From Andalucia godoyi And28 (taxonomy: Eukaryota > Protista > Jakobida): a stretch of DNA of 64,000 nucleotides. The stretch is taken from assembly GCA_009859145.1 (NCBI GenBank), contig VRVR01000008.1, positions 71,494 to 135,493 on the forward strand, read 5' to 3'. Shown here piece after piece: positions 1-64,000 of this stretch. The notes below the pieces were generated by a model that saw only the letters and a program-made list of their open reading frames with translations, was not told the origin of the DNA and did no database searches. Position 1 is the first letter of the stretch; the number at the start of each line of letters is the position of its first letter. The position numbers and the translations under genes were made by a program.

Positions 1-647
1 TCGAACCACGGTCTCCCTTCGTCAATGCTTGCATGTTCCCTGCATCTGCCACTGTCTCTGTCTCTGCTTGTGATGGGACTCCATACAAGACAAAATGGAT
101 GCGATACAGCTCGCCACAGTCCAAACACTGCTTGCTTTGCAAAGTGGATCATTGTGTACTTTAGGCACCGAAGCGCAATTGTCTTCATAATTTCGGGGTG
201 TGTAATGGAGTTCAGCTTCTTTCGCAGTGCCGCATCAGCAAAGATGATCTGGCCAAGACGCTTACGATCGAGTGTTTTCGATTGCGGATCCACAACTTCA
301 GAACCAAAATAAGACACTATGCGCTTGAATCCGCGCGTTCCGGGCATCACAACCTCCCTCGCTACGAGATCCAGGTCAACCACACGTATCTCTGCATTCC
401 GACCCTTCTTCTTCCCATCGTCCTCGTCTTCTCCATCATCGACCCTGTCGATTGCTCTTCAACCAATACACAAACAAAATACACATACAATGTACTGATG
501 AGTGATGCAAGCAGTGGTTCACAAAAGCACGTAGATAGAAAATGATTTTAAAATAAAAACAAAAGAGACGTACGACAAGAGTGCGGACACAGTGCTTTTG
601 CCAGTTGAAATTCCCCCTGTAAGCCCCACAACATACACAAAACACAT
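1..647 (-). CDS. Dephospho-CoA kinase (CoaE/DCAKD family), spliced, 3' part runs off the window
   Basis: Not in the ORF track; manual translation. Exon 1 (647-574) gives MCFVYVVGLTGGISTGKSTVSALL (P-loop), followed by a GTACGT donor at 573. Exon 2 gives VVDLDLVAREVVMPG...LDRKRLGQIIFADAALRKKLNSITHPEI, typical CoaE blocks. Acceptor position is ambiguous (two in-phase AGs near 440-450). Confidence 0.88.
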
Positions 648-1108
648 AGTTGCCAGTCGAGTGTCAGCACACCGATGAACACTGCAGACGAATGATTATA
701 TGAAACTCGGATGTCGTGTTGGTCGGTAAAAAGACCAGAGCGGAAAAGAATGCACGAAGAGAAAACGGGGAAGGGAAGAAATGGTCTCCTCCAAGCAGCG
801 ACTGTAAACCATAATAAGAGCTTCTTTTTTTTATTTTACGAAAGGCAGAATGCGTTGCCGTCCTTGTAGCAATTGTGATTTTTGCTGGATTGCATTTTTC
901 ATGTACTTTCCTCCCGTGTTTCATTTCAGTCGTGATAACTCGGGCAAGGAAGACTTGTGCTCTTGAACGACGATATTTTCATTGCTTACGTTTCCATCTT
1001 GCACCTTTTCTTTCTTTCTTTCTTTTTTCTTTTTTCTTTTTTTGAATCTGCGTTATTTAATCTATTATGGTTTTTTGACAAAAGGCACGCCAAAAAAACC
1101 AAAACACA

Positions 1109-2158
1109 ATGGGCGGCGCATCTACAGCAGCTACGGACAGCAAAGCGACTACGGCAGGCGCAGCAGCTGGAGCCTCATCATCGTCGTCAGCGACTGCAAC
1201 GGCAACGGCCTCATCATCATCATCGAGCGACGTGGACACTGCGCTGGATGTAACTGAGCTTTCTCGGCAGATCCGGCAGTTCCCGGGGATAAAGATCGTG
1301 TATGGAAATGTGGCGATATGGCGCGGGCCAGAAGCACAGAGTGATCAGACGCATCGGTGGTGTGTGTTTCTTCGGGCAGACGATGAAAACGACGCATGGG
1401 ATCCAGTCGAGCACCTGCTTGCTGCTGAAAAGGCAGCAACGTCTGGATCAAGTTCAGCGGCGACAGAGAAGAGCGTGGAGGATGTGTTTGCATTTTCGGA
1501 GCATGCGCCAGGATCATCATCATCGGTGGTGGCACCTGGCGTGACGCCTGGTGTGGCGGCTGGTGTGACGGCTGGTTCTTCTTCAGGGCCACTGTCCGGT
1601 GTGAGCAGTTCAGGGGCACTCAGCAACGCAGCTCTTTTCCACAGATACTTTTCCCGCGTTGAGTTTCAACTGCACGAAACCTTCAATCCCCCCGTCCGTG
1701 TGATGCAGAGTCCTCCGTTTGCAGTCTGCGAGGTGGGCTGGGGGTCATTTGAAGTGTTCATCACATTGTTTCCGAGGGATACGGGGTTTGGCACAGTCGA
1801 ACTTGCCGTTCCACTGCAGCTGTACCCGAAACCGTCCATGGTGACCGAGCCTACGCGCGAGCCTGTCATGTCGTATTATTACGACATGGTGGTGCTGACT
1901 GGCGCAAAAATGCCCAATTCTGGTGCCGGAAGAAAACGAGAACTTGCGGATGTTGCGCCACCAACACCAACGGCGTCTTCTTCCGGCGCTGCGTCTGCGG
2001 AAGGCGGTTTTAACGTTGGGAAAAAGAAGCGCACCGGAACCATTCTTCGGTGGGATGACGCTGAAGAGCGGGATTTTAGGCAACTGTGCCACATGATTCA
2101 ATGTGTGGAAAACGCAATGCATCACATGTACGAAGAAGCTGCGTCGTATGATGGGTGA
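1109..2158 (+). CDS. YEATS-domain acyl-lysine reader (Yaf9/GAS41/YEATS4-like)
   Basis: IVYGNVA...THRWCVFLR, then VEFQLHETF..PVRV..SPPFAVCEVGWGSFEV (YEATS motifs), and a short C-terminal helix. Confidence 0.85.
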   Translation: MGGASTAATDSKATTAGAAAGASSSSSATATATASSSSSSDVDTALDVTELSRQIRQFPGIKIVYGNVAIWRGPEAQSDQTHRWCVFLRADDENDAWDPVEHLLAAEKAATSGSSSAATEKSVEDVFAFSEHAPGSSSSVVAPGVTPGVAAGVTAGSSSGPLSGVSSSGALSNAALFHRYFSRVEFQLHETFNPPVRVMQSPPFAVCEVGWGSFEVFITLFPRDTGFGTVELAVPLQLYPKPSMVTEPTREPVMSYYYDMVVLTGAKMPNSGAGRKRELADVAPPTPTASSSGAASAEGGFNVGKKKRTGTILRWDDAEERDFRQLCHMIQCVENAMHHMYEEAASYDG

Positions 2159-2415
2159 GAAAAATGAAATAATAAATTAAAGATTTAAATTTTTTTAAAA
2201 ACGAGACACGCAAGGAAAAAATAATTTTAAAAAAACACGAATGGCTGCGCAAGCCAAAATGGAGCTCCGTTGTGCATTCACTCTTCTCTTCTCTTCTCTT
2301 GACATAATCATTTACACACCATTCAAACGAACGCACACGGGGCGAACGAACAGAAATACAATTGAGCAGAGAAAACAATATTACAATATCCGCAGCATAC
2401 TCTTTCATTCTCTCT

Positions 2416-4991
2416 TTATCGTCGATCGTTGGTACCAGCCTTTCGCTTGCCCGAGAACAAATGCTTCGGCATCGGATTGAGATACACACGATCGGCTTCT
2501 CCCTTCTTCGCCTCTCGGGCTTTGCCAAGCTGCGTGCGATGGAAGACATCCATGGTTTTGAGAACGGTCTAGCGTCGGGGAGAGGGGAAAAAACAAAAGA
2601 AACACACAACCATCAGTAATTGGACGAAACACGGACAAACAGAAGGACCAAAAATTCAGCAAAAGAAATCTGGATCTGCTGCAACACGCCCGCATCAGAC
2701 AGTACGAATCCATAATGCAGTGTCTAAAGTGGCTCATAGAAACCTCGCCAAAAAGAGACACGTTGTCATCCTTTGGAGATGTGCCGCAACAAATCGAGAC
2801 ATTCCAGTAAAGGAATCCCTGAAAAGGGAGAGAAAAAAAAGGAGGAAAAAAAGAACACAGATAAGGAAAGCAAAACATACCTTGACGTCCTTGAGACCTG
2901 CTTCTCCAGGCACAACAGACTTGGATCGAGAACGAGCTCGCTTTGCGACCGATTCTCCTTCACGGTCCATTTCGTCTTGGGCCGCATCAATTGCATCGTC
3001 TGCCACAGATCGAGTGCGCTTTCTTCCAAGCTTGTCCTTGCCCACAGAACGAGAGCGCGTACGCGATCTGGATTTTGTCTCGCTGTCGTCCGAAAAGTTA
3101 TCTCCTTCATCATCGTCTTCCTGTGCAAGGTGCTTATTCCGTCCAAGAGACCGGTCGCGTAGCCGTCGCTCGGAAACAATGATCTTCCGTTGTCTGCGAA
3201 CCTCGCGAATCTTCTTGCGAGTGTCTTCGTCAACATCGGACTATGAATCGAGGAAAGAAAAAAAAGGAATCACAAATTAGTCCCATATTTTCTAGAAGGT
3301 CAAATGTAGACACAAAAACAATGAATTTCCCACATAGATGCGCTGATGATGCCAACTGGTCAGTAAGCGGTAACATGTTTGTTTTCAAAGAGGACGATAG
3401 TCCACCTTTCAAAGATGTCCTAAGAAAGTTTTTATACATCCTTCCCAAGATGTCAACACCAAGCGCTCTATGTGTCCCCCCCACAACAAAAAATATCCGA
3501 AACAGAACATGGACGCTAAGAGAAAAGATTATCAAATGAAAAACATACCTCGTCTTCTTCCTCGGCTTCGGCAGCCAAACGCAGTCCCTCTTCTTCTTCG
3601 AGCTCATCCAAACGCTTAAGGATGTCCTCGTCGATGAAGTCCGCAACATTCATACCATCCATAATCTCCGGGATCGCATCATGTTTCCACTCTGGATTGT
3701 CGAGTAAGTACTGCTCACGAACATCAAAGACAAACCGGCCTGGTCCGCCTTGCTCCCGCTCGATATCCTTTGCCAGTTTCTTCTCAGGCATCTCAATGCC
3801 GTCTTCCTCCAGCTTTCTCTGTCTGGTAACAGACTCTGGGATGAAGGCACCACGGGTGGCACCTTGTCGCTCCTTGGGAGTCGCAACATGAATCTTCGTC
3901 AAGACATCGCTTCCCTTTTTGGAGCGAAGTTTGTTCTCGATACGATGCTGCAGCAAGAGCTCGCATGCGTCGTTCTTCACCTGGTCTACCCCATTGTCCA
4001 AAAACGTCGACATCGATAACAGCGGGAGCGGCTGTCCATTAGGAGACGGAATGGCCGTTCGCATCTTCTCAATAAGGGTAGCCTCCTCAGGAGACAGATC
4101 TTCCAGGGTTCGCTTATCAGTTTTGTTGATAACAATCATGACAGGCTTGTTGTGGAAGAGCGGCGAAATTTGATGGAACAGATTGACTTGTTCCGCAATC
4201 GAGTATCCGCAGCCTTCGGACAAATCCATAAAGTACATGATCGCTGCTCGGAGATGTGCGAGAGCCGTGATCGACTGCATTTCAATGGTATTTCTCTCTT
4301 CCAAAGGCTTGTCCAAAATACCTGGAGTATCAATAACTTGCCACTGCAAATACTTGTAGTCGGTGTGGCCAACAAACAAGGAGCGAGTGGTGAATGGATA
4401 CGGCTGGACCTCAACGTCTGCTCGCGTAATCTTCTTCATGAACGAACTCTTTCCAACGTTCGGATATCCACAGATGATCAGCGTTCGTGTGTTTGGTTCG
4501 ATTGTCGGCAACCGAGCCAAGTGCTGCCGAACCTGCTCCAGGTACTGCAACGACGGACCCTGTTTTCTCATGAGCGTGCACATTCTACCCAGTGCAGCTC
4601 GCTTCAGCTGCTTGCATCTGTACAGAGAGTCGCCGTACTTGAGCAGACGCACGTAGTCTTTCGAGATCTTGTCAATCAAGTTCTTGGCAGTCGCAAGCTG
4701 CCCAAGCGCAAGCTTGTAATGGTCCTTGTCGTACAAAATGTTCATCAGATCCGCATAAAACGGATGCACGTCATCCATCCGTGGGAATTCTGTAAGGATG
4801 GACTCGAGCTTCTCGTCATAGTTTTGCTGCGTGAATCGAACTTTCCGCATGTAGAATCGGCGGATTCGAGAGATTTCATAACCTTTGTGGATCACAGTCG
4901 GCGTTCCACGCTGCGTCCTCGTCAGAACAATGTCGATAAAGTCCTTTGCAAAGGGAACAGGCTGGATCTTCTTGAAATTGTACACAACCAT
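2416..4991 (-). CDS. NOG1: Nucleolar GTP-binding protein 1; exons 4991-3549, 3240-2881, 2568-2416
   Basis: MVVYNFKKI start, GYPNVGKSS (G1), DTPGILD (G3). Both introns are phase 0 with GTATGT donors. The spliced last exon gives the conserved end [29 protein letters not shown]. Confidence 0.96.
2674..2794 (-). ncRNA. Candidate box C/D snoRNA in NOG1 intron 2
   Basis: 14-bp terminal stem (ATTTGTTGCGGCAC / GTGTTGCAGCAGAT, with G-U pairs only on the minus strand). C box AGGATGA (2772-2766), D box CTGA (2698-2695). K-turn stem II extends by ACA/TGT pairing; C-to-D span 78 nt. Confidence 0.6.
3331..3474 (-). ncRNA. Box C/D snoRNA resembling U58/SNORD58 in NOG1 intron 1
   Basis: About 23-bp bulged terminal stem. 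C-like box AGGATGT (3442-3436), D box CTGA (3363-3360). Internal ACTTTCTTAGGACATCT-TTGA (3429-3409) is complementary to the conserved LSU rRNA segment AGGUGUCCUAAG and matches the U58 guide as I recall it. Confidence 0.75.
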
Positions 4992-5264
4992 GATGAACTA
5001 CACGCACGCGTTCTAGCAGCAAAATAAGAACAATAACAACTGGAACAAGTGAAAAAGAACAACAACCAGCAAATAAAAACAAAAACAAAAACAAAATTGA
5101 AAAAGAAAAACGACGAGCAATGAAAAAGTGGTTGCTTCATTGTGTTGGTTTTGTTTTTCTTTTTACTTGTGGATCAGCACAAAAATGAGCGAAACACGCG
5201 AGAAAAGAATACGACAGACGGGCGGTGAAACTCCCTTGTCGGTTGACTGGAGGAAAAGCTTTTC

Positions 5265-5577
5265 ATAGAGTACCGTAAGATGTGGAGCGTACAGCTGTTG
5301 AAAGGAGAAGTAATTATAGTACCGTTGCCACTTCTTGCGATACTGTATGATGAAGCAGTCTAAAGTGCACGCAAACAAAGACACTGCCACGCGCCATGCG
5401 CATGCGTTTGCTATCTTAGCAACTCTGTCACACGATGCCCGATTCGTTTCGTCCCATTTTGATCATGAAATCCTTATATAAATACGCCGCCGCGTTGCAT
5501 TATGCATGATGTTGGGTTGCAACATTGATTATGGATGATCAGCGATGATTATCCGTGGTTAGTGTACAATGTAGGCG
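5265..5577 (+). mobile_element. Highly decayed Fanzor2/TnpB-like relic A with structured right end
   Basis: Broken frames give YRKM..., MMKQSKVHANKDTATR, ATLSHDARF (compare relic C INDKTAR). Two hairpins follow (5509-5525; 5531-5556 with GCGA loop), then AGTGTACAATGTAGGCG (5561-5577), 16/17 identical to the end of relic B. Confidence 0.55.
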
Positions 5578-5754
5578 TACGTCTTTTCCTGTTCTCTCTC
5601 ACCGCCTTACGAGCCACGCACGCATAACAGAGAAATTGGGAGGTCAGCTGTACTGATAAATATGTACAATTATACTGTATAGTAGAAAGAAGACAGAAAG
5701 GAAGCAAGTATGCAAACGAAAACGAAAAACCCCATTGTGACGCGGAAATGACGG

Positions 5755-6996
5755 TCATGGGAGTGGGACCAAGACGATTACACAGGCCACACACTTTCCA
5801 TGACTCGAACTCTTCCAGGTGCTCTCGGTACTTTCGTCACCAACAGCGCCAGCACCAGCACCAGTATCACCGTCAACGTCAACGACAGTGTCAGAATGAG
5901 ATGACGACATGGGAGAGAGGGAGAGGGAGAGGGACGGAGAAGAAGAGACGAACATTGATGCAGATGAGGTGCGGAGAAACGATATACCAGCGATATGATC
6001 TTGCTCCGTGGATCCGCAGACCATCTTCCCTGATCGAGCACTTACAGAATGAGCTTTTCTTCGAAGTCGTATTCGTACGCTGGTGCTTGACGCTGTTCGT
6101 TTCCCGCTCCATGCGACTTTCCCCCACTCATTTCTCTCTTCTTTGTGCTCGCTCTTTAGGAGCTCTTGAGATTGGCAGTGCTGTTGTTGCTGGTGCTGGT
6201 GCTGGTGTTGGTGCTGGTGCTGGCGATGACGTTTGCAGTCCGAAGCGTTAGCGAGCGCACAAGCCGGAATCGCAAAAGAGGAAGAGCAGGAAGAAGAACA
6301 AGAAGTGGAAGAAAAAGAATGAAAGATGCGAAGAAGACACGGAACGTCGCTTGGAGAAAAGAGATCAAGGACGGAAAAGCGCGGGTCTGCGAGCTGTTCG
6401 CGGGTGAACGGAGACTCTTCAACAAGCGGAGCATTGAACCGATGCAGGGATCCCCGGAGAATGTCCACAAGCACTGCAGCAAACGGCGAAGTATCGACAA
6501 ATTGGCAAGCACTCGCCAAACTCGTTGCAAACACTGGGTCCGCGTCCGCAATGCCATCCAGTTGGTCTGAAGTCCGGAGTGGTTTTGACATCGGGAAAAA
6601 CCCTAGGCCTAGGCCTAGCCCTGACGCTGGTCCTGATGCGGACGGCTGCGGTTGCTTTGCGGGAGTGCGCTTTGCTGATGGCGGCGACACACCATCACTA
6701 TTGGAGTGCGAGTGCGAGTGCGAATGTGTGCTGGCAGAGGCGTTAGAGTTGAGGTGGTCAGAGTGAACACCGGTGATTGTGCTTGTGTCTGTGCTTGTGC
6801 TTGGTGCGGGAGTGCAATTCGAGTCCGAGACAAGGGACATGACGCCGGAGACCATGCACTTGAGACCGCGAGAAAACGAGCATGAGGATGCTTTAGCAGG
6901 GATCGAGGTTGGGATAAAGTCAGATGGAATCGACGACGCAGCAGGTAACGGAGGAGGCGGGAAGAGACTCGCCTCGGATTTCATAGGAGACGTCAT
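5755..6996 (-). CDS. PAS-like protein homologous to the C-terminal module of the Zn2Cys6 array, lacking the zinc cluster
   Basis: DPVFATSLASACQFVDTSPFAAVLVDILRGSLHRFNAPLVEESPFTREQLADPRFSVLDLF...VRIRLRRK...HIAGISFLR aligns by eye with the array C-termini (e.g. DPVLGEQLEAARLSV...YAFNSPLL...FSREEI...FDVFDL...YTAGVSFLR). No Cys6 motif in this ORF or in minus-strand frames up to the tRNA. Confidence 0.75.
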   Translation of the reverse strand: MTSPMKSEASLFPPPPLPAASSIPSDFIPTSIPAKASSCSFSRGLKCMVSGVMSLVSDSNCTPAPSTSTDTSTITGVHSDHLNSNASASTHSHSHSHSNSDGVSPPSAKRTPAKQPQPSASGPASGLGLGLGFFPMSKPLRTSDQLDGIADADPVFATSLASACQFVDTSPFAAVLVDILRGSLHRFNAPLVEESPFTREQLADPRFSVLDLFSPSDVPCLLRIFHSFSSTSCSSSCSSSFAIPACALANASDCKRHRQHQHQHQHQHQQQQHCQSQELLKSEHKEERNEWGKVAWSGKRTASSTSVRIRLRRKAHSVSARSGKMVCGSTEQDHIAGISFLRTSSASMFVSSSPSLSLSLSPMSSSHSDTVVDVDGDTGAGAGAVGDESTESTWKSSSHGKCVACVIVLVPLP

Positions 6997-7522
6997 GCAA
7001 AGCAAAAACAAAACATATATATAAATCTCCCAAACTTGAGCGGAAAATCCAGCAACGTGCAGAACTAGGAAAAAGAAAAACGAAAAGATGAGGGAAGGGG
7101 GAAAAAATGAGCAGAAAAATGTGATAAAGAAAATAAAATAAAATAGAAACTATGAACAAAGAGCCGCCCACGGAGTAGTAGTAATGGAAAGACAGAGTTG
7201 TACTGATATGGAGGAAGTGATAGTGTATATAGATATGGATCGAAGCGCCGAAAATAACGTGAAGAAAGTACAAAGATGGCACGCGGAGCAGCGGTACAAA
7301 AACAGCAGAAGGAGAAAGGGGTAAAATCATCGTTGCGGAGAGTGGCGACTCGGGCGGCTTTTTGAGGCTCCGGAGTCTGAGGGAAATATACAGCGCACGC
7401 CAGAGCACTTTGCTCTCTGAATTGCCGCTTAATCCCCGCCGATGACATCAGAAAACGTCAACATGCGGAGATGAAAAAGATTCCATAATTTTTTTGTGTA
7501 TAAAATTTTTAAAAAAGTAATT

Positions 7523-7605
7523 TGACAGCTGTGGGATTTGAACCCACGCATCCGGAGATACCACGACCTGAACGTGGCGCCTTAGACCAACTCGGCCAAA
7601 CTGCC
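7523..7605 (-). tRNA. tRNA-Leu(CAG)
   Basis: GGCAGTT/AGCTGTC acceptor stem, TGGCCGAGTTGG D arm, CCACG-TTCAGGT-CGTGG anticodon arm, long variable arm, GGTTCAAATCC T arm, and a T6 Pol III terminator at 7516-7511. Confidence 0.96.
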
Positions 7606-7781
7606 CACAATGACGCATCTACCCTGCATGCTTTCTATTCAATCTTTATCACTGATTTCTCTTTTCGAGCTAAAACGCCTGTGTTGTGCAACCTTGTTGG
7701 TGAGCATCTTCTTCGTCGTCTTGGTTGGAGGCGAGAGGAGAAAAAAGAAGAAAGGATTATAAAGCCCCGTAATCAAAAGCC

Positions 7782-8516
7782 ATGTCGAATGTGCGCGTGA
7801 TCGTGCCGATTCTTTCGAGCGCAGTGATTATGTCAGTGTTTTTTGTGATCGTGGCGCAGACCCGCCATGTTTCTGGACGAAGCAGTACTGGTGTATTAAA
7901 CACGGCGGTCGATCCGGATGCGGTTCCAATGCATCTCTTCATCATGGCCAAGTGCTCAACGTCTGCGGCCTTTGAGCGTTTGTTTTACCCTGTGTATGAG
8001 TCGCTGTTTTCTATCGTGTCGCTGCGTGTGGACTACATTGCCACTCTGAATGCAAGCGCAGTGCCTCTGGGAGTGACCTCGGATTACGGACCCAACGACG
8101 TCGCCGCGGACATTTGGGAGCTGTGTGCCTTTCGACTTAACGATGCAAACCCGCGCAACAATTTTGAGTTTCTGCTGTGCATGAGTGCGCATCAGGACGA
8201 CATTCCCGGCAAGGACACTGCAAAGACATGTGCGGATGAGATGCTCTCATATGCGGCAAAAGACGTCGAAGCATGTGCCGAGCAAGGTGTTTTGGCGTAT
8301 GGTGCACTCGGAGCGACATTGCTCCGAGAAAGCATTACCGTGTCAAATCGTTTCAACGCGAGCTGGGCCCCTGTCATTTGGATCAACAACCAGTTCTGGT
8401 GCATCTGGGGCATCAAGGACTGCCCGTATTCCACGGCACTCGATGTTCAAAATGCCATTTGCAGCGCTTATAAGGGCACATCGGACCTCTGTGCAAAGAC
8501 TCGACAGCTCTCATGA
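7782..8516 (+). CDS. GILT/IFI30-like thioredoxin-fold protein with N-terminal signal or anchor, degenerate motifs
   Basis: Hydrophobic N-terminus, HLFIMAKCSTS, VDYI, YGPNDV..IWELCA, FLLCM, TC..VEAC, WAPVIWINN. The spacing follows GILT-family proteins. Confidence 0.65.
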   Translation: MSNVRVIVPILSSAVIMSVFFVIVAQTRHVSGRSSTGVLNTAVDPDAVPMHLFIMAKCSTSAAFERLFYPVYESLFSIVSLRVDYIATLNASAVPLGVTSDYGPNDVAADIWELCAFRLNDANPRNNFEFLLCMSAHQDDIPGKDTAKTCADEMLSYAAKDVEACAEQGVLAYGALGATLLRESITVSNRFNASWAPVIWINNQFWCIWGIKDCPYSTALDVQNAICSAYKGTSDLCAKTRQLS

Positions 8517-8919
8517 ATCCGCAGATCATCCACAAAAAAAAAAAAAAAAAGAGAGAGAGAAAGGGGGAGAAGAAGAAGAAGCAAATTCTCGCGTGTGTTC
8601 GTTCTTTATGCATGCTTGTGTATGCATGTGTCTGCAGTGTGCTCCCCGCGTTCGGCAGGCGTTTTTTTGTGTTTTCTGCGTGTGTCCTTGTGCATGGTGT
8701 GGACATGTGGGTGAGCGCTGCAATTGCCACGGAACTGCAAGGAAAACGCCGAAAGCCACCAACAGCCCGAAAAATGCAATGTCCGCATCTGCTGTATACA
8801 TCGGAATGATCTCCTTTTCGAAGCTGCCGCACCGAAATCGCAATGCGAGGAAAAGAAGAAAGAAAGAGACAATCCAGGAAGGGGTGGAAAAATAGTGCAG
8901 TCTAGTCATGGGGCTAACG

Positions 8920-9130
8920 TAACGCACGTTAACCTAACGTCCGACTTTTCCAGCGAGACGGTGCGTTAACCCTTCAAACGGCCTCCGTTATTACTGGGGC
9001 TTACAACAACGTCGCTATTAATGTATATAATCAAGGAATTCTGTTATTTCAGAAGCAGCCTACGCAAAATAATTCCGTGAGGCTGACTGCCGTTAACGGC
9101 AGGTCGAAAAATTCATGCCAATGTTAACGG
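8920..9130. promoter_or_regulatory. Cluster of GTTAAC / AACGG motifs upstream of the 9183 ORF
   Basis: GTTAAC at 8928, 8965, 9092 and 9123. AACGG or CCGTT at 8977, 8985, 9090, 9096 and 9126. Perfect 16-bp palindrome CTGCCGTTAACGGCAG at 9087-9102. Confidence 0.4.
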
Positions 9131-9182
9131 CTGTACAATTCAGCGTTACTCCACCGCTAGTGCAGTCCGCAAAAGGGCTAAG

Positions 9183-9584
9183 ATGACGATACCCCAAGCG
9201 AATGTCGAAGCAATAGCAACTGCTTCGGAGCGGCTGATCCAACTCGCTCGATCCGACATGTCCGATGCACTTTCGAAGCTGACGGCAGACTCGATTCCTA
9301 CGCTGTACGCCGAGGCATCCTCGTCTGTCATGTGCGCGGATCTGGTCTCGCTTTACGAAATCATGTTGCAGATGAAACCATTCACGCTGGATGCGCTGTG
9401 CGCGTTTGATCCAGTGGCCGCTGGAGTCGGTGCTCGAGTCGAGGAGCTGAGGCCGTTCTTTTCTCAAGTAATCCATCCTGCTCTTGCTATGCACCACATC
9501 AGCGAACTTCCAGACGACCATTTCGCTCGAGCTCTCTTTGAGTGGGCCGATGGAGTGTTCAGCATTGCATGCGTCTTGTCGTAG
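9183..9584 (+). CDS. Hypothetical helical protein, 133 aa
   Basis: ATG-initiated ORF in a GC-rich island with globular-looking composition, flanked by AT-rich DNA. No family recognised. Confidence 0.55.
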   Translation: MTIPQANVEAIATASERLIQLARSDMSDALSKLTADSIPTLYAEASSSVMCADLVSLYEIMLQMKPFTLDALCAFDPVAAGVGARVEELRPFFSQVIHPALAMHHISELPDDHFARALFEWADGVFSIACVLS

Positions 9585-9997
9585 TGCTCACGCTGTTTGT
9601 TTGGAAAACGTCAGAAAAAAGGAGCCTCGTGGCGTGCCGGAGAAGACAGATGAGGAGAGCAGGAATCTCAAGACCGGGGGGTCGCGGTGCATCCGTTGTT
9701 GGTTCCTTCTCTTTCGAGACCTATCGCTTCGATAACGTGTACAATCACGAATCTTTTTTTAATTTAAAATAATAATAATAAGTATCACTATAATTATTAT
9801 AATTATAAAATCCTATAACAAAAGGAGCCCATCTCTTCGTGTCTCGCATGTCATTGTGAAGGTCCTTAATTTTTGGCGCAATGTGGGGTTGTACAACACA
9901 CCATGATGTTCGTTTGTGCACTGCATTTTTCAATCGAGAAGAAAGAAACAACACGCGGAGCGGAAAGAAGAAGAAGGAAAAAAAATTGGTTCACGTT

Positions 9998-10321
9998 TTA
10001 CGCAGCACCGGCACGAGTGTAGCAAAGCTGGGAGTTGTGCTTGATGACGGACTTGATGAGACCCTCAGCTTCCATGTTATGGATGAGGCGGCGGGCAATC
10101 GAGGCGTTCACCTTCAGACGATCCACAAGGACGGAGGGAGTGATCGACTTGTACTTTGATCCTTCAGAAACGAACTTCTTGAGCTGCTCGGGAGTAAGAA
10201 TGACAAAGTGGTTTGCCTTCTCCTTCAAGGTCTGCTTGGACCACTTCTTCTTCTTGCCACGGTTCGACTTCTGGGCGGCAAGGGCCTTGGCGGCCTTGGA
10301 CTTCTGCTCCTTCACTGCCAT
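9998..10321 (-). CDS. RPS25: 40S ribosomal protein S25 (eS25)
   Basis: GKKKKWSK...KEKANH...ITPSVLVDRLKVNASIARR...GLIKSVIKHNSQLCYTR; true ATG at 10321 (107 aa). Confidence 0.95.
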   Translation of the reverse strand: MAVKEQKSKAAKALAAQKSNRGKKKKWSKQTLKEKANHFVILTPEQLKKFVSEGSKYKSITPSVLVDRLKVNASIARRLIHNMEAEGLIKSVIKHNSQLCYTRAGAA

Positions 10322-10827
10322 TATTGAGAGAAAAACGCAAAGCACAGAAACGAAGAAGAAGAGGAAGAAGGAAAGGGGGGGAAAAACCAAAACAAAAAAC
10401 CAAAAAAGAAAGGAAATCCAAGTGAAGCCAAAGCAATTAAAAGAGGACATTGGCCAGTTTCTCGAGAATAATGCAAAAAAACAAAAAGGGTTTTGCCATA
10501 ACCCTAGGTCTGTCAATGCCACTCCTAATCAATTGTTTCCTTAACAAAATATTTCCTTTTTTATCAGTGTCGAATGCCGGACCTTTCTCATTTTCCTCCA
10601 AAAACAAAACGACAAGCAAGTTTCCCCGCCGAAAGTCCACAACAAAAACAACATGAAATGATAGTTCAAAAAATGAAGAGAGTCTGTAACACACAGACAC
10701 ACAGTGACCGCACGTACCAAAGATAAAAAACGGAGGAAGCAGCAAAGCGGACTAACGAGTAACTGCAGCAGCTGCATCCGGAAGATCAGCAAGCAGCAGC
10801 CGCGCCGCCATAAATGAACACAAAGAC

Positions 10828-13635
10828 ATGATCCACCGAATACATCTTGCGCTCCTGTTTTTCTGCACGGTTTTATTCTCCAGCACAGTGCTTTGGCATT
10901 TTCTCGTGCTGGATCCTAATCTATGCCTCGATTGGAACGGCCATCCTGCTTTTCATGCATTGCACACGCACCCGGTTCTTCGCTATGCATTCTACCAATT
11001 TCAGGAAATTCAGTCTTTCTCACACTTGGATTCCTCTCCGTCTTCGTCATCCTCGCAGCTGTCGTTCGCGCACGTACCGTCACAGCTCCCACTGCAGCAA
11101 CAACAGCATGCTTTGTTTGCATTGATATTTGTTCCGGGAAATGCAGGTTCATATCGGCAATCGCGAGACTTGTTTGGCCAGATCTGCATATCAAATCCAC
11201 AACTGTGCAGCGGACGAGCTCAGATTTTGTTCTATGCAGTTGATTTTAATGAAGAACGGACGGCGTTGCAGCAAGACGACAGACTCCTCTCGCAAGTGGA
11301 GTTTACGCGATACTGCATCCAGACATTTGTATCCAGCAATGCACAAATATTGATTGTTGGGCATTCTATGGGCGGGCTTGTGGCACGCACAATGTGTGAA
11401 TTAGAACGAGAAAAAGGAGACTCGCTGTCGTTTGTCGACCGGGTGTTTGGGATCTTTACGCTGAGCACGCCGCACAGGGGACTACCCGTGTATGTTTCTC
11501 GATCGATTGCGGAGCGCTATGAATGGCTGCACAGAAGGGTTAGGAATCCTGCAGTCCCGTTCGTCACTGTTTCCGGCGGAGTTCGAGATACCCTGATTGG
11601 AACGCATTTGGTTTCTCTCTTTGACGACGATTTGCATGCCATTGGAAGCAATGTCGATGGCGTGTACGCGTCGTTGGACCACAGATGCATCATGTGGTGC
11701 ATGCAGTTTCTAGCACGCACCAATGCGTTCTTTCGCGATCTGTCGGCCCCGTTTGTCAACAATGAACTGCTTGTGTCGATGGGCGACGAAGCGGCCATAT
11801 CACGCGCGATTGCAGATGGGCAGTTTTTGACGCAGAAGCACTCTTCGCATTTCCTGAGCTTGTTTCGCAAGCACTTTATGCTTCCTATGCCTGTAGCAAA
11901 ACCAGACAGGGCCCCGGGGCTGGCGATGCGCAAGATGGAGCTCGACAAGGCGATTTCTCTGAGTCCGGCGACTTCGGCTTCTTACAGCATTTCGCTCACG
12001 CTGGATGACACGTTCTCTGCCATGGACCCAATTGTAATTGTCACAAATGCACGATCCGCCGAGCACGTGGTCTTCGGAATGGAAGCGTTCACTACCGCGC
12101 CGATGTTTCATGAATTGGAAGGCGAGCACGCAAACCCCATTGAGGAGTACTGCCTGCAAACCCAACTTGACGACTGGGTGGACTATGCGTTTGTTCATGA
12201 GCTTCCGTACTCTGATTATGGAACGGCGTCGGTGATCCCGCGCCAAATGCTCGTAGTGATTCCAAAAACAGGACATTATCCGTCGTCCTCCGCGTTTTCG
12301 AAGTCCTCCTCGGCCCAGTGTTCGCTGGTTCTCACAGTGGACGTTCCGGGAGCGCATCAGTACGATGTTCGGCTGTTTGCGTCACAAAAGTCATTTTCTC
12401 TAACGACGCACGCTTCCGAGTCCTCCTCGTTTCCAATGGCTGTGTCCTTGTGGCACCATCCGCAAGCAGCATCTGCAGACAGGGCGTCGCTCTTCATGTT
12501 ACCCTTTGTGGGAGTTCTTGGATCACAGATACGGGTGTTTGAGGATTTCAAGGAGGCAGAACCCGTCTCCACCGCCACATTCATTATGACCACGGTTACT
12601 CAGGATATTCCATACGTGCGAAGACTTCTCCGCAGCAGTGCTTTCGTTGAGAGTGCTGCGACAGCCAACAACGAACGAAAAGGGCAGGCCTTGAGGAACA
12701 AACACGAGAATTACGAATTCCGGGTGTTTGCTGTGCATCCAGGATGGACATCGGGTGCGGACTGCTCTCTTGTTGTGCAGAAGTCTTCGATGCTGGTTCG
12801 GCTTGTGCATTTCATCCGCGAAGGCCACGCATTCTTGGTGTTTCCACACACCTTCTTCTGGATCATGGTTCTGACGTCGTCCTTGTCCTCAAAGTCAGGG
12901 TCAATGAGCTTGTCCTTTCCCTCATCGCATTCTGCAATGTTCTACCTGCATCGCTTCGCATGGAAAACCGACTTTTACGCATTCTCGATCTTTCTCTTTC
13001 TTGTTTTTTGCTTTGCTGCGTATTCAGTTAGTTTATTTAGTGTCATCATCTTCTGCGCATCGCGTCTTGTTGCCTCGCTCCTCATTTCCGTGCTGTATTG
13101 GATCGGCAGCGGTGCTTCGCGTTGCAGGATGCTGTTCTGGGTCGTATTCCTTCTCGGATTTGTCATGATTGCTCTGCACGGAGACCGGTATCTGCTCGGC
13201 GTCTCCAGTCTGCTGCTTGCGTTCTTCCAGCCCGCCGCATCTGAGCATTCGGCGCCCCTGCAGTTGGAAATGTTCTGGTTCCGCCACCGCCCGTCGTTCT
13301 TCTTCCTCGGCATTCTCGGAATGCTCACGCATCCTTCATGGGGACTGATCCTGTTTGTGTTTCCCTATCCTTTCTCGCACATCGTGAAGTACTTCGCACC
13401 CGCCTCGCATGGCTCTGTGGCAGAAGATCGTGAAAGGCATCCGTCGGCTCGCGCAGTGGCCTCCTCCGGCGCCGTGCGCATGGTCGGCGTTCTCGACGAT
13501 GCCATTTCCCTGCTGGCTGGAATTGCCGTTGTGCATCTTTCTGGCGCAACTCACATGTACTGGATCTCAGATTGCGCAATCATCATGTACTTTTTCCGCT
13601 CTGTCTATTCATGCATCCTCTTCTACTACCTCTAG
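10828..13635 (+). CDS. PGAP1: GPI inositol-deacylase (PGAP1/Bst1 family)
   Basis: N-terminal TM, FVPGNAGSYRQ, GHSMGG lipase nucleophile motif, TLSTPH, GGVRD, DHRCIMWC, and multiple C-terminal TM segments. Confidence 0.92.
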   Translation: MIHRIHLALLFFCTVLFSSTVLWHFLVLDPNLCLDWNGHPAFHALHTHPVLRYAFYQFQEIQSFSHLDSSPSSSSSQLSFAHVPSQLPLQQQQHALFALIFVPGNAGSYRQSRDLFGQICISNPQLCSGRAQILFYAVDFNEERTALQQDDRLLSQVEFTRYCIQTFVSSNAQILIVGHSMGGLVARTMCELEREKGDSLSFVDRVFGIFTLSTPHRGLPVYVSRSIAERYEWLHRRVRNPAVPFVTVSGGVRDTLIGTHLVSLFDDDLHAIGSNVDGVYASLDHRCIMWCMQFLARTNAFFRDLSAPFVNNELLVSMGDEAAISRAIADGQFLTQKHSSHFLSLFRKHFMLPMPVAKPDRAPGLAMRKMELDKAISLSPATSASYSISLTLDDTFSAMDPIVIVTNARSAEHVVFGMEAFTTAPMFHELEGEHANPIEEYCLQTQLDDWVDYAFVHELPYSDYGTASVIPRQMLVVIPKTGHYPSSSAFSKSSSAQCSLVLTVDVPGAHQYDVRLFASQKSFSLTTHASESSSFPMAVSLWHHPQAASADRASLFMLPFVGVLGSQIRVFEDFKEAEPVSTATFIMTTVTQDIPYVRRLLRSSAFVESAATANNERKGQALRNKHENYEFRVFAVHPGWTSGADCSLVVQKSSMLVRLVHFIREGHAFLVFPHTFFWIMVLTSSLSSKSGSMSLSFPSSHSAMFYLHRFAWKTDFYAFSIFLFLVFCFAAYSVSLFSVIIFCASRLVASLLISVLYWIGSGASRCRMLFWVVFLLGFVMIALHGDRYLLGVSSLLLAFFQPAASEHSAPLQLEMFWFRHRPSFFFLGILGMLTHPSWGLILFVFPYPFSHIVKYFAPASHGSVAEDRERHPSARAVASSGAVRMVGVLDDAISLLAGIAVVHLSGATHMYWISDCAIIMYFFRSVYSCILFYYL

Positions 13636-13806
13636 AATCGAAACCCGGCGTGCTTGATCCGTCCAGTGATTTTGCATAGTTGATAGGATTTTGTGATTCC
13701 CCCCCCCCCCCCCCGCGTTCTGCAAAAAGAGCAAGTCAAGCCGTACATATATTTTTGGTTTAGAATTAAAATTTTCCTTGGCCTTCCTCCTCTGTTTCGT
13801 AGTTTT

Positions 13807-14304
13807 TTATTTGGTGATGGACGTGGAAAGCTCGGGGACGGTGGATGACGACGAGGAAGCAGGGTGTCCCACGGCAGTTTTTGAAAGAGCACGGTCGGAC
13901 TGATAAATATTAGTGAAGAGCTGCGTGAATTTCCGTTCGAGCTGTCTCGAGTATTCGTCAAGGACATAGACAGCCTTTTCAAGATCACTTGTGCCGCGCT
14001 CGACCTCGTCAATCCGACTAAAGTACGGTATGAGCTCAATGTACTTTTTCTGGACATCCGACAGCCCCTTTGCCAGGACCTGTGACTGGCTGACCATTCC
14101 ATGATACTTTTCAATTGCGATATCATTGAGCTTCTGAAGCACACTAAGATCCGCCGATGCTTCTTCGTGCTCCAACCGCGCATACTCTCCCAATTGACGA
14201 AACAGCACTTGCGAAACAGCAGCTGAATTCGGCTCCGGCCGATTCTCAAACGGCCGCGGAATCAACGGGTCTGGTACATTCAACGGTCCCGATTCAGTGC
14301 TCAT
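13807..14304 (-). CDS. BLOC1S2: BLOC-1/BORC subunit 2
   Basis: DLSVLQKLNDIAIEKY...KYIELIPYFSRIDEVE...LEKAVYVLDEYSRQLERKF coiled-coil pattern; likely ATG at 14304. Confidence 0.85.
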   Translation of the reverse strand: MSTESGPLNVPDPLIPRPFENRPEPNSAAVSQVLFRQLGEYARLEHEEASADLSVLQKLNDIAIEKYHGMVSQSQVLAKGLSDVQKKYIELIPYFSRIDEVERGTSDLEKAVYVLDEYSRQLERKFTQLFTNIYQSDRALSKTAVGHPASSSSSTVPELSTSITK

Positions 14305-14674
14305 TCCCTGTCCTTGCTCTTTTCTCCTTATCCAGTATCCAATGTCCAATGCTGTTTCGCAATCAATCTTCTGTTTTTTTCTCCTCGCAATCATTCAAGA
14401 ACCCCCTCCCTATTCTTTTTTTCGTTCCAGCTTCCAGCATCAACTCGGGGTATTTTCCCACTGACCACCACCCCTAGTCCCGTCCCACCGATGTGATGCT
14501 GTGCTTTATGCTTGGACTGGCTTGACGGTGGGGCGTGAATAAGTGCTTTTATGAGCAGCGTTGTTGATCTTCAGGCGCTTTCTGGCCCCTTCTTCGTGTG
14601 CTTTTCCTTCTTGTTCTTTTTCATTTTTGTGAATGTTCGTGTTGTTCGCACCCGCTCCTTATTAAGAATCTGCA

Positions 14675-16450
14675 ATGAACGATCCGCGTCCTGTGATTGA
14701 GCTGAATGGTCGCTCGTTGAGCGTGTGCGCGCTGATGTCGATTGCCGACGGTACATCGCAGGTGTCTTTGTGCCCGGCTGCAATGTCCAAAGTGAGTGCT
14801 GCTCGGAAAGTCGTCGATTCCATCATTGCATCTGGGCGCATAAAGTACGGCATTAATACTGGGTTTGGTAAGTTTGCGACGGTGTCGATTGACAATGAAA
14901 AACTCACCGAGTTGCAGCACAATCTGGTCCGATCACACTCTTCGGGGGTCGGAGAGCCGCTCCCTCCGTCCCAGACTCGAGCGTTGCTTGCGCTTCGTAT
15001 CAATGCGCTCCTGAAGGGTCATTCTGGAATTGTTCCGGCGTCCCTTCATACGCTTTGTGCAATGCTCAACAAGGGGCTCGTTGCGAAAGTTCCGTGCCAA
15101 GGGACGGTCGGTGCGTCGGGAGATCTCGCGCCACTAGCGCATCTTGCATTGGCTGCTACGGGGGAGGGCTGGATCCTTGATTCGTACAGGGCTGGGCAAA
15201 AAGAGTTTGAGGCGGCAGAGGTGGTGATGGCAAGGCACGGGCTTGTGCCGCTCAAACTGGCTGCCAAGGAGGGGCTCGCGCTGATTAACGGCACACAGTT
15301 CATTTCATCGTTTGCTTGCGAAGCTCTGTTTAGAGCCAAGAGAGTTTTGGACACTGCGATTGTGGCAGCGTCACTCTCGTTGGAGGGCCTTAGAGGCACG
15401 CCGGCAAGCACGGATCCGCGCGGCCATTGGGCACGGCCCCATCCGGGACAGATGCAGGCCGCTCGGCTAATGAGACACCTGCTCCTGGCTGGAAATGAAA
15501 AATCTCCTCTCGGTGCTGCAGTTCCACATGACCATGACAGTGTCGCGCACGAGCATAGACATCACAGCCATAGTCACGATCACGATGGACATGGCCAGTA
15601 CGCAGAATCGGTTTCTCTGGTGCCTTCTGAAATCTGCAATTCCCATGCAGGATGTGGAAAGGTCCAGGACGGATACTCGCTGCGGTGCGTACCACAGGTA
15701 CATGGAATAGCCGCAGACACAATTGCTTTCGTTGAGCGTATTCTTGAAATTGAAATCAACTCGGCGACGGATAACCCCATGGTGTTTGACGAAACCCATT
15801 GGGATTCATTGTCGAAGGAGCAGCAAGAGGAGCTTTCCAAGTTTTATGCTGCCGACGAGAGAGTTATTTCGCAAGGCAACTTCCATGGCGAGTATCCTGC
15901 AAAGGCTGCGGACTACCTTGCTATTGGAGTTGCCGAGTTGGCGTCCATTTCTGAGCGCAGAATTGAGCGACTGATGAATTCAGAAATGTCAGGACTGCCC
16001 GCTTTCTTGGTTCCGTCTGGCGGTCTCCATTCTGGTTTCATGATTGCGCACTGTGCAGCCGCCTCCTTGGTTTCCGAGAACAAGGCTTTGTGCCATCCTG
16101 CGTCCGTGGACTCGATTTCGACCTCTGCAGGGCAAGAGGACCATGTTTCCATGGGCGGCTGGGCTGCGCGAAAGGCTGTGTTGGTTGTCCAGAACGTTGA
16201 ACGGGTCTTGGCAATTGAAATCATGTGTGCTTGCCAGGCGATCGATTTCCTGCGTCCACTAAAGACCTCTCCTTCTCTCGAGGCGGTGTGGAACTTCGTC
16301 AGACGTGATCTCAACATCCCGTTTCTGGCCAAGGATCGTGTGCTCTCTGACGATATCGAGAAAATCGCATGTGCTGTCCGAGCAGGTGCGATTGCAAAAG
16401 TCGCATTCGACAAGCTCCGAGAAATTGAAGGGGACGCACTTTTCCAGTAG
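14675..16450 (+). CDS. HAL: Histidine ammonia-lyase (histidase)
   Basis: YGINTGFG, TVGASGDLAPLAH (MIO-forming ASG), KEGLALINGTQ, QDGYSLRCVPQVHG, GNFHGEY, SAGQEDHVSMG. Confidence 0.96.
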   Translation: MNDPRPVIELNGRSLSVCALMSIADGTSQVSLCPAAMSKVSAARKVVDSIIASGRIKYGINTGFGKFATVSIDNEKLTELQHNLVRSHSSGVGEPLPPSQTRALLALRINALLKGHSGIVPASLHTLCAMLNKGLVAKVPCQGTVGASGDLAPLAHLALAATGEGWILDSYRAGQKEFEAAEVVMARHGLVPLKLAAKEGLALINGTQFISSFACEALFRAKRVLDTAIVAASLSLEGLRGTPASTDPRGHWARPHPGQMQAARLMRHLLLAGNEKSPLGAAVPHDHDSVAHEHRHHSHSHDHDGHGQYAESVSLVPSEICNSHAGCGKVQDGYSLRCVPQVHGIAADTIAFVERILEIEINSATDNPMVFDETHWDSLSKEQQEELSKFYAADERVISQGNFHGEYPAKAADYLAIGVAELASISERRIERLMNSEMSGLPAFLVPSGGLHSGFMIAHCAAASLVSENKALCHPASVDSISTSAGQEDHVSMGGWAARKAVLVVQNVERVLAIEIMCACQAIDFLRPLKTSPSLEAVWNFVRRDLNIPFLAKDRVLSDDIEKIACAVRAGAIAKVAFDKLREIEGDALFQ

Positions 16451-16875
16451 ACCGTTTGCGCGCGTGCGTAATATCTGCTCTTCGTGCTGAAGTTGTTTCC
16501 TATAGTTGTTTTTTCTTTCTCTTGTCTTATTGCTTCGTTCTCTGGGGGTTTTCCAAAAAGTACTGGTGTTTTATTTTTGTGATTTTTATTATTATATTTT
16601 TTTCGCCTCCGCTTTCTTTCCCGACCTCGTTTGCTGAACCGATCGCTGTCCCGTGCCTTGTATGCAGTTCTCTCGCTTGTTCCGTTCACAATTAATCATA
16701 TAGGGCGCGAATCACATGCTAGTAGCAGGTATAGTTGTCTATTTTTATTATTTTTATTATTGTTGTTGTTATTATTACTATTTGAAAGCCCGGTAATCCA
16801 CGCAAAGACAGCTGAAACACAAATAACGTTTCAAAAGCGCTTCAACTTTCAAAGCAATTCAATGATATTTTTATA

Positions 16876-17114
16876 ACCCTCCAACCCAAGCGTCTGGGTG
16901 GAACGGCTGTGAAGATCATCAGATAGTATGGCCTAAAGGTATGCAGGTCGAGGCCCAATGAGAGACACTGTCGAATATTGCCAACCCGATTCCTTGTAAT
17001 CGATGATGGGCGCTGATACGGATTGTAAAAGTCACTTTAGATACGCCAAGTAATCTGCTTGAGGCGCAGTATGCGAGCCAAATGTTTGGAGAGAGGTTTG
17101 GGTTGGAGAAGGGT
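16876..17114. mobile_element. MITE-like element copy 1 with terminal inverted repeats
   Basis: Left end ACCCTCCAACCCAAGC; right end reverse-complements to ACCCTTCTCCAACCCAAAC. Positions 16987-17015 are 29/29 identical, inverted, to 33214-33242. Confidence 0.75.
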
Positions 17115-17498
17115 AAATACTGTTTGAAAGAAAGCTTTAAAAAACTCCCCGATTCTCCGATACTCCGCTTTTTATTGCCGCTGAGCCGCTTTTTTTTTTC
17201 CATCCGTCTTTTCATTCGTAGGCTTTCTGGACTCTGCTGCTCATTACTCGACATCCGATCATCGATACTCTTTGTATTACTCTGCATACTGTTTGTTCGA
17301 TTCCTTTGTTGTTGTTGTTTTCTCGCGTTTTTTCTTTTCTTTTCTCCTTTTCCTTTCCGCCTTTCCTTCATTTATACATTTATTTATTTATTCAACTGCT
17401 GATTGTATATTTATTGGCACGCCTTGTCATCATCATCATCATATTGCTCTCTGTGTCACGTTTCTGGACTTGCTCTGACTTTGACTCCTACTCGTCTC

Positions 17499-19682
17499 AT
17501 GCATCCATCCGCTGCGCCGCCCGCGTCCTCGTTGCCATACTACCATCTTGCGCCGTCTTACCCTCTTTCGTTTCCCACTCCACCACCCCTTGCTGCTCCG
17601 CTTTCACTTTCCAGCCATTTCCAATCTCCGCTTTCCTCTTCCACAGCCACGCATCACAATCATCCTGCATACCAACCACAGCAGGTGCTCGAACAGCATC
17701 ACCAGTTGTTATTGCAACAACAGCAACAGCAGCAGCAGTATTTGGGGAAATCTGGACGGGGCGCTCAAGGAACACACGAGACGATCCGAAAACGAACCCG
17801 TCATGCGTCTCCGTCGCACTCTTCTTCGGACAATGAACGCCAATTCCGGCATCCCACTCATGGTCGTCGTGTAGATGAGGACGAGGAAGACGAAGACGAA
17901 GACGAAGACGAAGACGAGGATGCGCTTCCCTCCAGGCCCGACATCAACCACCCCACAACCACTAACAACAACGGCAATAGCAATAGCAATAGCAATAGCA
18001 GTAGTAGCAGTGCGCTTGGAAATGCAAGTGCGAATGGACAGAGAGTTGCAAAGGCATGCACAGAGTGTCGATCCCTGAAGCGATCGTGTGATGGAAATGT
18101 CCCGTGTTCTCGGTGTGTAGAGCGCGGTGTTGCTCATCTGTGCTCCTATATCCCGCGCAAGAAGCGAACGACTTCCAGAAACAAGCACAAGGTATCTGAG
18201 AATAATACCAGCACCAGGAACAGCAAAGCCATTGCGAATGGGGTTGGAGGCGGGATCGCTGATGCCGACACAGGAACGTCCTCGGCAAGCACGATCTCCG
18301 TGGCGATGACGCAAGCTGGGCGATCCACTCCAAGCGCATTTTCGCCTTTGCCATTGCGCCCCGCACGTGTTGTTTCTCCCTCTGCTAGTCACTCTACAAA
18401 TGTCAGTAGTGCTGGGTCTTGTGCGACTGGTGGAGGTCATGCCACACCGTTACTCGGATACTCTCCTCTGCCGGAGTCATCGTCAACATCATGTTCGTCC
18501 TCGTCATCCTGCTCCTCATCATCGTCTGCTGCTGCTGCTGCTGCTGCTGGTGCACCTGCATCAACATCGTCGTCATCAGGTACGAGTGCTGCAGTCATGC
18601 CATTGTCATCATCGTCCTTACAGCTTCTTCAGTCGCAGTCGCAGTCACAGTCACAGTCGCAGTCGATGGGAATCGCGATGTATGAGCGATCGCCGTTCAA
18701 CTTTTCAGTCTCGAATTTTATTGCAACGCCGACAATCACATCAGATTTCTGGGGTGACGCATCTCCATTTACTCGATCGTTTTCCAATTCGATGCTTCCG
18801 TCCTCTTCCACGGGAGGAAACACGTCCACGATCGCATCGGCAGAAATCAAATCAGAGCTTCCATCTGCTTCCTCTTCTTCTTCCTCTTCTTCTTCTTCCT
18901 CTTCCTCTTCCTCTTCTTCCTCTTCCTCTTCTTCTTCTTCTGCTGCTGCTGCTTCCTCATCTTCTTCCTCTGCTACTGTTGCCACTGTATCCGATGAGGG
19001 CTCCGGTTCTGCTGTTGATGAAGAAGCGACGAAAGCGTCAATGACAACGACCGAAGCATCAGGTTTGCATCCGCTGGCGATGGAGATTATGAATTCGCAA
19101 GACCCGTTTGTACGGTCGAGTCCGATGTTCCGGTACTTGTCAAAACACATTGCGGCGATTGATGTACCGACGCTTCATTTTGTTCGCGAATTTCTGCGAA
19201 CAGTTTCCGAGGAAGAACAGAAAGCCGGTGCGGGAGGGTCACTTTGCCCTGGAAAGATGCATGCAGACTCTATTGATGTGGATGCGTTGCTTCGAAAGGA
19301 TGCCGTGTTGCGAACCGCGATTGAGAATGCAGTGGGCGTGCTCAACACGCTTGCATTTCCGGCGTTCATTATGGTGAACAAGGGCCGAATGTACCGGTAC
19401 AACAGCGCACTCGTCGAGCTCAGTCCATTCACTCGCGAGGAGCTGGACGCTGAGCAGTTCGACGTGCTCGAGCTCTTTGCAGAAGAGTCTCTCGTCAGCT
19501 TCATGCAGACCATTCTCAGGATTCGACACAATCGAAGACTCAATTCCATCACAATGAAGTCTGTCCTCAAAAAGAAGAACGGCGACAGAACTCCATACAT
19601 TGCAGGATGGACATTCTTCAAGGATCGACACGACACCATGATTTGTGGCTCTTTGGTTGTCCTCATGCCTTTTCCCACGTAG
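17499..19682 (+). CDS. Zn2Cys6 + PAS-like transcription factor, array member 1
   Basis: CTECRSLKRSCDGNVPCSRCVERGVAHLCSYIPRKKR; C-terminal FPAFIMV..GRMYRYNSAL..FTREEL...KKKNGD PAS-type fold; likely ATG at 17499. Confidence 0.9.
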   Translation: MHPSAAPPASSLPYYHLAPSYPLSFPTPPPLAAPLSLSSHFQSPLSSSTATHHNHPAYQPQQVLEQHHQLLLQQQQQQQQYLGKSGRGAQGTHETIRKRTRHASPSHSSSDNERQFRHPTHGRRVDEDEEDEDEDEDEDEDALPSRPDINHPTTTNNNGNSNSNSNSSSSSALGNASANGQRVAKACTECRSLKRSCDGNVPCSRCVERGVAHLCSYIPRKKRTTSRNKHKVSENNTSTRNSKAIANGVGGGIADADTGTSSASTISVAMTQAGRSTPSAFSPLPLRPARVVSPSASHSTNVSSAGSCATGGGHATPLLGYSPLPESSSTSCSSSSSCSSSSSAAAAAAAGAPASTSSSSGTSAAVMPLSSSSLQLLQSQSQSQSQSQSMGIAMYERSPFNFSVSNFIATPTITSDFWGDASPFTRSFSNSMLPSSSTGGNTSTIASAEIKSELPSASSSSSSSSSSSSSSSSSSSSSSSSAAAASSSSSSATVATVSDEGSGSAVDEEATKASMTTTEASGLHPLAMEIMNSQDPFVRSSPMFRYLSKHIAAIDVPTLHFVREFLRTVSEEEQKAGAGGSLCPGKMHADSIDVDALLRKDAVLRTAIENAVGVLNTLAFPAFIMVNKGRMYRYNSALVELSPFTREELDAEQFDVLELFAEESLVSFMQTILRIRHNRRLNSITMKSVLKKKNGDRTPYIAGWTFFKDRHDTMICGSLVVLMPFPT

Positions 19683-19946
19683 TCGAGGGCAGTCCACGCC
19701 CATCTCTCTCTGTACAACATACGGTCACTATCCGCATCTTATGATTGCATTGGCATTCAGAATTCCGGATGGTCTCTGTCGAAATGATATGATATTCTCG
19801 TCTCGTCTCGTCTTTTTTGTTCTTTTTATTTATTTTTTATTTATTTAATAGGCATCGTTACGATGTTGATGTAAATGTAAATGTACACCGGAAAGAAAAA
19901 AGTAAAAGTATAAATAATCAGAGAGAGGGAAGGGGCGGAAAGTAAA

Positions 19947-21707
19947 CTATTCGGACGGGAGCTCTGGGAGCAACACGGAGGGTATAGGAATGAGCTGCAT
20001 GAGCGTGCACAGGACGATTCCGTTTTGCGAGTGTCTGATGAAGGTGATCGCGTTGAGGTATTCTACGCGTTGGTGGTCGCGACGTTTGACATGGCATCGA
20101 AGAGACAGTGTTTGCATGCCGCGGTTCATATGCGCACTCATGAGCTGCTGGATGCCGTCGTTCATAACACCTTCGTCCGAGTTGACCTTGACGTCGAACA
20201 GGTCAATCACTTCGAAACTACCACTCTCGAGATCGGAACGGGGGAAAGGAAGCAAATCCACAAGGACACTGTTTACACGGCTCAGACAGCCCTTGTGATC
20301 CACGATAAAGGCCGGAAACAATGTTGAATCCATAATCCGGTGTGCCTTCTCAAGGCTGTGAGCAGCCGTCGGATCCACAACCGCAATGTTTTTCAGAAAA
20401 TCGGGCCCAAGCTGCGCTGCCATCATGAGCTCATCACGCAGTTTTGTAAAGAGAAACGGCCGATGCTGCAGGATAAGCTGCAGAGCGTCGGGCCGCACGT
20501 TGTGAAGATTTTTAGACAACAAACGAAACAAAGGAAATTTCTCAAGCAAATCGTCCGGGGTGTCGCGCAACAATAGATGGAAGAGTTGCATCGTCGACAG
20601 CGATGCAGCTGTTTGCGAACTGATAACGGTACCCGTTGATGCACCGGAAGTCGGCAATGCACCACTGGATAAAGACGAAGATGCGGAGGCAGACATGGAA
20701 GACGAAGACGAAGATGACAATCCTGGAAATGCATGGTCAGTACTGCTGGAGCCAAATGCTGGAGTAAACGACGCAAGGTCAAAGAGCCAAGACTCATTGG
20801 CGTGTGACGATGGAGAATGGGGTGAAGCGAATGTTGCAAACTGCCCAGAGTCCAACTGGCTGAGGAAACTCATCAGATCGGATGGAAGATCGCCAGCACC
20901 AACCGAAGGAACCAGGGATTGGAGTGGGTTGGTGTTAGCGATCGCATCAAACTGGATGCCATGCCCATTCCCGTCGCTGGATCCAAACGATTGGTTGCCA
21001 ACACTCAATGATTTCGCCGTTTCTGACGCTGACAATGTTGATAGCGACGATGATGACGACGAAGATGAAGAAGACGAAGAAGACGAAGAAGATAAAGCAG
21101 ATGGAGACAATGCACTCGCAATAGGCATAGAAATTGTAGCTTCCTTCGAAAATGCATTTCCAACAAACGACGTATCCGAGCTTGAATTGGACCGCGATCG
21201 ATATTCATGAGACTGCGGTGCTGGCGACGACGACGACATAAAGTCATTTGATGCAGAGGAGTATGGCGATGCATAACTGTGGCTTGGCGAAATCGTCTGA
21301 AGGCGCCGCGTGGCGACCAAGTTTTGAGCATTGAGCAGCTTTGGAATGGGTACATTGACGCTCTCTGGACCAATTCGGCGTTGCTTCTTTTTCCGTGGGA
21401 GATACGAACAAAGATCTCCAATTCCTCGCTCAATACACCGCCCACACGGTTCTTGTCCATCACAGGACCTCTTAATCTCTCGGCAACAAATACACGCCTT
21501 CGGCACACGCTTGGTGCGCGAATTGTCCGCCGACACATCGTTTGGATTCACAGAATTCCCTCGGTCTTCTTCTTCTTCAACCTCGTGGTCTCCTCTTCCT
21601 CCACCACCACCCCCAGCTTCTTGAACAGACGAAACAAATATCGTTACTTCTGGATGTGGTCTCTTCTTTGATGCAACTTCAGCTATGGAAGTCGACTGTT
21701 TTTGCAT
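19947..21707 (-). CDS. Zn2Cys6 + PAS-like transcription factor, array member 2
   Basis: CICCREIKRSCDGQEPCGRCIERGIGDLCSYLPRKKK; C-terminal FPAFIVDHKG..RVNSVL...VKRRDHQRVEYLNAITFIR; likely ATG at 21707. Confidence 0.9.
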   Translation of the reverse strand: MQKQSTSIAEVASKKRPHPEVTIFVSSVQEAGGGGGGRGDHEVEEEEDRGNSVNPNDVSADNSRTKRVPKACICCREIKRSCDGQEPCGRCIERGIGDLCSYLPRKKKQRRIGPESVNVPIPKLLNAQNLVATRRLQTISPSHSYASPYSSASNDFMSSSSPAPQSHEYRSRSNSSSDTSFVGNAFSKEATISMPIASALSPSALSSSSSSSSSSSSSSSSLSTLSASETAKSLSVGNQSFGSSDGNGHGIQFDAIANTNPLQSLVPSVGAGDLPSDLMSFLSQLDSGQFATFASPHSPSSHANESWLFDLASFTPAFGSSSTDHAFPGLSSSSSSSMSASASSSLSSGALPTSGASTGTVISSQTAASLSTMQLFHLLLRDTPDDLLEKFPLFRLLSKNLHNVRPDALQLILQHRPFLFTKLRDELMMAAQLGPDFLKNIAVVDPTAAHSLEKAHRIMDSTLFPAFIVDHKGCLSRVNSVLVDLLPFPRSDLESGSFEVIDLFDVKVNSDEGVMNDGIQQLMSAHMNRGMQTLSLRCHVKRRDHQRVEYLNAITFIRHSQNGIVLCTLMQLIPIPSVLLPELPSE

Positions 21708-21973
21708 TATTTCAAAACAACTAAAATTAACATAAGAAAGCAGCACAAGAAGCAGCTCGATGATAATTAGCAACAACCACAACCAAAACAACAGCAGGAA
21801 CAGGAACAGGAACAGGAACAATAATAAATAATGATATGATAATAAACGATACTTCAGTAACAAATATAATCGAAAGAGAACAAAATAGTACTTTGGAAGA
21901 AGAAGAAGAAAACCATTGCTACTCGTTGGAATAATCGGATTGCGGCACTTTGAAGGATGAAAGAAAAAGTCCG

Positions 21974-22258
21974 ATGCGGAAGTATACATAAGCAGAGACG
22001 GTCGTGCTTATGCACGCTCGGCCAAAATTCAGCCGGTGACACAGGCTCCGCATTTTCGACACTCTTTAACGCAGCATCCGTAGCCATCTATCATTCTATC
22101 ATTCGTTGGTTTCACTTTTTGCAACGTCTGTTCCATAAGGCGACCGAGTATCGCGAGCGCCATGTTACCAGGGGCCTATCCGCTTCCCGGCAACAGGATG
22201 CAAGACTGAATATGCATGTCTATTCGTAGATATGCATACTCAGTGTATAATGTAGGCG
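21974..22258 (+). mobile_element. Fanzor2/TnpB-like relic B, internally deleted, with omegaRNA-like right end
   Basis: WFHFLQRLFHKATEYRERHV joins directly to GGGGCCTATCCGCTTCCCGGCAAC...TGTAGGCG. Near-identical to blocks in 62238-62715 but lacks the zinc-ribbon/RuvC-III segment. Confidence 0.8.
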
Positions 22259-22616
22259 CACTTGGGTGCGATTCCCGATTACAAAAACAGGGCGCTCCTC
22301 GGTGTTACGCCAGCGCGTCAATAGCTTGCAATATCGTCACAGTTCGCACTGCAAACAAGACAAGACGAGCTGCTTACTTATTAGATGATTCGCGGACGCC
22401 AGTATAAGAGAAGGGGAAGAAAAAACAAAGGAAAAAGGAAAAAGGAAGAAGAAGAAAGCGAAACATGAAATTATGTACGTTTATGCGTCTCTGCCCGATG
22501 GAAAGTAAAATAATAATGAAAAAAGAATGAAATGAGCATAATAAAATAACAGTCGATCTAGATTAGCAGCAGCACTAGTGCTATGAGACGAGGTGGGAGT
22601 GCAATGCTACGTTCCG

Positions 22617-24884
22617 CTATCGTGTGATTGGATAAAGCTGAAGAGATGCACCAATCATGCGGAGTGTCGATGGGTTTCTCAAAACAACAAGAGACGCAAC
22701 ACATTCCTCGGACGATCCGGAAGGAGAATGCTTCAGCGAACAGCGGAAATGAACGCGCCCGTTATGTTCCAGATCGACCGCACACTGCATGGCCTGCGCG
22801 ATCCGCGCAGAAGAAGAAGAAGTAGTAGTAGTAGTAGTAGAAGAACTGGTAGAAGAAGAAGAACTCGGTTGCAAATGCGAGCTTGTTGAGAATGGCATTC
22901 CAAAGTAACCAGCAGTCAGCGTAGCCGCAATGCACACAGTCGGCAGTGCAAACTCTAGAATGTCAAAGAGATTGGCATCGACAAGAAAAAGATTATCGCT
23001 TCCAATACTTCCAATCTGCGATTTGCCGTCATAATTCACATACTGCGCACCCAGGCGATTCACCATGTGAACGGTGCAGTTGGGACTCATCCAAAAAGAC
23101 GGCGTCTGGACAGAGATGTTTGGGTCCGCCATAACAGATGCTCCCAGAAACGCACGATCCTCTATCTGCATATTGTTCACAAAATGCGAGTTCGACGCAT
23201 CCGTCCCTTCGAGTGAGGATGCTGCTGCGAGAACCATTCGCAACGAAAACAATACTTGCACTACTTCCAGCGACAAGCTTGCCATCCACGATGTGTCGGA
23301 CGCCGCTTTCTGCAGTGCCTTGTACAGTCCCGTGGAAGCAAATAATACAGAATGCGGCGTTTCGACTAAATCCTTCAGATACGCATTCATCGAAGGGCCG
23401 TTCAGGTTATAATTCAAGGAATGATTGCCGCTGATGCTCAGCCCTGGCTCTGCCGCAGCTCTGCTGTTGCTCGTACTATTGTTCGTACTATTGTTCGTAC
23501 TCGAGCTGCTGCTCGACGACTTGGAAACACCAGAAGTCGGTGAAATGGAAGATGCTGAATTGGAGATATACGACGTCGTTGTCAAGGACAGTCCGTTTTT
23601 GCCAGAATCATGGTCAGCACTGCGGTTGGAATGCGCATAGTCGCTATAATCGTGGAAGGTGTACTTGCTGACGCTCTTGTGATCCAGCGAGAGAAATGGA
23701 GAAGAACTGGCCATGTGGTCCGAATTAGAGTTGGCGGAACCACCACTCCCTATCCGCGAGCCACTGGCAATGCTTCCTGCTACACAGGACTCCGCATTCT
23801 GAAGAGGAAGTGGATGAGAGTGTGTATGTCTATTGTTGGAAGCCACAAAGGTGGAGGCCAAGGAGGATGCGGAGTTGGCAGATGATGATGCACTCGCGGG
23901 TCCATGATGATGGTGAGCGGTCGCCAATCCACTGCTCCCAGCACAAGCCGATGTAGACGGTGTGTTTGAGCCGGCGGTAGAAAGAAACGCATCTCCAATG
24001 GGCAATGAGGGAACCGGTACCGATGGCTTTCGAGTCGATTTCTGCGAGTGTTTCTTTCTTGGAACGTATCGACACTCATCTGGAATCCCGCGTTCGACGC
24101 ATCTGGAGCACGGGGTCTTTCCATCGCAGGCGCGCTTAATCTCACGGCAGCATACACAAGCAGCTGGGATTCTGACTGCCTTTTGATTGGCATCGGCACT
24201 GCTCTTTCGGCTCCCTCCTGGTCCTCCGAGAGACGCCGCCAAACACCCATGGATGACGGAATTGTTGTTGTTCACGTCAAAGAAATCTTCTTCCGAGGAA
24301 CATGGACTCGTCACATCCTGGATGTCCATGGGTGAATGCACGGAGCCCAACGCAACTTTTGAAGTAGCATGTCCGTTTGAAAACTCCTCCTTAGCGAAAC
24401 TCTCAGATCGATCGTGAGTGCCAACAACACCGTTTCTGAAACCAAGTTGGAGCACGGACGCATCCAGTACGGGGCCCTTGGGAATGTCAATTGCTGGTGC
24501 AAACGCGGGGGGAAACAGCATGCCATACTGCGACTGCAGAGCGGTCCATGGATCGGAGTGACTGGCAATTTCCAGATCGCCGTGCAGCCTCGACGGGTCG
24601 GAATTGCTGCCCCCTGGACCAAATGAATCGCCGTTCTGCTGGGCTACCGATTGCGGGAAAGAGCTGCCACTCAAGAACTGCTGTGGATTGAAGAACGGAG
24701 GCGGCTGAAAGTTGAACGCCGGCTGCACGGTACCGTTCGCCGCAAGAAACGCGCTCAATGTCTCGAAACTCAAAATTGGTGGAGGAGGCGGGGGCACAGC
24801 ATTTGCAGTTGAAAGACCCTGTGATCCACTGATGTGGTCTAGCCCAGACTGCACAGGATTCTGGAGGGTTGTCCAAGGATCCAT
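22617..24884 (-). CDS. Zn2Cys6 + divergent PAS-like transcription factor, array member 3
   Basis: CVCCREIKRACDGKTPCSRCVERGIPDECRYVPRKKH; C-terminal PSFWMSPNCTVHMVN...LFDILE...FRCSLK...CVASLVVLR; likely ATG at 24884. Confidence 0.88.
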   Translation of the reverse strand: MDPWTTLQNPVQSGLDHISGSQGLSTANAVPPPPPPILSFETLSAFLAANGTVQPAFNFQPPPFFNPQQFLSGSSFPQSVAQQNGDSFGPGGSNSDPSRLHGDLEIASHSDPWTALQSQYGMLFPPAFAPAIDIPKGPVLDASVLQLGFRNGVVGTHDRSESFAKEEFSNGHATSKVALGSVHSPMDIQDVTSPCSSEEDFFDVNNNNSVIHGCLAASLGGPGGSRKSSADANQKAVRIPAACVCCREIKRACDGKTPCSRCVERGIPDECRYVPRKKHSQKSTRKPSVPVPSLPIGDAFLSTAGSNTPSTSACAGSSGLATAHHHHGPASASSSANSASSLASTFVASNNRHTHSHPLPLQNAESCVAGSIASGSRIGSGGSANSNSDHMASSSPFLSLDHKSVSKYTFHDYSDYAHSNRSADHDSGKNGLSLTTTSYISNSASSISPTSGVSKSSSSSSSTNNSTNNSTSNSRAAAEPGLSISGNHSLNYNLNGPSMNAYLKDLVETPHSVLFASTGLYKALQKAASDTSWMASLSLEVVQVLFSLRMVLAAASSLEGTDASNSHFVNNMQIEDRAFLGASVMADPNISVQTPSFWMSPNCTVHMVNRLGAQYVNYDGKSQIGSIGSDNLFLVDANLFDILEFALPTVCIAATLTAGYFGMPFSTSSHLQPSSSSSTSSSTTTTTTSSSSARIAQAMQCAVDLEHNGRVHFRCSLKHSPSGSSEECVASLVVLRNPSTLRMIGASLQLYPITR

Positions 24885-25060
24885 CGCTGATCTGATGTGA
24901 CAGCAGCCGGAAATCAGAAAAAGGACACAAGAGCCACCAGATGAACCACAGGTCGACAAAACGGGCGGGGGGAGGAAAGCCAAAAGGGTCCAAGTGTGCA
25001 GATCGGTTCTGAGCAAGCACAAACAAAATGAACTCACAATCGCTGGAAATTGATACTCGG

Positions 25061-25108
25061 TCTCTCTGTCTCTCTGTCTCTCTGTCTCTCTGTCTCTCTG
25101 TCTCTCTG
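25061..25108. repeat. (TCTCTCTG)6 microsatellite upstream of array member 3
   Basis: Six perfect 8-nt units read directly. Confidence 0.9.
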
Positions 25109-25589
25109 ATTAGCAGTGGCGGCAGCAGTAGTGGCAAAAGAAAAAAAGAAGAAGAGACAGGAAGAAGAAGAAGAAGAAGAAGAAGAGAGAGAGGAAGATA
25201 GATGTATCCAGGATGAAGCAACAAAATTGGAGGAAGACAGCCAGTGAACGGGAGATGTGACAGCACGGAAATCCTAGCGGCAAAAACAATTAAAAGAGGG
25301 AGTCGATGCAGCCTGGGAGGAAAGGGGGAAAAGAGGGAGTCCACAATCAACAACGGAATCGAAAGCAGGTTCCCTGAAGGCGAGGAGAGTGCAATCAGCA
25401 ATGGTTCCCTCCTTCGAGATGAACGGGAAGAGTCCGATACAGTCACAGACGACCAGCAAGCGAGCACGGTTCCGCAGTTTCCATTACCTCGCAGGCTGTC
25501 AACAGCATACAGAGAGCTCATGCATGTCTATCATTTTTGATCCCGACAGCAAGCATCGTCGAATTCGACTGCAATTAACGTTTGCTGCG

Positions 25590-26130
25590 GCGGTCTGTAC
25601 ACTTTGGACACTCGATTGCGAGCACTACAGATTCGTCGTCGATGCAAGACGCGTCAGGTTTCCCCCCAAGCGCCAATTGGCTGCATCCTCCAGACACTTA
25701 GACGTTCTGCTGCTCCAGAAGCTGTCGTCCTTTTGAGAAGGGGAGACGTTGCTGGGCCACGACATCCCTGGTACTACACGCACAAGCAAAAAACCACGTC
25801 TCGCTTGCCAAACGTTCCCCAACATGTTATCCACTCTTTTGCCTGCTTTACCCCACTCACCTCACCCAGAAATTATCGAAAACTGGCCCACTGACCAATG
25901 TGAGCGGTACGATTGTGTCCTGTTGCGACATCTGGAATGGTGTTGAAAAAGAAGGACGACGAATTAACGACAAGACTGCTCGTCGGGGTGCTGCTTGTGG
26001 TCGCTTCCAACTCCGACAAAGGCTGCTGCACAATGCGACAGAATACGCGGGCCGCGAGACCCACTTTGTGACCGAGGAGCACACCTCCAAGAAGACATGT
26101 GGACTTTGGGGCATCATTCATGCGCGGCAA
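25590..26130 (+). pseudogene. Fanzor2/TnpB-like relic C (frameshifted coding remnant, no right end)
   Basis: Stitched frames give YRKLAH..CERYDCVLL..TSGMV..EGRRINDKTARRGAACGRFQLRQRLLHNATEYAGRETHFVTEEHTSKKTCGLWG. The segment 25870-26130 is clear; the left boundary is tentative. Confidence 0.75.
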
Positions 26131-26439
26131 GACGGAATCAAGGTTTTATTTATTTATTTATTTGTTTTTGGGTTTTGTTTTGTCATTTTGCGAATCAGCA
26201 GCAGCATCGCCACGATGCAAAAAGCGCCCTTTGCCCCTTTTTTTGTGTTGCTTCCTCTTCCCCAGCGATGGAGGCCAGATTCCAAAACAGATTGGATTCC
26301 AGACAATGGAATAAAATACTTCAATATCATTACTTTTTTTTAAAAAATTTAATAGATAGAATAATACTAAATAAAGAATTAAAAAATCGCATCGTGTGCT
26401 TGTCTCCACGGTTCCGTCGTTTGGTTCGCGACCACGCAG

Positions 26440-28026
26440 TTACATCATTAGATCAAACGATTGTGCGGAGGCCGCAAACTCCAGGGCCGATCCGGCATTC
26501 GGCAGAGCATGGACAACCATAAATAAGACGCGGTGCGAGCTGTGCCGCAGAAACGACACTCCTGCAGTGTATTCAACGCGTTGTTTGTCGCGCCTGCGGA
26601 AACTCAGCGGGCAGGATATTGCATCCAGTTTTGGATTTTCGTGGGCGTCCAGGAACATGCTGATGCGTTCAGTCCAGTTCGACAACGGATCCACGAGGTC
26701 AAAGACATCAAAGTCTTCTCGCTCGATTTCTTCTCTTGAAAAGTCGATGACGTTCAGCAGTGGCGAGTTGAATGCGTACAATCTGGAGCCGGCGATGATG
26801 AACGCTGGGAACCGGAATGTCTGCACTGACAAACGAGCAGCTTCTAATTGTTCTCCCAGAACCGGATCCGACTTTGCAAGCAACAGGGCATCCGAGTATG
26901 TTGGGACGAACGCCCGCGCCTCTGCATCGACCTTTAGGAATCGCGATGCATGCTTTAGAATGATCTGGAGAGACTCGAGGGGAATCCGGTCTTGATTGCG
27001 AATCATAAATCGGTACAACTGTGACTCACGAAGCTTTGCATCCGGCGTCTCTCGCAGCTGCTTCAAGACGGCCTCTCGAGTTGGGTCGTTCACATCCCGG
27101 AAGACAGGGCTCGAGAAAAAAGAAATCGGCGGAAATCCAAACATATCACTCAGTTGATGCAGACTGTCGACAATGCTCAGGTCGTCCGCACACAGCGGAA
27201 ATGGTGGTAATGTGGATGACAGCACGTTGGGGGCGTTCGTTCCAGAACAAGGTCCCACAGACAGCGAATTTCGGGGGAGGGGTGATTCGCTTGCAAGCCG
27301 CGGAGTCTTTGAGGCCGGTTCGTCGTGCATTTCGAGACCATCCGAGACAGGCGACTGATGCGTTGCTTTCCGAGTGTACGCATACACAAAACTGCTATCC
27401 GGATCCGAGGAGTGCTGCTTTCCATGTTCGTCGCATGTTTCCTCCAAGACGCCCTCGCCTACTGCATTTACACTTCTTCTTCTTGTTCCCCCTCTGCCCA
27501 TTTCTCTTTCCAGCTCCTTTTCCTTCTTCTTGAGACGCGGCCTTCGAGGCACATACGTGCATTCATGTTCAATGCCTCGCTGAACGCACCGGCTGCACGA
27601 AGGCATTGCGGCATCGCAGGCGCGTTTAACAGCTCTGCACTGCAAGCAAGCACGTGGCGCACGACTTTGCTCTACAATTCGAATAAACCCAATAATACGA
27701 TGGTCCTGTGTTTGAGATTCGCTGTCGTTTTCTAACGACAGCTGTGAAAAGGAAGCTGGATTGGCGACCATTTGCGACACTGCGCTTGTCGGTCGACCTC
27801 CCAAGGACGGCTCCGAGGACTTTGCGCTCGCTGTTGTTGTTGTAGCTATCGCTGTCGAAGGTGGTGGTAGTTGCGGTGGATTTGGTAGCAGTAATAGTGG
27901 TGACGATGTTGACGAGGATGACGGTGGTGACGATGGACCCGCTTCATGCAGCGATTGGGCATCCATCGCGAAGGGTGCATCATCGGGCAGCGCGGAGCCT
28001 ACAGAAGAACCCAAATGGTTGTCCAT
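26440..28026 (-). CDS. Zn2Cys6 + PAS-like transcription factor, array member 4
   Basis: CLQCRAVKRACDAAMPSCSRCVQRGIEHECTYVPRRPR; C-terminal FPAFIIAGSRLYAFNSPLL...FRRRDKQRVEYTAGVSFLR; ATG at 28026 or 28125. Confidence 0.9.
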   Translation of the reverse strand: MDNHLGSSVGSALPDDAPFAMDAQSLHEAGPSSPPSSSSTSSPLLLLPNPPQLPPPSTAIATTTTASAKSSEPSLGGRPTSAVSQMVANPASFSQLSLENDSESQTQDHRIIGFIRIVEQSRAPRACLQCRAVKRACDAAMPSCSRCVQRGIEHECTYVPRRPRLKKKEKELEREMGRGGTRRRSVNAVGEGVLEETCDEHGKQHSSDPDSSFVYAYTRKATHQSPVSDGLEMHDEPASKTPRLASESPLPRNSLSVGPCSGTNAPNVLSSTLPPFPLCADDLSIVDSLHQLSDMFGFPPISFFSSPVFRDVNDPTREAVLKQLRETPDAKLRESQLYRFMIRNQDRIPLESLQIILKHASRFLKVDAEARAFVPTYSDALLLAKSDPVLGEQLEAARLSVQTFRFPAFIIAGSRLYAFNSPLLNVIDFSREEIEREDFDVFDLVDPLSNWTERISMFLDAHENPKLDAISCPLSFRRRDKQRVEYTAGVSFLRHSSHRVLFMVVHALPNAGSALEFAASAQSFDLMM

Positions 28027-28449
28027 TGACTTTCCAAATATTCGGCAAATCTTTAGGAGATAACACAAGATAAGGCGACGCACTTGTATGAAGAGGTGTC
28101 TTTTCTTAGCTGGAGGAGTTTTCATGTATTTATCCTCCACGTCAAAAGATCAACATCTGGATAATCCGGACAGAATCGCCGAACTGCTTTGTCGGAGTCG
28201 GGACATTTCCTCAACAGCCGATCAGCGACTAGACGAGCAGACTGTGCGTGTATGATGACTCCATGAGAGTATATATATATATGTATGTATGTATTTTTAC
28301 TATTTATTTTTGCGCTGAACAGTGAACAGAGTGCAGTCATGTCTTGAAAGCCTGCAAGGTAAGCCAGGATAGGGGAAAGACAAAACATAATGCAATGTGA
28401 TTGCTTTTTTATTGTTTTTAAACTAAAAACATAAATTAAAAAATCATTG

Positions 28450-30354
28450 CTAATCCTTTGGAAGGGGTGTGAGTTCAATGAGGGTGTAGAAGATGGAGCC
28501 AGATTCCGAGTGGCGGATGAACGACATCCCGGCAACGTACTGCACAATTTTGTGATCCTTCCTCTTCAGCACGACGGACGCGGAATAGGATTGTATTTTT
28601 GGATTTTCTTGTGCGTTCACGAAACGCCTCATCATCTTGGTTAGGGAACACGATGAAATATCGACGAGGTCCATGGGATCAAAAGACGGATTCTCGAGCT
28701 CTGCCCGCGAATAAATAGAATCCTCCACAAGCGAGGAATTGAACTTGTACAAGCCCCGTGCACGAGACAGAATGTACGTGGGAAACTTTCTACCGTCGAC
28801 GATCAATCGAGCAGATTCGAGAGCCTGGCGCATCAGCGAATCTGACGCGAGAATAACGTCGATGCGAGACAAACTGGACAACACAAATTGTTCGTTTTCA
28901 ACAATCCGCTCCACAGTCTTCCGATTGGAGGTGAGGAAATCAAAGAAGTCTTGGTCCAAGCAGCCCCCCATTTTTTGCAGAAATCGATGGAGACCTGAAG
29001 AGCGAATCCTTTCCGTGGGTGCTACCAGGTATTCAACAACGGCAGGATGCGAGCACAACAACGGAGCAATCGGTGGGGATCCCGAAGAAGAGGTCGATTC
29101 CGAATGCGTAGAATCTGCCAATGACGATGACGACGACGACGACGACGACGACGCAGTCTCGCCGCCGGGATGCTTGTCTTCGGAAACGGGGGCTGTAGAA
29201 CGCTTGCTATGCGGATTCTCCGTCCCATCATTCTTTTCACTGGCTGTCGGTCCTTGTGACGACGCGCTTTGGATGCAAGTCTGCGTCGGATGCTGCGCTG
29301 GCTGGGGCGACTGCTGAAGCGCATGCGAGCTCGACGACCCGACATTGCAAGGCTCAAAATGCGACACCGAAAACCGAATATCAGGCGTCGGAATCGGAGA
29401 GTTGAAGAACGAATACGGTGGAGAATGGTCCACCAAAGAAACACCAAAAGGAAACATGGAATCGATTATTCCACTGGACGACGACGCCGATCGGGAAGGA
29501 CACCACGGTTTTGAGGACTCCGACTGCATCATCCCTTGCAGCGATCCGGCAGCATTACCCGAACCAAATGCTGCAGGAATTGCCGCTTGCGAAGCACTCT
29601 GACCGCCGTGGAGGCTCGAACACGGAATAATGGGAGAAGCAGGTGACGGCGGAATCGCGGTGGACCGGCTCCGCATCTCCATCTGCCGTCGGTTCTCATC
29701 AGCCCCTTCTACGCTACCATCTGATGCGGAATGGTCGTCGTCGCCCTCGTCGTCCTCCTCATTGTCATCGTCTTCGTCGTCCTCATCATCATTATTCTCT
29801 TCTTCTACTCCTCGTTGTCGTTCACCATGCGTCATACTCGATCGATTGCCGTTTGTTTTTCTCTGATTCGATGGATCAGAACCGTTTTGCTTCTTCTGTC
29901 TTCGTTCCTTCTTCTTCCTCGGAATATAGGAACAAGAATGGGCGCAGCCACGTTCCACGCATCTCGTGCACGGATATCCGCCATCGCAGGACCGCTTAAT
30001 CAGTCTGCAAGCAACGCACGCTTTTGACACGCGTCGCTGGCGTTTTGCAGCCTGCGATTGCGATTGCGACGGTACCTCAGAAGCTCGGTCTCTCTTCAGA
30101 TTCATCTCGGAAGACGGCGGCGCCTGATGCTGCCGTTGAACTTGCGGCTGCAGTCGCTCATGCTGCTGTTGCTGATGATGCGGATGAGGATGAGGATGAA
30201 GTCCTGAAGATGAAGCTTGGGATATAATTTCCGACTGAAACCGCAAGATTTCCTGGACTGTTTGTGGCGGGAACGCAGAGAAAATCGATGCATTGCTCGG
30301 ATGCATTCGAGGGAATAACGATGCGTCAACTTGGGGACTGTGGTTATGTTGCAT
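28450..30354 (-). CDS. Zn2Cys6 + PAS-like transcription factor, array member 5
   Basis: CVACRLIKRSCDGGYPCTRCVERGCAHSCSYIPRKKK; C-terminal FPTYILSRARGLYKFNSSL..YSRAEL...LKRKDHKIVQYVAGMSFIR. Confidence 0.9.
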   Translation of the reverse strand: MQHNHSPQVDASLFPRMHPSNASIFSAFPPQTVQEILRFQSEIISQASSSGLHPHPHPHHQQQQHERLQPQVQRQHQAPPSSEMNLKRDRASEVPSQSQSQAAKRQRRVSKACVACRLIKRSCDGGYPCTRCVERGCAHSCSYIPRKKKERRQKKQNGSDPSNQRKTNGNRSSMTHGERQRGVEEENNDDEDDEDDDNEEDDEGDDDHSASDGSVEGADENRRQMEMRSRSTAIPPSPASPIIPCSSLHGGQSASQAAIPAAFGSGNAAGSLQGMMQSESSKPWCPSRSASSSSGIIDSMFPFGVSLVDHSPPYSFFNSPIPTPDIRFSVSHFEPCNVGSSSSHALQQSPQPAQHPTQTCIQSASSQGPTASEKNDGTENPHSKRSTAPVSEDKHPGGETASSSSSSSSSSLADSTHSESTSSSGSPPIAPLLCSHPAVVEYLVAPTERIRSSGLHRFLQKMGGCLDQDFFDFLTSNRKTVERIVENEQFVLSSLSRIDVILASDSLMRQALESARLIVDGRKFPTYILSRARGLYKFNSSLVEDSIYSRAELENPSFDPMDLVDISSCSLTKMMRRFVNAQENPKIQSYSASVVLKRKDHKIVQYVAGMSFIRHSESGSIFYTLIELTPLPKD

Positions 30355-30652
30355 TTATGAACAGCATGTGAAAGAGACGCTGGGGAATGGATAAACAAGC
30401 AGTAAGAAAAGGGACTAGAACATGGACGAAGCGTGCGCGAAGCAAAATAAAAATAAACACACACACGCACACACACATACACATACACAGAGAAACAAGC
30501 AAATCAACATGACAAGACGGAAAAGAGGGAAATGATTCGCAATCTTCGTTTCTCCAATCGGGAAAACAGAAATTTTCGGGAGAAATTGCCGCGTTTACAG
30601 AAGATATGGAGTAGGGTCATGTTTTACGACTTTCTTGAAAACCTTTCGCGAA

Positions 30653-32773
30653 TTACGAGTTGAGGGGGACAAGGATGATGACGGAACCTGCGATGTGGCC
30701 AGTGGTGATTCTGAGAAAATGGAAGCCAAGGACATGGGACACCGGTGCAGAGCCTTTCACTATGTGTAAATCAACGGTTACCGAGGCTCGATTGGTGGAG
30801 GATGTCGCTGCCTGCGCTTGCTGGAAGGCAAACAACACACGGGCAAAGTGCGGTGGCTCAATGAGGTCCAGGACAGACCGGGTGCCGGCGACCAAGTCAT
30901 CCACAGTCGTCACACCGCACAGAAGCAACATGTCTGCAAACTCTGTGTTCCAGAACACTGCTTTGCCAGACAGAGAAATCACTGCAGCTGGAAACACAGA
31001 CGACTCCACCAATTTGCGACCACGATCATATGCAGTGTACAGGATTGGATGTGCGTCGACAAGGGACTGCCACGGTCGAAGAAAAACAGATTGCTGGCCG
31101 CTACTCTCCAATAGCGACCGTCGATACAACAACACGGCAGAAAGGACAGAGTCGTCAAGATCCAGAATCCGCTGGCGTGCATACTTCAGGAACATACACT
31201 GAGACAGGGCAGTCACGGAAGGGTTGTTTGAATGAAGAGATGGAAACGCAGAAGACGACGCCGACGCGGACGACGACGCCGATGCGGACGACGACGCCGA
31301 TGCGGACGACGACGACGATGCGGATGATGATGAAGGCTGTGCGCTATGAAAATAATCATCCGAACAGTCGTTCAGCAATGCTGCAAGATCGATGATCTTT
31401 TGAGGATCCTGATCCAAAACGGCCTCGATCTGCGTGATCTGGATGACGCTTGACGATGTCGCAGACTCGTCTGAAAAATTGGCAGGTGCACCGACGAAAA
31501 AGTCCAAGTTATAAAAATACGGATCCAAGTTCGTTGCGCTCGCACTGCTGCTCACCGTGTTTGAAGCGACAGCAGAGGGAATCGGGACGGAAGGATTCAG
31601 CGCAGTAGCAGACGTGACTGCAGCCGGAATCGCATAAACTGGCGTGGATGATGACGGCATCGACGACGATGTGGATGGCAGGAATGATGCTGCTGCTCCC
31701 GCTGCCGCCAACGGTAATGATGTTGGTAAACCAGAAGAGGCAGTGGATAAAACAGATGGACCGGAGCCTGGAACTGCAGAAGAAGAGGACGACGACGACG
31801 ACGCCGACGTCAGTGATGAAGAAGATACAGGAAACATTGTGGCAGGATTTGAAGAACCAGTGGGAGTGGACATCATGGGATGCGCAATGACAAACGAAGC
31901 CGAGTCCGGAGTTCCGTACGAAGGAAAATTTGCAGCCGATGATCCAATCGTCACCGAGTTGAAGAACCGGTCCGTTTGGAACGGCAATGGTGTCAGCGAC
32001 GACGGAAGAGACGCGTATGGATAAGACATGACGGGTTGAACCACTGGAGTGGAGCTTGGCGTGGACCCAGACGCTGCTCCATAGGATGAAGACTGTAACA
32101 ATGATGAAGGTGACAATGAGAAAGACGCAGTGCTTGCAGCAACAACAGAAGATGCTACGGTGGAGGTGGAAGACGAGGGTTTCTGTGTCGAAGAAGCCGA
32201 GTGGATAAGTGCGGGGTGTCGCTCCATGGAGCTCGCCTGTCGATTGTTTCCAGTCACACTGGAAGTTGTGATTCGAACACTGCTGCCCGATTGGCTGGTC
32301 GAGAGCATTCTCCCAAGCTTTGAATTCTTTCGAGGGACATAGCAGCACAATTGGGAAGTACCGCGCTCGACGCATCGCAAGCACGGAAGCTGGCCATCGC
32401 ACTGCCGCTTGCCGCGTCGGCATTCCGTACATGCGCGTGGAATACGCTTTCGCGAATTCGCAGAGGCATATGGATGATCTGGTTTTCGACTGTTATCCTC
32501 TTCTTCGTCATCATCGTCATCATCGTCGTTCTCCTCCTGCTTTAGTCGTTGCGGTTGTAGTCTTTCCGTGAGACGCTGCTCTGGGTGATGTGGCTGATGC
32601 TGCTGCTGGTGCTGCTGGGGTTGATGTTGCGACTGATGCTGCGGATAGGATTGATATTGCGGAGTTGCGGAATACTGCTGGACTAGAGAATACTGATGTG
32701 GGTGATGTGACTGCATGATAATTGGCGTGTTCCCATTTTGCAGTTCGATATGGAGTGGCGTAACGCAGTCCAT
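30653..32773 (-). CDS. Zn2Cys6 + PAS-like transcription factor, array member 6
   Basis: CTECRRGKRQCDGQLPCLRCVERGTSQLCCYVPRK; C-terminal FPAAVISLSGKAVFWNTEFADML...SVLDLI...HVLGFHFLR; ATG at 32773 or 32716. Confidence 0.9.
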   Translation of the reverse strand: MDCVTPLHIELQNGNTPIIMQSHHPHQYSLVQQYSATPQYQSYPQHQSQHQPQQHQQQHQPHHPEQRLTERLQPQRLKQEENDDDDDDDEEEDNSRKPDHPYASANSRKRIPRACTECRRGKRQCDGQLPCLRCVERGTSQLCCYVPRKNSKLGRMLSTSQSGSSVRITTSSVTGNNRQASSMERHPALIHSASSTQKPSSSTSTVASSVVAASTASFSLSPSSLLQSSSYGAASGSTPSSTPVVQPVMSYPYASLPSSLTPLPFQTDRFFNSVTIGSSAANFPSYGTPDSASFVIAHPMMSTPTGSSNPATMFPVSSSSLTSASSSSSSSSAVPGSGPSVLSTASSGLPTSLPLAAAGAAASFLPSTSSSMPSSSTPVYAIPAAVTSATALNPSVPIPSAVASNTVSSSASATNLDPYFYNLDFFVGAPANFSDESATSSSVIQITQIEAVLDQDPQKIIDLAALLNDCSDDYFHSAQPSSSSASSSSSASASSSASASSSASASSSAFPSLHSNNPSVTALSQCMFLKYARQRILDLDDSVLSAVLLYRRSLLESSGQQSVFLRPWQSLVDAHPILYTAYDRGRKLVESSVFPAAVISLSGKAVFWNTEFADMLLLCGVTTVDDLVAGTRSVLDLIEPPHFARVLFAFQQAQAATSSTNRASVTVDLHIVKGSAPVSHVLGFHFLRITTGHIAGSVIILVPLNS

Positions 32774-33100
32774 GGAATTCTGCTTTGAAAACCAGGAAGG
32801 AGCAGCAGTGAGCAGAGTCCCGGGATTTCGATTTTGCTTTCAATACCTGCTTTATAAACCAAAGGCGCGCTTTTGCTCGTGATGGGCGAAGAGCAAACAC
32901 ATAATAAATAACAATAATAAAATCATTATTTTAATATGTATTAGATTAATTTTAAAAAATCGTTTTTACAAATTCGTCAAAAAGGAAAAGATTCGGCTCG
33001 GGTTCCGAACCTGACGAAATGCCGCCCGGACCTTGTCAGTTCGCTCCCCCTCTTCAGTGACATTATCCGGACATCGAGGAGACCTTTTGTCATTTCATTT

Positions 33101-33311
33101 ACAGTATTTCTCCTCCAACCCAAAACCTCCCCAAAACATTTGTCTCGTCTAAGACAGCTTTTATGACGTAAAGGGACTTCTTTTTTTTAATTTATTAATA
33201 CAGTCGGCATCAGCAGCGCCCATCATCGATTACAAGGAATCGATTGTCAGTATTCGACAGCGATATCACAGCCATCCACCAGACGTTTGGGTTTGCAGGG
33301 TTTATAAAAAT
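33101..33311. mobile_element. MITE-like element copy 2 (inverted relative to copy 1)
   Basis: CTCCTCCAACCCAAAACC...GTTTGGGTTTGCAGGG ends; colinear blocks with the reverse complement of 16866-17123, including a 29-nt identity. Confidence 0.75.
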
Positions 33312-33901
33312 CAGCGCAAAAAAGAATCCTGGAAACGGTCGTAGAGCTCACAACCCATCTACAGTATCACAGACGCCCCTTACGTGAGACTCCAAAACTC
33401 GCTTGAACTGGGAATGCCCGGTGGATTCCCACGCAAGCACGGTGTGTCGCTGGATTCGCAAGCATCCTCATGGGCATCCTCTTTGGGTGCTGGCGGAACC
33501 GAAATATAAAGGGAGTACAAGGTCATTTCCCCACGGCCGCAACATTCTTCCGTCCGCAGCACCCGTCGATTGGTTCGAAATTCCACAGAGGCACGACAAC
33601 TACGGTCGGTGGCGACGACAGAGTCCCTGAAAGAGGGCAAGGATGAAGACGAAAAGGATAAACCAATTTTTCTTTTGACACAACAAAATATAACACAAGA
33701 GGAAAGGAGAAACATAAGACGAGAAAGGGATTTCGGAATTGAATTTTATGGAAACGCCCTTATGCGGGAAGAAGAGGAGACTCGCATTGCGTTTTGCTGG
33801 TTTCTCTTTTTTCGTATTCATCAAAAATCCTCACCCCTCAGATTTTTGATACTTTTATTTAAAATAAAGATAGTCACTACTATACACGAGGAATGAGCTC
33901 T

Positions 33902-35776
33902 TCACAGCAAAAATGCAGGAACAGCAGACGGGTGGGTTGTAACAGTGGGAGGAAGAGGAGTGCAGAAACCAACAACCCCGATCAGAGCATCTCGAGAATC
34001 CCGAACAAACGAGTGGCCGACAGAGTACAGAACGTCTGCGCGGTCCTTCCTTTTCAGTTTTAAAAGCATCACATTTGTCTTGAAACCGGGGTTCTCCTTG
34101 GCATGAATGACCATGGGAAGGATATGTTTCAAAGTCTCTTGCTCTTGCTCCCAGATTTCACACGGATTGAAGTCCGAAGCCAGCAACTGTTCGCGAGTAA
34201 ACACGGAGATATCCAAGAGAGCACCATTAATTTGGTAAAAAAGCCCCTTCGCAGCCACCATGAACGCAGGAAAGGGAAAGCTGTGGATTGCTCGGATCAT
34301 GTCTTCCATTCGACTGCGCAGAAGCGCATCTTCTGCCATCAGAGCATCCACACCAGAAGAAATTCTCTGAGTGGACACCGGATCGGAATACTTGATCCGA
34401 TTCTTGAATTTTCCAATGATTTCCAGCAATGGCTTGTCAAGCTCAAATGCGTGCTTGAGAGCAAAGGCAAGGATCGTTTCTTGCCTCACCTGCGGATCTG
34501 CCGCAAGTACTTCGTGGCATATCTCAACAATAAGCGGATGAAGAATTCCGGGAGGCGACTCAGAGGATGCCGGAAACCCGGACGGTGCTCCTGAGGAGGA
34601 AACCTTTGTGACAACGCAATCAGCAGAATTGGTAGTGCTAGATGTAGCTGACGACGACGACGATGACGACGACGACGGGACCGTATGAAGTTCCGGAGGC
34701 CATTCATGTCTCAATTGGATGTCCGAATTGGTTACAGGACCTTCCACCAACGGACACGCAGATATCGCTGCCTCAAAATTGGATACGTCTGAGAACATGG
34801 ATATGAACTCCGTAAGCAGTGTTTGAAATTTCCGCACATCTGCGTCAGAGGCTGCAGTAGAAGGCTGCTGTTCCGTCACGGGGTCCAAAGGGACATCCTG
34901 AGCAAGTAAGGACTGGATCTTCATTACCTGTTGAGAATGAGGAAAAGACGGGCCACCCGCAGGAGAAAGGTGGTGTGCACATTGTTGAGCGACACTGGAG
35001 CTCAATGCAGCATTGCTCACACCAGGGATCGTTTGTGGTGCGTGAACAGTTGCCCTGTGAGGCAAGTAATGCACAGGCCCTTGGGAAGACGCCGAAATGA
35101 ACGCTGATTGGTGAAACTGAGGATTCTGAACAGGAAACAGACCCCCACTCGCAACACGGGACCTTGCATACACATCAGAAATGCCACTGCAGGAGTTAGG
35201 TTGTAGATGTTCTTGTTGCTGCTGCAATAGTTGGTGCTGCTGGAATAGTTGGTGCTGCTGCTGATGATGCTGAGGTGCATAAAAGCGGTCCACGCCTGGC
35301 ATACCTGGTCGCGGTAGATGCAAGTGGGGCGAGTGAAAGTGCTCGGGATTTGGAGACGCAAGCAAGTGCCGTCCGCTAGCAAACGGTGGAAACGACTGAA
35401 TGGCCGACGCGGTCTTCATCGAAGAAGCCGTCATACACTGGTCTGAGGAATGCTGCTTCGCTGCAGAAGTTGTAAAGGATGGCTCATGAAACAATTCCGG
35501 AATCCCACCAGGCCGGCAAGTCCTCTTTTTTCGAGGCATGTACAAACACTGAGATGCCACTCCTCGATCTATGCAGCGGCTGCAGGGCTGTTTTCCGTCT
35601 CCGTCGCAGGACCTTTTTAATGCGCGACACTCTGAGCATGCCCGATGGCTGCGGCCAGCCACGGAAATCCGTTTCCGGGATTTCCGAGAACCATCATGTG
35701 CATCCACTGGGAACTGGCACGCTTCGTCCTCACTATCCGAGGACGACGTGGACTGTTCTTCGATTGCAGTGATCAT
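33902..35776 (-). CDS. Zn2Cys6 + PAS-like transcription factor, array member 7
   Basis: CSECRALKRSCDGDGKQPCSRCIDRGVASQCLYMPRKKR; C-terminal FPAFMVAAKGLFYQINGALL..FTREQL...LKRKDRADVLYSVGHSFVR. Confidence 0.9.
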   Translation of the reverse strand: MITAIEEQSTSSSDSEDEACQFPVDAHDGSRKSRKRISVAGRSHRACSECRALKRSCDGDGKQPCSRCIDRGVASQCLYMPRKKRTCRPGGIPELFHEPSFTTSAAKQHSSDQCMTASSMKTASAIQSFPPFASGRHLLASPNPEHFHSPHLHLPRPGMPGVDRFYAPQHHQQQHQLFQQHQLLQQQQEHLQPNSCSGISDVYARSRVASGGLFPVQNPQFHQSAFISASSQGPVHYLPHRATVHAPQTIPGVSNAALSSSVAQQCAHHLSPAGGPSFPHSQQVMKIQSLLAQDVPLDPVTEQQPSTAASDADVRKFQTLLTEFISMFSDVSNFEAAISACPLVEGPVTNSDIQLRHEWPPELHTVPSSSSSSSSSATSSTTNSADCVVTKVSSSGAPSGFPASSESPPGILHPLIVEICHEVLAADPQVRQETILAFALKHAFELDKPLLEIIGKFKNRIKYSDPVSTQRISSGVDALMAEDALLRSRMEDMIRAIHSFPFPAFMVAAKGLFYQINGALLDISVFTREQLLASDFNPCEIWEQEQETLKHILPMVIHAKENPGFKTNVMLLKLKRKDRADVLYSVGHSFVRDSRDALIGVVGFCTPLPPTVTTHPSAVPAFLL

Positions 35777-36362
35777 TTATCCCAGGATCTGCGAAAACTG
35801 CGTCTAATGGGTTACTGGACACACCATGTAGAACAACCACGAAAGAATGTATGTACAAAACTGGAATCAGAGGAGGCGATGACACCACTGGTTTGGCGGA
35901 AACAAAAACAAAAAAGAAAACCTCTGAACTCCCGGACTGCGAACTCAGAAAGGAAGCAGAAAAGTCCGGTCGAAATCAGGAACAAAGTCCGCGGGCATCA
36001 GCTCCATCGGAACTCCGTCAGCTCGAGAGCATCCGTCTGCCGAGACAGTGACAACGTACCTGTCTCCAGTTCAACGACGCGGGGAGTGTGGAGCGTGAAT
36101 CGTCGGGGGGAGGAACGGGCGTGCTGGTACTTGTTTCTTATGGATCATGGTGCCAGTCGTGAAGAATGATAGCAACTCTTATTTTAATTTTCATTGAATC
36201 TCTCGAAGAAATCCCTCCCCCGCATACATGGCATCCGAGAGCGACTAAAGGCAGGTCCATTTTCTCCTTTTCTTCTCCTTTTCTTCGTTTGTTTTACAAA
36301 CAATGGGATCCACAGGATCGGCAAAAAAGAAGGTGCAATGCAGGACACCAGCGCAGTACAAA

Positions 36363-37061
36363 CTAATCCTCCTTTCGTGGCTTTCTAGACGGAGAAACCG
36401 TTCGATGTTGGTTCTTGGAGGGAGATGGAGTAGTGGCAGTCTTGGCTCCAGCATGGCCGGTCTTCTTTCGCTCTTGGTCTCGCTTGACATAGATCGCCGT
36501 CGTGAATGGTCCTTCAAACACGAGTGCAATCTGATACATGAAATACACTGCGGCTGCGAGCACAAGGCCGGCAGGAGAAGCCTTCCACAGCGCAGAACCC
36601 ACAAAGCACAGAGAGGATCCGTTGTACATCGGATCCGAAGTGACATTGAAAGGGAAGCCCGTGACACGGTTGTCCATCAGGATTCCAAAGTAATCTCCAA
36701 GATACGTGCCCGTCACCCCAAGCCGATACATGGACGTCAGGACCAAGACAGACCCAAAGACAAACGCAACTGCACCGAGGCCTTTGAACACAACATTGTC
36801 CAGCAGAGGAGATGTCGACTGCAATTCCAACGCCCGTTCAAACACATAATCTCTGTAAATGGAAAACGAGAAGATCCATGCTGCAAGCAAGTAGCAGCCC
36901 AAGTATCGCGACCCAAAGGCAATTTTCGTCAGCAAATGGGTGTAATACTCAATTCGCGCAAGAATATTCCAGATCGTCGGCGCAAGAACAGTCACAATCA
37001 ACGCCCACACAAAAGTCGGCTCGTTGAACTTCACTTCCCAAGTGTTGACGGACATGGTCAT
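36363..37061 (-). CDS. PEMT: Phospholipid N-methyltransferase (PEMT/Opi3 family)
   Basis: PTIWNILARIEY, LGVTGTYLGDYFGILM..RVTGFPFNV..DPMYNGS, ALVFEGPFTTAIY. Confidence 0.94.
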   Translation of the reverse strand: MTMSVNTWEVKFNEPTFVWALIVTVLAPTIWNILARIEYYTHLLTKIAFGSRYLGCYLLAAWIFSFSIYRDYVFERALELQSTSPLLDNVVFKGLGAVAFVFGSVLVLTSMYRLGVTGTYLGDYFGILMDNRVTGFPFNVTSDPMYNGSSLCFVGSALWKASPAGLVLAAAVYFMYQIALVFEGPFTTAIYVKRDQERKKTGHAGAKTATTPSPSKNQHRTVSPSRKPRKED

Positions 37062-37500
37062 AGTAAGCAATCCACTGATCCAGCAGTCTTTTGTTAATTA
37101 TTAATTATTTTTTTCCCTTCAAATAATAATAATAGTAATAAACAAAAGGATGAAAAAGAAAAGAAAAAAGGTTTTAAAAAGGTCTACAATCTCCCAAATA
37201 GAAACCCTTCCGATTCCAAAACAAACAAACATACATACATACATACAGGCACACACATACACATTCCATGCAGAAAGAAAAGAGGGAAGCCAAAGAAAAA
37301 GAGGCTCGAGTTCCTCGGTCAATGGGAAAATCGCATACACGTGTGCATAGTCGAACCAACAGAGGTCCGGCAGATGCGTCTTGATGCAAGAATGCCCGAC
37401 GCTCTTTTTTTCTTTTGCCTTCTTCTTCTTTCTTCGTCGTCGTCGTCGTCGTCGTCGTCGTCTTTCCGTTTTCTGGCGACGGTGGTGGTGGTTGCGGCAA

Positions 37501-38002
37501 ATGGTGGATCTTGTTGGACAGCACAAGATCGATTCGTTTGCATTTGTTGCATCGATTGCGTCTGCAATCATTGCATTTGTTTCTGGATTTATGCTTCAAG
37601 ACATGCGATTTTCACTGCATTCGTTTGGCGGATCCATCGTTCTCATCCTTTTCGTATGTGTGTCTCCCTCTCTCGTACTCTTTCATTCTGTCACTATCCC
37701 TTTCTCTATTGTGTTTTTTGTCGTGGAGAAAAACAATGGATGGACTTCAATGTCCGGAAGGAAACAGAAGCGGTGAAAACAAACAAAACAAAAATAACCA
37801 CGAGGCTTCGTTACTAATATTTATTCATTTCGTTTCATTTCATTTCTCGTCGTTTGTTGTTTTGTGCTGCGCGCAGATGACTGTTCCGAATTGGCCATGG
37901 TGGAACAGACACCCACAATTGTTCATTACGGATCTCGGTGAAAGGCAGGAAGCTGGAAAGGCAAAACTGGCCCAACTGAAGAAACGGCTTCCAGGGTGTT
38001 AA
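37501..38002 (+). CDS. SPCS1: Signal peptidase complex subunit 1 (SPC12); exons 37501-37653 and 37877-38002
   Basis: MVDLVGQHK + two hydrophobic helices, GTATGT donor, CTAAT branch, CAG acceptor, then TVPNWPWWNRHP (family P-x-W-P-x-x-x-R-H-P motif). Confidence 0.82.
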
Positions 38003-38134
38003 TCGCGAGAATGCCGTCTTCCCGAACTCTCGTTTCTACAAGCGATGAGCAACAGGAGAGAAGCCTCTTCTTGAGGAATAATAATAATAATAATAATAAA
38101 TAATTGGGTACAATCATCTCGCACACGGACCACA

Positions 38135-39181
38135 TCACTCGGCAGATGATCGTTCCAATGACGCTTGCAAAATCTTTGCATCGTCGACGAGTCGCTGAAG
38201 GCGAGGACCAGAAAACTCAGAAGGCTTTTCGCTCTCGGAAATGGGCTTCTTCAAGCTGCTGAGCGACGTAACAATGGTTCTGATCTGTCGACACAGCTCC
38301 ATGAATCGGTCGTGCTCGCCGAGGAAACGCTTGGCTGCGGGACCCAGACCAATCAACGTGGGTTCGACCGAGTGCACAACCCACGGCTCAAAGTCCGTGA
38401 TGTACGATGTATTGAACAGCCGCAGTCCGCCTCCAAGACTCCTGAGATGGTCCTGCAGCATCAGTGTGATTTCTTCAATTCGACGCACATACTCGTCTGC
38501 ATTCTGCGACGTGGGCATTTGAAGATCCGCGTACTGCCGCTGCAGCAACGCAAATCGCGTTCGCAAGTCGACTACTCGTGTTGAAAACTGATCAAACATC
38601 GCATCCACATCGGTTGCCACGAGGGTATTGGTCTCAAGGATAGTCTGGATCCTCCTCGTCAGATCAGGGGTGAACAGCTCCAGCTCGGATGCAAATGCCT
38701 GCGATTCCGGTAATGAAGAAATGTACGAGAGCAACTGCATGTCCTTTGAGTGTGCTTCGGAAATCGCAGAGTCCGAGCTCGGGCCAGAGACAAGCCCATG
38801 GATCGAAACACAGTCGAGAGTCAGTGACGCCAGATCGTGAATGAACCGGGTGTTTTCTTCTCGCATCGCAGTTCCTTCAATCACATCGAGCCGCTGCACG
38901 GGACAGCATCCGAGCAGTGCGCAATATGCAGTAAGTTCCGAAGTCCATGCATTGGTTCCTCCTGGAAACTCCAGTTCAGGCCGGCTCGAGCGAGGATTTC
39001 CAGGAAGCGGTCCTCGATGCTCAAAGTAGACATGGGCAGGGAACAAACGAACAAGAAAGTCAATCAGCCGGCGACGGAACAATCCTCCAGAAACAACATC
39101 GTCCTCCGTAATCTTCTGCAAATCAGGATATCGAAGTTCCCGCAACAACGCCGCAATCTCGGAAAGCGTCGGATTATTCAT
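38135..39181 (-). CDS. HAUS7: Augmin/HAUS complex subunit 7 (plant AUG7-like length)
   Basis: LRELRYP, KDMQLLSYI..FASELELFTPDL, FNTSYITDFEPW, LIGLGPAAKR and ILQASLER match AUG7/HAUS7 blocks as recalled. Confidence 0.8.
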   Translation of the reverse strand: MNNPTLSEIAALLRELRYPDLQKITEDDVVSGGLFRRRLIDFLVRLFPAHVYFEHRGPLPGNPRSSRPELEFPGGTNAWTSELTAYCALLGCCPVQRLDVIEGTAMREENTRFIHDLASLTLDCVSIHGLVSGPSSDSAISEAHSKDMQLLSYISSLPESQAFASELELFTPDLTRRIQTILETNTLVATDVDAMFDQFSTRVVDLRTRFALLQRQYADLQMPTSQNADEYVRRIEEITLMLQDHLRSLGGGLRLFNTSYITDFEPWVVHSVEPTLIGLGPAAKRFLGEHDRFMELCRQIRTIVTSLSSLKKPISESEKPSEFSGPRLQRLVDDAKILQASLERSSAE

Positions 39182-40277
39182 TTTGCGTCACGAAGCTATC
39201 TTCTGTTTTTTTTTTTTTGTTTTTCCCCCCTTCCTTCTTCTTTTCTTTCTGTTGGTCTGTTGTTGCAAGCAAAGTCGTTATTTTTCCAGGCTTTCCGTTA
39301 ATTTAAATTTTTCAAAATGAAATGGGAAAGAATAATTTAAAAGAAGCCTTTGGAATTGAGCGTAGACATGTGCTCTCTCGTCCCAGTGCAATGATTATCA
39401 TGCAATGCTGTATTCAAATTCTTTTTATTTTTATTTTTCTCTTTCTCTCTCTTTCCTCTCCTCACCGCTCGCCAAAACATGAATCATTCTTGATCATCAG
39501 GCTACGCTGTCACCGAAGACAGATCAAAACCACGTGTTTTTTATTTGGGGGCGAGCGCCAACTTTGTATCAAAGGATCATCGCAGTCAACATATTCCCCA
39601 ACCGATTCGTCATTCAAAAAATGAACGTTGGAGGAAACAGAATGTAGTCGGCGGCGCTGCACATCGCGCCTGACGACGCTTTTGCCATTGCTCCTTCTTG
39701 TTCTCTGACTTGAAAGCGCATTCCGAACGAAATCAATCACATCTCCGTGATTTAATGACCATCCGCTTGCTCAGCAAGTTGCGACAAAAAAGGATCAACG
39801 AGTTTCTTGGTTCTCGGTGTCTTCGGGCATGGCCGGTTTGAGTTTGCTAGGAAGATCCCTCTTTGGAGCCATGCGATGTTTTGTCTTTGTCTTTGATGAG
39901 GTGCTGCTTGAGGGTTCGATTATAAACAACCAAACAAACAGAGAAACATAGAAAGAATAAAAAACGTGAAGAATGAAAGAAATTCTGGACTTGACTACGG
40001 TAAGAAAATCGTATTTTGTTCGATATTCAGCGTTGATACACAAAGCTGTCAGCCGTCCTTTTTCAGTGTGCTCTGCGCAATATGTTCAAGAACGCCTTTG
40101 AAAATTGATCCTGTCTCGGATTATTTAATTACGCAGTATAGCAAAAGGCAATATTTCTTTCTTTTTTATATTATTTACTTTTGTTTGTTGTGCAGCGCGT
40201 TTCTATCTGTGATTGCAAAAAAAAAAAAAAGAAGAGAAAGAAAGAAAGAAAGAAAGAAAAGGGGGAGGAAAAAAAAC

Positions 40278-43200
40278 ATGGATAAGCTTTCGTCCTTTTT
40301 TGGTCTTCGAAGCAAGGCCAGATCAAAATCCACAGTTGATCCTCCGGAATATTTGACTTCCACACAAGGACAATCATCATCCTCTGCTACCTCTACTGCT
40401 GGTGTTGGTGGTGCCCAAGCGTCTTCGTCTGGTCAGTCATCTCAGCTATTTGTTCCAAAGCATCATCACGCACAAACACTTCCGTTAGAAAAGAAAAAAG
40501 GCAGGTCTGCGACGACTGCCCATGCCGATATCACAGCTGCGCTTTCGATGCAAAAGAAATGGCAAGAGTACTCGACGCTGAAGACCGAAGAGGACAGAAC
40601 GGAGAACCTGTCTGAATTGCTGCCGCTTTTCTGCTATTTATGTCCTACTTGCTCGGAAGACTCATTTGGGTCTATATTCGGAGATGGGAAGGTGATGGTA
40701 CAGATCGTATCGAGGCGTTTCATTGGAGAAGTATCCAAGCTGTCCATCCTTGCAGACGAGTGCTTTGCAGAGGGAAAGGGAAAATACACTCTGTTTCGAG
40801 CGATTGCCGGATTCGTAAGGACGCCGCAATCAGAAGAGTGGGATGATCCTGCTCCGAAAGGGATTTCCTCTCTCGGACTCGAGCTACTCGAAACGCTTTG
40901 TTGCTTGTCAAAGCGCGCGTCACTGGTTCCTCATATCTTAGACTGTGCGATTGTGCCGGCGCTTTCCAAATTGTTGGAGCTGTTGACGTCCTTGGCATTC
41001 CCCTTTTCCAACTGTATCACAAAATCAACTTCGGACACCCTGGCTGATTTTGCCCCGGAGACATTTCCTGCGTCCAATCCGTCGGATTGGATGTTGCTTT
41101 CCCAAGTTTGGGACTGGTCTGGCCGACATCTTCAAGTGCTAAATGCAATCAATGCGCTGGCAACGTCCATCTGTACCCACAACATCGGCATTACGGAAGT
41201 GCGAAAAACAGATTTTGTGTTGAGCGCATTTTCGATTGTTGTTTCTCGACCGATCTTGTACAAAACGGAAACCATTCCCGCATCAGCGGTGTCTATTTTG
41301 ATGAAGTCTTTCGTGGTTCTTCGCGATGTGAAAAGCCTGGTTCAGAACATGCTGATCGGGTGCTGCGTTGGGCCTCGAGCTGAAGTGGTGACAGACTACC
41401 TCCATCGCAAGCGGATTATGAACCTGATGGCGGGAGTGGCTAAAGTGTGGCTCTCTGATCCCGTGGTTCCGGTCCCACGCATTGCTTCAACAGGAGTGGT
41501 ATCGCTGGAAGTCCAGTTGTCTCTGATCATGACCTACTTTTGTCTCAAGGACGTCGAACTGTTGCTAGAATGTTCATTATCGATCGTGAAGGATTCCTTG
41601 CGGCGCACCCCGATATTGTTCCGAGATTTTGTCACGGCAGGTGCCTATGATGTCTGGTCACGAGTCCTGATTTCGAAGAATGAGTCCTTGGTTTTTATGG
41701 ACGATGACCTCTTTTCTCGAATCTTGGAGTACGCTGGGGACAGCATGGATTATGCTCAGTTCGTGGTAGACGATTCGTCACCTGCGCAACGAGGATCCCG
41801 CCTTTGCAACAAGATATTGGACTTGATTACCGAGTTTTCGTTCGTTGGCGAGTTGCCGATTGACCCCCCCAGAGACCTTGGGGACGATGGAGACATCGAT
41901 TTCATTTCTCGAACGGAGATCGCCTCCATTCCATCTGGAGCGCCCGCGAGCCCGCCCGGACCGTTAACGTCATTTGTCTCTCCCCTGGAACCCGGTTCTC
42001 CCACTGTTGCACGCCGTCTCAAGTCAATTGAAGGATTCAGCGTGCTTATCGAAATTTTCCAGAAATCGCAATCCGGAATGTTGCAAGAGCTGATACTGGA
42101 ACGCGTTTTGTATATCTTTGCAGTTCATCAGATGAACTACCGTGTTTTGCATCACGTTCACCCGATTGCCTCCATATTGAAGTGCATCGTGCAATTTCAG
42201 TTTGCTCATTCCGAGATGTTTCGAGATGAAACTGTTTCCGGAATCACGTCTTCTTCCATGGATGTGTGGAACGGTGCTGTGCAGGAATCTGCGCTCAAAC
42301 TCGTAGAGTATGTGGTTACGTCCTTGAGCATGGTTCCTTTTGAAGAACTCTGTGCAATGGCAACGCTTGTCCATTCCGACTCATTCGCAACACGTGCTCG
42401 TGTTCTCAAGACTCTTGTGAAACTGCTGTCTTTTGATCGCGCTTTTCAAAAAGCTGCTTCGCAGACCGGAATTGTTGCGGTTTTGGCCGACTTGTTCCCT
42501 GCCGATGCGTCTCGAATTCCTGCTGCCGATCCTTCTTTTTACATCTCTGTCTATTTCGAGTGCCTGACGTTGCTGCTGGATTCGAATCCGCTGACAGTGA
42601 AGGAGTTCCGAACACACGGTGGAGTGGAATCGATGTACCAAGCTTTGTCGTCTGTTGACTTGAGCTTTGCGCAATTGATCCGTCCTTCCGTCCTGCGTGT
42701 TTTCCATCGCCTAGTCTCACAAGACGCTCCCCAAAACGACACAGACGTGTCGTCATTGATTCAGCTGTTGAAGACATGTGCGGCTACAGAAGAGAGTGTC
42801 CATCTGCAAATTGATTTGTGTGATTCTCTGCGGCGCATGTTTGTTGTATCTTTCAGGACTCGAGAAGTGTTTCGTTCGAACTCTGGCTTCCCCGCTCTCT
42901 TGACTGTCATCAGGGGATGTGCGGAGTCGAATGAAGACGCAGACGTGCAGTTTCGCTTTCTTCGCTCGATCTTTAAAGTAATCGGTGGAGCGCTGCGCGA
43001 CTGTTTGAGAAATCGCATATTCTTTTCCTCCATCAATGGTGCCCCTGGCCTTGTTTCGGCGCTTCGCCGTGCGGGCTTTACGAAGACCACGGCGTCTGCT
43101 CGAAAATTAGTTCATGCACTGTTTGACTGCTCGTGTGTTTGGATGCCAAAAACGGCGGACAATCCTAGCTTGTCGAGCACGGCTCCCCATCCACGATTCG

Positions 43201-46200
43201 CTGACCCATTTGAGGCAAACGAATGGTCCGAACAAATGGAGTCACATATTTTGATGTGCTTGACATCGGACGATGTCGGGTTTCCCTCTAGTGCGGCGGA
43301 ATGGATGTCCTTGCCGTGGTCGGAAAATGATGCATCCGTATTTTCATCCATCAAGGATGGCCTCGGTTACCCGGTGCTTGTCCATTATGAATTCATTCAG
43401 GTGTTGATGGAGCTGTTGGATGATTTCTATTTCGATTCTGGTTTGCAGAACCTGATTTTACTGATGTTACGATTTATCGCAGAATCTTCTGTTAGGAACT
43501 TGGAAGCTCTGTGCCCGACGTCCGCAGTAATGGAAAAGTATCTGCAGGTTGCTACGGCGCAAGCTGAACCAAAATTGCGCAGCTTGCCGAAATCCGATGA
43601 AGATTCTGACGACGGTGACGATTACGACGTCTCAGGTGTCCCACTTCAGACTCCGGAATCGAACTCCGTGGAAAACAGCAGACCGCTTTCTTTGTCCGTG
43701 GATCTCCCTACCATTATTTTGTCGTCGTTTTCGCATGTATTGGTAGATATTCTGCACCCCCTTTCCAGGCACATGTATTCGTTGTTGTTGTCATGCGGTA
43801 GCTACAGGATGTCTCCGGATGCGCTGCTTCGCCTGCTTCGTTTGGTGATACCCCTTCGTTCTGCTTCCTCGACCCTTGTCGCCTCGGATATTCTCGCAGA
43901 CCTTTCCGTGTTCGCCTTTAGTGAGCTTAGTTTCTTTCATTTGCAAAGGGAGCCGTTTGAGTCGGCGAACACACCCTTCAGTCGCTGCCCGCATCTCATT
44001 GTGCTGCTCCGATCTCTCATTCGCTCCGATCATGTCCTCCCTCCGTTTGTCGCAGTTAACCCGCATTCGTGCATTTCTGTAGGTGATCTGAGTTTTCAAG
44101 TTTCCAATGCATATGCAGAAGCATCCATCGAAGGCGCATCGGATCCTATTTTCAAGCACCCTGTTACCTTTTCGGATGCCTCTCTATCGGAATGCTTGTC
44201 GTTCGATCCGTTCGTTAGCTACTGGGGGCTTTTTGTACCTCAGCAGCAAAATGCCGGGCAGCAACAGTCCCAGACTCAAGGTCAATTGGAAGTTGCAGTG
44301 GAAAGTGTGATTCGACAGGACTTGAACGAGACGCCCGCTGAGCCCGTATCATCTGCCCTTCCGTTTCCTTCTTCAATCGGCTATTCCTTTGTTTGCTGGT
44401 TCCAGCCCGCAAAAATCCGGTCGCAGTGTGTCCTTTTCTCGGCGTTTAGCGATGATAAGAAAACGTTTCTGGCTGTTGGGGTCAAGGAAGACGGTAGAAT
44501 AGTTATTTCGACTTCGTCTGTGAAGTCGAAGTCTGCGGTCGTGTTTAACTATGTAATCTCCCTTTCCGAAGAGCATGATTTCGTTCATTTGGGCATTACG
44601 CACCAAAAACACCGTTTCCAGACATCAGTGGCATCCCTGTTTATCAATGGCCGCCTGGTTGATTCTCAGAAGGTCTCGTATCCTGCTGCTGCTGAAAAAT
44701 CGCCTCTGAAAGCGTATCTGGGAGTCGTTCGACCTCCAATGAAAGCCACGGGTGACGACGACTTTCTGTATGGGCATTTCTCGAATGTTGCATCCAGCTT
44801 TTCTGATGATACAATGGAATGGAGAATTGGGTCGTCACTGCTTGTGAACGACATTCTGACTGCACCGCAATTTCTGAGTTTGTACTTTGTTGGGCCGCGC
44901 TATGCCGGGTATTTGCAAGGAAAACTGTTCCCAGAGTGGGATTTGCTCAGCTCAGATTACCTATACACCAACATACTGTCTTTACTGGAAGAGTCTGCAA
45001 AAGATGGCGGTTTCAATTTCAAGGATTTCGTTCGAGATGTGGCCTTGCAGCTGCAAGTATTCAACGTTTCGAACGACAAGATTGCATTTGCGTTCAACCC
45101 TTCGTCTCATGTGACCTTGATCGGAGAGCAGCGCGCACCAACCTCCCCTCAGCTTGTGCACGACTTGATGGAAGTGCGAAATGTGGAATCGACACTGCCT
45201 GATTCTACGGGTTTGCACAACTTGAGCTCGAGTCCAGGTGTTCATGGTCCGTTTGCTTCCCTCGAGGGAGCGTCGGCATACGTGGTTTGTCCAAAACTAG
45301 TTGTCTCTCTCTTCCGTGGAGTTGGCGGCCTTCCGTGCATTCTTGGCCTGATTGATATGGCGACAGATACCGAGAGTTTTGCGATTTCCTGGGAACTTCT
45401 TGCCAAGGCACTGCTGGCCAGTTCGAGGATGGTCAAAGAATTGGAACGCCTCCATGGGTATGAACAGCTGTATTGCATCATGAAGAAGCGGCCGGAGTTG
45501 TTTTCGGAAAGAAGCTTCGAGGCTTTGTGGAGCATTGTTGTTTCTAAGCACCCTGCTCGGCAGAAACAGACGGTAGTGCTGGCAAACGTTAAGGCATTTC
45601 GATCGTGGTTTTCGGATTGGTCTGTCTGGAATTGCATGTCCAAGCATGTACAATTCCTGGTGTTGGAGAAGTTTGGTGGGTGTCTCGCATCCCCCAATAA
45701 TCCTTTCGCAGCTCTGAATGCTTCAAGGATGAGAAAGGGCAAGGTGTTTATGTCTCTCCTGCGGGCTGTCTTGAAAGATGCCTCTTTAGATATCGTTGCC
45801 CTCATGTCTGACATTCTGAAAAAATTGCTGTTGTTGTCGGGAGATGCCGCAGATGTGGAAAGACTCTGTGCCGCGATTTCGGATACTCTAGGCGCCGAGG
45901 AAATGATTTTTGGTACTTCAGGGGGCTTCTCTTCCGTATTCCGCAAATCCTTGCGTCGGTCTGCTTCCGCCGTGTCTGCCGCTCGGTCTGATGAGAATCA
46001 GAAATTGGACGACGCCGAAGACGATGAGGAGTTTTCTGTAATGGTAGTGGACGACGACAGTCAAATTGCTGTTCCTGAAGATACGGATGAGATCCAGTCA
46101 CCCGTCCAAATGCCTCCCAAAGCGTCTGCTGATTTTGATGTCGAGGATCCGGATGTAGAAGTCCTTCCTTCCGCAGTTACTGAAGAAGAGAAGCAAAAGG

Positions 46201-49200
46201 CAGTCATGGCGATTGCTGTTCGTAATATGCTGCTTCAAGTGGTTGTCAGCTTGTCGGGAATGCAATCTTCATTATCATCAACGTTTGCCGAAGCCTCTCC
46301 GTCAGACTTGGTATCCAAAGTAATTGATGTTCGCTGGATATCTTCCGTTCTGCATGGAGGTGAACCATGCGTTTCTCCGTTGGCGCGCAATGCAGCATCT
46401 GCATTGCTTGCGAACAGCGTCAGTCTGTATTCACTTATTTTCGATGAAAGCGTCTATGGAGATGCATCGAAGGTGCATCCTGTCACGGTAATACTTGTGT
46501 GTCGCCTGTGTTCGTTTTTGTTTGCAAAGCAGCCCGCTTGGGTGTCTCGCTTTCGCACGTCTTTTGGTTTCGACGTGATTCGTCGATCTCTGCGGTTTTA
46601 CTGTAATCAGCCAGAGCTGTTCGAAGTCTTGCAGCATTGGAGTGGAGATGGTTCGATGCCGTTGGTAGCAGAACCGTTCAATGTTTTGCTGTGGTTGCTA
46701 GTTCGCTGCGCGAGTCCGGACTGTCGCCCATTTTTCAGCGCGATCAGTTCGAAAGACTACTTTGGTTCACTCGGTTTGCGACCTCAGAGGCATAACCGAG
46801 AACGTTCTGGAAGTACCGCCGCAGATGTAGGTGAAAGGCTGTATACCTCTGCAGCGTCTGCCTGGGATGCGCCGCTCCTGGGGTCCCTTTCTTTGCAGAA
46901 CGATTATTTGCCCGACGAAAGTATGATGCACCATGCCCTCGATGCCTTGCTGAAAAACTTTGACGCAAGCGAAGCGTTTCGAGTGGAACTGAAGAAAGAG
47001 GAGTCCTGCGATGCGCTCGTGCATTTCCTTGTGAGTTCCTTGAGGCAGTATCTCAAAGTCTGCGGTGCCGTTGTCCTCTCTTCAAAAGACGATAAGTCTC
47101 TCCTTGCCAAAGCCCTTGACGAATTTGGAAAGCTTCCTCTTCCAAGACATATCTTGGAGCTGTGGGTCCGAGTGTCTGTGGATAGCATGGAAACTGTTCA
47201 GAAGGGCCCCTTATTGTTCGAGCACCTCTCGGATCGACTGCCTGCCATGTATAACGAGCAATGCAATTTGGCTTTCCAGATTCCGTCCAAGTTCCGCGAC
47301 ATACGCACGACACCAGGAGCAGATACGCTGGTTGAATCTGTGATGTACGTGCAAACTGCATTTGTTTTCAGTATCATGCTCTTCGCGAGAAAGGTGCAGT
47401 TTTCTCCCGGCCCTCCGGTTCCCCATTCCTCCATTGCTTCTTGCATATTCCCGGTCGCGAGAACTCGGCAGACACTACGGAACTCGTCAGCCTCGTCGCC
47501 GTTGTCTGCGGTGCTATGTATTGACAATCCACGGTTGTCCGTGAATCTTGCGCGGTTTGCAATGTGGAGTGTGGAAAGGAGAGCATGTGGCTGGCTGACG
47601 GCGCAAACAGCACAGGATCACGTGGAATTCTTGATAGAGTCTATCATTTCTGTCGAAGGTCTGGAAGGCATTAATTCCGTCCGCACTAATCCGCTTGTCC
47701 TTCCTGTCTTGTACCGAGCGCTGAACAGATTGTATGTCCTTCTCTTGCACGCCATTGCAGTCAACAGCCATCCCAAACTGAGTCCTGTAACGTTTGCGGT
47801 TCCTGCGAACTATTCATCGTTGTCGTTGTCTCAGTTGACCTCCTTTATCTCGGACTCTTCTCAGGAATCGCTGAAGAAAGTTTTGACCATGCTGGTGACA
47901 CATGCCTCTGTCCTCTTGTCAACTGCAAACGTTGAAGATGATTTCATATTGGCTGTTGCGTACCTGGTTTTCCCTCATTTACGACACGTGGAAAGTGCAG
48001 TGCGCAAGCTCGCTTCAGAGATTTTCGCTCTGATTTACAATGCTCGTCGTGCTGTTCTGTCACAGGCTTTGATTGTCAACACGTCCCCTCAGAATAATCA
48101 GCAGCTTTCGGAGAAGGAGCAACAGCTGGTGGCCCTTGCAGGCACCAATTCTGTGAACTTGAATTCGTTCCAAACCGGAGGGTTTTCATTTTTGGACGTG
48201 CGTGATTGGTCGAATTTTCTGTTGTGGTTCGCGGACAATGAGAAACTGATTCAGATGGTTTTCGAGATCAACATGGAAAAGGCTTTCAAGGCGTTTTGTT
48301 CAGGCACTCTGGATAAAAGTGTAAGCGTTTTCACGAAGTCTTCTGAGCTCAAAATTGCAGAAGACAAGCGGAAATCCCAGAAGAGGCTGCGTTCCATTTC
48401 GAAAACGATTGATGCTATCAATGAGAAATCGCTTCTGCAGCTGGAATCTCTGAGCATGCAATTTTCAATTCGAAGAAAGAAGCTTGCTCAACTGGATCAC
48501 CATCGCTTCACTGTCGGTAACGCGACTGGAGATCGGCTGAATACGTATCTATTCCACGACGGCGGTATCTGGGTCGATTCCTCGACACTTCCTCGATATA
48601 GATTGGATTTTATTGAAGGTCCTCAAAGAATGCGCCGGAAAATGTTCAGAATGGATGATCCGGTACTCTCTGCGTCCATTTCCGGGCCTGTCAGTGAGGG
48701 TGATGCAAAAGTCGGAATCGAGTCGCCGTTGATCAAGGATGCGCATGAGCATGGTCAAATGGTTGGTGAGAACGTGTCCTTCGATCTTCCTGTGCCGGAT
48801 GCTGACTTGAACTCGCTTGGACTCAAAAGCTCGTCAGATCTGTTGACGTTAGCGCGGTACATTGTCGCTGGTGACAAACCGCAGGCAATCTTCAACTCTG
48901 CAAGATTGGTCGGTCTCGAAGCATGCCCGTGCGTTGTCGTGTTGGGCCAGAATTCGTTTTACGTTATTGATCATCTGTGGATTTCGGAAGGTCAGCTCCG
49001 CACCGTTCTAGGTTCTCTGGAAACTGTGTTTGTACGTCCTGGAAACCAGCGTCTGGATGCAAGGACAACCACATCAAGTTACTCGTCGTCAATGCGGCAT
49101 GTAGTTCGTTCGTGGACATTCTCCGATATCAAAGAGGTGCATCGGCGCTTGTATTTGCAACAACCGGTCGGTCTGGAAATGTTCTTTTCGGACGGCTTGA

Positions 49201-52200
49201 ACTACCTTCTCATCTTTGATCGAAGTGATCGCAACCTTTTATTCCAGAAAATTACGTCAAGAAGTGTTGCTTCTCCTGCATTACTCCAATCCATCAGCAT
49301 TGCGAATGATATTATGACGTCATTGGAGCACTACGGGGATGCGAGGAAGCTGCGTGCAACGCAAAAATGGCAGAAAGGTGAGTTGTCAAATTTCCACTAT
49401 CTCATGTTCTTGAACTCGCTGGCCGGCAGGACGTACAACGATCTCACGCAGTATCCTGTGGTACCGTGGGTGCTTCGGGATTTCCATTCTGCGAAACTGG
49501 ACTTGTCAGACGCCAAAGTCTACCGAGATCTTTCGAAGCCCATGGGTGGCCAAACGATGAAAAGGGCTGCGGAGTTTCAGTCTCGATTCGAGAACTGGGA
49601 TGATCCATCCGGGGAGGTTCCCAAGTTCCATTACGGTTCTCATTACTCGTCAGCTGGAATTGTGCTGTACTATCTGATTCGGATGGAGCCGTTCTCGACT
49701 CAGAACATTCGATTGCAAGGAGGAAGATTTGATCACGCGGACAGGCAATTTCATTCGATTGCGGACACCTGGATATCTGCGTCAGAAACAAACATGTCGG
49801 ACGTCAAGGAAATGATCCCCGAGTTTTACTACCTTCCAGAATTTTTGGAGAATCGAAACAAACTCAATTTCGGCATGAAACAGACAGGGGTCAAACTCGA
49901 TAATGTCATTTTGCCTCCTTGGGCTGGCGGCGATGCGGGAGAATTTGTGCGCCGTCATCGACAGGCGTTAGAGAGTGAGTATGTGTCAGCACACTTGCAT
50001 GAATGGATCGACTTGATTTTCGGTTACAAACAACGAGGACCGGCAGCTGAGGAGTCGCTGAACGTCTTCTACCACTTGACATACGAAGGCGCTGTCAAGT
50101 TTGATGAAATCGAGGACCCTGTTCGTCGCGAGGCCACGATTGCGCAGATCAACAACTTTGGGCAAACCCCGCGACAGTTGTTTACAAAACCGCATCCTTC
50201 TCGATTCACAACCGCCTCAGCGCCCCCTGCTGGAGTTGCCCATGTTTCGAGTTCTGAAGACGTCACATCCTTGTCAACGAAAAAAGAGATTGTGGAACGA
50301 GAGGAAAGTCCAGTGACGATGCATTTGCGGCACGAATCCTCTGCAGAAGAGGAGTCCGTGGAAGTGACGGTGACGATTCGAAAATCAAGGACGTCTTTCC
50401 AGACCACTGGTATTTCTCACCTGCCAACGGGTTCGGTTTCTACGGTTACCACAACGTCGACCACCAACTCCGTCGCCGAATTTGTGCTGGAAATGGATTC
50501 CCGCAAAGGAAGTCCTTACTCGGATTTTTCTGTTCCTGTTGCGGAGACCACGTGGAATCAGGTGGTTGCCACTGCGGTTAACGACCTAGCAGAACCTTCT
50601 TCAACCTCAAGTTCCAGAGTAGTCGTGCACGTTGTGCCTTCTTACATTGCGTCCATCACGCAAGCCCAAATATCGGCTCGGTACACGGTGTACACGCATC
50701 CAGAAATTCTTGTTCCGTCGTCCTACAAGATCGGCACGCCTTTGTGGCTCATTCATCCGGGCATCGCGGTGACGGTCTCGCGGTTCATGTCCTCCAGTCT
50801 GTCGAATTCGCCGAGTCTTGCTTCAGACTTGCATGGGTCACTAATATGCTCATCTGAAGACATGGTTAGCGGGCAATATCTGCATTGGATATCCCAAGCG
50901 CCACCGTCGTCGGCAGAACAGAATTCCGCGTCTTCGACCGCCGGATCGTTATCGGGGCCAGCTTTGCTTGCCACGAATCCGCTACTGATCGGCCAAGCCA
51001 TTGTAGGAGGTGTGCAGTCCTTGATGCGAGGACATACAAACTCTTCTCCATCTCTGGTGTCGGCTACGGTGCCGTCTCAAAACTCATCCAAAGATCTGGT
51101 TGCCCAGTCGCAAACGGGCAAAGTACCAACTCCTGTTGGCTCCCGATCTCAATCCCCTGAACTGGTTGTGGCGCCAGAGGATGACTTGGGCACACTCCCG
51201 CTGTCCGGTCAGCACTCTTCTGCTGGTGGCATTGTTTACGATCCGACGGCGGGGCCGAGCGCTTCTGATCGAGTGGCAGTAATTTGCGGACAACGCCTTT
51301 TCCTTCCTCCGTCGTGCAGGAAGTATCTGATGTGGGGCTTTGCTGACCGGTCTTTGCGGTGCTACAGCTGTGATGAACGCGGCGACCGCCCTATCGGTAT
51401 CTATGAAGCTCTTCACGACGGCTCAATCACTTGCGGTTTTGTTTCCGATGATGGGAAGCTTCTTGTTCTTGCTGGGGATGACGGCGTTGTGAGTGTGTGG
51501 GATCTGATCAAGATCAAGCACAGTAGGCGACTGGAGCTGAAAGAAAGGCTGTGTGGTCATACGAAGCCGATTGCTTGTCTTGCAGTATCCATTCCCCAAG
51601 GCATTATGGTTTCTGGTTCCATTGATGGAACTTGCATTATTTGGGACCTGAATCGATTGTGTTTCTTCCGCAGGCTTTGCGGACTTCCGTCGGCGGTGCA
51701 TGCCATCGCTGTTCATGATTTAACGGGAGACGTTGTCGTGTGCGCTGGAACGCGCATTCATGTTTACACAGTCAACGGAGACGTTGTTGTGGAGAAGACG
51801 ATTTCAGAAAGACCGAAGGACTCGATTCGCTCCCTGGCAATCACATACGCTCCAGAGTGGGTTGAAAACAACGTTATCATCACTGGCCATCGGGATGGTT
51901 CCATTCGCTTCTGGAGTATTCAGTATTCAAACATTGTGACTTCAACCACTACCGTGTCTGTAACGTCTGAGAAGTCTGAGAAACAATCCGTTGCATCGGT
52001 GATTCTGCCTCCACTGCCGTCATTGTCAACAGATTTGAAGGTCGTCGACCATCCTGAATCCACCGAAAATGCCGAGAGGGTCGTGGATGCGTCAACGCTG
52101 CCAACCTCTGCACAGCTTGAGGAAACACCCGGCGACGTGCAGGACGTGATTGCATTGTCGACGGAAGCGGGTACTGAGACGGAAGAGACGGCAGCGAATT

Positions 52201-52661
52201 CTCCTTTGAAACAGAGGCACAAGATCACGAAAACCTTGTCCACAGCTGTTACACGGACAATCCAAACTCATGTGAGTGGCAAAGTCGTCCGCGAGCTTGT
52301 TCTTCGAGCCATGAAATCCTCTCATAAAGCAGCGGTCACGACGATTGCAGTGTCTGCAGACCAGCAAAGACTCCTCTCTGGAGATGCGGGTGGTGTCGTG
52401 CTTTCTTGGGAACTTCCTCAAGCTGGGATTGCGGACCACTGGGTGAGGGATGCTGATGTGGAAGCCTGCGCTGCGTGCAAGACTCGATTCACGACGTTGA
52501 ATCGGCGACACCATTGTCGCAACTGTGGTCGTGTGGTGTGTGGCAACTGTTCCAATTACAAAATCGAGATTCCAGAATTGCATTTTTTGAAACCTGTGCG
52601 TGTCTGCTCAGATTGCTACGAATTCATCTCATCAAAGCGTTCTCAGGCTGTGTCGTTGTAA
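40278..52661 (+). CDS. BEACH-WD40-FYVE protein (WDFY3/ALFY/Blue cheese-like), 4127 aa, intronless
   Basis: ConA-like region, PH, BEACH ([35 protein letters not shown]...HYGSHYS...FGQTP), WD40 repeats, and a terminal FYVE (WVRD..CAAC...[17 protein letters not shown]); ATG at 40278. Confidence 0.92.
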   Translation: [4127 protein letters not shown]

Positions 52662-52708
52662 CAACTTTTTTATGCATGCATCAGCATCGTAAAGCTTTAA
52701 TCCCCTCA

Positions 52709-55700
52709 TCATTCTGCGATTGGTGATTTGACAGAAGAAACATCAAGCGCTGCACCCTTTTCAGAGACCTGTGAAGGGCGTTCCTCCTTCCTCGTATTCT
52801 TTTTCTTGCCGCTCTTGTTTTGTTTGGCGACGGCAGAAGTCTCATTCGCAGGCGGCGCTGGGGGAGCAGCAATGGCGGTAGCACCATCTGCTGGGACTGG
52901 AACACCATCTGGTAGCGGTGCTTGTCCGACAGGAAGTACACCAGGAGCGAAATGCGAACCAGCCACAAAGGGTCCACGAATCATTCCTGGATGAGGTGGC
53001 GGCGGATACATGGGGACAGGAAACATACCAGGACGAGGAACCATCATCATACCTGGAGGAAGCGGCCCGTGCGGATGCATGACCACACCCGGTGGTGGTG
53101 CCATGAAACTCACATACGGATTGTACGGCTGGGGGCTGGCGGCCGCTGCAAATGAAGAGACAAGCGGCGGAGGGGTCCAAGAGGACGCATGACCAACAGG
53201 CTCGCTTGCAACGGATGCGGAAGAGCCAAGTTCTAGGTGGCGTCGACCACGTTTCTTCACATGTTTGGTCTTCTGCGCCTCCGACACCGGAACAGATGGT
53301 GACACAGCTTCTACTCCAACTTGAATTCCGACTTGCTTCAGAAGCTCGGCTTCGGAGATTGCAGATACTGGTTCGGCTTTGGGAACATTCCTCTGCTTTG
53401 ACGAACCAGGAAGTGGCTTCGATGCCAAGTCCTTACGAGCCTCCTGATTCGGAGGCTGGAACCAAGCATTGGAGCCCTCTGACGGCACATGTGCAGGAAC
53501 AACAGGGCGCGAGGGCGCAGAAGCAGGTGCACCCGCTGCGACTTTCGCTGGACGCTTCTCCTTGGGAGGATTGCTCCGTACAAGAGAGCCAACTGCATAG
53601 CTGGTACCTGGCGCACTCTCTGCAATCTGACTGGACACAACTCCTGCATGAATGGATGATGTGTTTTTCAGATAAACCGAAGGATCCTCCAACGGAGAGA
53701 TTTCTGAGACTTGAACAGAGTGCTTCGATTCTCGACGAATCGGCCAGGAAAGGTTCAGGAGGTGAGACAAGGAAATGTTTTGCGACTGTGCATTGACTTC
53801 TGACGAGTGCTGGATGTTACGAGCAAGAAGAAATTCTTCGTCAAACACCACGTCCGCCGAAGTCTGGCGAAGTTCAACAATTGTTCCGCACAACCCGAAA
53901 GGCACAGCACCAGCATTGCGTGTCGACACGACCCGGTCGCCAAGATGGAAGGCACGTCTGAGCACAGCACCGGTTCCGTGCACGGCATGGTCCCCGGATG
54001 CATACAGCAGCACAGGGGACACGTTCCTCAATATCACTCGCTGCCAGACAGCAGACGTGGATTCCTGGAGCGCAGTGATCTTCTTCAAAACAGCAGAAAT
54101 CTCGGAATGCGACAGTCGCTCTGTGTCTGCTGGCACAAGCATCATCTTATTAGACGCGCGAAACTGCGACATCCATTTAGCTGCTTCTGCAATTTGTTGC
54201 TCGCACTCAGATGCGTACTTTGCGATGCTTTCAGGTGTCTGCTGAACACTTCCCTCAGGCTGAGACACGGCAGGGGGGTGCTGGGGAAAGATATCCCAAA
54301 TCGTCAGTTTGCCTTTCGCTAGCTTTGCGTCATCCGTCAATGCGGTGAATAGCCACGGGAATTTGGACTTGTACTCCACGAGCTTATCACGGGTTTTGTC
54401 TGAAAACTCCCAATATCCAGAAGACTGACCTGGAGAAGTCGGATCTTCAACCTCTGTCGACGTGATGATCTTCCGAGCCCATCCGGAAACACGAAGATCC
54501 TTGCGGGAAAGCTTGATTCCCAATCCAAGCTCGCGAGTGGGCTGCCCCGGAATCTGAACAACAAGTGAAGACGTGATCTGACTCAGGGCTCGAGGACCAA
54601 GACCGACATCTTGGGCAATCTTGCGGCCTTGAAGCCATCGGACAGTACCCTGCACAAACGGACTGTCTGGAACGGCCCGCTGCTTGACATGAAGTTCCAC
54701 CGAAACAGATCGGCCAGCTTCTATACCGAGCACTCGACCGACGGAGCCGTAAAACTGCTCACCAACATACACCACATCAGATCCAACTGGGAACTGTTCA
54801 AAAATCGAATCCGAAATATTTCCCAATTGTCGGACATGGCGGGGAACTGTGGTGTAATTCCAAAGACACAGCTGCAGCGGGACGATGGTGTCTGCGTCAG
54901 AAAATTGCGGAATCACCTTCCCACGAAAATCTCGCTGATACCCCTCCAGCTTGCTCACCGTCAGTAGCAAGTAAACGGGACCCAGGTCAATCGCCTTCTT
55001 GGTGCGATTCGTGCTTTCCAGAGCTCGAAGATTTCGATCAAACCAGTCCAGATCGGCTGCATCATGCCGGCGCATGTCTATGCGGCTCGCTTGTTGATTG
55101 TAGGTATACGTAAAATCCCGATCGGAAACGTACTTGATCTTTGCCTCCAGGAAAAACGGCATATCCACAAACACGTTGCGAAATGCCCCGGTATTTGGAT
55201 CAGAGAGCAAGCCAACAAGTTCCCCAGCTGATCGAGGATCTGTGGGGACTGTTGGAATGGAAAGCAAACACGACGCCTTCCTGGTTGCCGAGCCAAAAAT
55301 GTTCAATCCAATCTTTGCGAGAGAAGGCGAAATGTGGGGAAACACGGCAAACGTAGGGAAGCCCGGCGGCCCATCAACGCCGACACGACAACCAGCTGGC
55401 ACAACAGGCTTGAATTTATCTCCAGTAGGAGGAATATCTGCAATCTCCTTTCTGCAAAACGAATGCTTCAAATCTGTCAGAATATTCAAATTCGGGGAAG
55501 GGACACTCTGCTGCCCTTCCGCACACAAGGGATCATACACATAACGATATGTATGTCCAAGTTCATTCCGTTTTCTTTCTGCCTCAGTGAACGCGGCATG
55601 TGGAATTTCCCTAAATGCTTTGACAAGGCGTTCCTCATCAACGAACGGAATCATCACAATCGCCTCCCAGTCGGGCTTCCTTGGATCCCTGTCGACTTCA

Positions 55701-57472
55701 AAACGCAGAGGATAGTAATCCTTCAGCGGTGAATTGCGAGATGTCATCAATTGCTGCAACGGCTCTGGAACAAGATTCGCGGATGCAACAGGCAACACCC
55801 CCATCAACTGCAAAAAGGGTAGGAATGGCTCGGAGGGGTCAAAAGTGACACGAGACGCAATTCCAGCAAGGTCCGCATTCGAGAGATCAAACACGAAAGG
55901 AGCGTGATGATAGGGATAAAACCATCTCCACGAAGGAACACCCTCGTAGTAGTACTTCAGATTCCACATAATTCCTTCGATGTAAGACCGGATGATTGTG
56001 GACACGCCCTGTACTTCGTTGCCATCCTGAACACCAAGTTTGTTGTGATAGAACATCTGGCGCAAGTCTGAGGGATCGGCGTTCCTCTTCGGTTTGGAGC
56101 GAGAATGCACCTCTTTCCACTCAGCCTCGTCATTTCGAGGAATAACTTTCAGGGCTCCTAGATCGAACTCATCCAGTGCAGCTGCCATCAACAGGACATC
56201 ATCGTCCTCTTCGTGAGGCACAGAAGTCGACGCTGAAGTAATTGAATCCGAGGTCGCAGATCCAGTCTTCTGCAATTCTGCAAGTTCTTTGGCGTCCTCT
56301 TCCGCTCTTTGAGCTTCCAGAGCGCGAAAAGACATTGTTTCTTTGGAATTCTCCAGCCAGGACAAATCTCGAGACATGTCCTTCAAGGACTGTGTTTCAT
56401 TGTCAACACAATTCTGCAGAAACACTGACAATCGAGCAAAGTCAACATTCGCTCCCAGCGTGATGTACCCGCCCAATTCGGGTAGGACTTGGCGATAAAT
56501 ATCAAAAAGATCATTCAAAGAGCCTTCCCCAATGTTGAACGTGGGAAGAGAAGGCAAGAAATCGTTACCCATGAAAAAGCACATCAAGATGAAGTCATCA
56601 ATGACTCTGTCAAGATCAAATCCAAAGGGCAATTCTACAGTTCGGAACTCAAACTCCAAGTACTCTCTCAAAAGATTGATGTACAACAAATGGAACCGCG
56701 TCTCGTCACGGATTTCGTGACGCAGTTCTTCTTCTGTCTGTCCGCGAAGTGACTTTTGGGGCTTGTTTCCAAACTGTATCTCTTCACGAAGAAGCACGAA
56801 ATGCGGTTCATGGCTGGCGAGAGATAGCATGATCAAGTCAGCATCCAAACCGTACAAACAATGCCGCTCATCTGGAGAGTATGCCGGCGCGGATTTTCTG
56901 GCGCGGATGAAATCCATGATCTTGTGTTCACCTTCTCCCGGATACTCGTGCCCAGACAAAACGACCTCGCATCGCTGCCAATTCCTGTCTTCAGAAATTT
57001 TCTTCTTGACAAAGAATTCCAGATATTTCGTCAGCTTCGCCATGAACTCGGTACCAGGAGTGATGGAACAAGAGTCAAACAACGGTTCAACAACCTTGGC
57101 CTCTCCATCATCAGAATCTGCAAGTCCAGCGAGCTGCTGCTCCTTGTGCAATGCAAGTTCCAAGGCAGACTTGAAACGACGCTGTCTCTGCTGGTTCATC
57201 TTTGCACGAGGCGCAACACCGTCGATGGCCATGAAAAATATCTTTCGCGGTCGAACCATATCGAACAATCGATCGATGTATTGGTAAATCGCAATCATCA
57301 CACGCTCTTCAGAGAAAACAGTCGCATCATTATCACCATGCGTCGCACGATGAATGATGCCGTTCATATCCAGATAAAGATTGTCGATCTCGGGCATGGT
57401 GTCATCCCGGACCTCATTGTTGATCAGAGGATATCGCTCGGAAATCCATCGGAAAAAGCGCGGAACTCCCAT
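52709..57472 (-). CDS. XRN1: 5'-3' exoribonuclease 1
   Basis: MGVPRFFRWISERYP, DNLYLDMNGIIH, DGVAPRAKMNQQRQRRF, PGEGEHKI, YGLDADLIML; long C-terminal region typical of XRN1 rather than XRN2; ATG at 57472. Confidence 0.96.
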   Translation of the reverse strand: MGVPRFFRWISERYPLINNEVRDDTMPEIDNLYLDMNGIIHRATHGDNDATVFSEERVMIAIYQYIDRLFDMVRPRKIFFMAIDGVAPRAKMNQQRQRRFKSALELALHKEQQLAGLADSDDGEAKVVEPLFDSCSITPGTEFMAKLTKYLEFFVKKKISEDRNWQRCEVVLSGHEYPGEGEHKIMDFIRARKSAPAYSPDERHCLYGLDADLIMLSLASHEPHFVLLREEIQFGNKPQKSLRGQTEEELRHEIRDETRFHLLYINLLREYLEFEFRTVELPFGFDLDRVIDDFILMCFFMGNDFLPSLPTFNIGEGSLNDLFDIYRQVLPELGGYITLGANVDFARLSVFLQNCVDNETQSLKDMSRDLSWLENSKETMSFRALEAQRAEEDAKELAELQKTGSATSDSITSASTSVPHEEDDDVLLMAAALDEFDLGALKVIPRNDEAEWKEVHSRSKPKRNADPSDLRQMFYHNKLGVQDGNEVQGVSTIIRSYIEGIMWNLKYYYEGVPSWRWFYPYHHAPFVFDLSNADLAGIASRVTFDPSEPFLPFLQLMGVLPVASANLVPEPLQQLMTSRNSPLKDYYPLRFEVDRDPRKPDWEAIVMIPFVDEERLVKAFREIPHAAFTEAERKRNELGHTYRYVYDPLCAEGQQSVPSPNLNILTDLKHSFCRKEIADIPPTGDKFKPVVPAGCRVGVDGPPGFPTFAVFPHISPSLAKIGLNIFGSATRKASCLLSIPTVPTDPRSAGELVGLLSDPNTGAFRNVFVDMPFFLEAKIKYVSDRDFTYTYNQQASRIDMRRHDAADLDWFDRNLRALESTNRTKKAIDLGPVYLLLTVSKLEGYQRDFRGKVIPQFSDADTIVPLQLCLWNYTTVPRHVRQLGNISDSIFEQFPVGSDVVYVGEQFYGSVGRVLGIEAGRSVSVELHVKQRAVPDSPFVQGTVRWLQGRKIAQDVGLGPRALSQITSSLVVQIPGQPTRELGLGIKLSRKDLRVSGWARKIITSTEVEDPTSPGQSSGYWEFSDKTRDKLVEYKSKFPWLFTALTDDAKLAKGKLTIWDIFPQHPPAVSQPEGSVQQTPESIAKYASECEQQIAEAAKWMSQFRASNKMMLVPADTERLSHSEISAVLKKITALQESTSAVWQRVILRNVSPVLLYASGDHAVHGTGAVLRRAFHLGDRVVSTRNAGAVPFGLCGTIVELRQTSADVVFDEEFLLARNIQHSSEVNAQSQNISLSHLLNLSWPIRRESKHSVQVSEISPLEDPSVYLKNTSSIHAGVVSSQIAESAPGTSYAVGSLVRSNPPKEKRPAKVAAGAPASAPSRPVVPAHVPSEGSNAWFQPPNQEARKDLASKPLPGSSKQRNVPKAEPVSAISEAELLKQVGIQVGVEAVSPSVPVSEAQKTKHVKKRGRRHLELGSSASVASEPVGHASSWTPPPLVSSFAAAASPQPYNPYVSFMAPPPGVVMHPHGPLPPGMMMVPRPGMFPVPMYPPPPHPGMIRGPFVAGSHFAPGVLPVGQAPLPDGVPVPADGATAIAAPPAPPANETSAVAKQNKSGKKKNTRKEERPSQVSEKGAALDVSSVKSPIAE

Positions 57473-58126
57473 TACGACACGACAACTCTGGAAATAACAA
57501 TAACAGTAACAGTAACAATAAAAACGAGACTTGGAGGGGGGGGGGGGGGGGGGGTAGGGAGGGAGAGGGAGAGAAGAAAAAAAGGGAGAGTGAAGCAGCA
57601 AGAAGAAACCGAAGAAATTGAACAACAACTTTTCTTGCTTCAAAATATTATAATTATAATAATAATATAATAATAATAATAATTTTAAAAAAACTAAATA
57701 CAAATACAAAAATGAAAACGAAAACGAAAACGAAAACGAGAAGGGAAAAGAAAGACAACACCGAAAAGAAAGGAAGAAAGTGTGCACTGAGCAGACTTTG
57801 CTGAGTGGGTCAAAAAACGAAGCCGAAATGGTCATTTGGAGAAGACGAACCTTGTTGAAAATGCTGCACTTTCAAAAGTCCACAGTTTTCAACAAGAAAA
57901 TCATGACAAAAAAATTGTCAGTACAGTGTCATCGCCCGGATCGCCTTGTCTGTTCTCTCATCAAGAAACCTTTCTGGACAGTTGTTGGTCGACCGATGGC
58001 GACGAGACGGGAGGTTTCTTTCTCCGCACGAAGCAACACCACGAGACGCCACGAGGCGAGGCGGGGAGGGGAAACCGTTTGGTGGAGAGCAGTGAAAAGA
58101 AGAGAGCCATACCTTGCTGTTCTTGC

Positions 58127-59062
58127 ATGATGTCGGTCCACATTGCTGTGACGCTGGTTGCAGCACCTTCTCGTGAAAGTGTTTCTGAAACGTCGGTCAT
58201 GGATGTAAGAAGGTTCCTGCAGGAGCGGTGCGCTGGCTGTGCGTATGTTTCACACACTTGGTTGAATTTTCCTTTTGCCGTCGACATTATTTTTCAAGCT
58301 CCATCTGCGGATTTCACCAAAATGATTGAGGTCCTCGTGACAGAATGGATTCGCGAACGCTCGATCGACTATTTTGTCCAGCTCAACGAGTTTCGCAAGA
58401 AGAAGCTTCTTGTTGCGGACATGGACTCCACTATTGTGGAAGGAGAGACTCTGGATGAACTTGCCAAGGAATACGGCATAGGTGATCAGATTGCAGCGAT
58501 CACTGCAAAAACGATGAACGGTGAGCTGGACTTTGCTGACTCGCTGCGGCATCGCGTTTCTCTTTTGAGGGGTTTGCCAGTCTGTGTTTTGCGCCAAGTG
58601 TACGACCGAATGAAGCTGTCTGCGGGAGCACAAGAACTTGTGCAGACTATGCGACAGAACAGTGCTTATTGCATTCTGGTCTCTGGAGGATTCAAGTACT
58701 TCACCACTCGAATTCGGGATGTCGTTGGATTCCATGCGGAGCGATCCAATGAATGGACTGTCGAGCTCCATGAAAACGCGGAAGTATTGGGTGGGCAAGT
58801 TGTCGATCCCATTGTGGACAAGAAAACAAAGGCTGACGTTCTCTGCTCCCTTCGCGCACAACACAACATTCTTGCTGTTGAAACGTTAGCGATTGGGGAT
58901 GGTGCGAACGACTTGCCTATGCTCCTCGAAGCGGGTCTCGGAATTGCATATCACGCCAAGCCCGTTGTCTCGGCAAGCGCAGAGTTTCGAATCAAGTTCA
59001 ACGATTTGACCGCCTGTCTCTATGCTCAAGGATATCGCATTGAAGATTTTGCTGGTGCACCG

Positions 59063-59110
<48 letters not shown>

Positions 59111-59116
59111 CACTGA
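58127..59116 (+). CDS. serB: Phosphoserine phosphatase, bacterial SerB type (HAD family)
   Basis: KLLVADMDSTIV..ETLDELA, ITAKTMNGELDFADSLRHRVSLLRG, LVSGGF, GDGANDLPML..AGLGIAYHAKP; likely ATG at 58127 or 58130. Confidence 0.92.
59063..59110 (+). repeat. (TCA)16 trinucleotide repeat encoding the SerB poly-Ser tail
   Basis: Read directly; in frame just before the stop codon. Confidence 0.9.
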
Positions 59117-59166
59117 TCTCGCCCAAATTTATCCGCAGTCTCCTTTGGCTTGGTTTTACATTTCAT

Positions 59167-61938
59167 CTAACAGGATTTCGAAGTCCGAAACATTTTCTCG
59201 CGCCGCGCACGAATTTCCCCCACCTCGACGAGGCTTGTCATTGTATCTTCATCCAACAGCAGTTGGAAGGAGGGCTTCGGAAGCCGATATCCTTCTTGTC
59301 TAAATTCATCCGGGAACACGAGCGTCATGTCAAACAGTGCCTCTTTTTCAAGAAGCTCCGCGATACGTCGGTACGCCCTCCTGCTCGTGTCCGGCACGGA
59401 TTCAAGCATTTTGCTGCGATTGGCATAATACCACTCTCGTCGTAGCTCGGCGTTGCCCCACACTGCCTCTGGAGCCTGTGTGCGCCACAGTGCTGATAGG
59501 ATTCAGAGAATATCACATCGCGGTTAGTATAACGTTCTCCACAAGTAGTAACAGAGGAAGATGGAGAGGAAGATGAAGAAGGAGAAAACGCGAGCAGAAC
59601 GAAAGAAGCCCTTCTCATCTGGTACGTTTGCGAAATCTCCAGAGATAAAAGTGATGGGTGTGTGTGTGAGAGAGAAAAGAAAAATCAAGAAAATGATTCG
59701 AAACATACGATTCCGTTTGGTGCAATCATCCAAAGCGATCAATTTTCGAACTTCCTCCAGCATGTCCCTGTTTTTCTTCTCCGCAGCAATCATCTGTTCT
59801 GCGTGGTACATCTTCAAAATCACAGTTCTATAGGCGCGGATTCGGATGCGCAGGTGTTGCTGCAACAAGTGGTCACGAATATGGTCCGGAACTTTAGAGA
59901 GCTCAAGTTCCTCGTAGTCGGGCGATGACAAGAAAGACGGTCCCGAGGATGACTGCACCTTCTTCTTGGGGACTCTCGACTCAACAGGCTGTGGATCTGG
60001 TAAGGACGTCAGGAATATTGGATCCTGGCTGGAGTTCGAATAATTACCATTGTCCATACTGAGCCGCGGCCGAGTCCGTCGAGAAAATGGGATGTCCGCA
60101 GCGGATTGCTGGGCTTGCTGCACAAGCAGAGCGCTGAACGTGGGCTCTCCAGGGTGCTTTTTGATGAGATCAATATACAAAACGCACTTCTTACCCTGTG
60201 TGACGCGTTTCAAGAGCACACGCAGTCGCTTCTCCTCCACTTGCTCCCACTGAATACGCAATATGCCCACACGGATCTGTTCTCTCGACAGCTGCTCTCT
60301 CCACCAACGCTGGATCATGACAGCCCTGAAACGGTAGCGCTTCATGTACAGCAAAATGCCGTGGGTATCACGAATGATGCGCAGACAACAGACGATGTGT
60401 CTGACCGCCCTAGAGCGAATCGAATCTTTCCACACCCGGACATACGGAAGGGCATGTAAACGTAATCGCACGATGGCCCACATCTTCAACTCCTTCCTTT
60501 TCTCCTCCTTCTTCTTCATCCACCAGTCAATCATCCTTCTGGCACAACGCACTGCAGCATTCTCCATCTTCCTGCCAACTCTGCCAAGCACAAGCTTATC
60601 AACCAGAAGACTTGCGCGGGAGCAAACCATTACCAGCGACAAAAATTCCATCTGCTGCGTGACTCTTCGGACTCTCTCGACCATAATGCGCTCTGCGTGT
60701 TCTTTCTCAAGCCGTTTCTTCAACAAGAAAGCATTGTCATGTTTGCGTCTGATTCTGGAGGCCCACTCTTGCCGCTGCCAATACAAAATCTCCTGATTAT
60801 GAGCAACGCGATCCAATTGTTCGTGAAACCGCTCTACAAACTTGCGGCGATCAAGATCGACAACATCTCTATTGACGTTCGTGTATTTGGCTCGATTGCA
60901 TTCCACAAAGTCCCTGCCTGCGCTGACTTGGACATACATGCGCTTGTCTTTCTTGAATTTGGTCACCGATTCTCCTAAAGCATGGCGAGACATCTCGTTC
61001 ACTCGCAGTTCTTCAAGACGGTAATCAACGTGGCGCTGTGACTGCTTCACAGACGAGACGTTACGATGCCCACGCGTCATTGGTTCGTCCTCGTGCTCTA
61101 TGTCTTCAACTTTGGGTTTTGGAACAGTCTGCGTGCGTTTGATGACCGCAGAAGTCGTCCCAAGAGACGTTTGCGGCCTCTTGAAAGCCTTGTTTTCGGA
61201 TATGAATTCCATAATTGCAACGCTTTGATTGAGCTTATCTTCAACATCATCAAACTGCGCAGTAGGACTGACGCTCGACGATGACGCATCATGCAAGTCT
61301 GCAACCCTCATTCTTCGATTCTGTTGGGTATTGTTTTCCAGAGGAGCAAAAACAAGAGGAGACGCAATGATCTTATCGAGTGCTTTTCTGCGTGCCATGG
61401 AAGACGACGTCAATCTCCTCACAGTTTCCGTAGTGGAGGGTCGTTTGGTCGGTGTTTGTTTTTCCAGCCAACCAGCGAGTGCGGTGTCTCGAATTTCCTC
61501 GTCGGTGACGCTGCCATTGACAATTTGCTTCATCCGCATGTCGGCAACAGCAGAGAGCTGCGAAGTCAACACACTGACACTGCTGCGTGAGACTGGACGA
61601 GACTGAGCTGGAGAAACTGTTCCGGACGCAGAACGGATATTAGATTCCACAGCCGCAGAAGAGGAAGAAAACATCTGCAAAGGACGAACGTCTCGCTGCA
61701 ATGCATCGGCAACGATAGTATCACCAGTTCTTGCAGAGTCTAAAATGAAATCTAATGCGTCTGCACAGTGCAGCGACGCCATAGCTGGTGACTTGAATTG
61801 CGGAACGGGAGAAAGCCTGCCGTTGAGCATGTGCTTATCTCGATACGACTTTGCAATCGGCTCTGGTGAAACCATGGAGACACCCGCAAGTCTCGCAGCG
61901 GGAGTCGGAGACTTGGAAGGAGGAGGAGGAAATAACAT
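59167..61938 (-). CDS. Hypothetical coiled-coil protein with IQ-like motif; exons 61938-59709 and 59492-59167
   Basis: Long ORF with AVMIQRWWREQL. GTATGT donor at 59708, TACTAAC branch at 59529-59523 and CAG acceptor at 59493, in phase with the downstream ORF. No family recognised. Confidence 0.75.
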
Positions 61939-62237
61939 GTAAGACGAATGCCTGTTTGAATTTCAATAGGCGTATATTCAGAGTAACAGGACAAGATGGA
62001 GAGTCTCTTCGGATTTTCCATTTTTTTTTCCGACGTTTGTTCCAAAAATGAAACGGATCCTCGGTCCTTCAAGGGGGAAGATGAGAAAACGAAACATCTC
62101 GGTGGAACGGATGCTGCCAAACCGACAGCTGATCTGCTCGGACTGGAGTGAACAGGTAGCGTTTTGACAGTGACTGATATCCCCCCGTCGACTTCCCATC
62201 TGGTACCACCGTTGAATAATAATAACACGTCATTGTC

Positions 62238-62715
62238 ATGCATACGGGAGTATGCATAAAACAGACACGATCAACACTGGCCGACACTAGCACGTTTGTT
62301 TCACAGGGAATCCGTGCTTACGCACGCTCGGCCTTTAAGGCAACATCCGTAGCCATGTATCATTCTATCATTCGTTGGTTTGGTTTTTTGGTTTCACTTT
62401 TTGCAACGTTTGTGTCATGCGGCGACCGAGTATCGCGAGCGCCATGTTGCCATCGTGACGGAGGAGTACACGTCCAAAACGTGCGGGCGCTGCGGTGAGA
62501 TCCATGCACGTCTTAGGCGGAAGCAAAAAAGCGTTTTGCATGTCCCGCGTGCAGCTCGCAGATTGATCGAGATTGGAACGGAACGCGGAACATCTATCTG
62601 AAGAGTGCCGTGAGGCGTGTTGGGGGCCTATCCGCTTCCCGGCAACGGGATGCAAGACTGAATATGCATGTCTATTCGTAGATATGCTTGTTCGATGTAC
62701 GGTATATTGTAGGCG
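62238..62715 (+). mobile_element. Fanzor2/TnpB-like relic D, the most complete copy (C-terminal nuclease half plus omegaRNA-like right end)
   Basis: With two frameshifts: FHFLQRLCHAATEYRERHVAIVTEEYTSKTCGRCGEIHARL-GGSKKAF-ACPACSSQIDRDWNGTRNIYLK. This gives a CxxC..CxxC zinc ribbon and a RuvC-III DRDxNG-RNI motif, followed by two tetraloop hairpins and TGTAGGCG. Confidence 0.88.
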
Positions 62716-62740
62716 TGAAGCAGCTGTAAAAAACTAAATT

Positions 62741-62858
62741 ACCCTCCAAGAATTTGGCTCGCATGCTGCGCCAGTTCGTCGGAGGTCGATGGCTGTCAAC
62801 TCTGCCGTACTACCCGACGAAAATCACGACCGTCCTCAGAACGTTTGGGTTGGAGAGT
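62741..62858. mobile_element. MITE-like element copy 3 (shorter, diverged)
   Basis: ACCCTCCAAGAATTTGGCTCGCATGCTGCGCC matches copy 1 (CTCCAAACATTTGGCTCGCATACTGCGCC); the right end ACGTTTGGGTTGGAGAGT is also shared. Confidence 0.65.
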
Positions 62859-62973
62859 AGTACCTCGAATAAATGACGTGCTGCTGTTCCTTCTTGATAA
62901 TGCGTGCTGCGAAAAACGGCGACGAGTTTGAGAAGCAGAAGCGATTTTGGGGAGAAAGAAAGGCGCGCGATTC

Positions 62974-63333
62974 ATGGATGCAAAGGACGAGCTAAATCAC
63001 ATTGTGGGAATTATTTCACAGGAAGAATCCATCATGGAGGATCTCCAATTCCAAAAGGCGCAGCTTGAAGACTTGAAGCAAAAGCTCGCAGATCAACAGT
63101 CTGCTTTTGCAGGACTTGGAAAATCCTCCAGCTTTGCAAGCTGTCGCCGAGCCTGGCTGTTTACAGGTTCAAATTTTCTCAAAGTCGACCGCGAGTCTGC
63201 GCTGCGCATGATGAAGGATGACGAAAAACGACTACTTGCCGAAATTGAGAGTGTGCAAGAAGTAATTCGCGAGCGGATCTTTGAGTTGGACGTCGTTCGT
63301 GGACGACAGCGAGAAGCAGTCGAGCACCAATAA
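62974..63333 (+). CDS. PDRG1: Prefoldin-like protein PDRG1
   Basis: Coiled coil - AWLFTGSNFLKV beta-hairpin - ALRMMKDDEKRLLAEIESV coiled coil; 119 aa, beta-prefoldin layout like PDRG1. Confidence 0.7.
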   Translation: MDAKDELNHIVGIISQEESIMEDLQFQKAQLEDLKQKLADQQSAFAGLGKSSSFASCRRAWLFTGSNFLKVDRESALRMMKDDEKRLLAEIESVQEVIRERIFELDVVRGRQREAVEHQ

Positions 63334-63334
63334 A

Positions 63335-64000
63335 TCAAGACGCCACAGCGGAGTTTGAACACGAGTGAGCGACAAGGTGAGGAGGCGAAACTGCATCATT
63401 ATGACTACTATTTTTTTGGATGACGCTTGGTTTACAAAGATCCCGTTTCAGCTGAAGATGTGTTTTTTTTGTTTTTTGTTTTTTTGCTTTCGTTTTCTCC
63501 TTAGTTCCAAAAAAACAAAACAAAAAACAAAACAAAAACACACTGTCAACGGAAAGAAGGATGCAGACATGCGGATGTCAGATATGGTACACAGCAACAA
63601 ACAACAAACTGCCCAGCAGTAGCAACAGTCCTTCGAAAGGGTGGAGCAAGAGGGAGGAAGCACAAAACTACTGGTAGGGAAATAGCGACTACCGGAAATA
63701 ATACGGAGCACATGAGGGGAAGGAGGGAGAGAGAGAGAGAGAGAGAGATAATAAGAAATGAAGAAAAAACCTAGAAGAACATCAATTCCGAAGGACACAA
63801 ACACAGACAAGGATAGGATAGGATACGCAAACATAATGATTCCAAGCTTCAAGCGAAACACATGAGACCCGCTAAACCTTCACAGAGGAAAACCTGTTCA
63901 TGGCATCCGCTTCGTACGGTGGTCGCTTCTCATTAATCGCGTCAAGCTGCTTCGCCTCTCGAAAGTTTGAAATTGCAAGGCGGACGGCAGACGGACCTTG
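63335..64000 (-). CDS. Possible 3' exons of a gene entering from beyond the window
   Basis: Minus-strand open frame QGPSAVRLAISNFREAKQLDAINEKRPPYEADAMNRFSSVK at the right edge, followed by pyrimidine-rich intron-like DNA. Exon structure and product unresolved. Confidence 0.35.

Follow-up and report, generated by a model that had tools for sequence, protein, structure and literature searches.

A PAS-module gene without a zinc cluster near a Zn2Cys6 array of Andalucia godoyi: candidate regulatory partner or decaying relic

The locus and its open reading frame

The window analysed in this work, a stretch of 64,000 nucleotides from contig VRVR01000008.1 of Andalucia godoyi And28, contains an array of seven genes for Zn2Cys6 factors, A1 to A7, and, outside this array, a gene that shares a C-terminal module with these factors and is referred to here as the focal gene (Table 1). 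By coordinates the focal gene and the array are separated by 10.4 kb (17403-6996), which agrees with the distance of about 10.5 kb given in an earlier note on this DNA, and four unrelated genes are located between them. On its 5' side, the focal gene is bordered by approximately 510 bp of intergenic DNA and then by a tRNA-Leu(CAG) gene, past which lies a GILT-like gene. The NOG1 gene on its downstream side (2100-4991, minus strand) extends past the 491-aa ORF and contains at least two introns of approximately 270-290 bp, the donors of which, at 3548 and 2880, are GTATGT; the genome has few introns, yet it is not intron-free. In the approximately 2.3 kb between the GILT-like gene and a PGAP1-like gene (8516-10828), the sole ORF of at least 200 aa (8185-8895) overlaps the GILT-like gene, and spurious Cys-rich frames are present. 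Elsewhere in the window are genes encoding an aromatic amino acid lyase of the HAL/PAL type (14675-16450), a Plant_NMP1-like protein (38135-39181), XRN1 (52709-57835, 1708 aa) and a HAD hydrolase (57836-59116), and the plus strand at 39966-52661 carries an uninterrupted ORF of 4231 aa for an ALFY/WDFY3-like BEACH-WD40-FYVE protein with PH_BEACH and a concanavalin-like region.

The focal ORF runs from a first ATG at 6996 to a stop codon at 5755-5757, within a stop-to-stop frame (5758-7149, minus strand) that is open upstream of the ATG as far as 7149. On the coding strand, the run TATATATA is found at 7013-7022, approximately 20-30 nt 5' of this ATG, and because of it the mRNA may begin 3' of the ATG, in which case a later Met would be used. 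In-frame Met codons are present at 6984, 6855, 6840 and 6591, the last of which would give a protein of 278 aa that is almost pure PAS. The N-terminal 142 residues contain no Pfam domain, no zinc cluster and no pre-PAS motif of the kind described below.

Table 1. Features of the window and of the focal protein. Positions are those of the window, except in the last line, which refers to L001, L002 and L003.
Feature	Position	Strand	Remarks
NOG1 gene	3516-4991	-	downstream of the focal gene; 491-aa ORF
Focal ORF	5755..6996	-	413 aa from first ATG; one exon
I-beta, aa 403-411, then family-typical C-terminus VPLP	5764..5790	-	from alignment and focal model
Insertion 3, aa 346-400	5797..5961	-	low complexity derived from hexanucleotide repeats, disordered, H-I loop
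H-beta, aa 331-342, DHIAGISFLRTS	5971..6006	-	from alignment and focal model
G-H hairpin loop with insertion 2 (~13 extra aa), aa ~313-330	6007..6060	-	from alignment and model
G-beta, aa 304-312	6061..6087	-	from focal model
Insertion 1, aa 232-300	6097..6303	-	S/C-rich with HQ repeat, disordered, F-alpha/G-beta loop
PAS N-half, A-beta to F-alpha, aa 173-230	6307..6480	-	includes family core motif HRFNAPLVEESPFTREQL
N-cap helices, aa 144-169	6490..6567	-	pLDDT ~85-90
Focal N-terminus, aa 1-142	6571..6996	-	S/T/P/H-rich, low complexity, predicted disordered
tRNA-Leu(CAG)	7523..7605	-	upstream bound of the intergenic space of the focal gene
GILT-like gene	7782-8516	+	past tRNA-Leu, upstream of the focal gene
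Zn2Cys6 array, seven genes	17403..35776	both	putative partners of the focal protein
A1	17403-19682	+	array Zn2Cys6 gene
A2	19947-21989	-	array Zn2Cys6 gene
A3	22617-25037	-	array Zn2Cys6 gene
A4	26440-28140	-	array Zn2Cys6 gene
A5	28450-30354	-	array Zn2Cys6 gene
A6	30653-32773	-	array Zn2Cys6 gene
A7	33902-35776	-	array Zn2Cys6 gene
Public gene calls for P0018 and P0001	L002 5482-6741, L003 4555-5814; L001 2-907	+	truncated

The shared module and its fold

When the focal protein was compared with the array proteins by blastp, matches were obtained to A1 (E=9e-13), A2 (2e-9), A5 (1e-8), A4 (6e-7) and A7 (5e-5). These matches cover approximately residues 148-232 of the focal protein and the C-terminal regions of the array proteins, with a second collinear block formed by the last strands, and the homologous part of the focal protein is its C-terminal 270 aa. 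A6 was tied to this module by a module HMM and by the multiple alignment. The HMM matched the focal frame and six of the array genes but not A3, the C-terminus of which scored just 1.1 bits against the family HMM with a marginal alignment, and the module should therefore be counted as clearly present in six array members and as doubtful in the seventh. Thus, the claim of the earlier note that the focal gene has the same C-terminal module as the seven array factors stood for six of them, by blastp, HMM and alignment, and is doubtful for A3. A3 has a good Zn2Cys6 cluster, an almost undetectable PAS domain, large insertions and poly-S/T runs, and this member of the array may be in the course of diverging or degenerating.

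Motifs common to the focal protein and the array in the multiple alignment include FPAF, YRYNSALVELSPFTREEL, F.VLDLF, LKRKD..V.Y.AG.SFLR.S and a C-terminal L.PLP. The focal protein has the C-terminal PAS module that characterizes the array family, with the NSxLVExSPFTREEL core and the PLP end, and its score against a leave-one-out module HMM (96 bits) can be compared with 45 bits for A6 and 116-145 bits for the others. At the DNA level, a blastn search of positions 5000-7700 against the rest of the window found no similarity. A recent segmental duplication was therefore rejected as the origin of the focal gene, and the absence of DNA similarity to the array indicates an old paralogue instead of a fresh fragment.

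Structure prediction and fold comparison showed the module to be a PAS fold. AlphaFold2, when supplied with the family alignment, modelled the A1 module with a pLDDT of 89 and a pTM of 0.83, as N-cap helices followed by two strands (33-37 and 41-45), four helices, the last of which spans 74-88, and three strands (94-102, 108-119 and 126-135). In the focal model the order of elements is H-H-E-E-H-H-H-H-E-E-E, with all PAS elements present as in the A1 module: helices at 144-152, 154-169, 189-194, 199-202, 209-212 and 215-230, and strands at 173-178, 183-187, 304-312, 331-342 and 403-411. The N-half of the focal model had a pLDDT of 72-91 and the strands one of 60-82, with approximately 60-70 for G-beta. 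Both models contain the arrangement by which the PAS fold was defined here, in which two strands, a helical connector (C-, D-, E- and F-alpha) and three further strands form a five-stranded antiparallel sheet. When the models were searched against the PDB with Foldseek, the top 50 matches of the A1 module were all PAS/LOV domains (best E 2e-6), and the 50 best matches of the focal model were all PAS domains as well, with E-values of 0.02-0.4, which are weak because the loops are long, and with TM values to the focal model of up to 0.66. These results bear out the PAS assignment made in the earlier note.

The curated PAS profiles of Pfam did not match the focal protein at E<=1 and reached only E ~0.15 with A6 and A7, and the best match of the family profile among PDB sequences, at 0.019, was below significance. 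In a profile search of 1.84 billion representative proteins, the close relatives were followed, among the matches listed, by long proteins with several matched stretches each (E 1e-16 to 1e-5), and the one that was read, P0012, is a tandem multi-PAS protein. Matches of this profile to multi-PAS proteins of bacteria are in line with the PAS fold.

The missing DNA-binding part

Each of the seven array proteins matches Pfam Zn_clus (PF00172) above the gathering score, and PF00172 is the only Pfam family found in the array genes, whereas the focal protein gave no match of any value to Pfam, PF00172 included. When the whole 64 kb were searched in six frames with a Zn2Cys6 regular expression and with a family zinc-cluster HMM, only the seven array ORFs were detected (E 1e-20 to 1e-25), with no significant match on either strand at positions 5000-17000, including around the focal gene. 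The N-terminal signature of the array family, a Zn2Cys6 cluster followed by Y.PRKK, is absent from the focal protein. A further signature of the family is a conserved helical motif that directly precedes the PAS domain (HP..EIL..DP..R.S..FRFL.K...). Its HMM detected six array genes, with E-values from 1e-12 to 1e-23, but gave no match at E<=1 in any frame around the focal gene. Therefore, the absence of a Zn2Cys6 cluster from the focal gene, as claimed in the earlier note, was confirmed, and since neither zinc-cluster nor pre-PAS coding was found in any frame near the gene, so was the further claim that no upstream exon supplies a cluster before the tRNA gene. The focal gene is of transcription factor family origin, has kept the putative interaction domain and has lost the DNA-binding domain, a pattern that it shares with dominant-negative proteins such as Id, IPAS, VVD and the microProteins.

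One explanation of this pattern is an artefact of the gene model or the assembly, in which the true gene would include a Zn2Cys6 exon, either spliced from far away or missing from the assembly. Introns do exist in this genome, as the two donors in the NOG1 gene illustrate, and relatives in public libraries that appeared to have no zinc cluster proved to be truncated where they were checked. However, no zinc-cluster or pre-PAS coding potential was found in any frame at positions 5000-17000, and the tRNA gene and the GILT gene on the opposite strand are located immediately upstream of the focal gene, so that an extra exon beyond them is implausible. The only strong donor-like site within the focal ORF, GTAAGT at 6045, falls inside the 13-aa insertion, and an insertion of that size is too short to represent an intron. 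Because donors known from this DNA are of the GTATGT type used by the NOG1 gene, none of which occurs within the focal ORF, and because the sole good donor-like site is the one in the 13-aa insertion, the possibility that the insertions of the focal gene are unspliced introns was also rejected. We consider such an artefact to be very improbable.

The family is rare, and it stems from a eukaryote that is sparsely sampled. Approximately 16 relatives of the PAS-module profile that are of eukaryote type and contain a single PAS domain were found among the 1.84 billion representatives, and searches for homologues with the module alignment returned only P0001 and P0018. A search with the full focal protein returned nothing, as its 8000 candidates were flooded by low-complexity words. 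Eight of the relatives in the representative library (P0001, P0005, P0007, P0008, P0010, P0011, P0018 and P0030) are without a zinc cluster. They were considered as evidence for a recurrent class of PAS-only proteins and were rejected as such, because both of the relatives that were checked turned out to be truncated calls: the frame of P0018 on its JGI contig runs upstream into a Zn2Cys6 cluster (zinc-cluster HMM E 5e-17), and that of P0001 runs off its 1-kb contig. The library "PAS-only" relatives of the array family are thus unreliable and give no support to such a class. The same truncations made an explicit six-frame zinc-cluster test necessary for the focal gene, and the gene passed it.

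A possible regulatory partner, relic or independent protein

The open frame of the focal gene exceeds chance. None of 3000 dinucleotide shuffles kept the 464-codon stop-to-stop frame open, and only one of 5000 did so for the 273-codon PAS part, compared with 53 of 5000 for the 191 codons upstream of it. In the trimmed PAS core, the mean identity of the focal protein to its paralogues is 0.287 (0.198-0.297 for the factors), and 74% of the family-consensus residues are kept (38-81% for the factors). In a single neighbor-joining tree of identity distances, the terminal branch of the focal protein (0.339) is similar in length to those of A4 (0.329) and A7 (0.345), with 0.404 for A6. The focal gene is an old paralogue within a Zn2Cys6-PAS family that is specific to its lineage, and it is probably still coding. 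It is a real feature, either a regulatory partner of the array factors or a decaying relic, and the evidence for the two is considered together here.

A relic would be a member of the family whose N-terminal half was removed by a deletion or rearrangement and which is now drifting, with a frame that is still open only because relatively little time has passed since the loss and because the insertions consist of repeats with triplet periods. Several observations are in favor of this explanation. The focal gene has a lower coding-potential score (0.069) than any of the array genes (0.10-0.18), and its score falls to approximately zero over the G-H strands. Substitutions have replaced the near-invariant P of FPAF and, in the G-H hairpin, four conserved residues; in this hairpin, conserved residues of the family stretch K-R-K-D-G..V.Y are lost. 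Three insertions of microsatellite type are present in a domain that is normally compact, and the first 140 codons are not compelling as coding sequence, because they stay open in 6.6% of shuffles. No orthologue was found among the 1.84e9 representative proteins or in two scans of metagenome contigs. Furthermore, the exact protein, with any of five choices of start, is absent from the public proteome within a collection of 15 billion proteins that does contain A3, A4, A5, A7 and the products of the GILT-like, aromatic amino acid lyase and YEATS genes, the window proteins there carrying the source tag 'eukprot'; this absence is weak evidence, since the simple ORFs A1, A2 and A6 are absent too. 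The core could also owe much of its conservation to the time before the N-terminal half was lost.

In contrast, other observations speak against decay: the 464 codons have neither a stop nor a frameshift, the values for branch length and core identity are within what is usual for the family, and all three of the low-complexity insertions are located in loops. The insertions are made of microsatellites with periods of 3, 6 or 9. This periodicity was rejected as proof of selection, and it is only weak evidence of it, because repeats of period 6 also occur in the flanking non-coding DNA. Furthermore, the truncation does not look recent, because no remnants of the lost domains were found upstream and the DNA has no similarity to the paralogues. 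On balance, we regard decay as somewhat unlikely, and the same applies to the account of the open frame that goes with it. If the focal gene is a relic, it merely records the loss of domains after duplication in a family that is rich in low-complexity sequence.

Alternatively, the focal protein may be a functional PAS protein that is independent of the array factors, for example one that senses small molecules or redox state, or an adaptor in signalling that makes use of the disordered N-terminus. The evidence for the PAS fold serves this explanation equally well, and four unrelated genes separate the focal gene from the array. The focal protein is also without the pre-PAS motif, which is kept by all clear members of the family and could belong to the dimer interface. 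However, the protein showed neither a partner domain nor any other motif, PAS-only proteins act mostly through PAS-PAS or PAS-partner contacts, and the closest relatives of the focal protein are the array factors themselves. An independent role appears improbable to us.

A regulatory partnership with the array factors ranks first among these explanations. In it, the focal gene is a member of the Zn2Cys6-PAS family from which both the zinc cluster and the helical pre-PAS motif have gone, with a complete PAS domain and its N-cap helices retained behind the disordered N-terminus of 142 aa. The protein may make contact with the array factors through their PAS domains and modulate these factors, most likely through non-productive heterodimers that would be unable to bind DNA as a pair, as in the cases of Id, IPAS and VVD. 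Complexes with one DNA-binding domain or none would be expected to result in array factors that are damped or re-tuned. Such binding and modulation is a possibility that we put forward tentatively. The dominant-negative or sensor role suggested in the earlier note is plausible in this tentative sense, and the structural part of that suggestion, a PAS fold without a DNA-binding domain, is supported. The narrower proposal of a dedicated PAS-only decoy, which would heterodimerise with several or all of the array factors and either titrate them or confer a signal on them, we consider unlikely. If the focal protein is produced and does bind the array factors, decoy control without DNA binding would extend to Zn2Cys6-PAS regulators. 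A true decoy would mean that an inhibitor comparable to Id, IPAS or VVD is described for zinc-cluster factors for the first time, and this in a lineage of eukaryotes that has been poorly sampled.

Paralogues that have no DNA-binding domain and titrate transcription factors are well known as a kind, and the focal gene, if functional, would add a new class of factor to them. Control by such decoys is known for bHLH, bHLH-PAS and HD-ZIP factors and for the White Collar Complex. For instance, IPAS (a splice form of HIF-3alpha), AhRR, Id and the plant microProteins (LITTLE ZIPPER) have kept the dimerisation domain and titrate members of their families, which are bHLH(-PAS) or HD-ZIP factors, without a working DNA-binding or activation part of their own. 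The focal protein is likewise a relative of transcription factors, of another family, and keeps the putative dimerisation domain, which makes it a candidate inhibitor; it is not 'micro', because it has 413 aa with long disordered parts.

In fungi, gluconeogenesis, alternative respiration and hypoxia responses are under the control of Zn2Cys6-PAS factors. Factors of the AcuK/AcuM type in this class act as obligate heterodimers on sites of the CCGN7CCG type and need the PAS domain, mutations or swaps of which alter their function (PMC12719309). The earlier note regarded dimerisation through PAS as established for these factors; this was too strong, since the role of PAS in their dimerisation is termed 'hypothesized' in the review (PMC12719309). 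A decoy in the window would, if real, be direct evidence for the PAS domain of the Zn2Cys6-PAS class as a dimerisation surface, which has so far been hypothesised (PMC12719309). The array genes resemble AcuK/AcuM (Aod5/Aod2, Ert1/Rds2/Gsm1, Pas2) in that an N-terminal Zn2Cys6 cluster and a PAS domain at the extreme C-terminus are combined in one chain, whereas the focal protein shares the PAS domain only. No sequence link between the fungal factors and the window family was seen among the unnamed profile matches listed.

The logic proposed for the focal protein, that of a PAS-only protein acting on a PAS-containing zinc-finger factor, is paralleled by VVD of Neurospora, a small protein with essentially one PAS(LOV) domain that binds the White Collar Complex and damps its activity (PMC4039372). 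However, VVD is a photoreceptor of the LOV type that binds flavin, and the zinc finger of its partner is of the GATA type, whereas the putative partners of the focal protein have Zn2Cys6 clusters. Among the papers searched, none described a PAS-only antagonist of Zn2Cys6-PAS factors. Therefore, the statement in the earlier note that no such inhibitor has been described applies to this class and not more broadly, in view of the action of VVD on the White Collar Complex (PMC4039372), and because a fungal PAS-only antagonist is already known, the novelty is narrower than was suggested there. In structure, the top Foldseek matches of the focal model were the PAS-A domains of the bHLH-PAS proteins ARNT, AHR and PER, which are PAS folds that tolerate long loops between strands; the identity of these domains to the focal protein is 7-10%, and the likeness is in fold only.

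Follow-up and report, generated by a model that had tools for sequence, protein, structure and literature searches.

A tandem array of seven divergent zinc-cluster regulator genes, six with a recognizable C-terminal PAS module, in a probable jakobid genome

Seven consecutive genes in the window (the whole stretch of 64,000 nucleotides analysed here) are probably a tandem array of old paralogous, sequence-specific transcription regulators, which belong to a lineage-restricted family and would pair through a C-terminal helical-PAS module; we put the probability of this reading at about 0.7. Zn2Cys6 regulators are usually held to be fungus-specific, as is stated outright in passages of recent papers (PMC12719309). 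The family described here bears on the question of whether this regulator class is older than fungi, and it offers a second, independent sample of zinc cluster-PAS coupling, in a deep-branching free-living flagellate.

Organization of the array

The array spans positions 17499-35776 and consists of intact open reading frames (ORFs), one on the plus strand and six on the minus strand, with no convincing ORF, tRNA or Rfam match found in the gaps within it. This is the arrangement given by an earlier, sequence-only reading of this DNA, which had seen no unrelated gene between the seven. Each gene encodes one Zn2Cys6 cluster, and exactly seven clusters were found in the 64 kb by a profile of the family DNA-binding domain together with the regular expression CX2CX6CX5-12CX2CX6-8C; an eighth match to the expression lies in a non-coding frame and lacks profile support. 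The proteins share one order of parts, namely the N-terminal zinc cluster, an xYxPRKK motif, a Ser-rich or low-complexity linker, a helical region and a C-terminal alpha/beta module. The PAS-only gene mentioned in the same reading proved to be a paralogue (g0), recognized by the C-terminal profile and separated from the array by about 10 kb, in which a tRNA gene and further genes lie. All eight ORFs (g0-g7) are uninterrupted over 413-755 codons counted from inferred starts, in DNA of about 49% G+C; the true start codons and linker lengths are likewise inferred, and several ORFs are open upstream of the likely ATG. The genes are as follows.

g0, 5755-6996, minus strand: paralogue without a zinc cluster (PAS-only), with the PAS module broken by two low-complexity inserts; C-terminal profile E 1.8e-21 in three pieces, translation without a Cys cluster, no Pfam match.
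g1, 17499-19682, plus strand: Zn2Cys6 cluster 18057-18143, acidic, Q-rich and S-rich regions, helical and PAS region 19059-19679; Zn_clus 29.4 bits, C-terminal profile E 4e-69; start taken as the first ATG within ORF 17403-19682.
g2, 19947-21707, minus strand: Zn2Cys6 cluster 21408-21494, S-rich linker, helical and PAS region 19971-20597; Zn_clus 23.9 bits, C-terminal profile E 1e-61; start put at Met95 of ORF 19947-21989, because the codons before it form a Leu/Phe-rich run.
g3, 22617-24884, minus strand: Zn2Cys6 cluster 24072-24158, C-terminal region (22620-23396) that has strongly diverged and carries long S/T inserts; Zn_clus 25.6 bits, gene model matched by database protein P0005 (755 aa).
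g4, 26440-28026, minus strand: Zn2Cys6 cluster 27559-27648 with a loop longer by one residue, short linker, helical and PAS region 26482-27084; Zn_clus 29.8 bits, C-terminal profile E 4e-61, gene model matched by P0001 (528 aa).
g5, 28450-30354, minus strand: Zn2Cys6 cluster 29932-30018, acidic and S-rich linker, helical and PAS region 28453-29058; Zn_clus 24.9 bits, P0002 (634 aa), AF2 pLDDT 82.9, top Foldseek matches PAS/LOV.
g6, 30653-32773, minus strand: Zn2Cys6 cluster 32342-32431, long S/A-rich linker, helical and PAS region 30656-31213; Zn_clus 26 bits, faint PF00989 match, C-terminal profile E 1.5e-43.
g7, 33902-35776, minus strand: Zn2Cys6 cluster 35546-35638 with a loop longer by two residues, Q-rich and S-rich linker, helical and PAS region 33941-34543; Zn_clus 25.5 bits, faint PF00989 match, P0003 (624 aa), C-terminal profile E 2.5e-63.

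The zinc-cluster DNA-binding domain

All seven array proteins score above the gathering threshold of the Pfam model Zn_clus (PF00172; 23.9-29.8 bits against 21), which bears out the assignment of a Zn2Cys6 cluster to each of them. The clusters have the spacing CX2CX6CX5-7CX2CX8C, with the six cysteines invariant in a 12-sequence alignment and intact in every array gene. The same alignment shows conserved basic residues in the first helix (C-x2-C-R-x2-K-R-x-C), including an invariant lysine that we take to stand at the place of the CGG-contacting Lys18 of Gal4.

When the profile of this domain was compared with PDB sequences, the best matches were the solved DNA-binding domains of Hap1/Cyp1 (8.7e-10) and Pho7 (3.7e-6), and Put3, Cep3 and Gal4 (1e-3) were also matched. 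The array domains and these two best matches have the same Cys spacing and agree in the basic residues of their first helix, and the motif GVAHLC.Y is common to Hap1 and the array. Hap1 has a coiled coil and haem-responsive motifs after its cluster, and Pho7 binds in monomeric form; both lack a PAS domain. The array clusters run into PRKK and then into low-complexity sequence.

The C-terminal helical and PAS module

A C-terminal module some 200 amino acids long is common to six of the genes (g1, g2 and g4-g7). An AF2 model of the g5 module, computed from a 7-sequence alignment, consists of a helical cap and a PAS fold with the order b-b-a-a-a-a-b-b-b (pLDDT 82.9, pTM 0.80); strands E94-98 and E103-106, four helices and strands E157-164, E173-182 and E189-198 are modelled with a pLDDT of about 90. 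Foldseek returned 103 PDB matches to this model at E<=1e-3, all of them PAS/LOV among the matches listed (DosP, LOV2, NifL and AHR-ARNT, for example), with TM scores of 0.67-0.73 to single PAS domains of 110-120 residues. The fold was modelled for this one member; for g1, g2, g4, g6 and g7 the assignment comes from the alignment, in which the PAS signatures N-x-a-l-v-e-l-s-x-f-t-r-e-E-L and RKDG..v.y are seen. Pfam PAS models give weak matches across 18 modules of the family (PF00989 in 6/18, best E 9.7e-5; PAS_9 in 3/18; PAS_4 in 1/18, 1.1e-4), the window members reaching only E of about 0.15, and the family profile also finds metagenome proteins named PAS domain S-box by their source. By model and alignment, then, the C-terminal module of these six genes is a PAS domain, as had been proposed.

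The proposal of a single PAS-like fold in all seven holds for six. The C-terminal region of g3 is not recognized by the family profile built without g3, has an hhalign probability of 0.4%, and is poorly modelled (pLDDT 43.9, values of about 60-70 being confined to three strands and the final helix); it is thus too diverged to call, and we count six clear PAS modules rather than seven. The sequence-only reading had further suggested that the modules sense different ligands, and this found no support. No Cys or His that could serve as a cofactor residue is conserved in the alignment, where the invariant or near-invariant positions are only F, P, N and P; a sensor role is therefore unsupported, and partner specificity would account just as well for the divergence of the modules.

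Several other regulators couple a DNA-binding domain to a dimerising or signal-responsive PAS domain, among them the bHLH-PAS proteins (AHR/ARNT/HIF), the bZIP-LOV aureochromes, the GATA-PAS protein White Collar, and EL222, and the structural matches of the g5 model include AHR-ARNT, the LOV domain of aureochrome 1a and EL222. The array proteins differ from all of these in the class of the DNA-binding domain and, in the alignment, in having neither a flavin-binding Cys motif nor a conserved haem-ligand His. Moreover, their PAS module is placed at the extreme C-terminus, 150-330 disordered residues away from the DNA-binding domain, unlike in other factors of this kind.

Relatives, divergence and age of the paralogues

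An exhaustive search of 1.84 billion representative proteins with the module profile gave 70 matches at E<=1e-3 and 14 at E<=1e-10, the latter comprising the window's proteins, Andalucia godoyi proteins of the same layout and a few environmental sequences. All five full-length outside members have both the Zn2Cys6 cluster and the helical-PAS module (P0006, P0014, P0044 and P0054 from A. godoyi, and P0072 from a metagenome), and P0006 is the nearest relative of g2. Beyond this locus, at least five members of the family are recorded for A. godoyi: ANDGO_05150 (KAF0852617.1), ANDGO_03369, ANDGO_00930, ANDGO_05708 and ANDGO_01396. None of them is identical to a window gene, and they would be either additional paralogues within one genome or orthologous members from a sister organism; four have the Zn2Cys6 and helical-PAS layout and ANDGO_01396 is PAS-only, and their annotations read only mitochondrial GAL4 domain-containing protein or hypothetical protein. 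Among protein collections, the window's proteins were found only in EukProt. The genome is compact and intron-poor and the only named relatives come from this jakobid, which agrees with the earlier impression of a non-fungal genome; the array most likely belongs to A. godoyi or to an organism close to it. No account of such a family was found in the literature searched.

The DNA-binding domains are 52-75% identical to one another (mean 61%), against 18-37% (mean 27%) for the PAS modules and 18% for the helical part, and the contrast drawn earlier between similar zinc clusters and strongly diverged PAS modules is thereby confirmed, as is the view of the tandem genes as a real paralogous Zn2Cys6-helical-PAS family. 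The g6 module is the most diverged of the six clear ones, with a PAS identity of 18-22% to the others. Outside members are as distant from the array paralogues as these are from each other, and the duplications are therefore old. A fragment of a g1 orthologue from another organism, 61% identical, was found in Logan contig L001; the comparison gives a pN of 0.33 and a pS of 0.77, the latter saturated, and these sequence data indicate that g1 is under purifying selection. The family is best read as lineage-restricted and tiny, with old duplications.

Alternative explanations

The closest known systems are Ert1/Rds2/Gsm1 of S. cerevisiae, AcuK/AcuM of Aspergillus, Aod2/Aod5 of Neurospora and Pas2-Rds2 of Cryptococcus; to our knowledge, this fungal Ert1/AcuK group comprises all the Zn2Cys6-PAS factors that have been studied, and its genes are dispersed. 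True homology with this group, in which the architecture arose once, was inherited vertically from an early eukaryote or acquired from a fungus by transfer, expanded locally and serves carbon or respiratory control, is unlikely in our judgement. In its favour, an N-terminal Zn2Cys6 cluster and a single C-terminal PAS domain occur in identical order in the fungal proteins and in six of the seven array genes, both sides have multiple paralogues, and Zn2Cys6 domains are overwhelmingly fungal. The fungal_trans domains (PF04082/PF11951) are absent at E<=1 from the array proteins, as they are from the fungal group. However, the PAS model of ERT1/acuK (PF24990, PAS_13) matches only 2/18 modules, at a best E of 0.11, far from significance and weaker than the generic PAS models, and no full-length window protein at E<=1; the published Pas2 PAS core NPEFCELVGKTDNELL (PMC12719309) is similar to NSALVELSPFTREEL, but the likeness is that of a generic PAS signature. 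No fungal Zn-cluster protein appeared at E<=1e-3 in the profile search of the 1.84e9 representatives, whereas bacterial-type PAS S-box proteins scored from 1e-20 to 1e-4. Ahead of the PAS domain, the array proteins also carry an additional helical cap, some 90 residues long, for which no counterpart was identified, and their genes lie, seven together, in a single tandem array of what is probably a jakobid. The best reading of these sequence comparisons is that the family is analogous to the fungal Ert1/Rds2/AcuK/AcuM proteins, the PF24990 score being insufficient for homology.

A decaying array, with some or most members silent or non-functional relics and with relaxed constraint as the source of the PAS divergence, is much less probable still. 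Such decay would fit the g3 module, which the profile cannot recognize and which models poorly, the long low-complexity inserts that interrupt the PAS regions of g0 and g3, and the fact that g1, g2 and g6 (3/7) were not encountered in the protein collections (the profile matches included none of the three, a direct search did not return g1, and the g6 ORF had no exact match). It is at odds with eight long open frames, with DNA-binding residues, including the six cysteines, intact in 7/7, with the selection indicated for g1, and with an architecture kept in outside members. The least probable alternative, to which we give hardly any credence, is that the proteins are not nuclear transcription factors and have a mitochondrial role or serve as non-DNA-binding scaffolds. 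P0006 was indeed named mitochondrial GAL4 domain-containing protein by its depositors (NCBI/UniRef), a name that stems from an in silico predicted mitochondrial proteome (PMC7050145); it rests on targeting predictors only, and GAL4 was not found among the listed entries of that paper's supplementary tables. Against such a role also speak the basic PRKK(K/R) that follows the cluster and the acidic and Gln-rich tracts, which together are typical of nuclear activators, and the solved Zn2Cys6 relatives, which are nuclear DNA-binding proteins.

Proposed function and significance

As sequence-specific regulators, the array proteins would probably contact CGG-type half-sites through the Gal4-type cluster, the basic PRKK right after it being a probable nuclear localisation signal and the long disordered acidic, Gln-rich or Ser-rich segments probable activation or regulatory regions. 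In canonical Gal4-type factors the cluster is followed by a coiled coil; the helical-PAS module is the likely dimerisation surface here, because no coiled coil is evident by eye at that place in the array proteins. Dimerisation through this module would resemble what has been proposed for fungal AcuK/AcuM. Several fungal Zn2Cys6-PAS paralogues form PAS-dependent heterodimers, obligate or cooperative, on CGG-containing sites of the CCG-N7-CCG type or CCGG, through which gluconeogenic or alternative-oxidase genes are controlled (PMC12719309).

By analogy with the AcuK/AcuM heterodimers (PMC12719309), a combinatorial pairing network is plausible. Divergence of the PAS modules would then set homodimer or heterodimer partner specificity and perhaps signal input, for which a ligand would be conceivable, and the cluster-less paralogues, g0 here and ANDGO_01396 in A. 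godoyi, might titrate the dimers or modify them. In its fullest and still doubtful form, this would be a jakobid (Discoba) Zn2Cys6-helical-PAS combinatorial dimer network with PAS-only titrators, whose architecture arose independently of Ert1/AcuK, by convergence, or in an early eukaryote; should the window be A. godoyi, it would comprise 13 members or more (seven in tandem, g0 and five dispersed, including the second PAS-only protein). An early-eukaryote origin, if true, would overturn the notion of the Zn2Cys6-PAS layout, and largely of the Zn2Cys6 class too, as a fungal invention. With seven near-identical DNA-binding domains, diverged PAS modules and a PAS-only partner, the locus is a compact natural test set for asking how dimer specificity depends on the divergence of the PAS modules. 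In practical terms the impact is modest: genetic manipulation of the organism is hard, and the functional roles are those that we infer.

Upstream regions

The upstream regions of the genes have no enrichment of CGG motifs; CGG-N9-CCG occurs upstream of g4 and g5, and the window as a whole has 11 such sites against 10.8 expected by chance. A separate observation is the sequence GCGGCAAT, chosen post hoc, which occurs upstream of g0, g1 and g5.

Organization of the array

Seven long ORFs occupy 17.4-35.8 kb of the window, with no other substantial long ORF between them.

Genes of the array, each a long ORF (positions in the window)
17499-19682, plus strand, g1
19947-21707, minus strand, g2
22617-24884, minus strand, g3
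26440-28026, minus strand, g4
28450-30354, minus strand, g5
30653-32773, minus strand, g6
33902-35776, minus strand, g7

The start codons of these genes are inferred, and those of g3, g4, g5 and g7 agree with database predictions (P0005, P0001, P0002 and P0003, respectively). Spacers within the array, the shortest of about 260 bp and the longest of about 1560 bp, hold only short ORFs of odd composition. Unrelated genes or RNAs hidden inside the array were considered and rejected, given that the spacers contain neither a tRNA nor any Rfam family, and these ORF, tRNA and Rfam checks bear out the sequence-only reading that no unrelated gene interrupts the seven. A perfect-looking repeat, (CTCTGTCT)x6.6, lies at 25056-25108, shortly upstream of the inferred g3 start; the spacer that contains it, at about 1.5 kb, is unusually long.

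In public annotation, the models of g1, g2 and g6 may be absent or different. These three are missing from the exhaustive module-profile matches in protein collections, where g3, g4, g5 and g7 are present; moreover, a direct protein-collection search did not return g1, and the full g6 ORF (30653-32773) had no exact match. The full ORFs span 17403-19682 for g1 and 19947-21989 for g2.

The C-terminal PAS module

The last ~200 residues of g1, g2, g4, g5, g6 and g7 can be mutually aligned. The g5 module was modelled confidently with AlphaFold2 from a seven-sequence alignment (pLDDT 82.9, pTM 0.80); the model places a helical region (residues 5-89, pLDDT ~60-80) against a segment whose elements follow each other as in PAS domains, b-b-a-a-a-a-b-b-b (pLDDT ~90). 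A Foldseek search of the PDB with this module gave 103 matches at E<=1e-3, the best 50 of the 103 being all PAS or LOV structures, such as DosP, phototropin LOV2, NifL, EL222, AHR-ARNT and aureochrome; normalisation on single PAS domains (110-120 residues) gave TM-scores of about 0.7. The alignment also contains the classic PAS signatures 'N-S-A-L-V-E-L-S-x-F-T-R-E-E-L' and 'RKDG..V.Y', several family members match Pfam PAS, PAS_9 or PAS_4 at about 1e-4, and the best module-profile matches outside the family are metagenome proteins named at source as 'PAS domain S-box-containing'. Together, the model, the structural matches, the signatures and the profile matches support the PAS-like fold that had been proposed for the C-terminus.

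This fold had been attributed to all seven genes, which holds clearly for six of them (g1, g2 and g4-g7), whereas g3 is degenerate or undecidable: its C-terminal region was not detected by a module profile built without g3, its hhalign probability is 0.4%, and its model, at pLDDT 43.9, is poor, reaching 60-70 only in three strands and a terminal helix. Across the module, only F, P, N and P positions are invariant or nearly so. A light-sensing LOV or haem-PAS identity was rejected, because the alignment has neither the flavin-Cys motif nor a conserved His, despite the presence of both types among the structural neighbours.

DNA-binding domain, divergence and selection

All seven array proteins match Pfam Zn_clus (PF00172) above the gathering score, and a six-Cys regular expression combined with a family profile of the DNA-binding domain (DBD) found one cluster in each gene, seven in all, and no other in the 64 kb. 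In a 12-sequence alignment the invariant core of the DBD is R-x3-A-C-x2-C-(R)-x2-K-x2-C-D-(G)-x2-3-P-C-x-R-C-x8-C-x-Y, followed in most members by a basic PR(K/R)K stretch. Among solved Zn2Cys6 domains, the profile of these 12 sequences matches Hap1/Cyp1 best (8.7e-10), then Pho7, Cep3, Put3 and Gal4, and the conserved Lys presumably occupies the position of the CGG-contacting Lys18 of Gal4, judging from a hand alignment with the Gal4 sequence. From these matches and the placement of this Lys, we reasonably infer that the DBDs would bind CGG-type half-sites.

The contrast between conserved DBDs and diverged PAS modules, already described in the sequence-only reading, was confirmed, since mean pairwise identity is 61% (range 52-75%) in the DBD, a figure that partly just reflects six Cys residues and a tight fold, compared with 27% (18-37%) in the PAS part and 18% (10-29%) in the helical part of the six clear members. 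In a neighbour-joining tree of the module, each array member is no closer to its neighbours than to other organisms' sequences, which indicates that the duplications are old. A fragment of a g1 orthologue, 61% identical and covering the 3' end of the gene, is present at 1-1007 of L001, a 1-kb Logan contig (SRR15836112); its frame, which includes a poly-Ser tract, remains open up to the 5' edge, showing that a g1 gene with the same linker style exists in a second organism. Over 284 aligned codons between g1 and this orthologue, pS is saturated (0.77) and pN is not (0.33), pointing to purifying selection on g1.

Family distribution and relation to fungal regulators

An exhaustive HMMER search of 1.84 billion representative proteins with the module profile gave 70 matches at E<=1e-3, 14 of them at E<=1e-10. 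Family matches include four proteins of the window and five further A. godoyi proteins, four with a Zn cluster and the module (ANDGO_05150, 03369, 00930 and 05708) and one with the module only (ANDGO_01396), while the remainder are Logan or JGI metagenome sequences, one of which, P0072, is full-length and likewise combines a Zn cluster with the module. Neither a fungal protein nor a Zn-cluster protein from outside the family appeared among these matches. Word-indexed protein searches returned only g4 itself for full-length g4 (a query swamped by low-complexity words), nothing for the 18-sequence module alignment, and only the Logan fragment of the g1 orthologue (P0004) for a linker-deleted g1. 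With a 6-sequence alignment, 95 pattern sites were found in a metagenome collection that evidently lacks the JGI contigs of proteins P0007-P0012, and tblastn confirmed 0 of them. A search for contigs that encode one of the window's proteins likewise gave no match. The A. godoyi members carry automatic names only; both NCBI and UniRef list ANDGO_05150 (P0006, KAF0852617.1) as 'mitochondrial GAL4 domain-containing protein', a name that probably misleads, given the Zn2Cys6-PAS architecture, and that appears to derive from targeting predicted in silico.

Of the systems already described, the fungal group of Zn2Cys6-PAS regulators Ert1, Rds2, Gsm1, AcuK and AcuM comes closest in architecture and function. 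Nevertheless, just 2 of the 18 modules matched the PAS model of that group (PF24990), with E 0.11 and more weakly than generic PAS models, and the matches of the exhaustive search included bacterial-type PAS proteins but no fungal ones; at the sequence level, therefore, membership in the fungal group is not established. Full-text literature searches found no description of Zn2Cys6-PAS proteins from non-fungal protists, jakobids included. The array family is a lineage-restricted form of an already known regulator type, unusual for its host and for its tandem arrangement.

A cluster-less paralogue and the upstream regions

About 10 kb from the array, and separated from it by a gene for tRNA-Leu and a number of unrelated genes, lies g0, presumably the gene that had been noticed as PAS-only.

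Features outside the array
5755-6996, minus strand, g0, PAS-only paralogue
7523-7605, minus strand, tRNA-Leu(CAG), found by Rfam and ARAGORN, the sole RNA gene detected in the window

The g0 product matches the module profile (E 1.8e-21) and has no Pfam match; two long inserts of low complexity (His/Gln- and Ser-rich) interrupt its PAS, and it has no Cys cluster. ANDGO_01396 is a similar cluster-less member.

Scans of the eight upstream regions (g0-g7) for CGG-Nx-CCG/CGG and for shared k-mers gave no convincing common element; apart from A/T-rich words, just two weak leads emerged. One is a CGG-N9-CCG inverted repeat found at 28167-28181, 155 bp upstream of g4, and at 30577-30591, 237 bp upstream of g5, with the related spacers CGGCGATTCTGTCCG and CGGCAATTTCTCCCG; across the window this pattern is not enriched (11 occurrences against 10.8 expected by chance). 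The other is the octamer GCGGCAAT, with three of its five window copies upstream of g0 (7421-7428), g1 (17174-17181) and g5 (30585-30592) and the other two inside the coding sequences of g3 and g5; picked post hoc, it is likewise not enriched in the window (5 against 3 expected).

Possible mode of action

The family would most economically be viewed as a set of nuclear, sequence-specific regulators, in which DNA binding and nuclear import may depend on the Zn cluster and basic tail, activation and regulation on the acidic, Gln-rich and Ser-rich tracts, and dimerisation on the helical-PAS module. Canonical Gal4-type factors dimerise through a coiled coil after the cluster; by eye, none was seen in this family, making the PAS module the likely pairing surface. 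For AcuK/AcuM, Aod2/Aod5 and Rse2, the argument for PAS pairing was built on point mutants of the PAS domain and on domain swaps (PMC12719309). Similar DBDs joined to diverged PAS domains would predict similar half-sites and different partner choice, and the cluster-less paralogues could act as natural modulators. The sequence-only reading, which saw paralogues binding related sites with different ligands or partners, was largely right in its observation, the array being real, and is partly supported in its interpretation, whose sensing and network ideas are hypothetical.

Genomic setting

The genes around the array are of ordinary eukaryotic housekeeping type.

Neighbouring genes in the window
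YEATS, NOG1, GILT-like ORF, RPS25
PGAP1-like gene, histidine ammonia-lyase
PEMT, NMP1-like gene
XRN1, HAD hydrolase
39966-52661, plus strand, BEACH-PH-WD40-FYVE protein with Arm-like repeats and a ConA-like domain, one uninterrupted ORF of 4231 codons

The window has about 49% G+C, and most long genes are single ORFs with short spacers, as in a compact, intron-poor eukaryotic genome; the uninterrupted BEACH-FYVE ORF illustrates how few introns it has. For the A. godoyi genome, a size of about 20 Mb, a predominance of intronless genes and spacers of about 217 nt have been described (PMC7050145). Other A. godoyi proteins and those of the window share the same Ser/Gln/His low-complexity style, and the window's proteins occur in EukProt only, as is also the case for A. 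godoyi proteins that are not mitochondrial. The ORFs of XRN1 (52709-57835, minus strand) and of the HAD hydrolase (57836-59116, plus strand) abut head to head with zero gap; translation of the HAD protein probably begins at an internal Met, so that the two genes would share a short divergent promoter.
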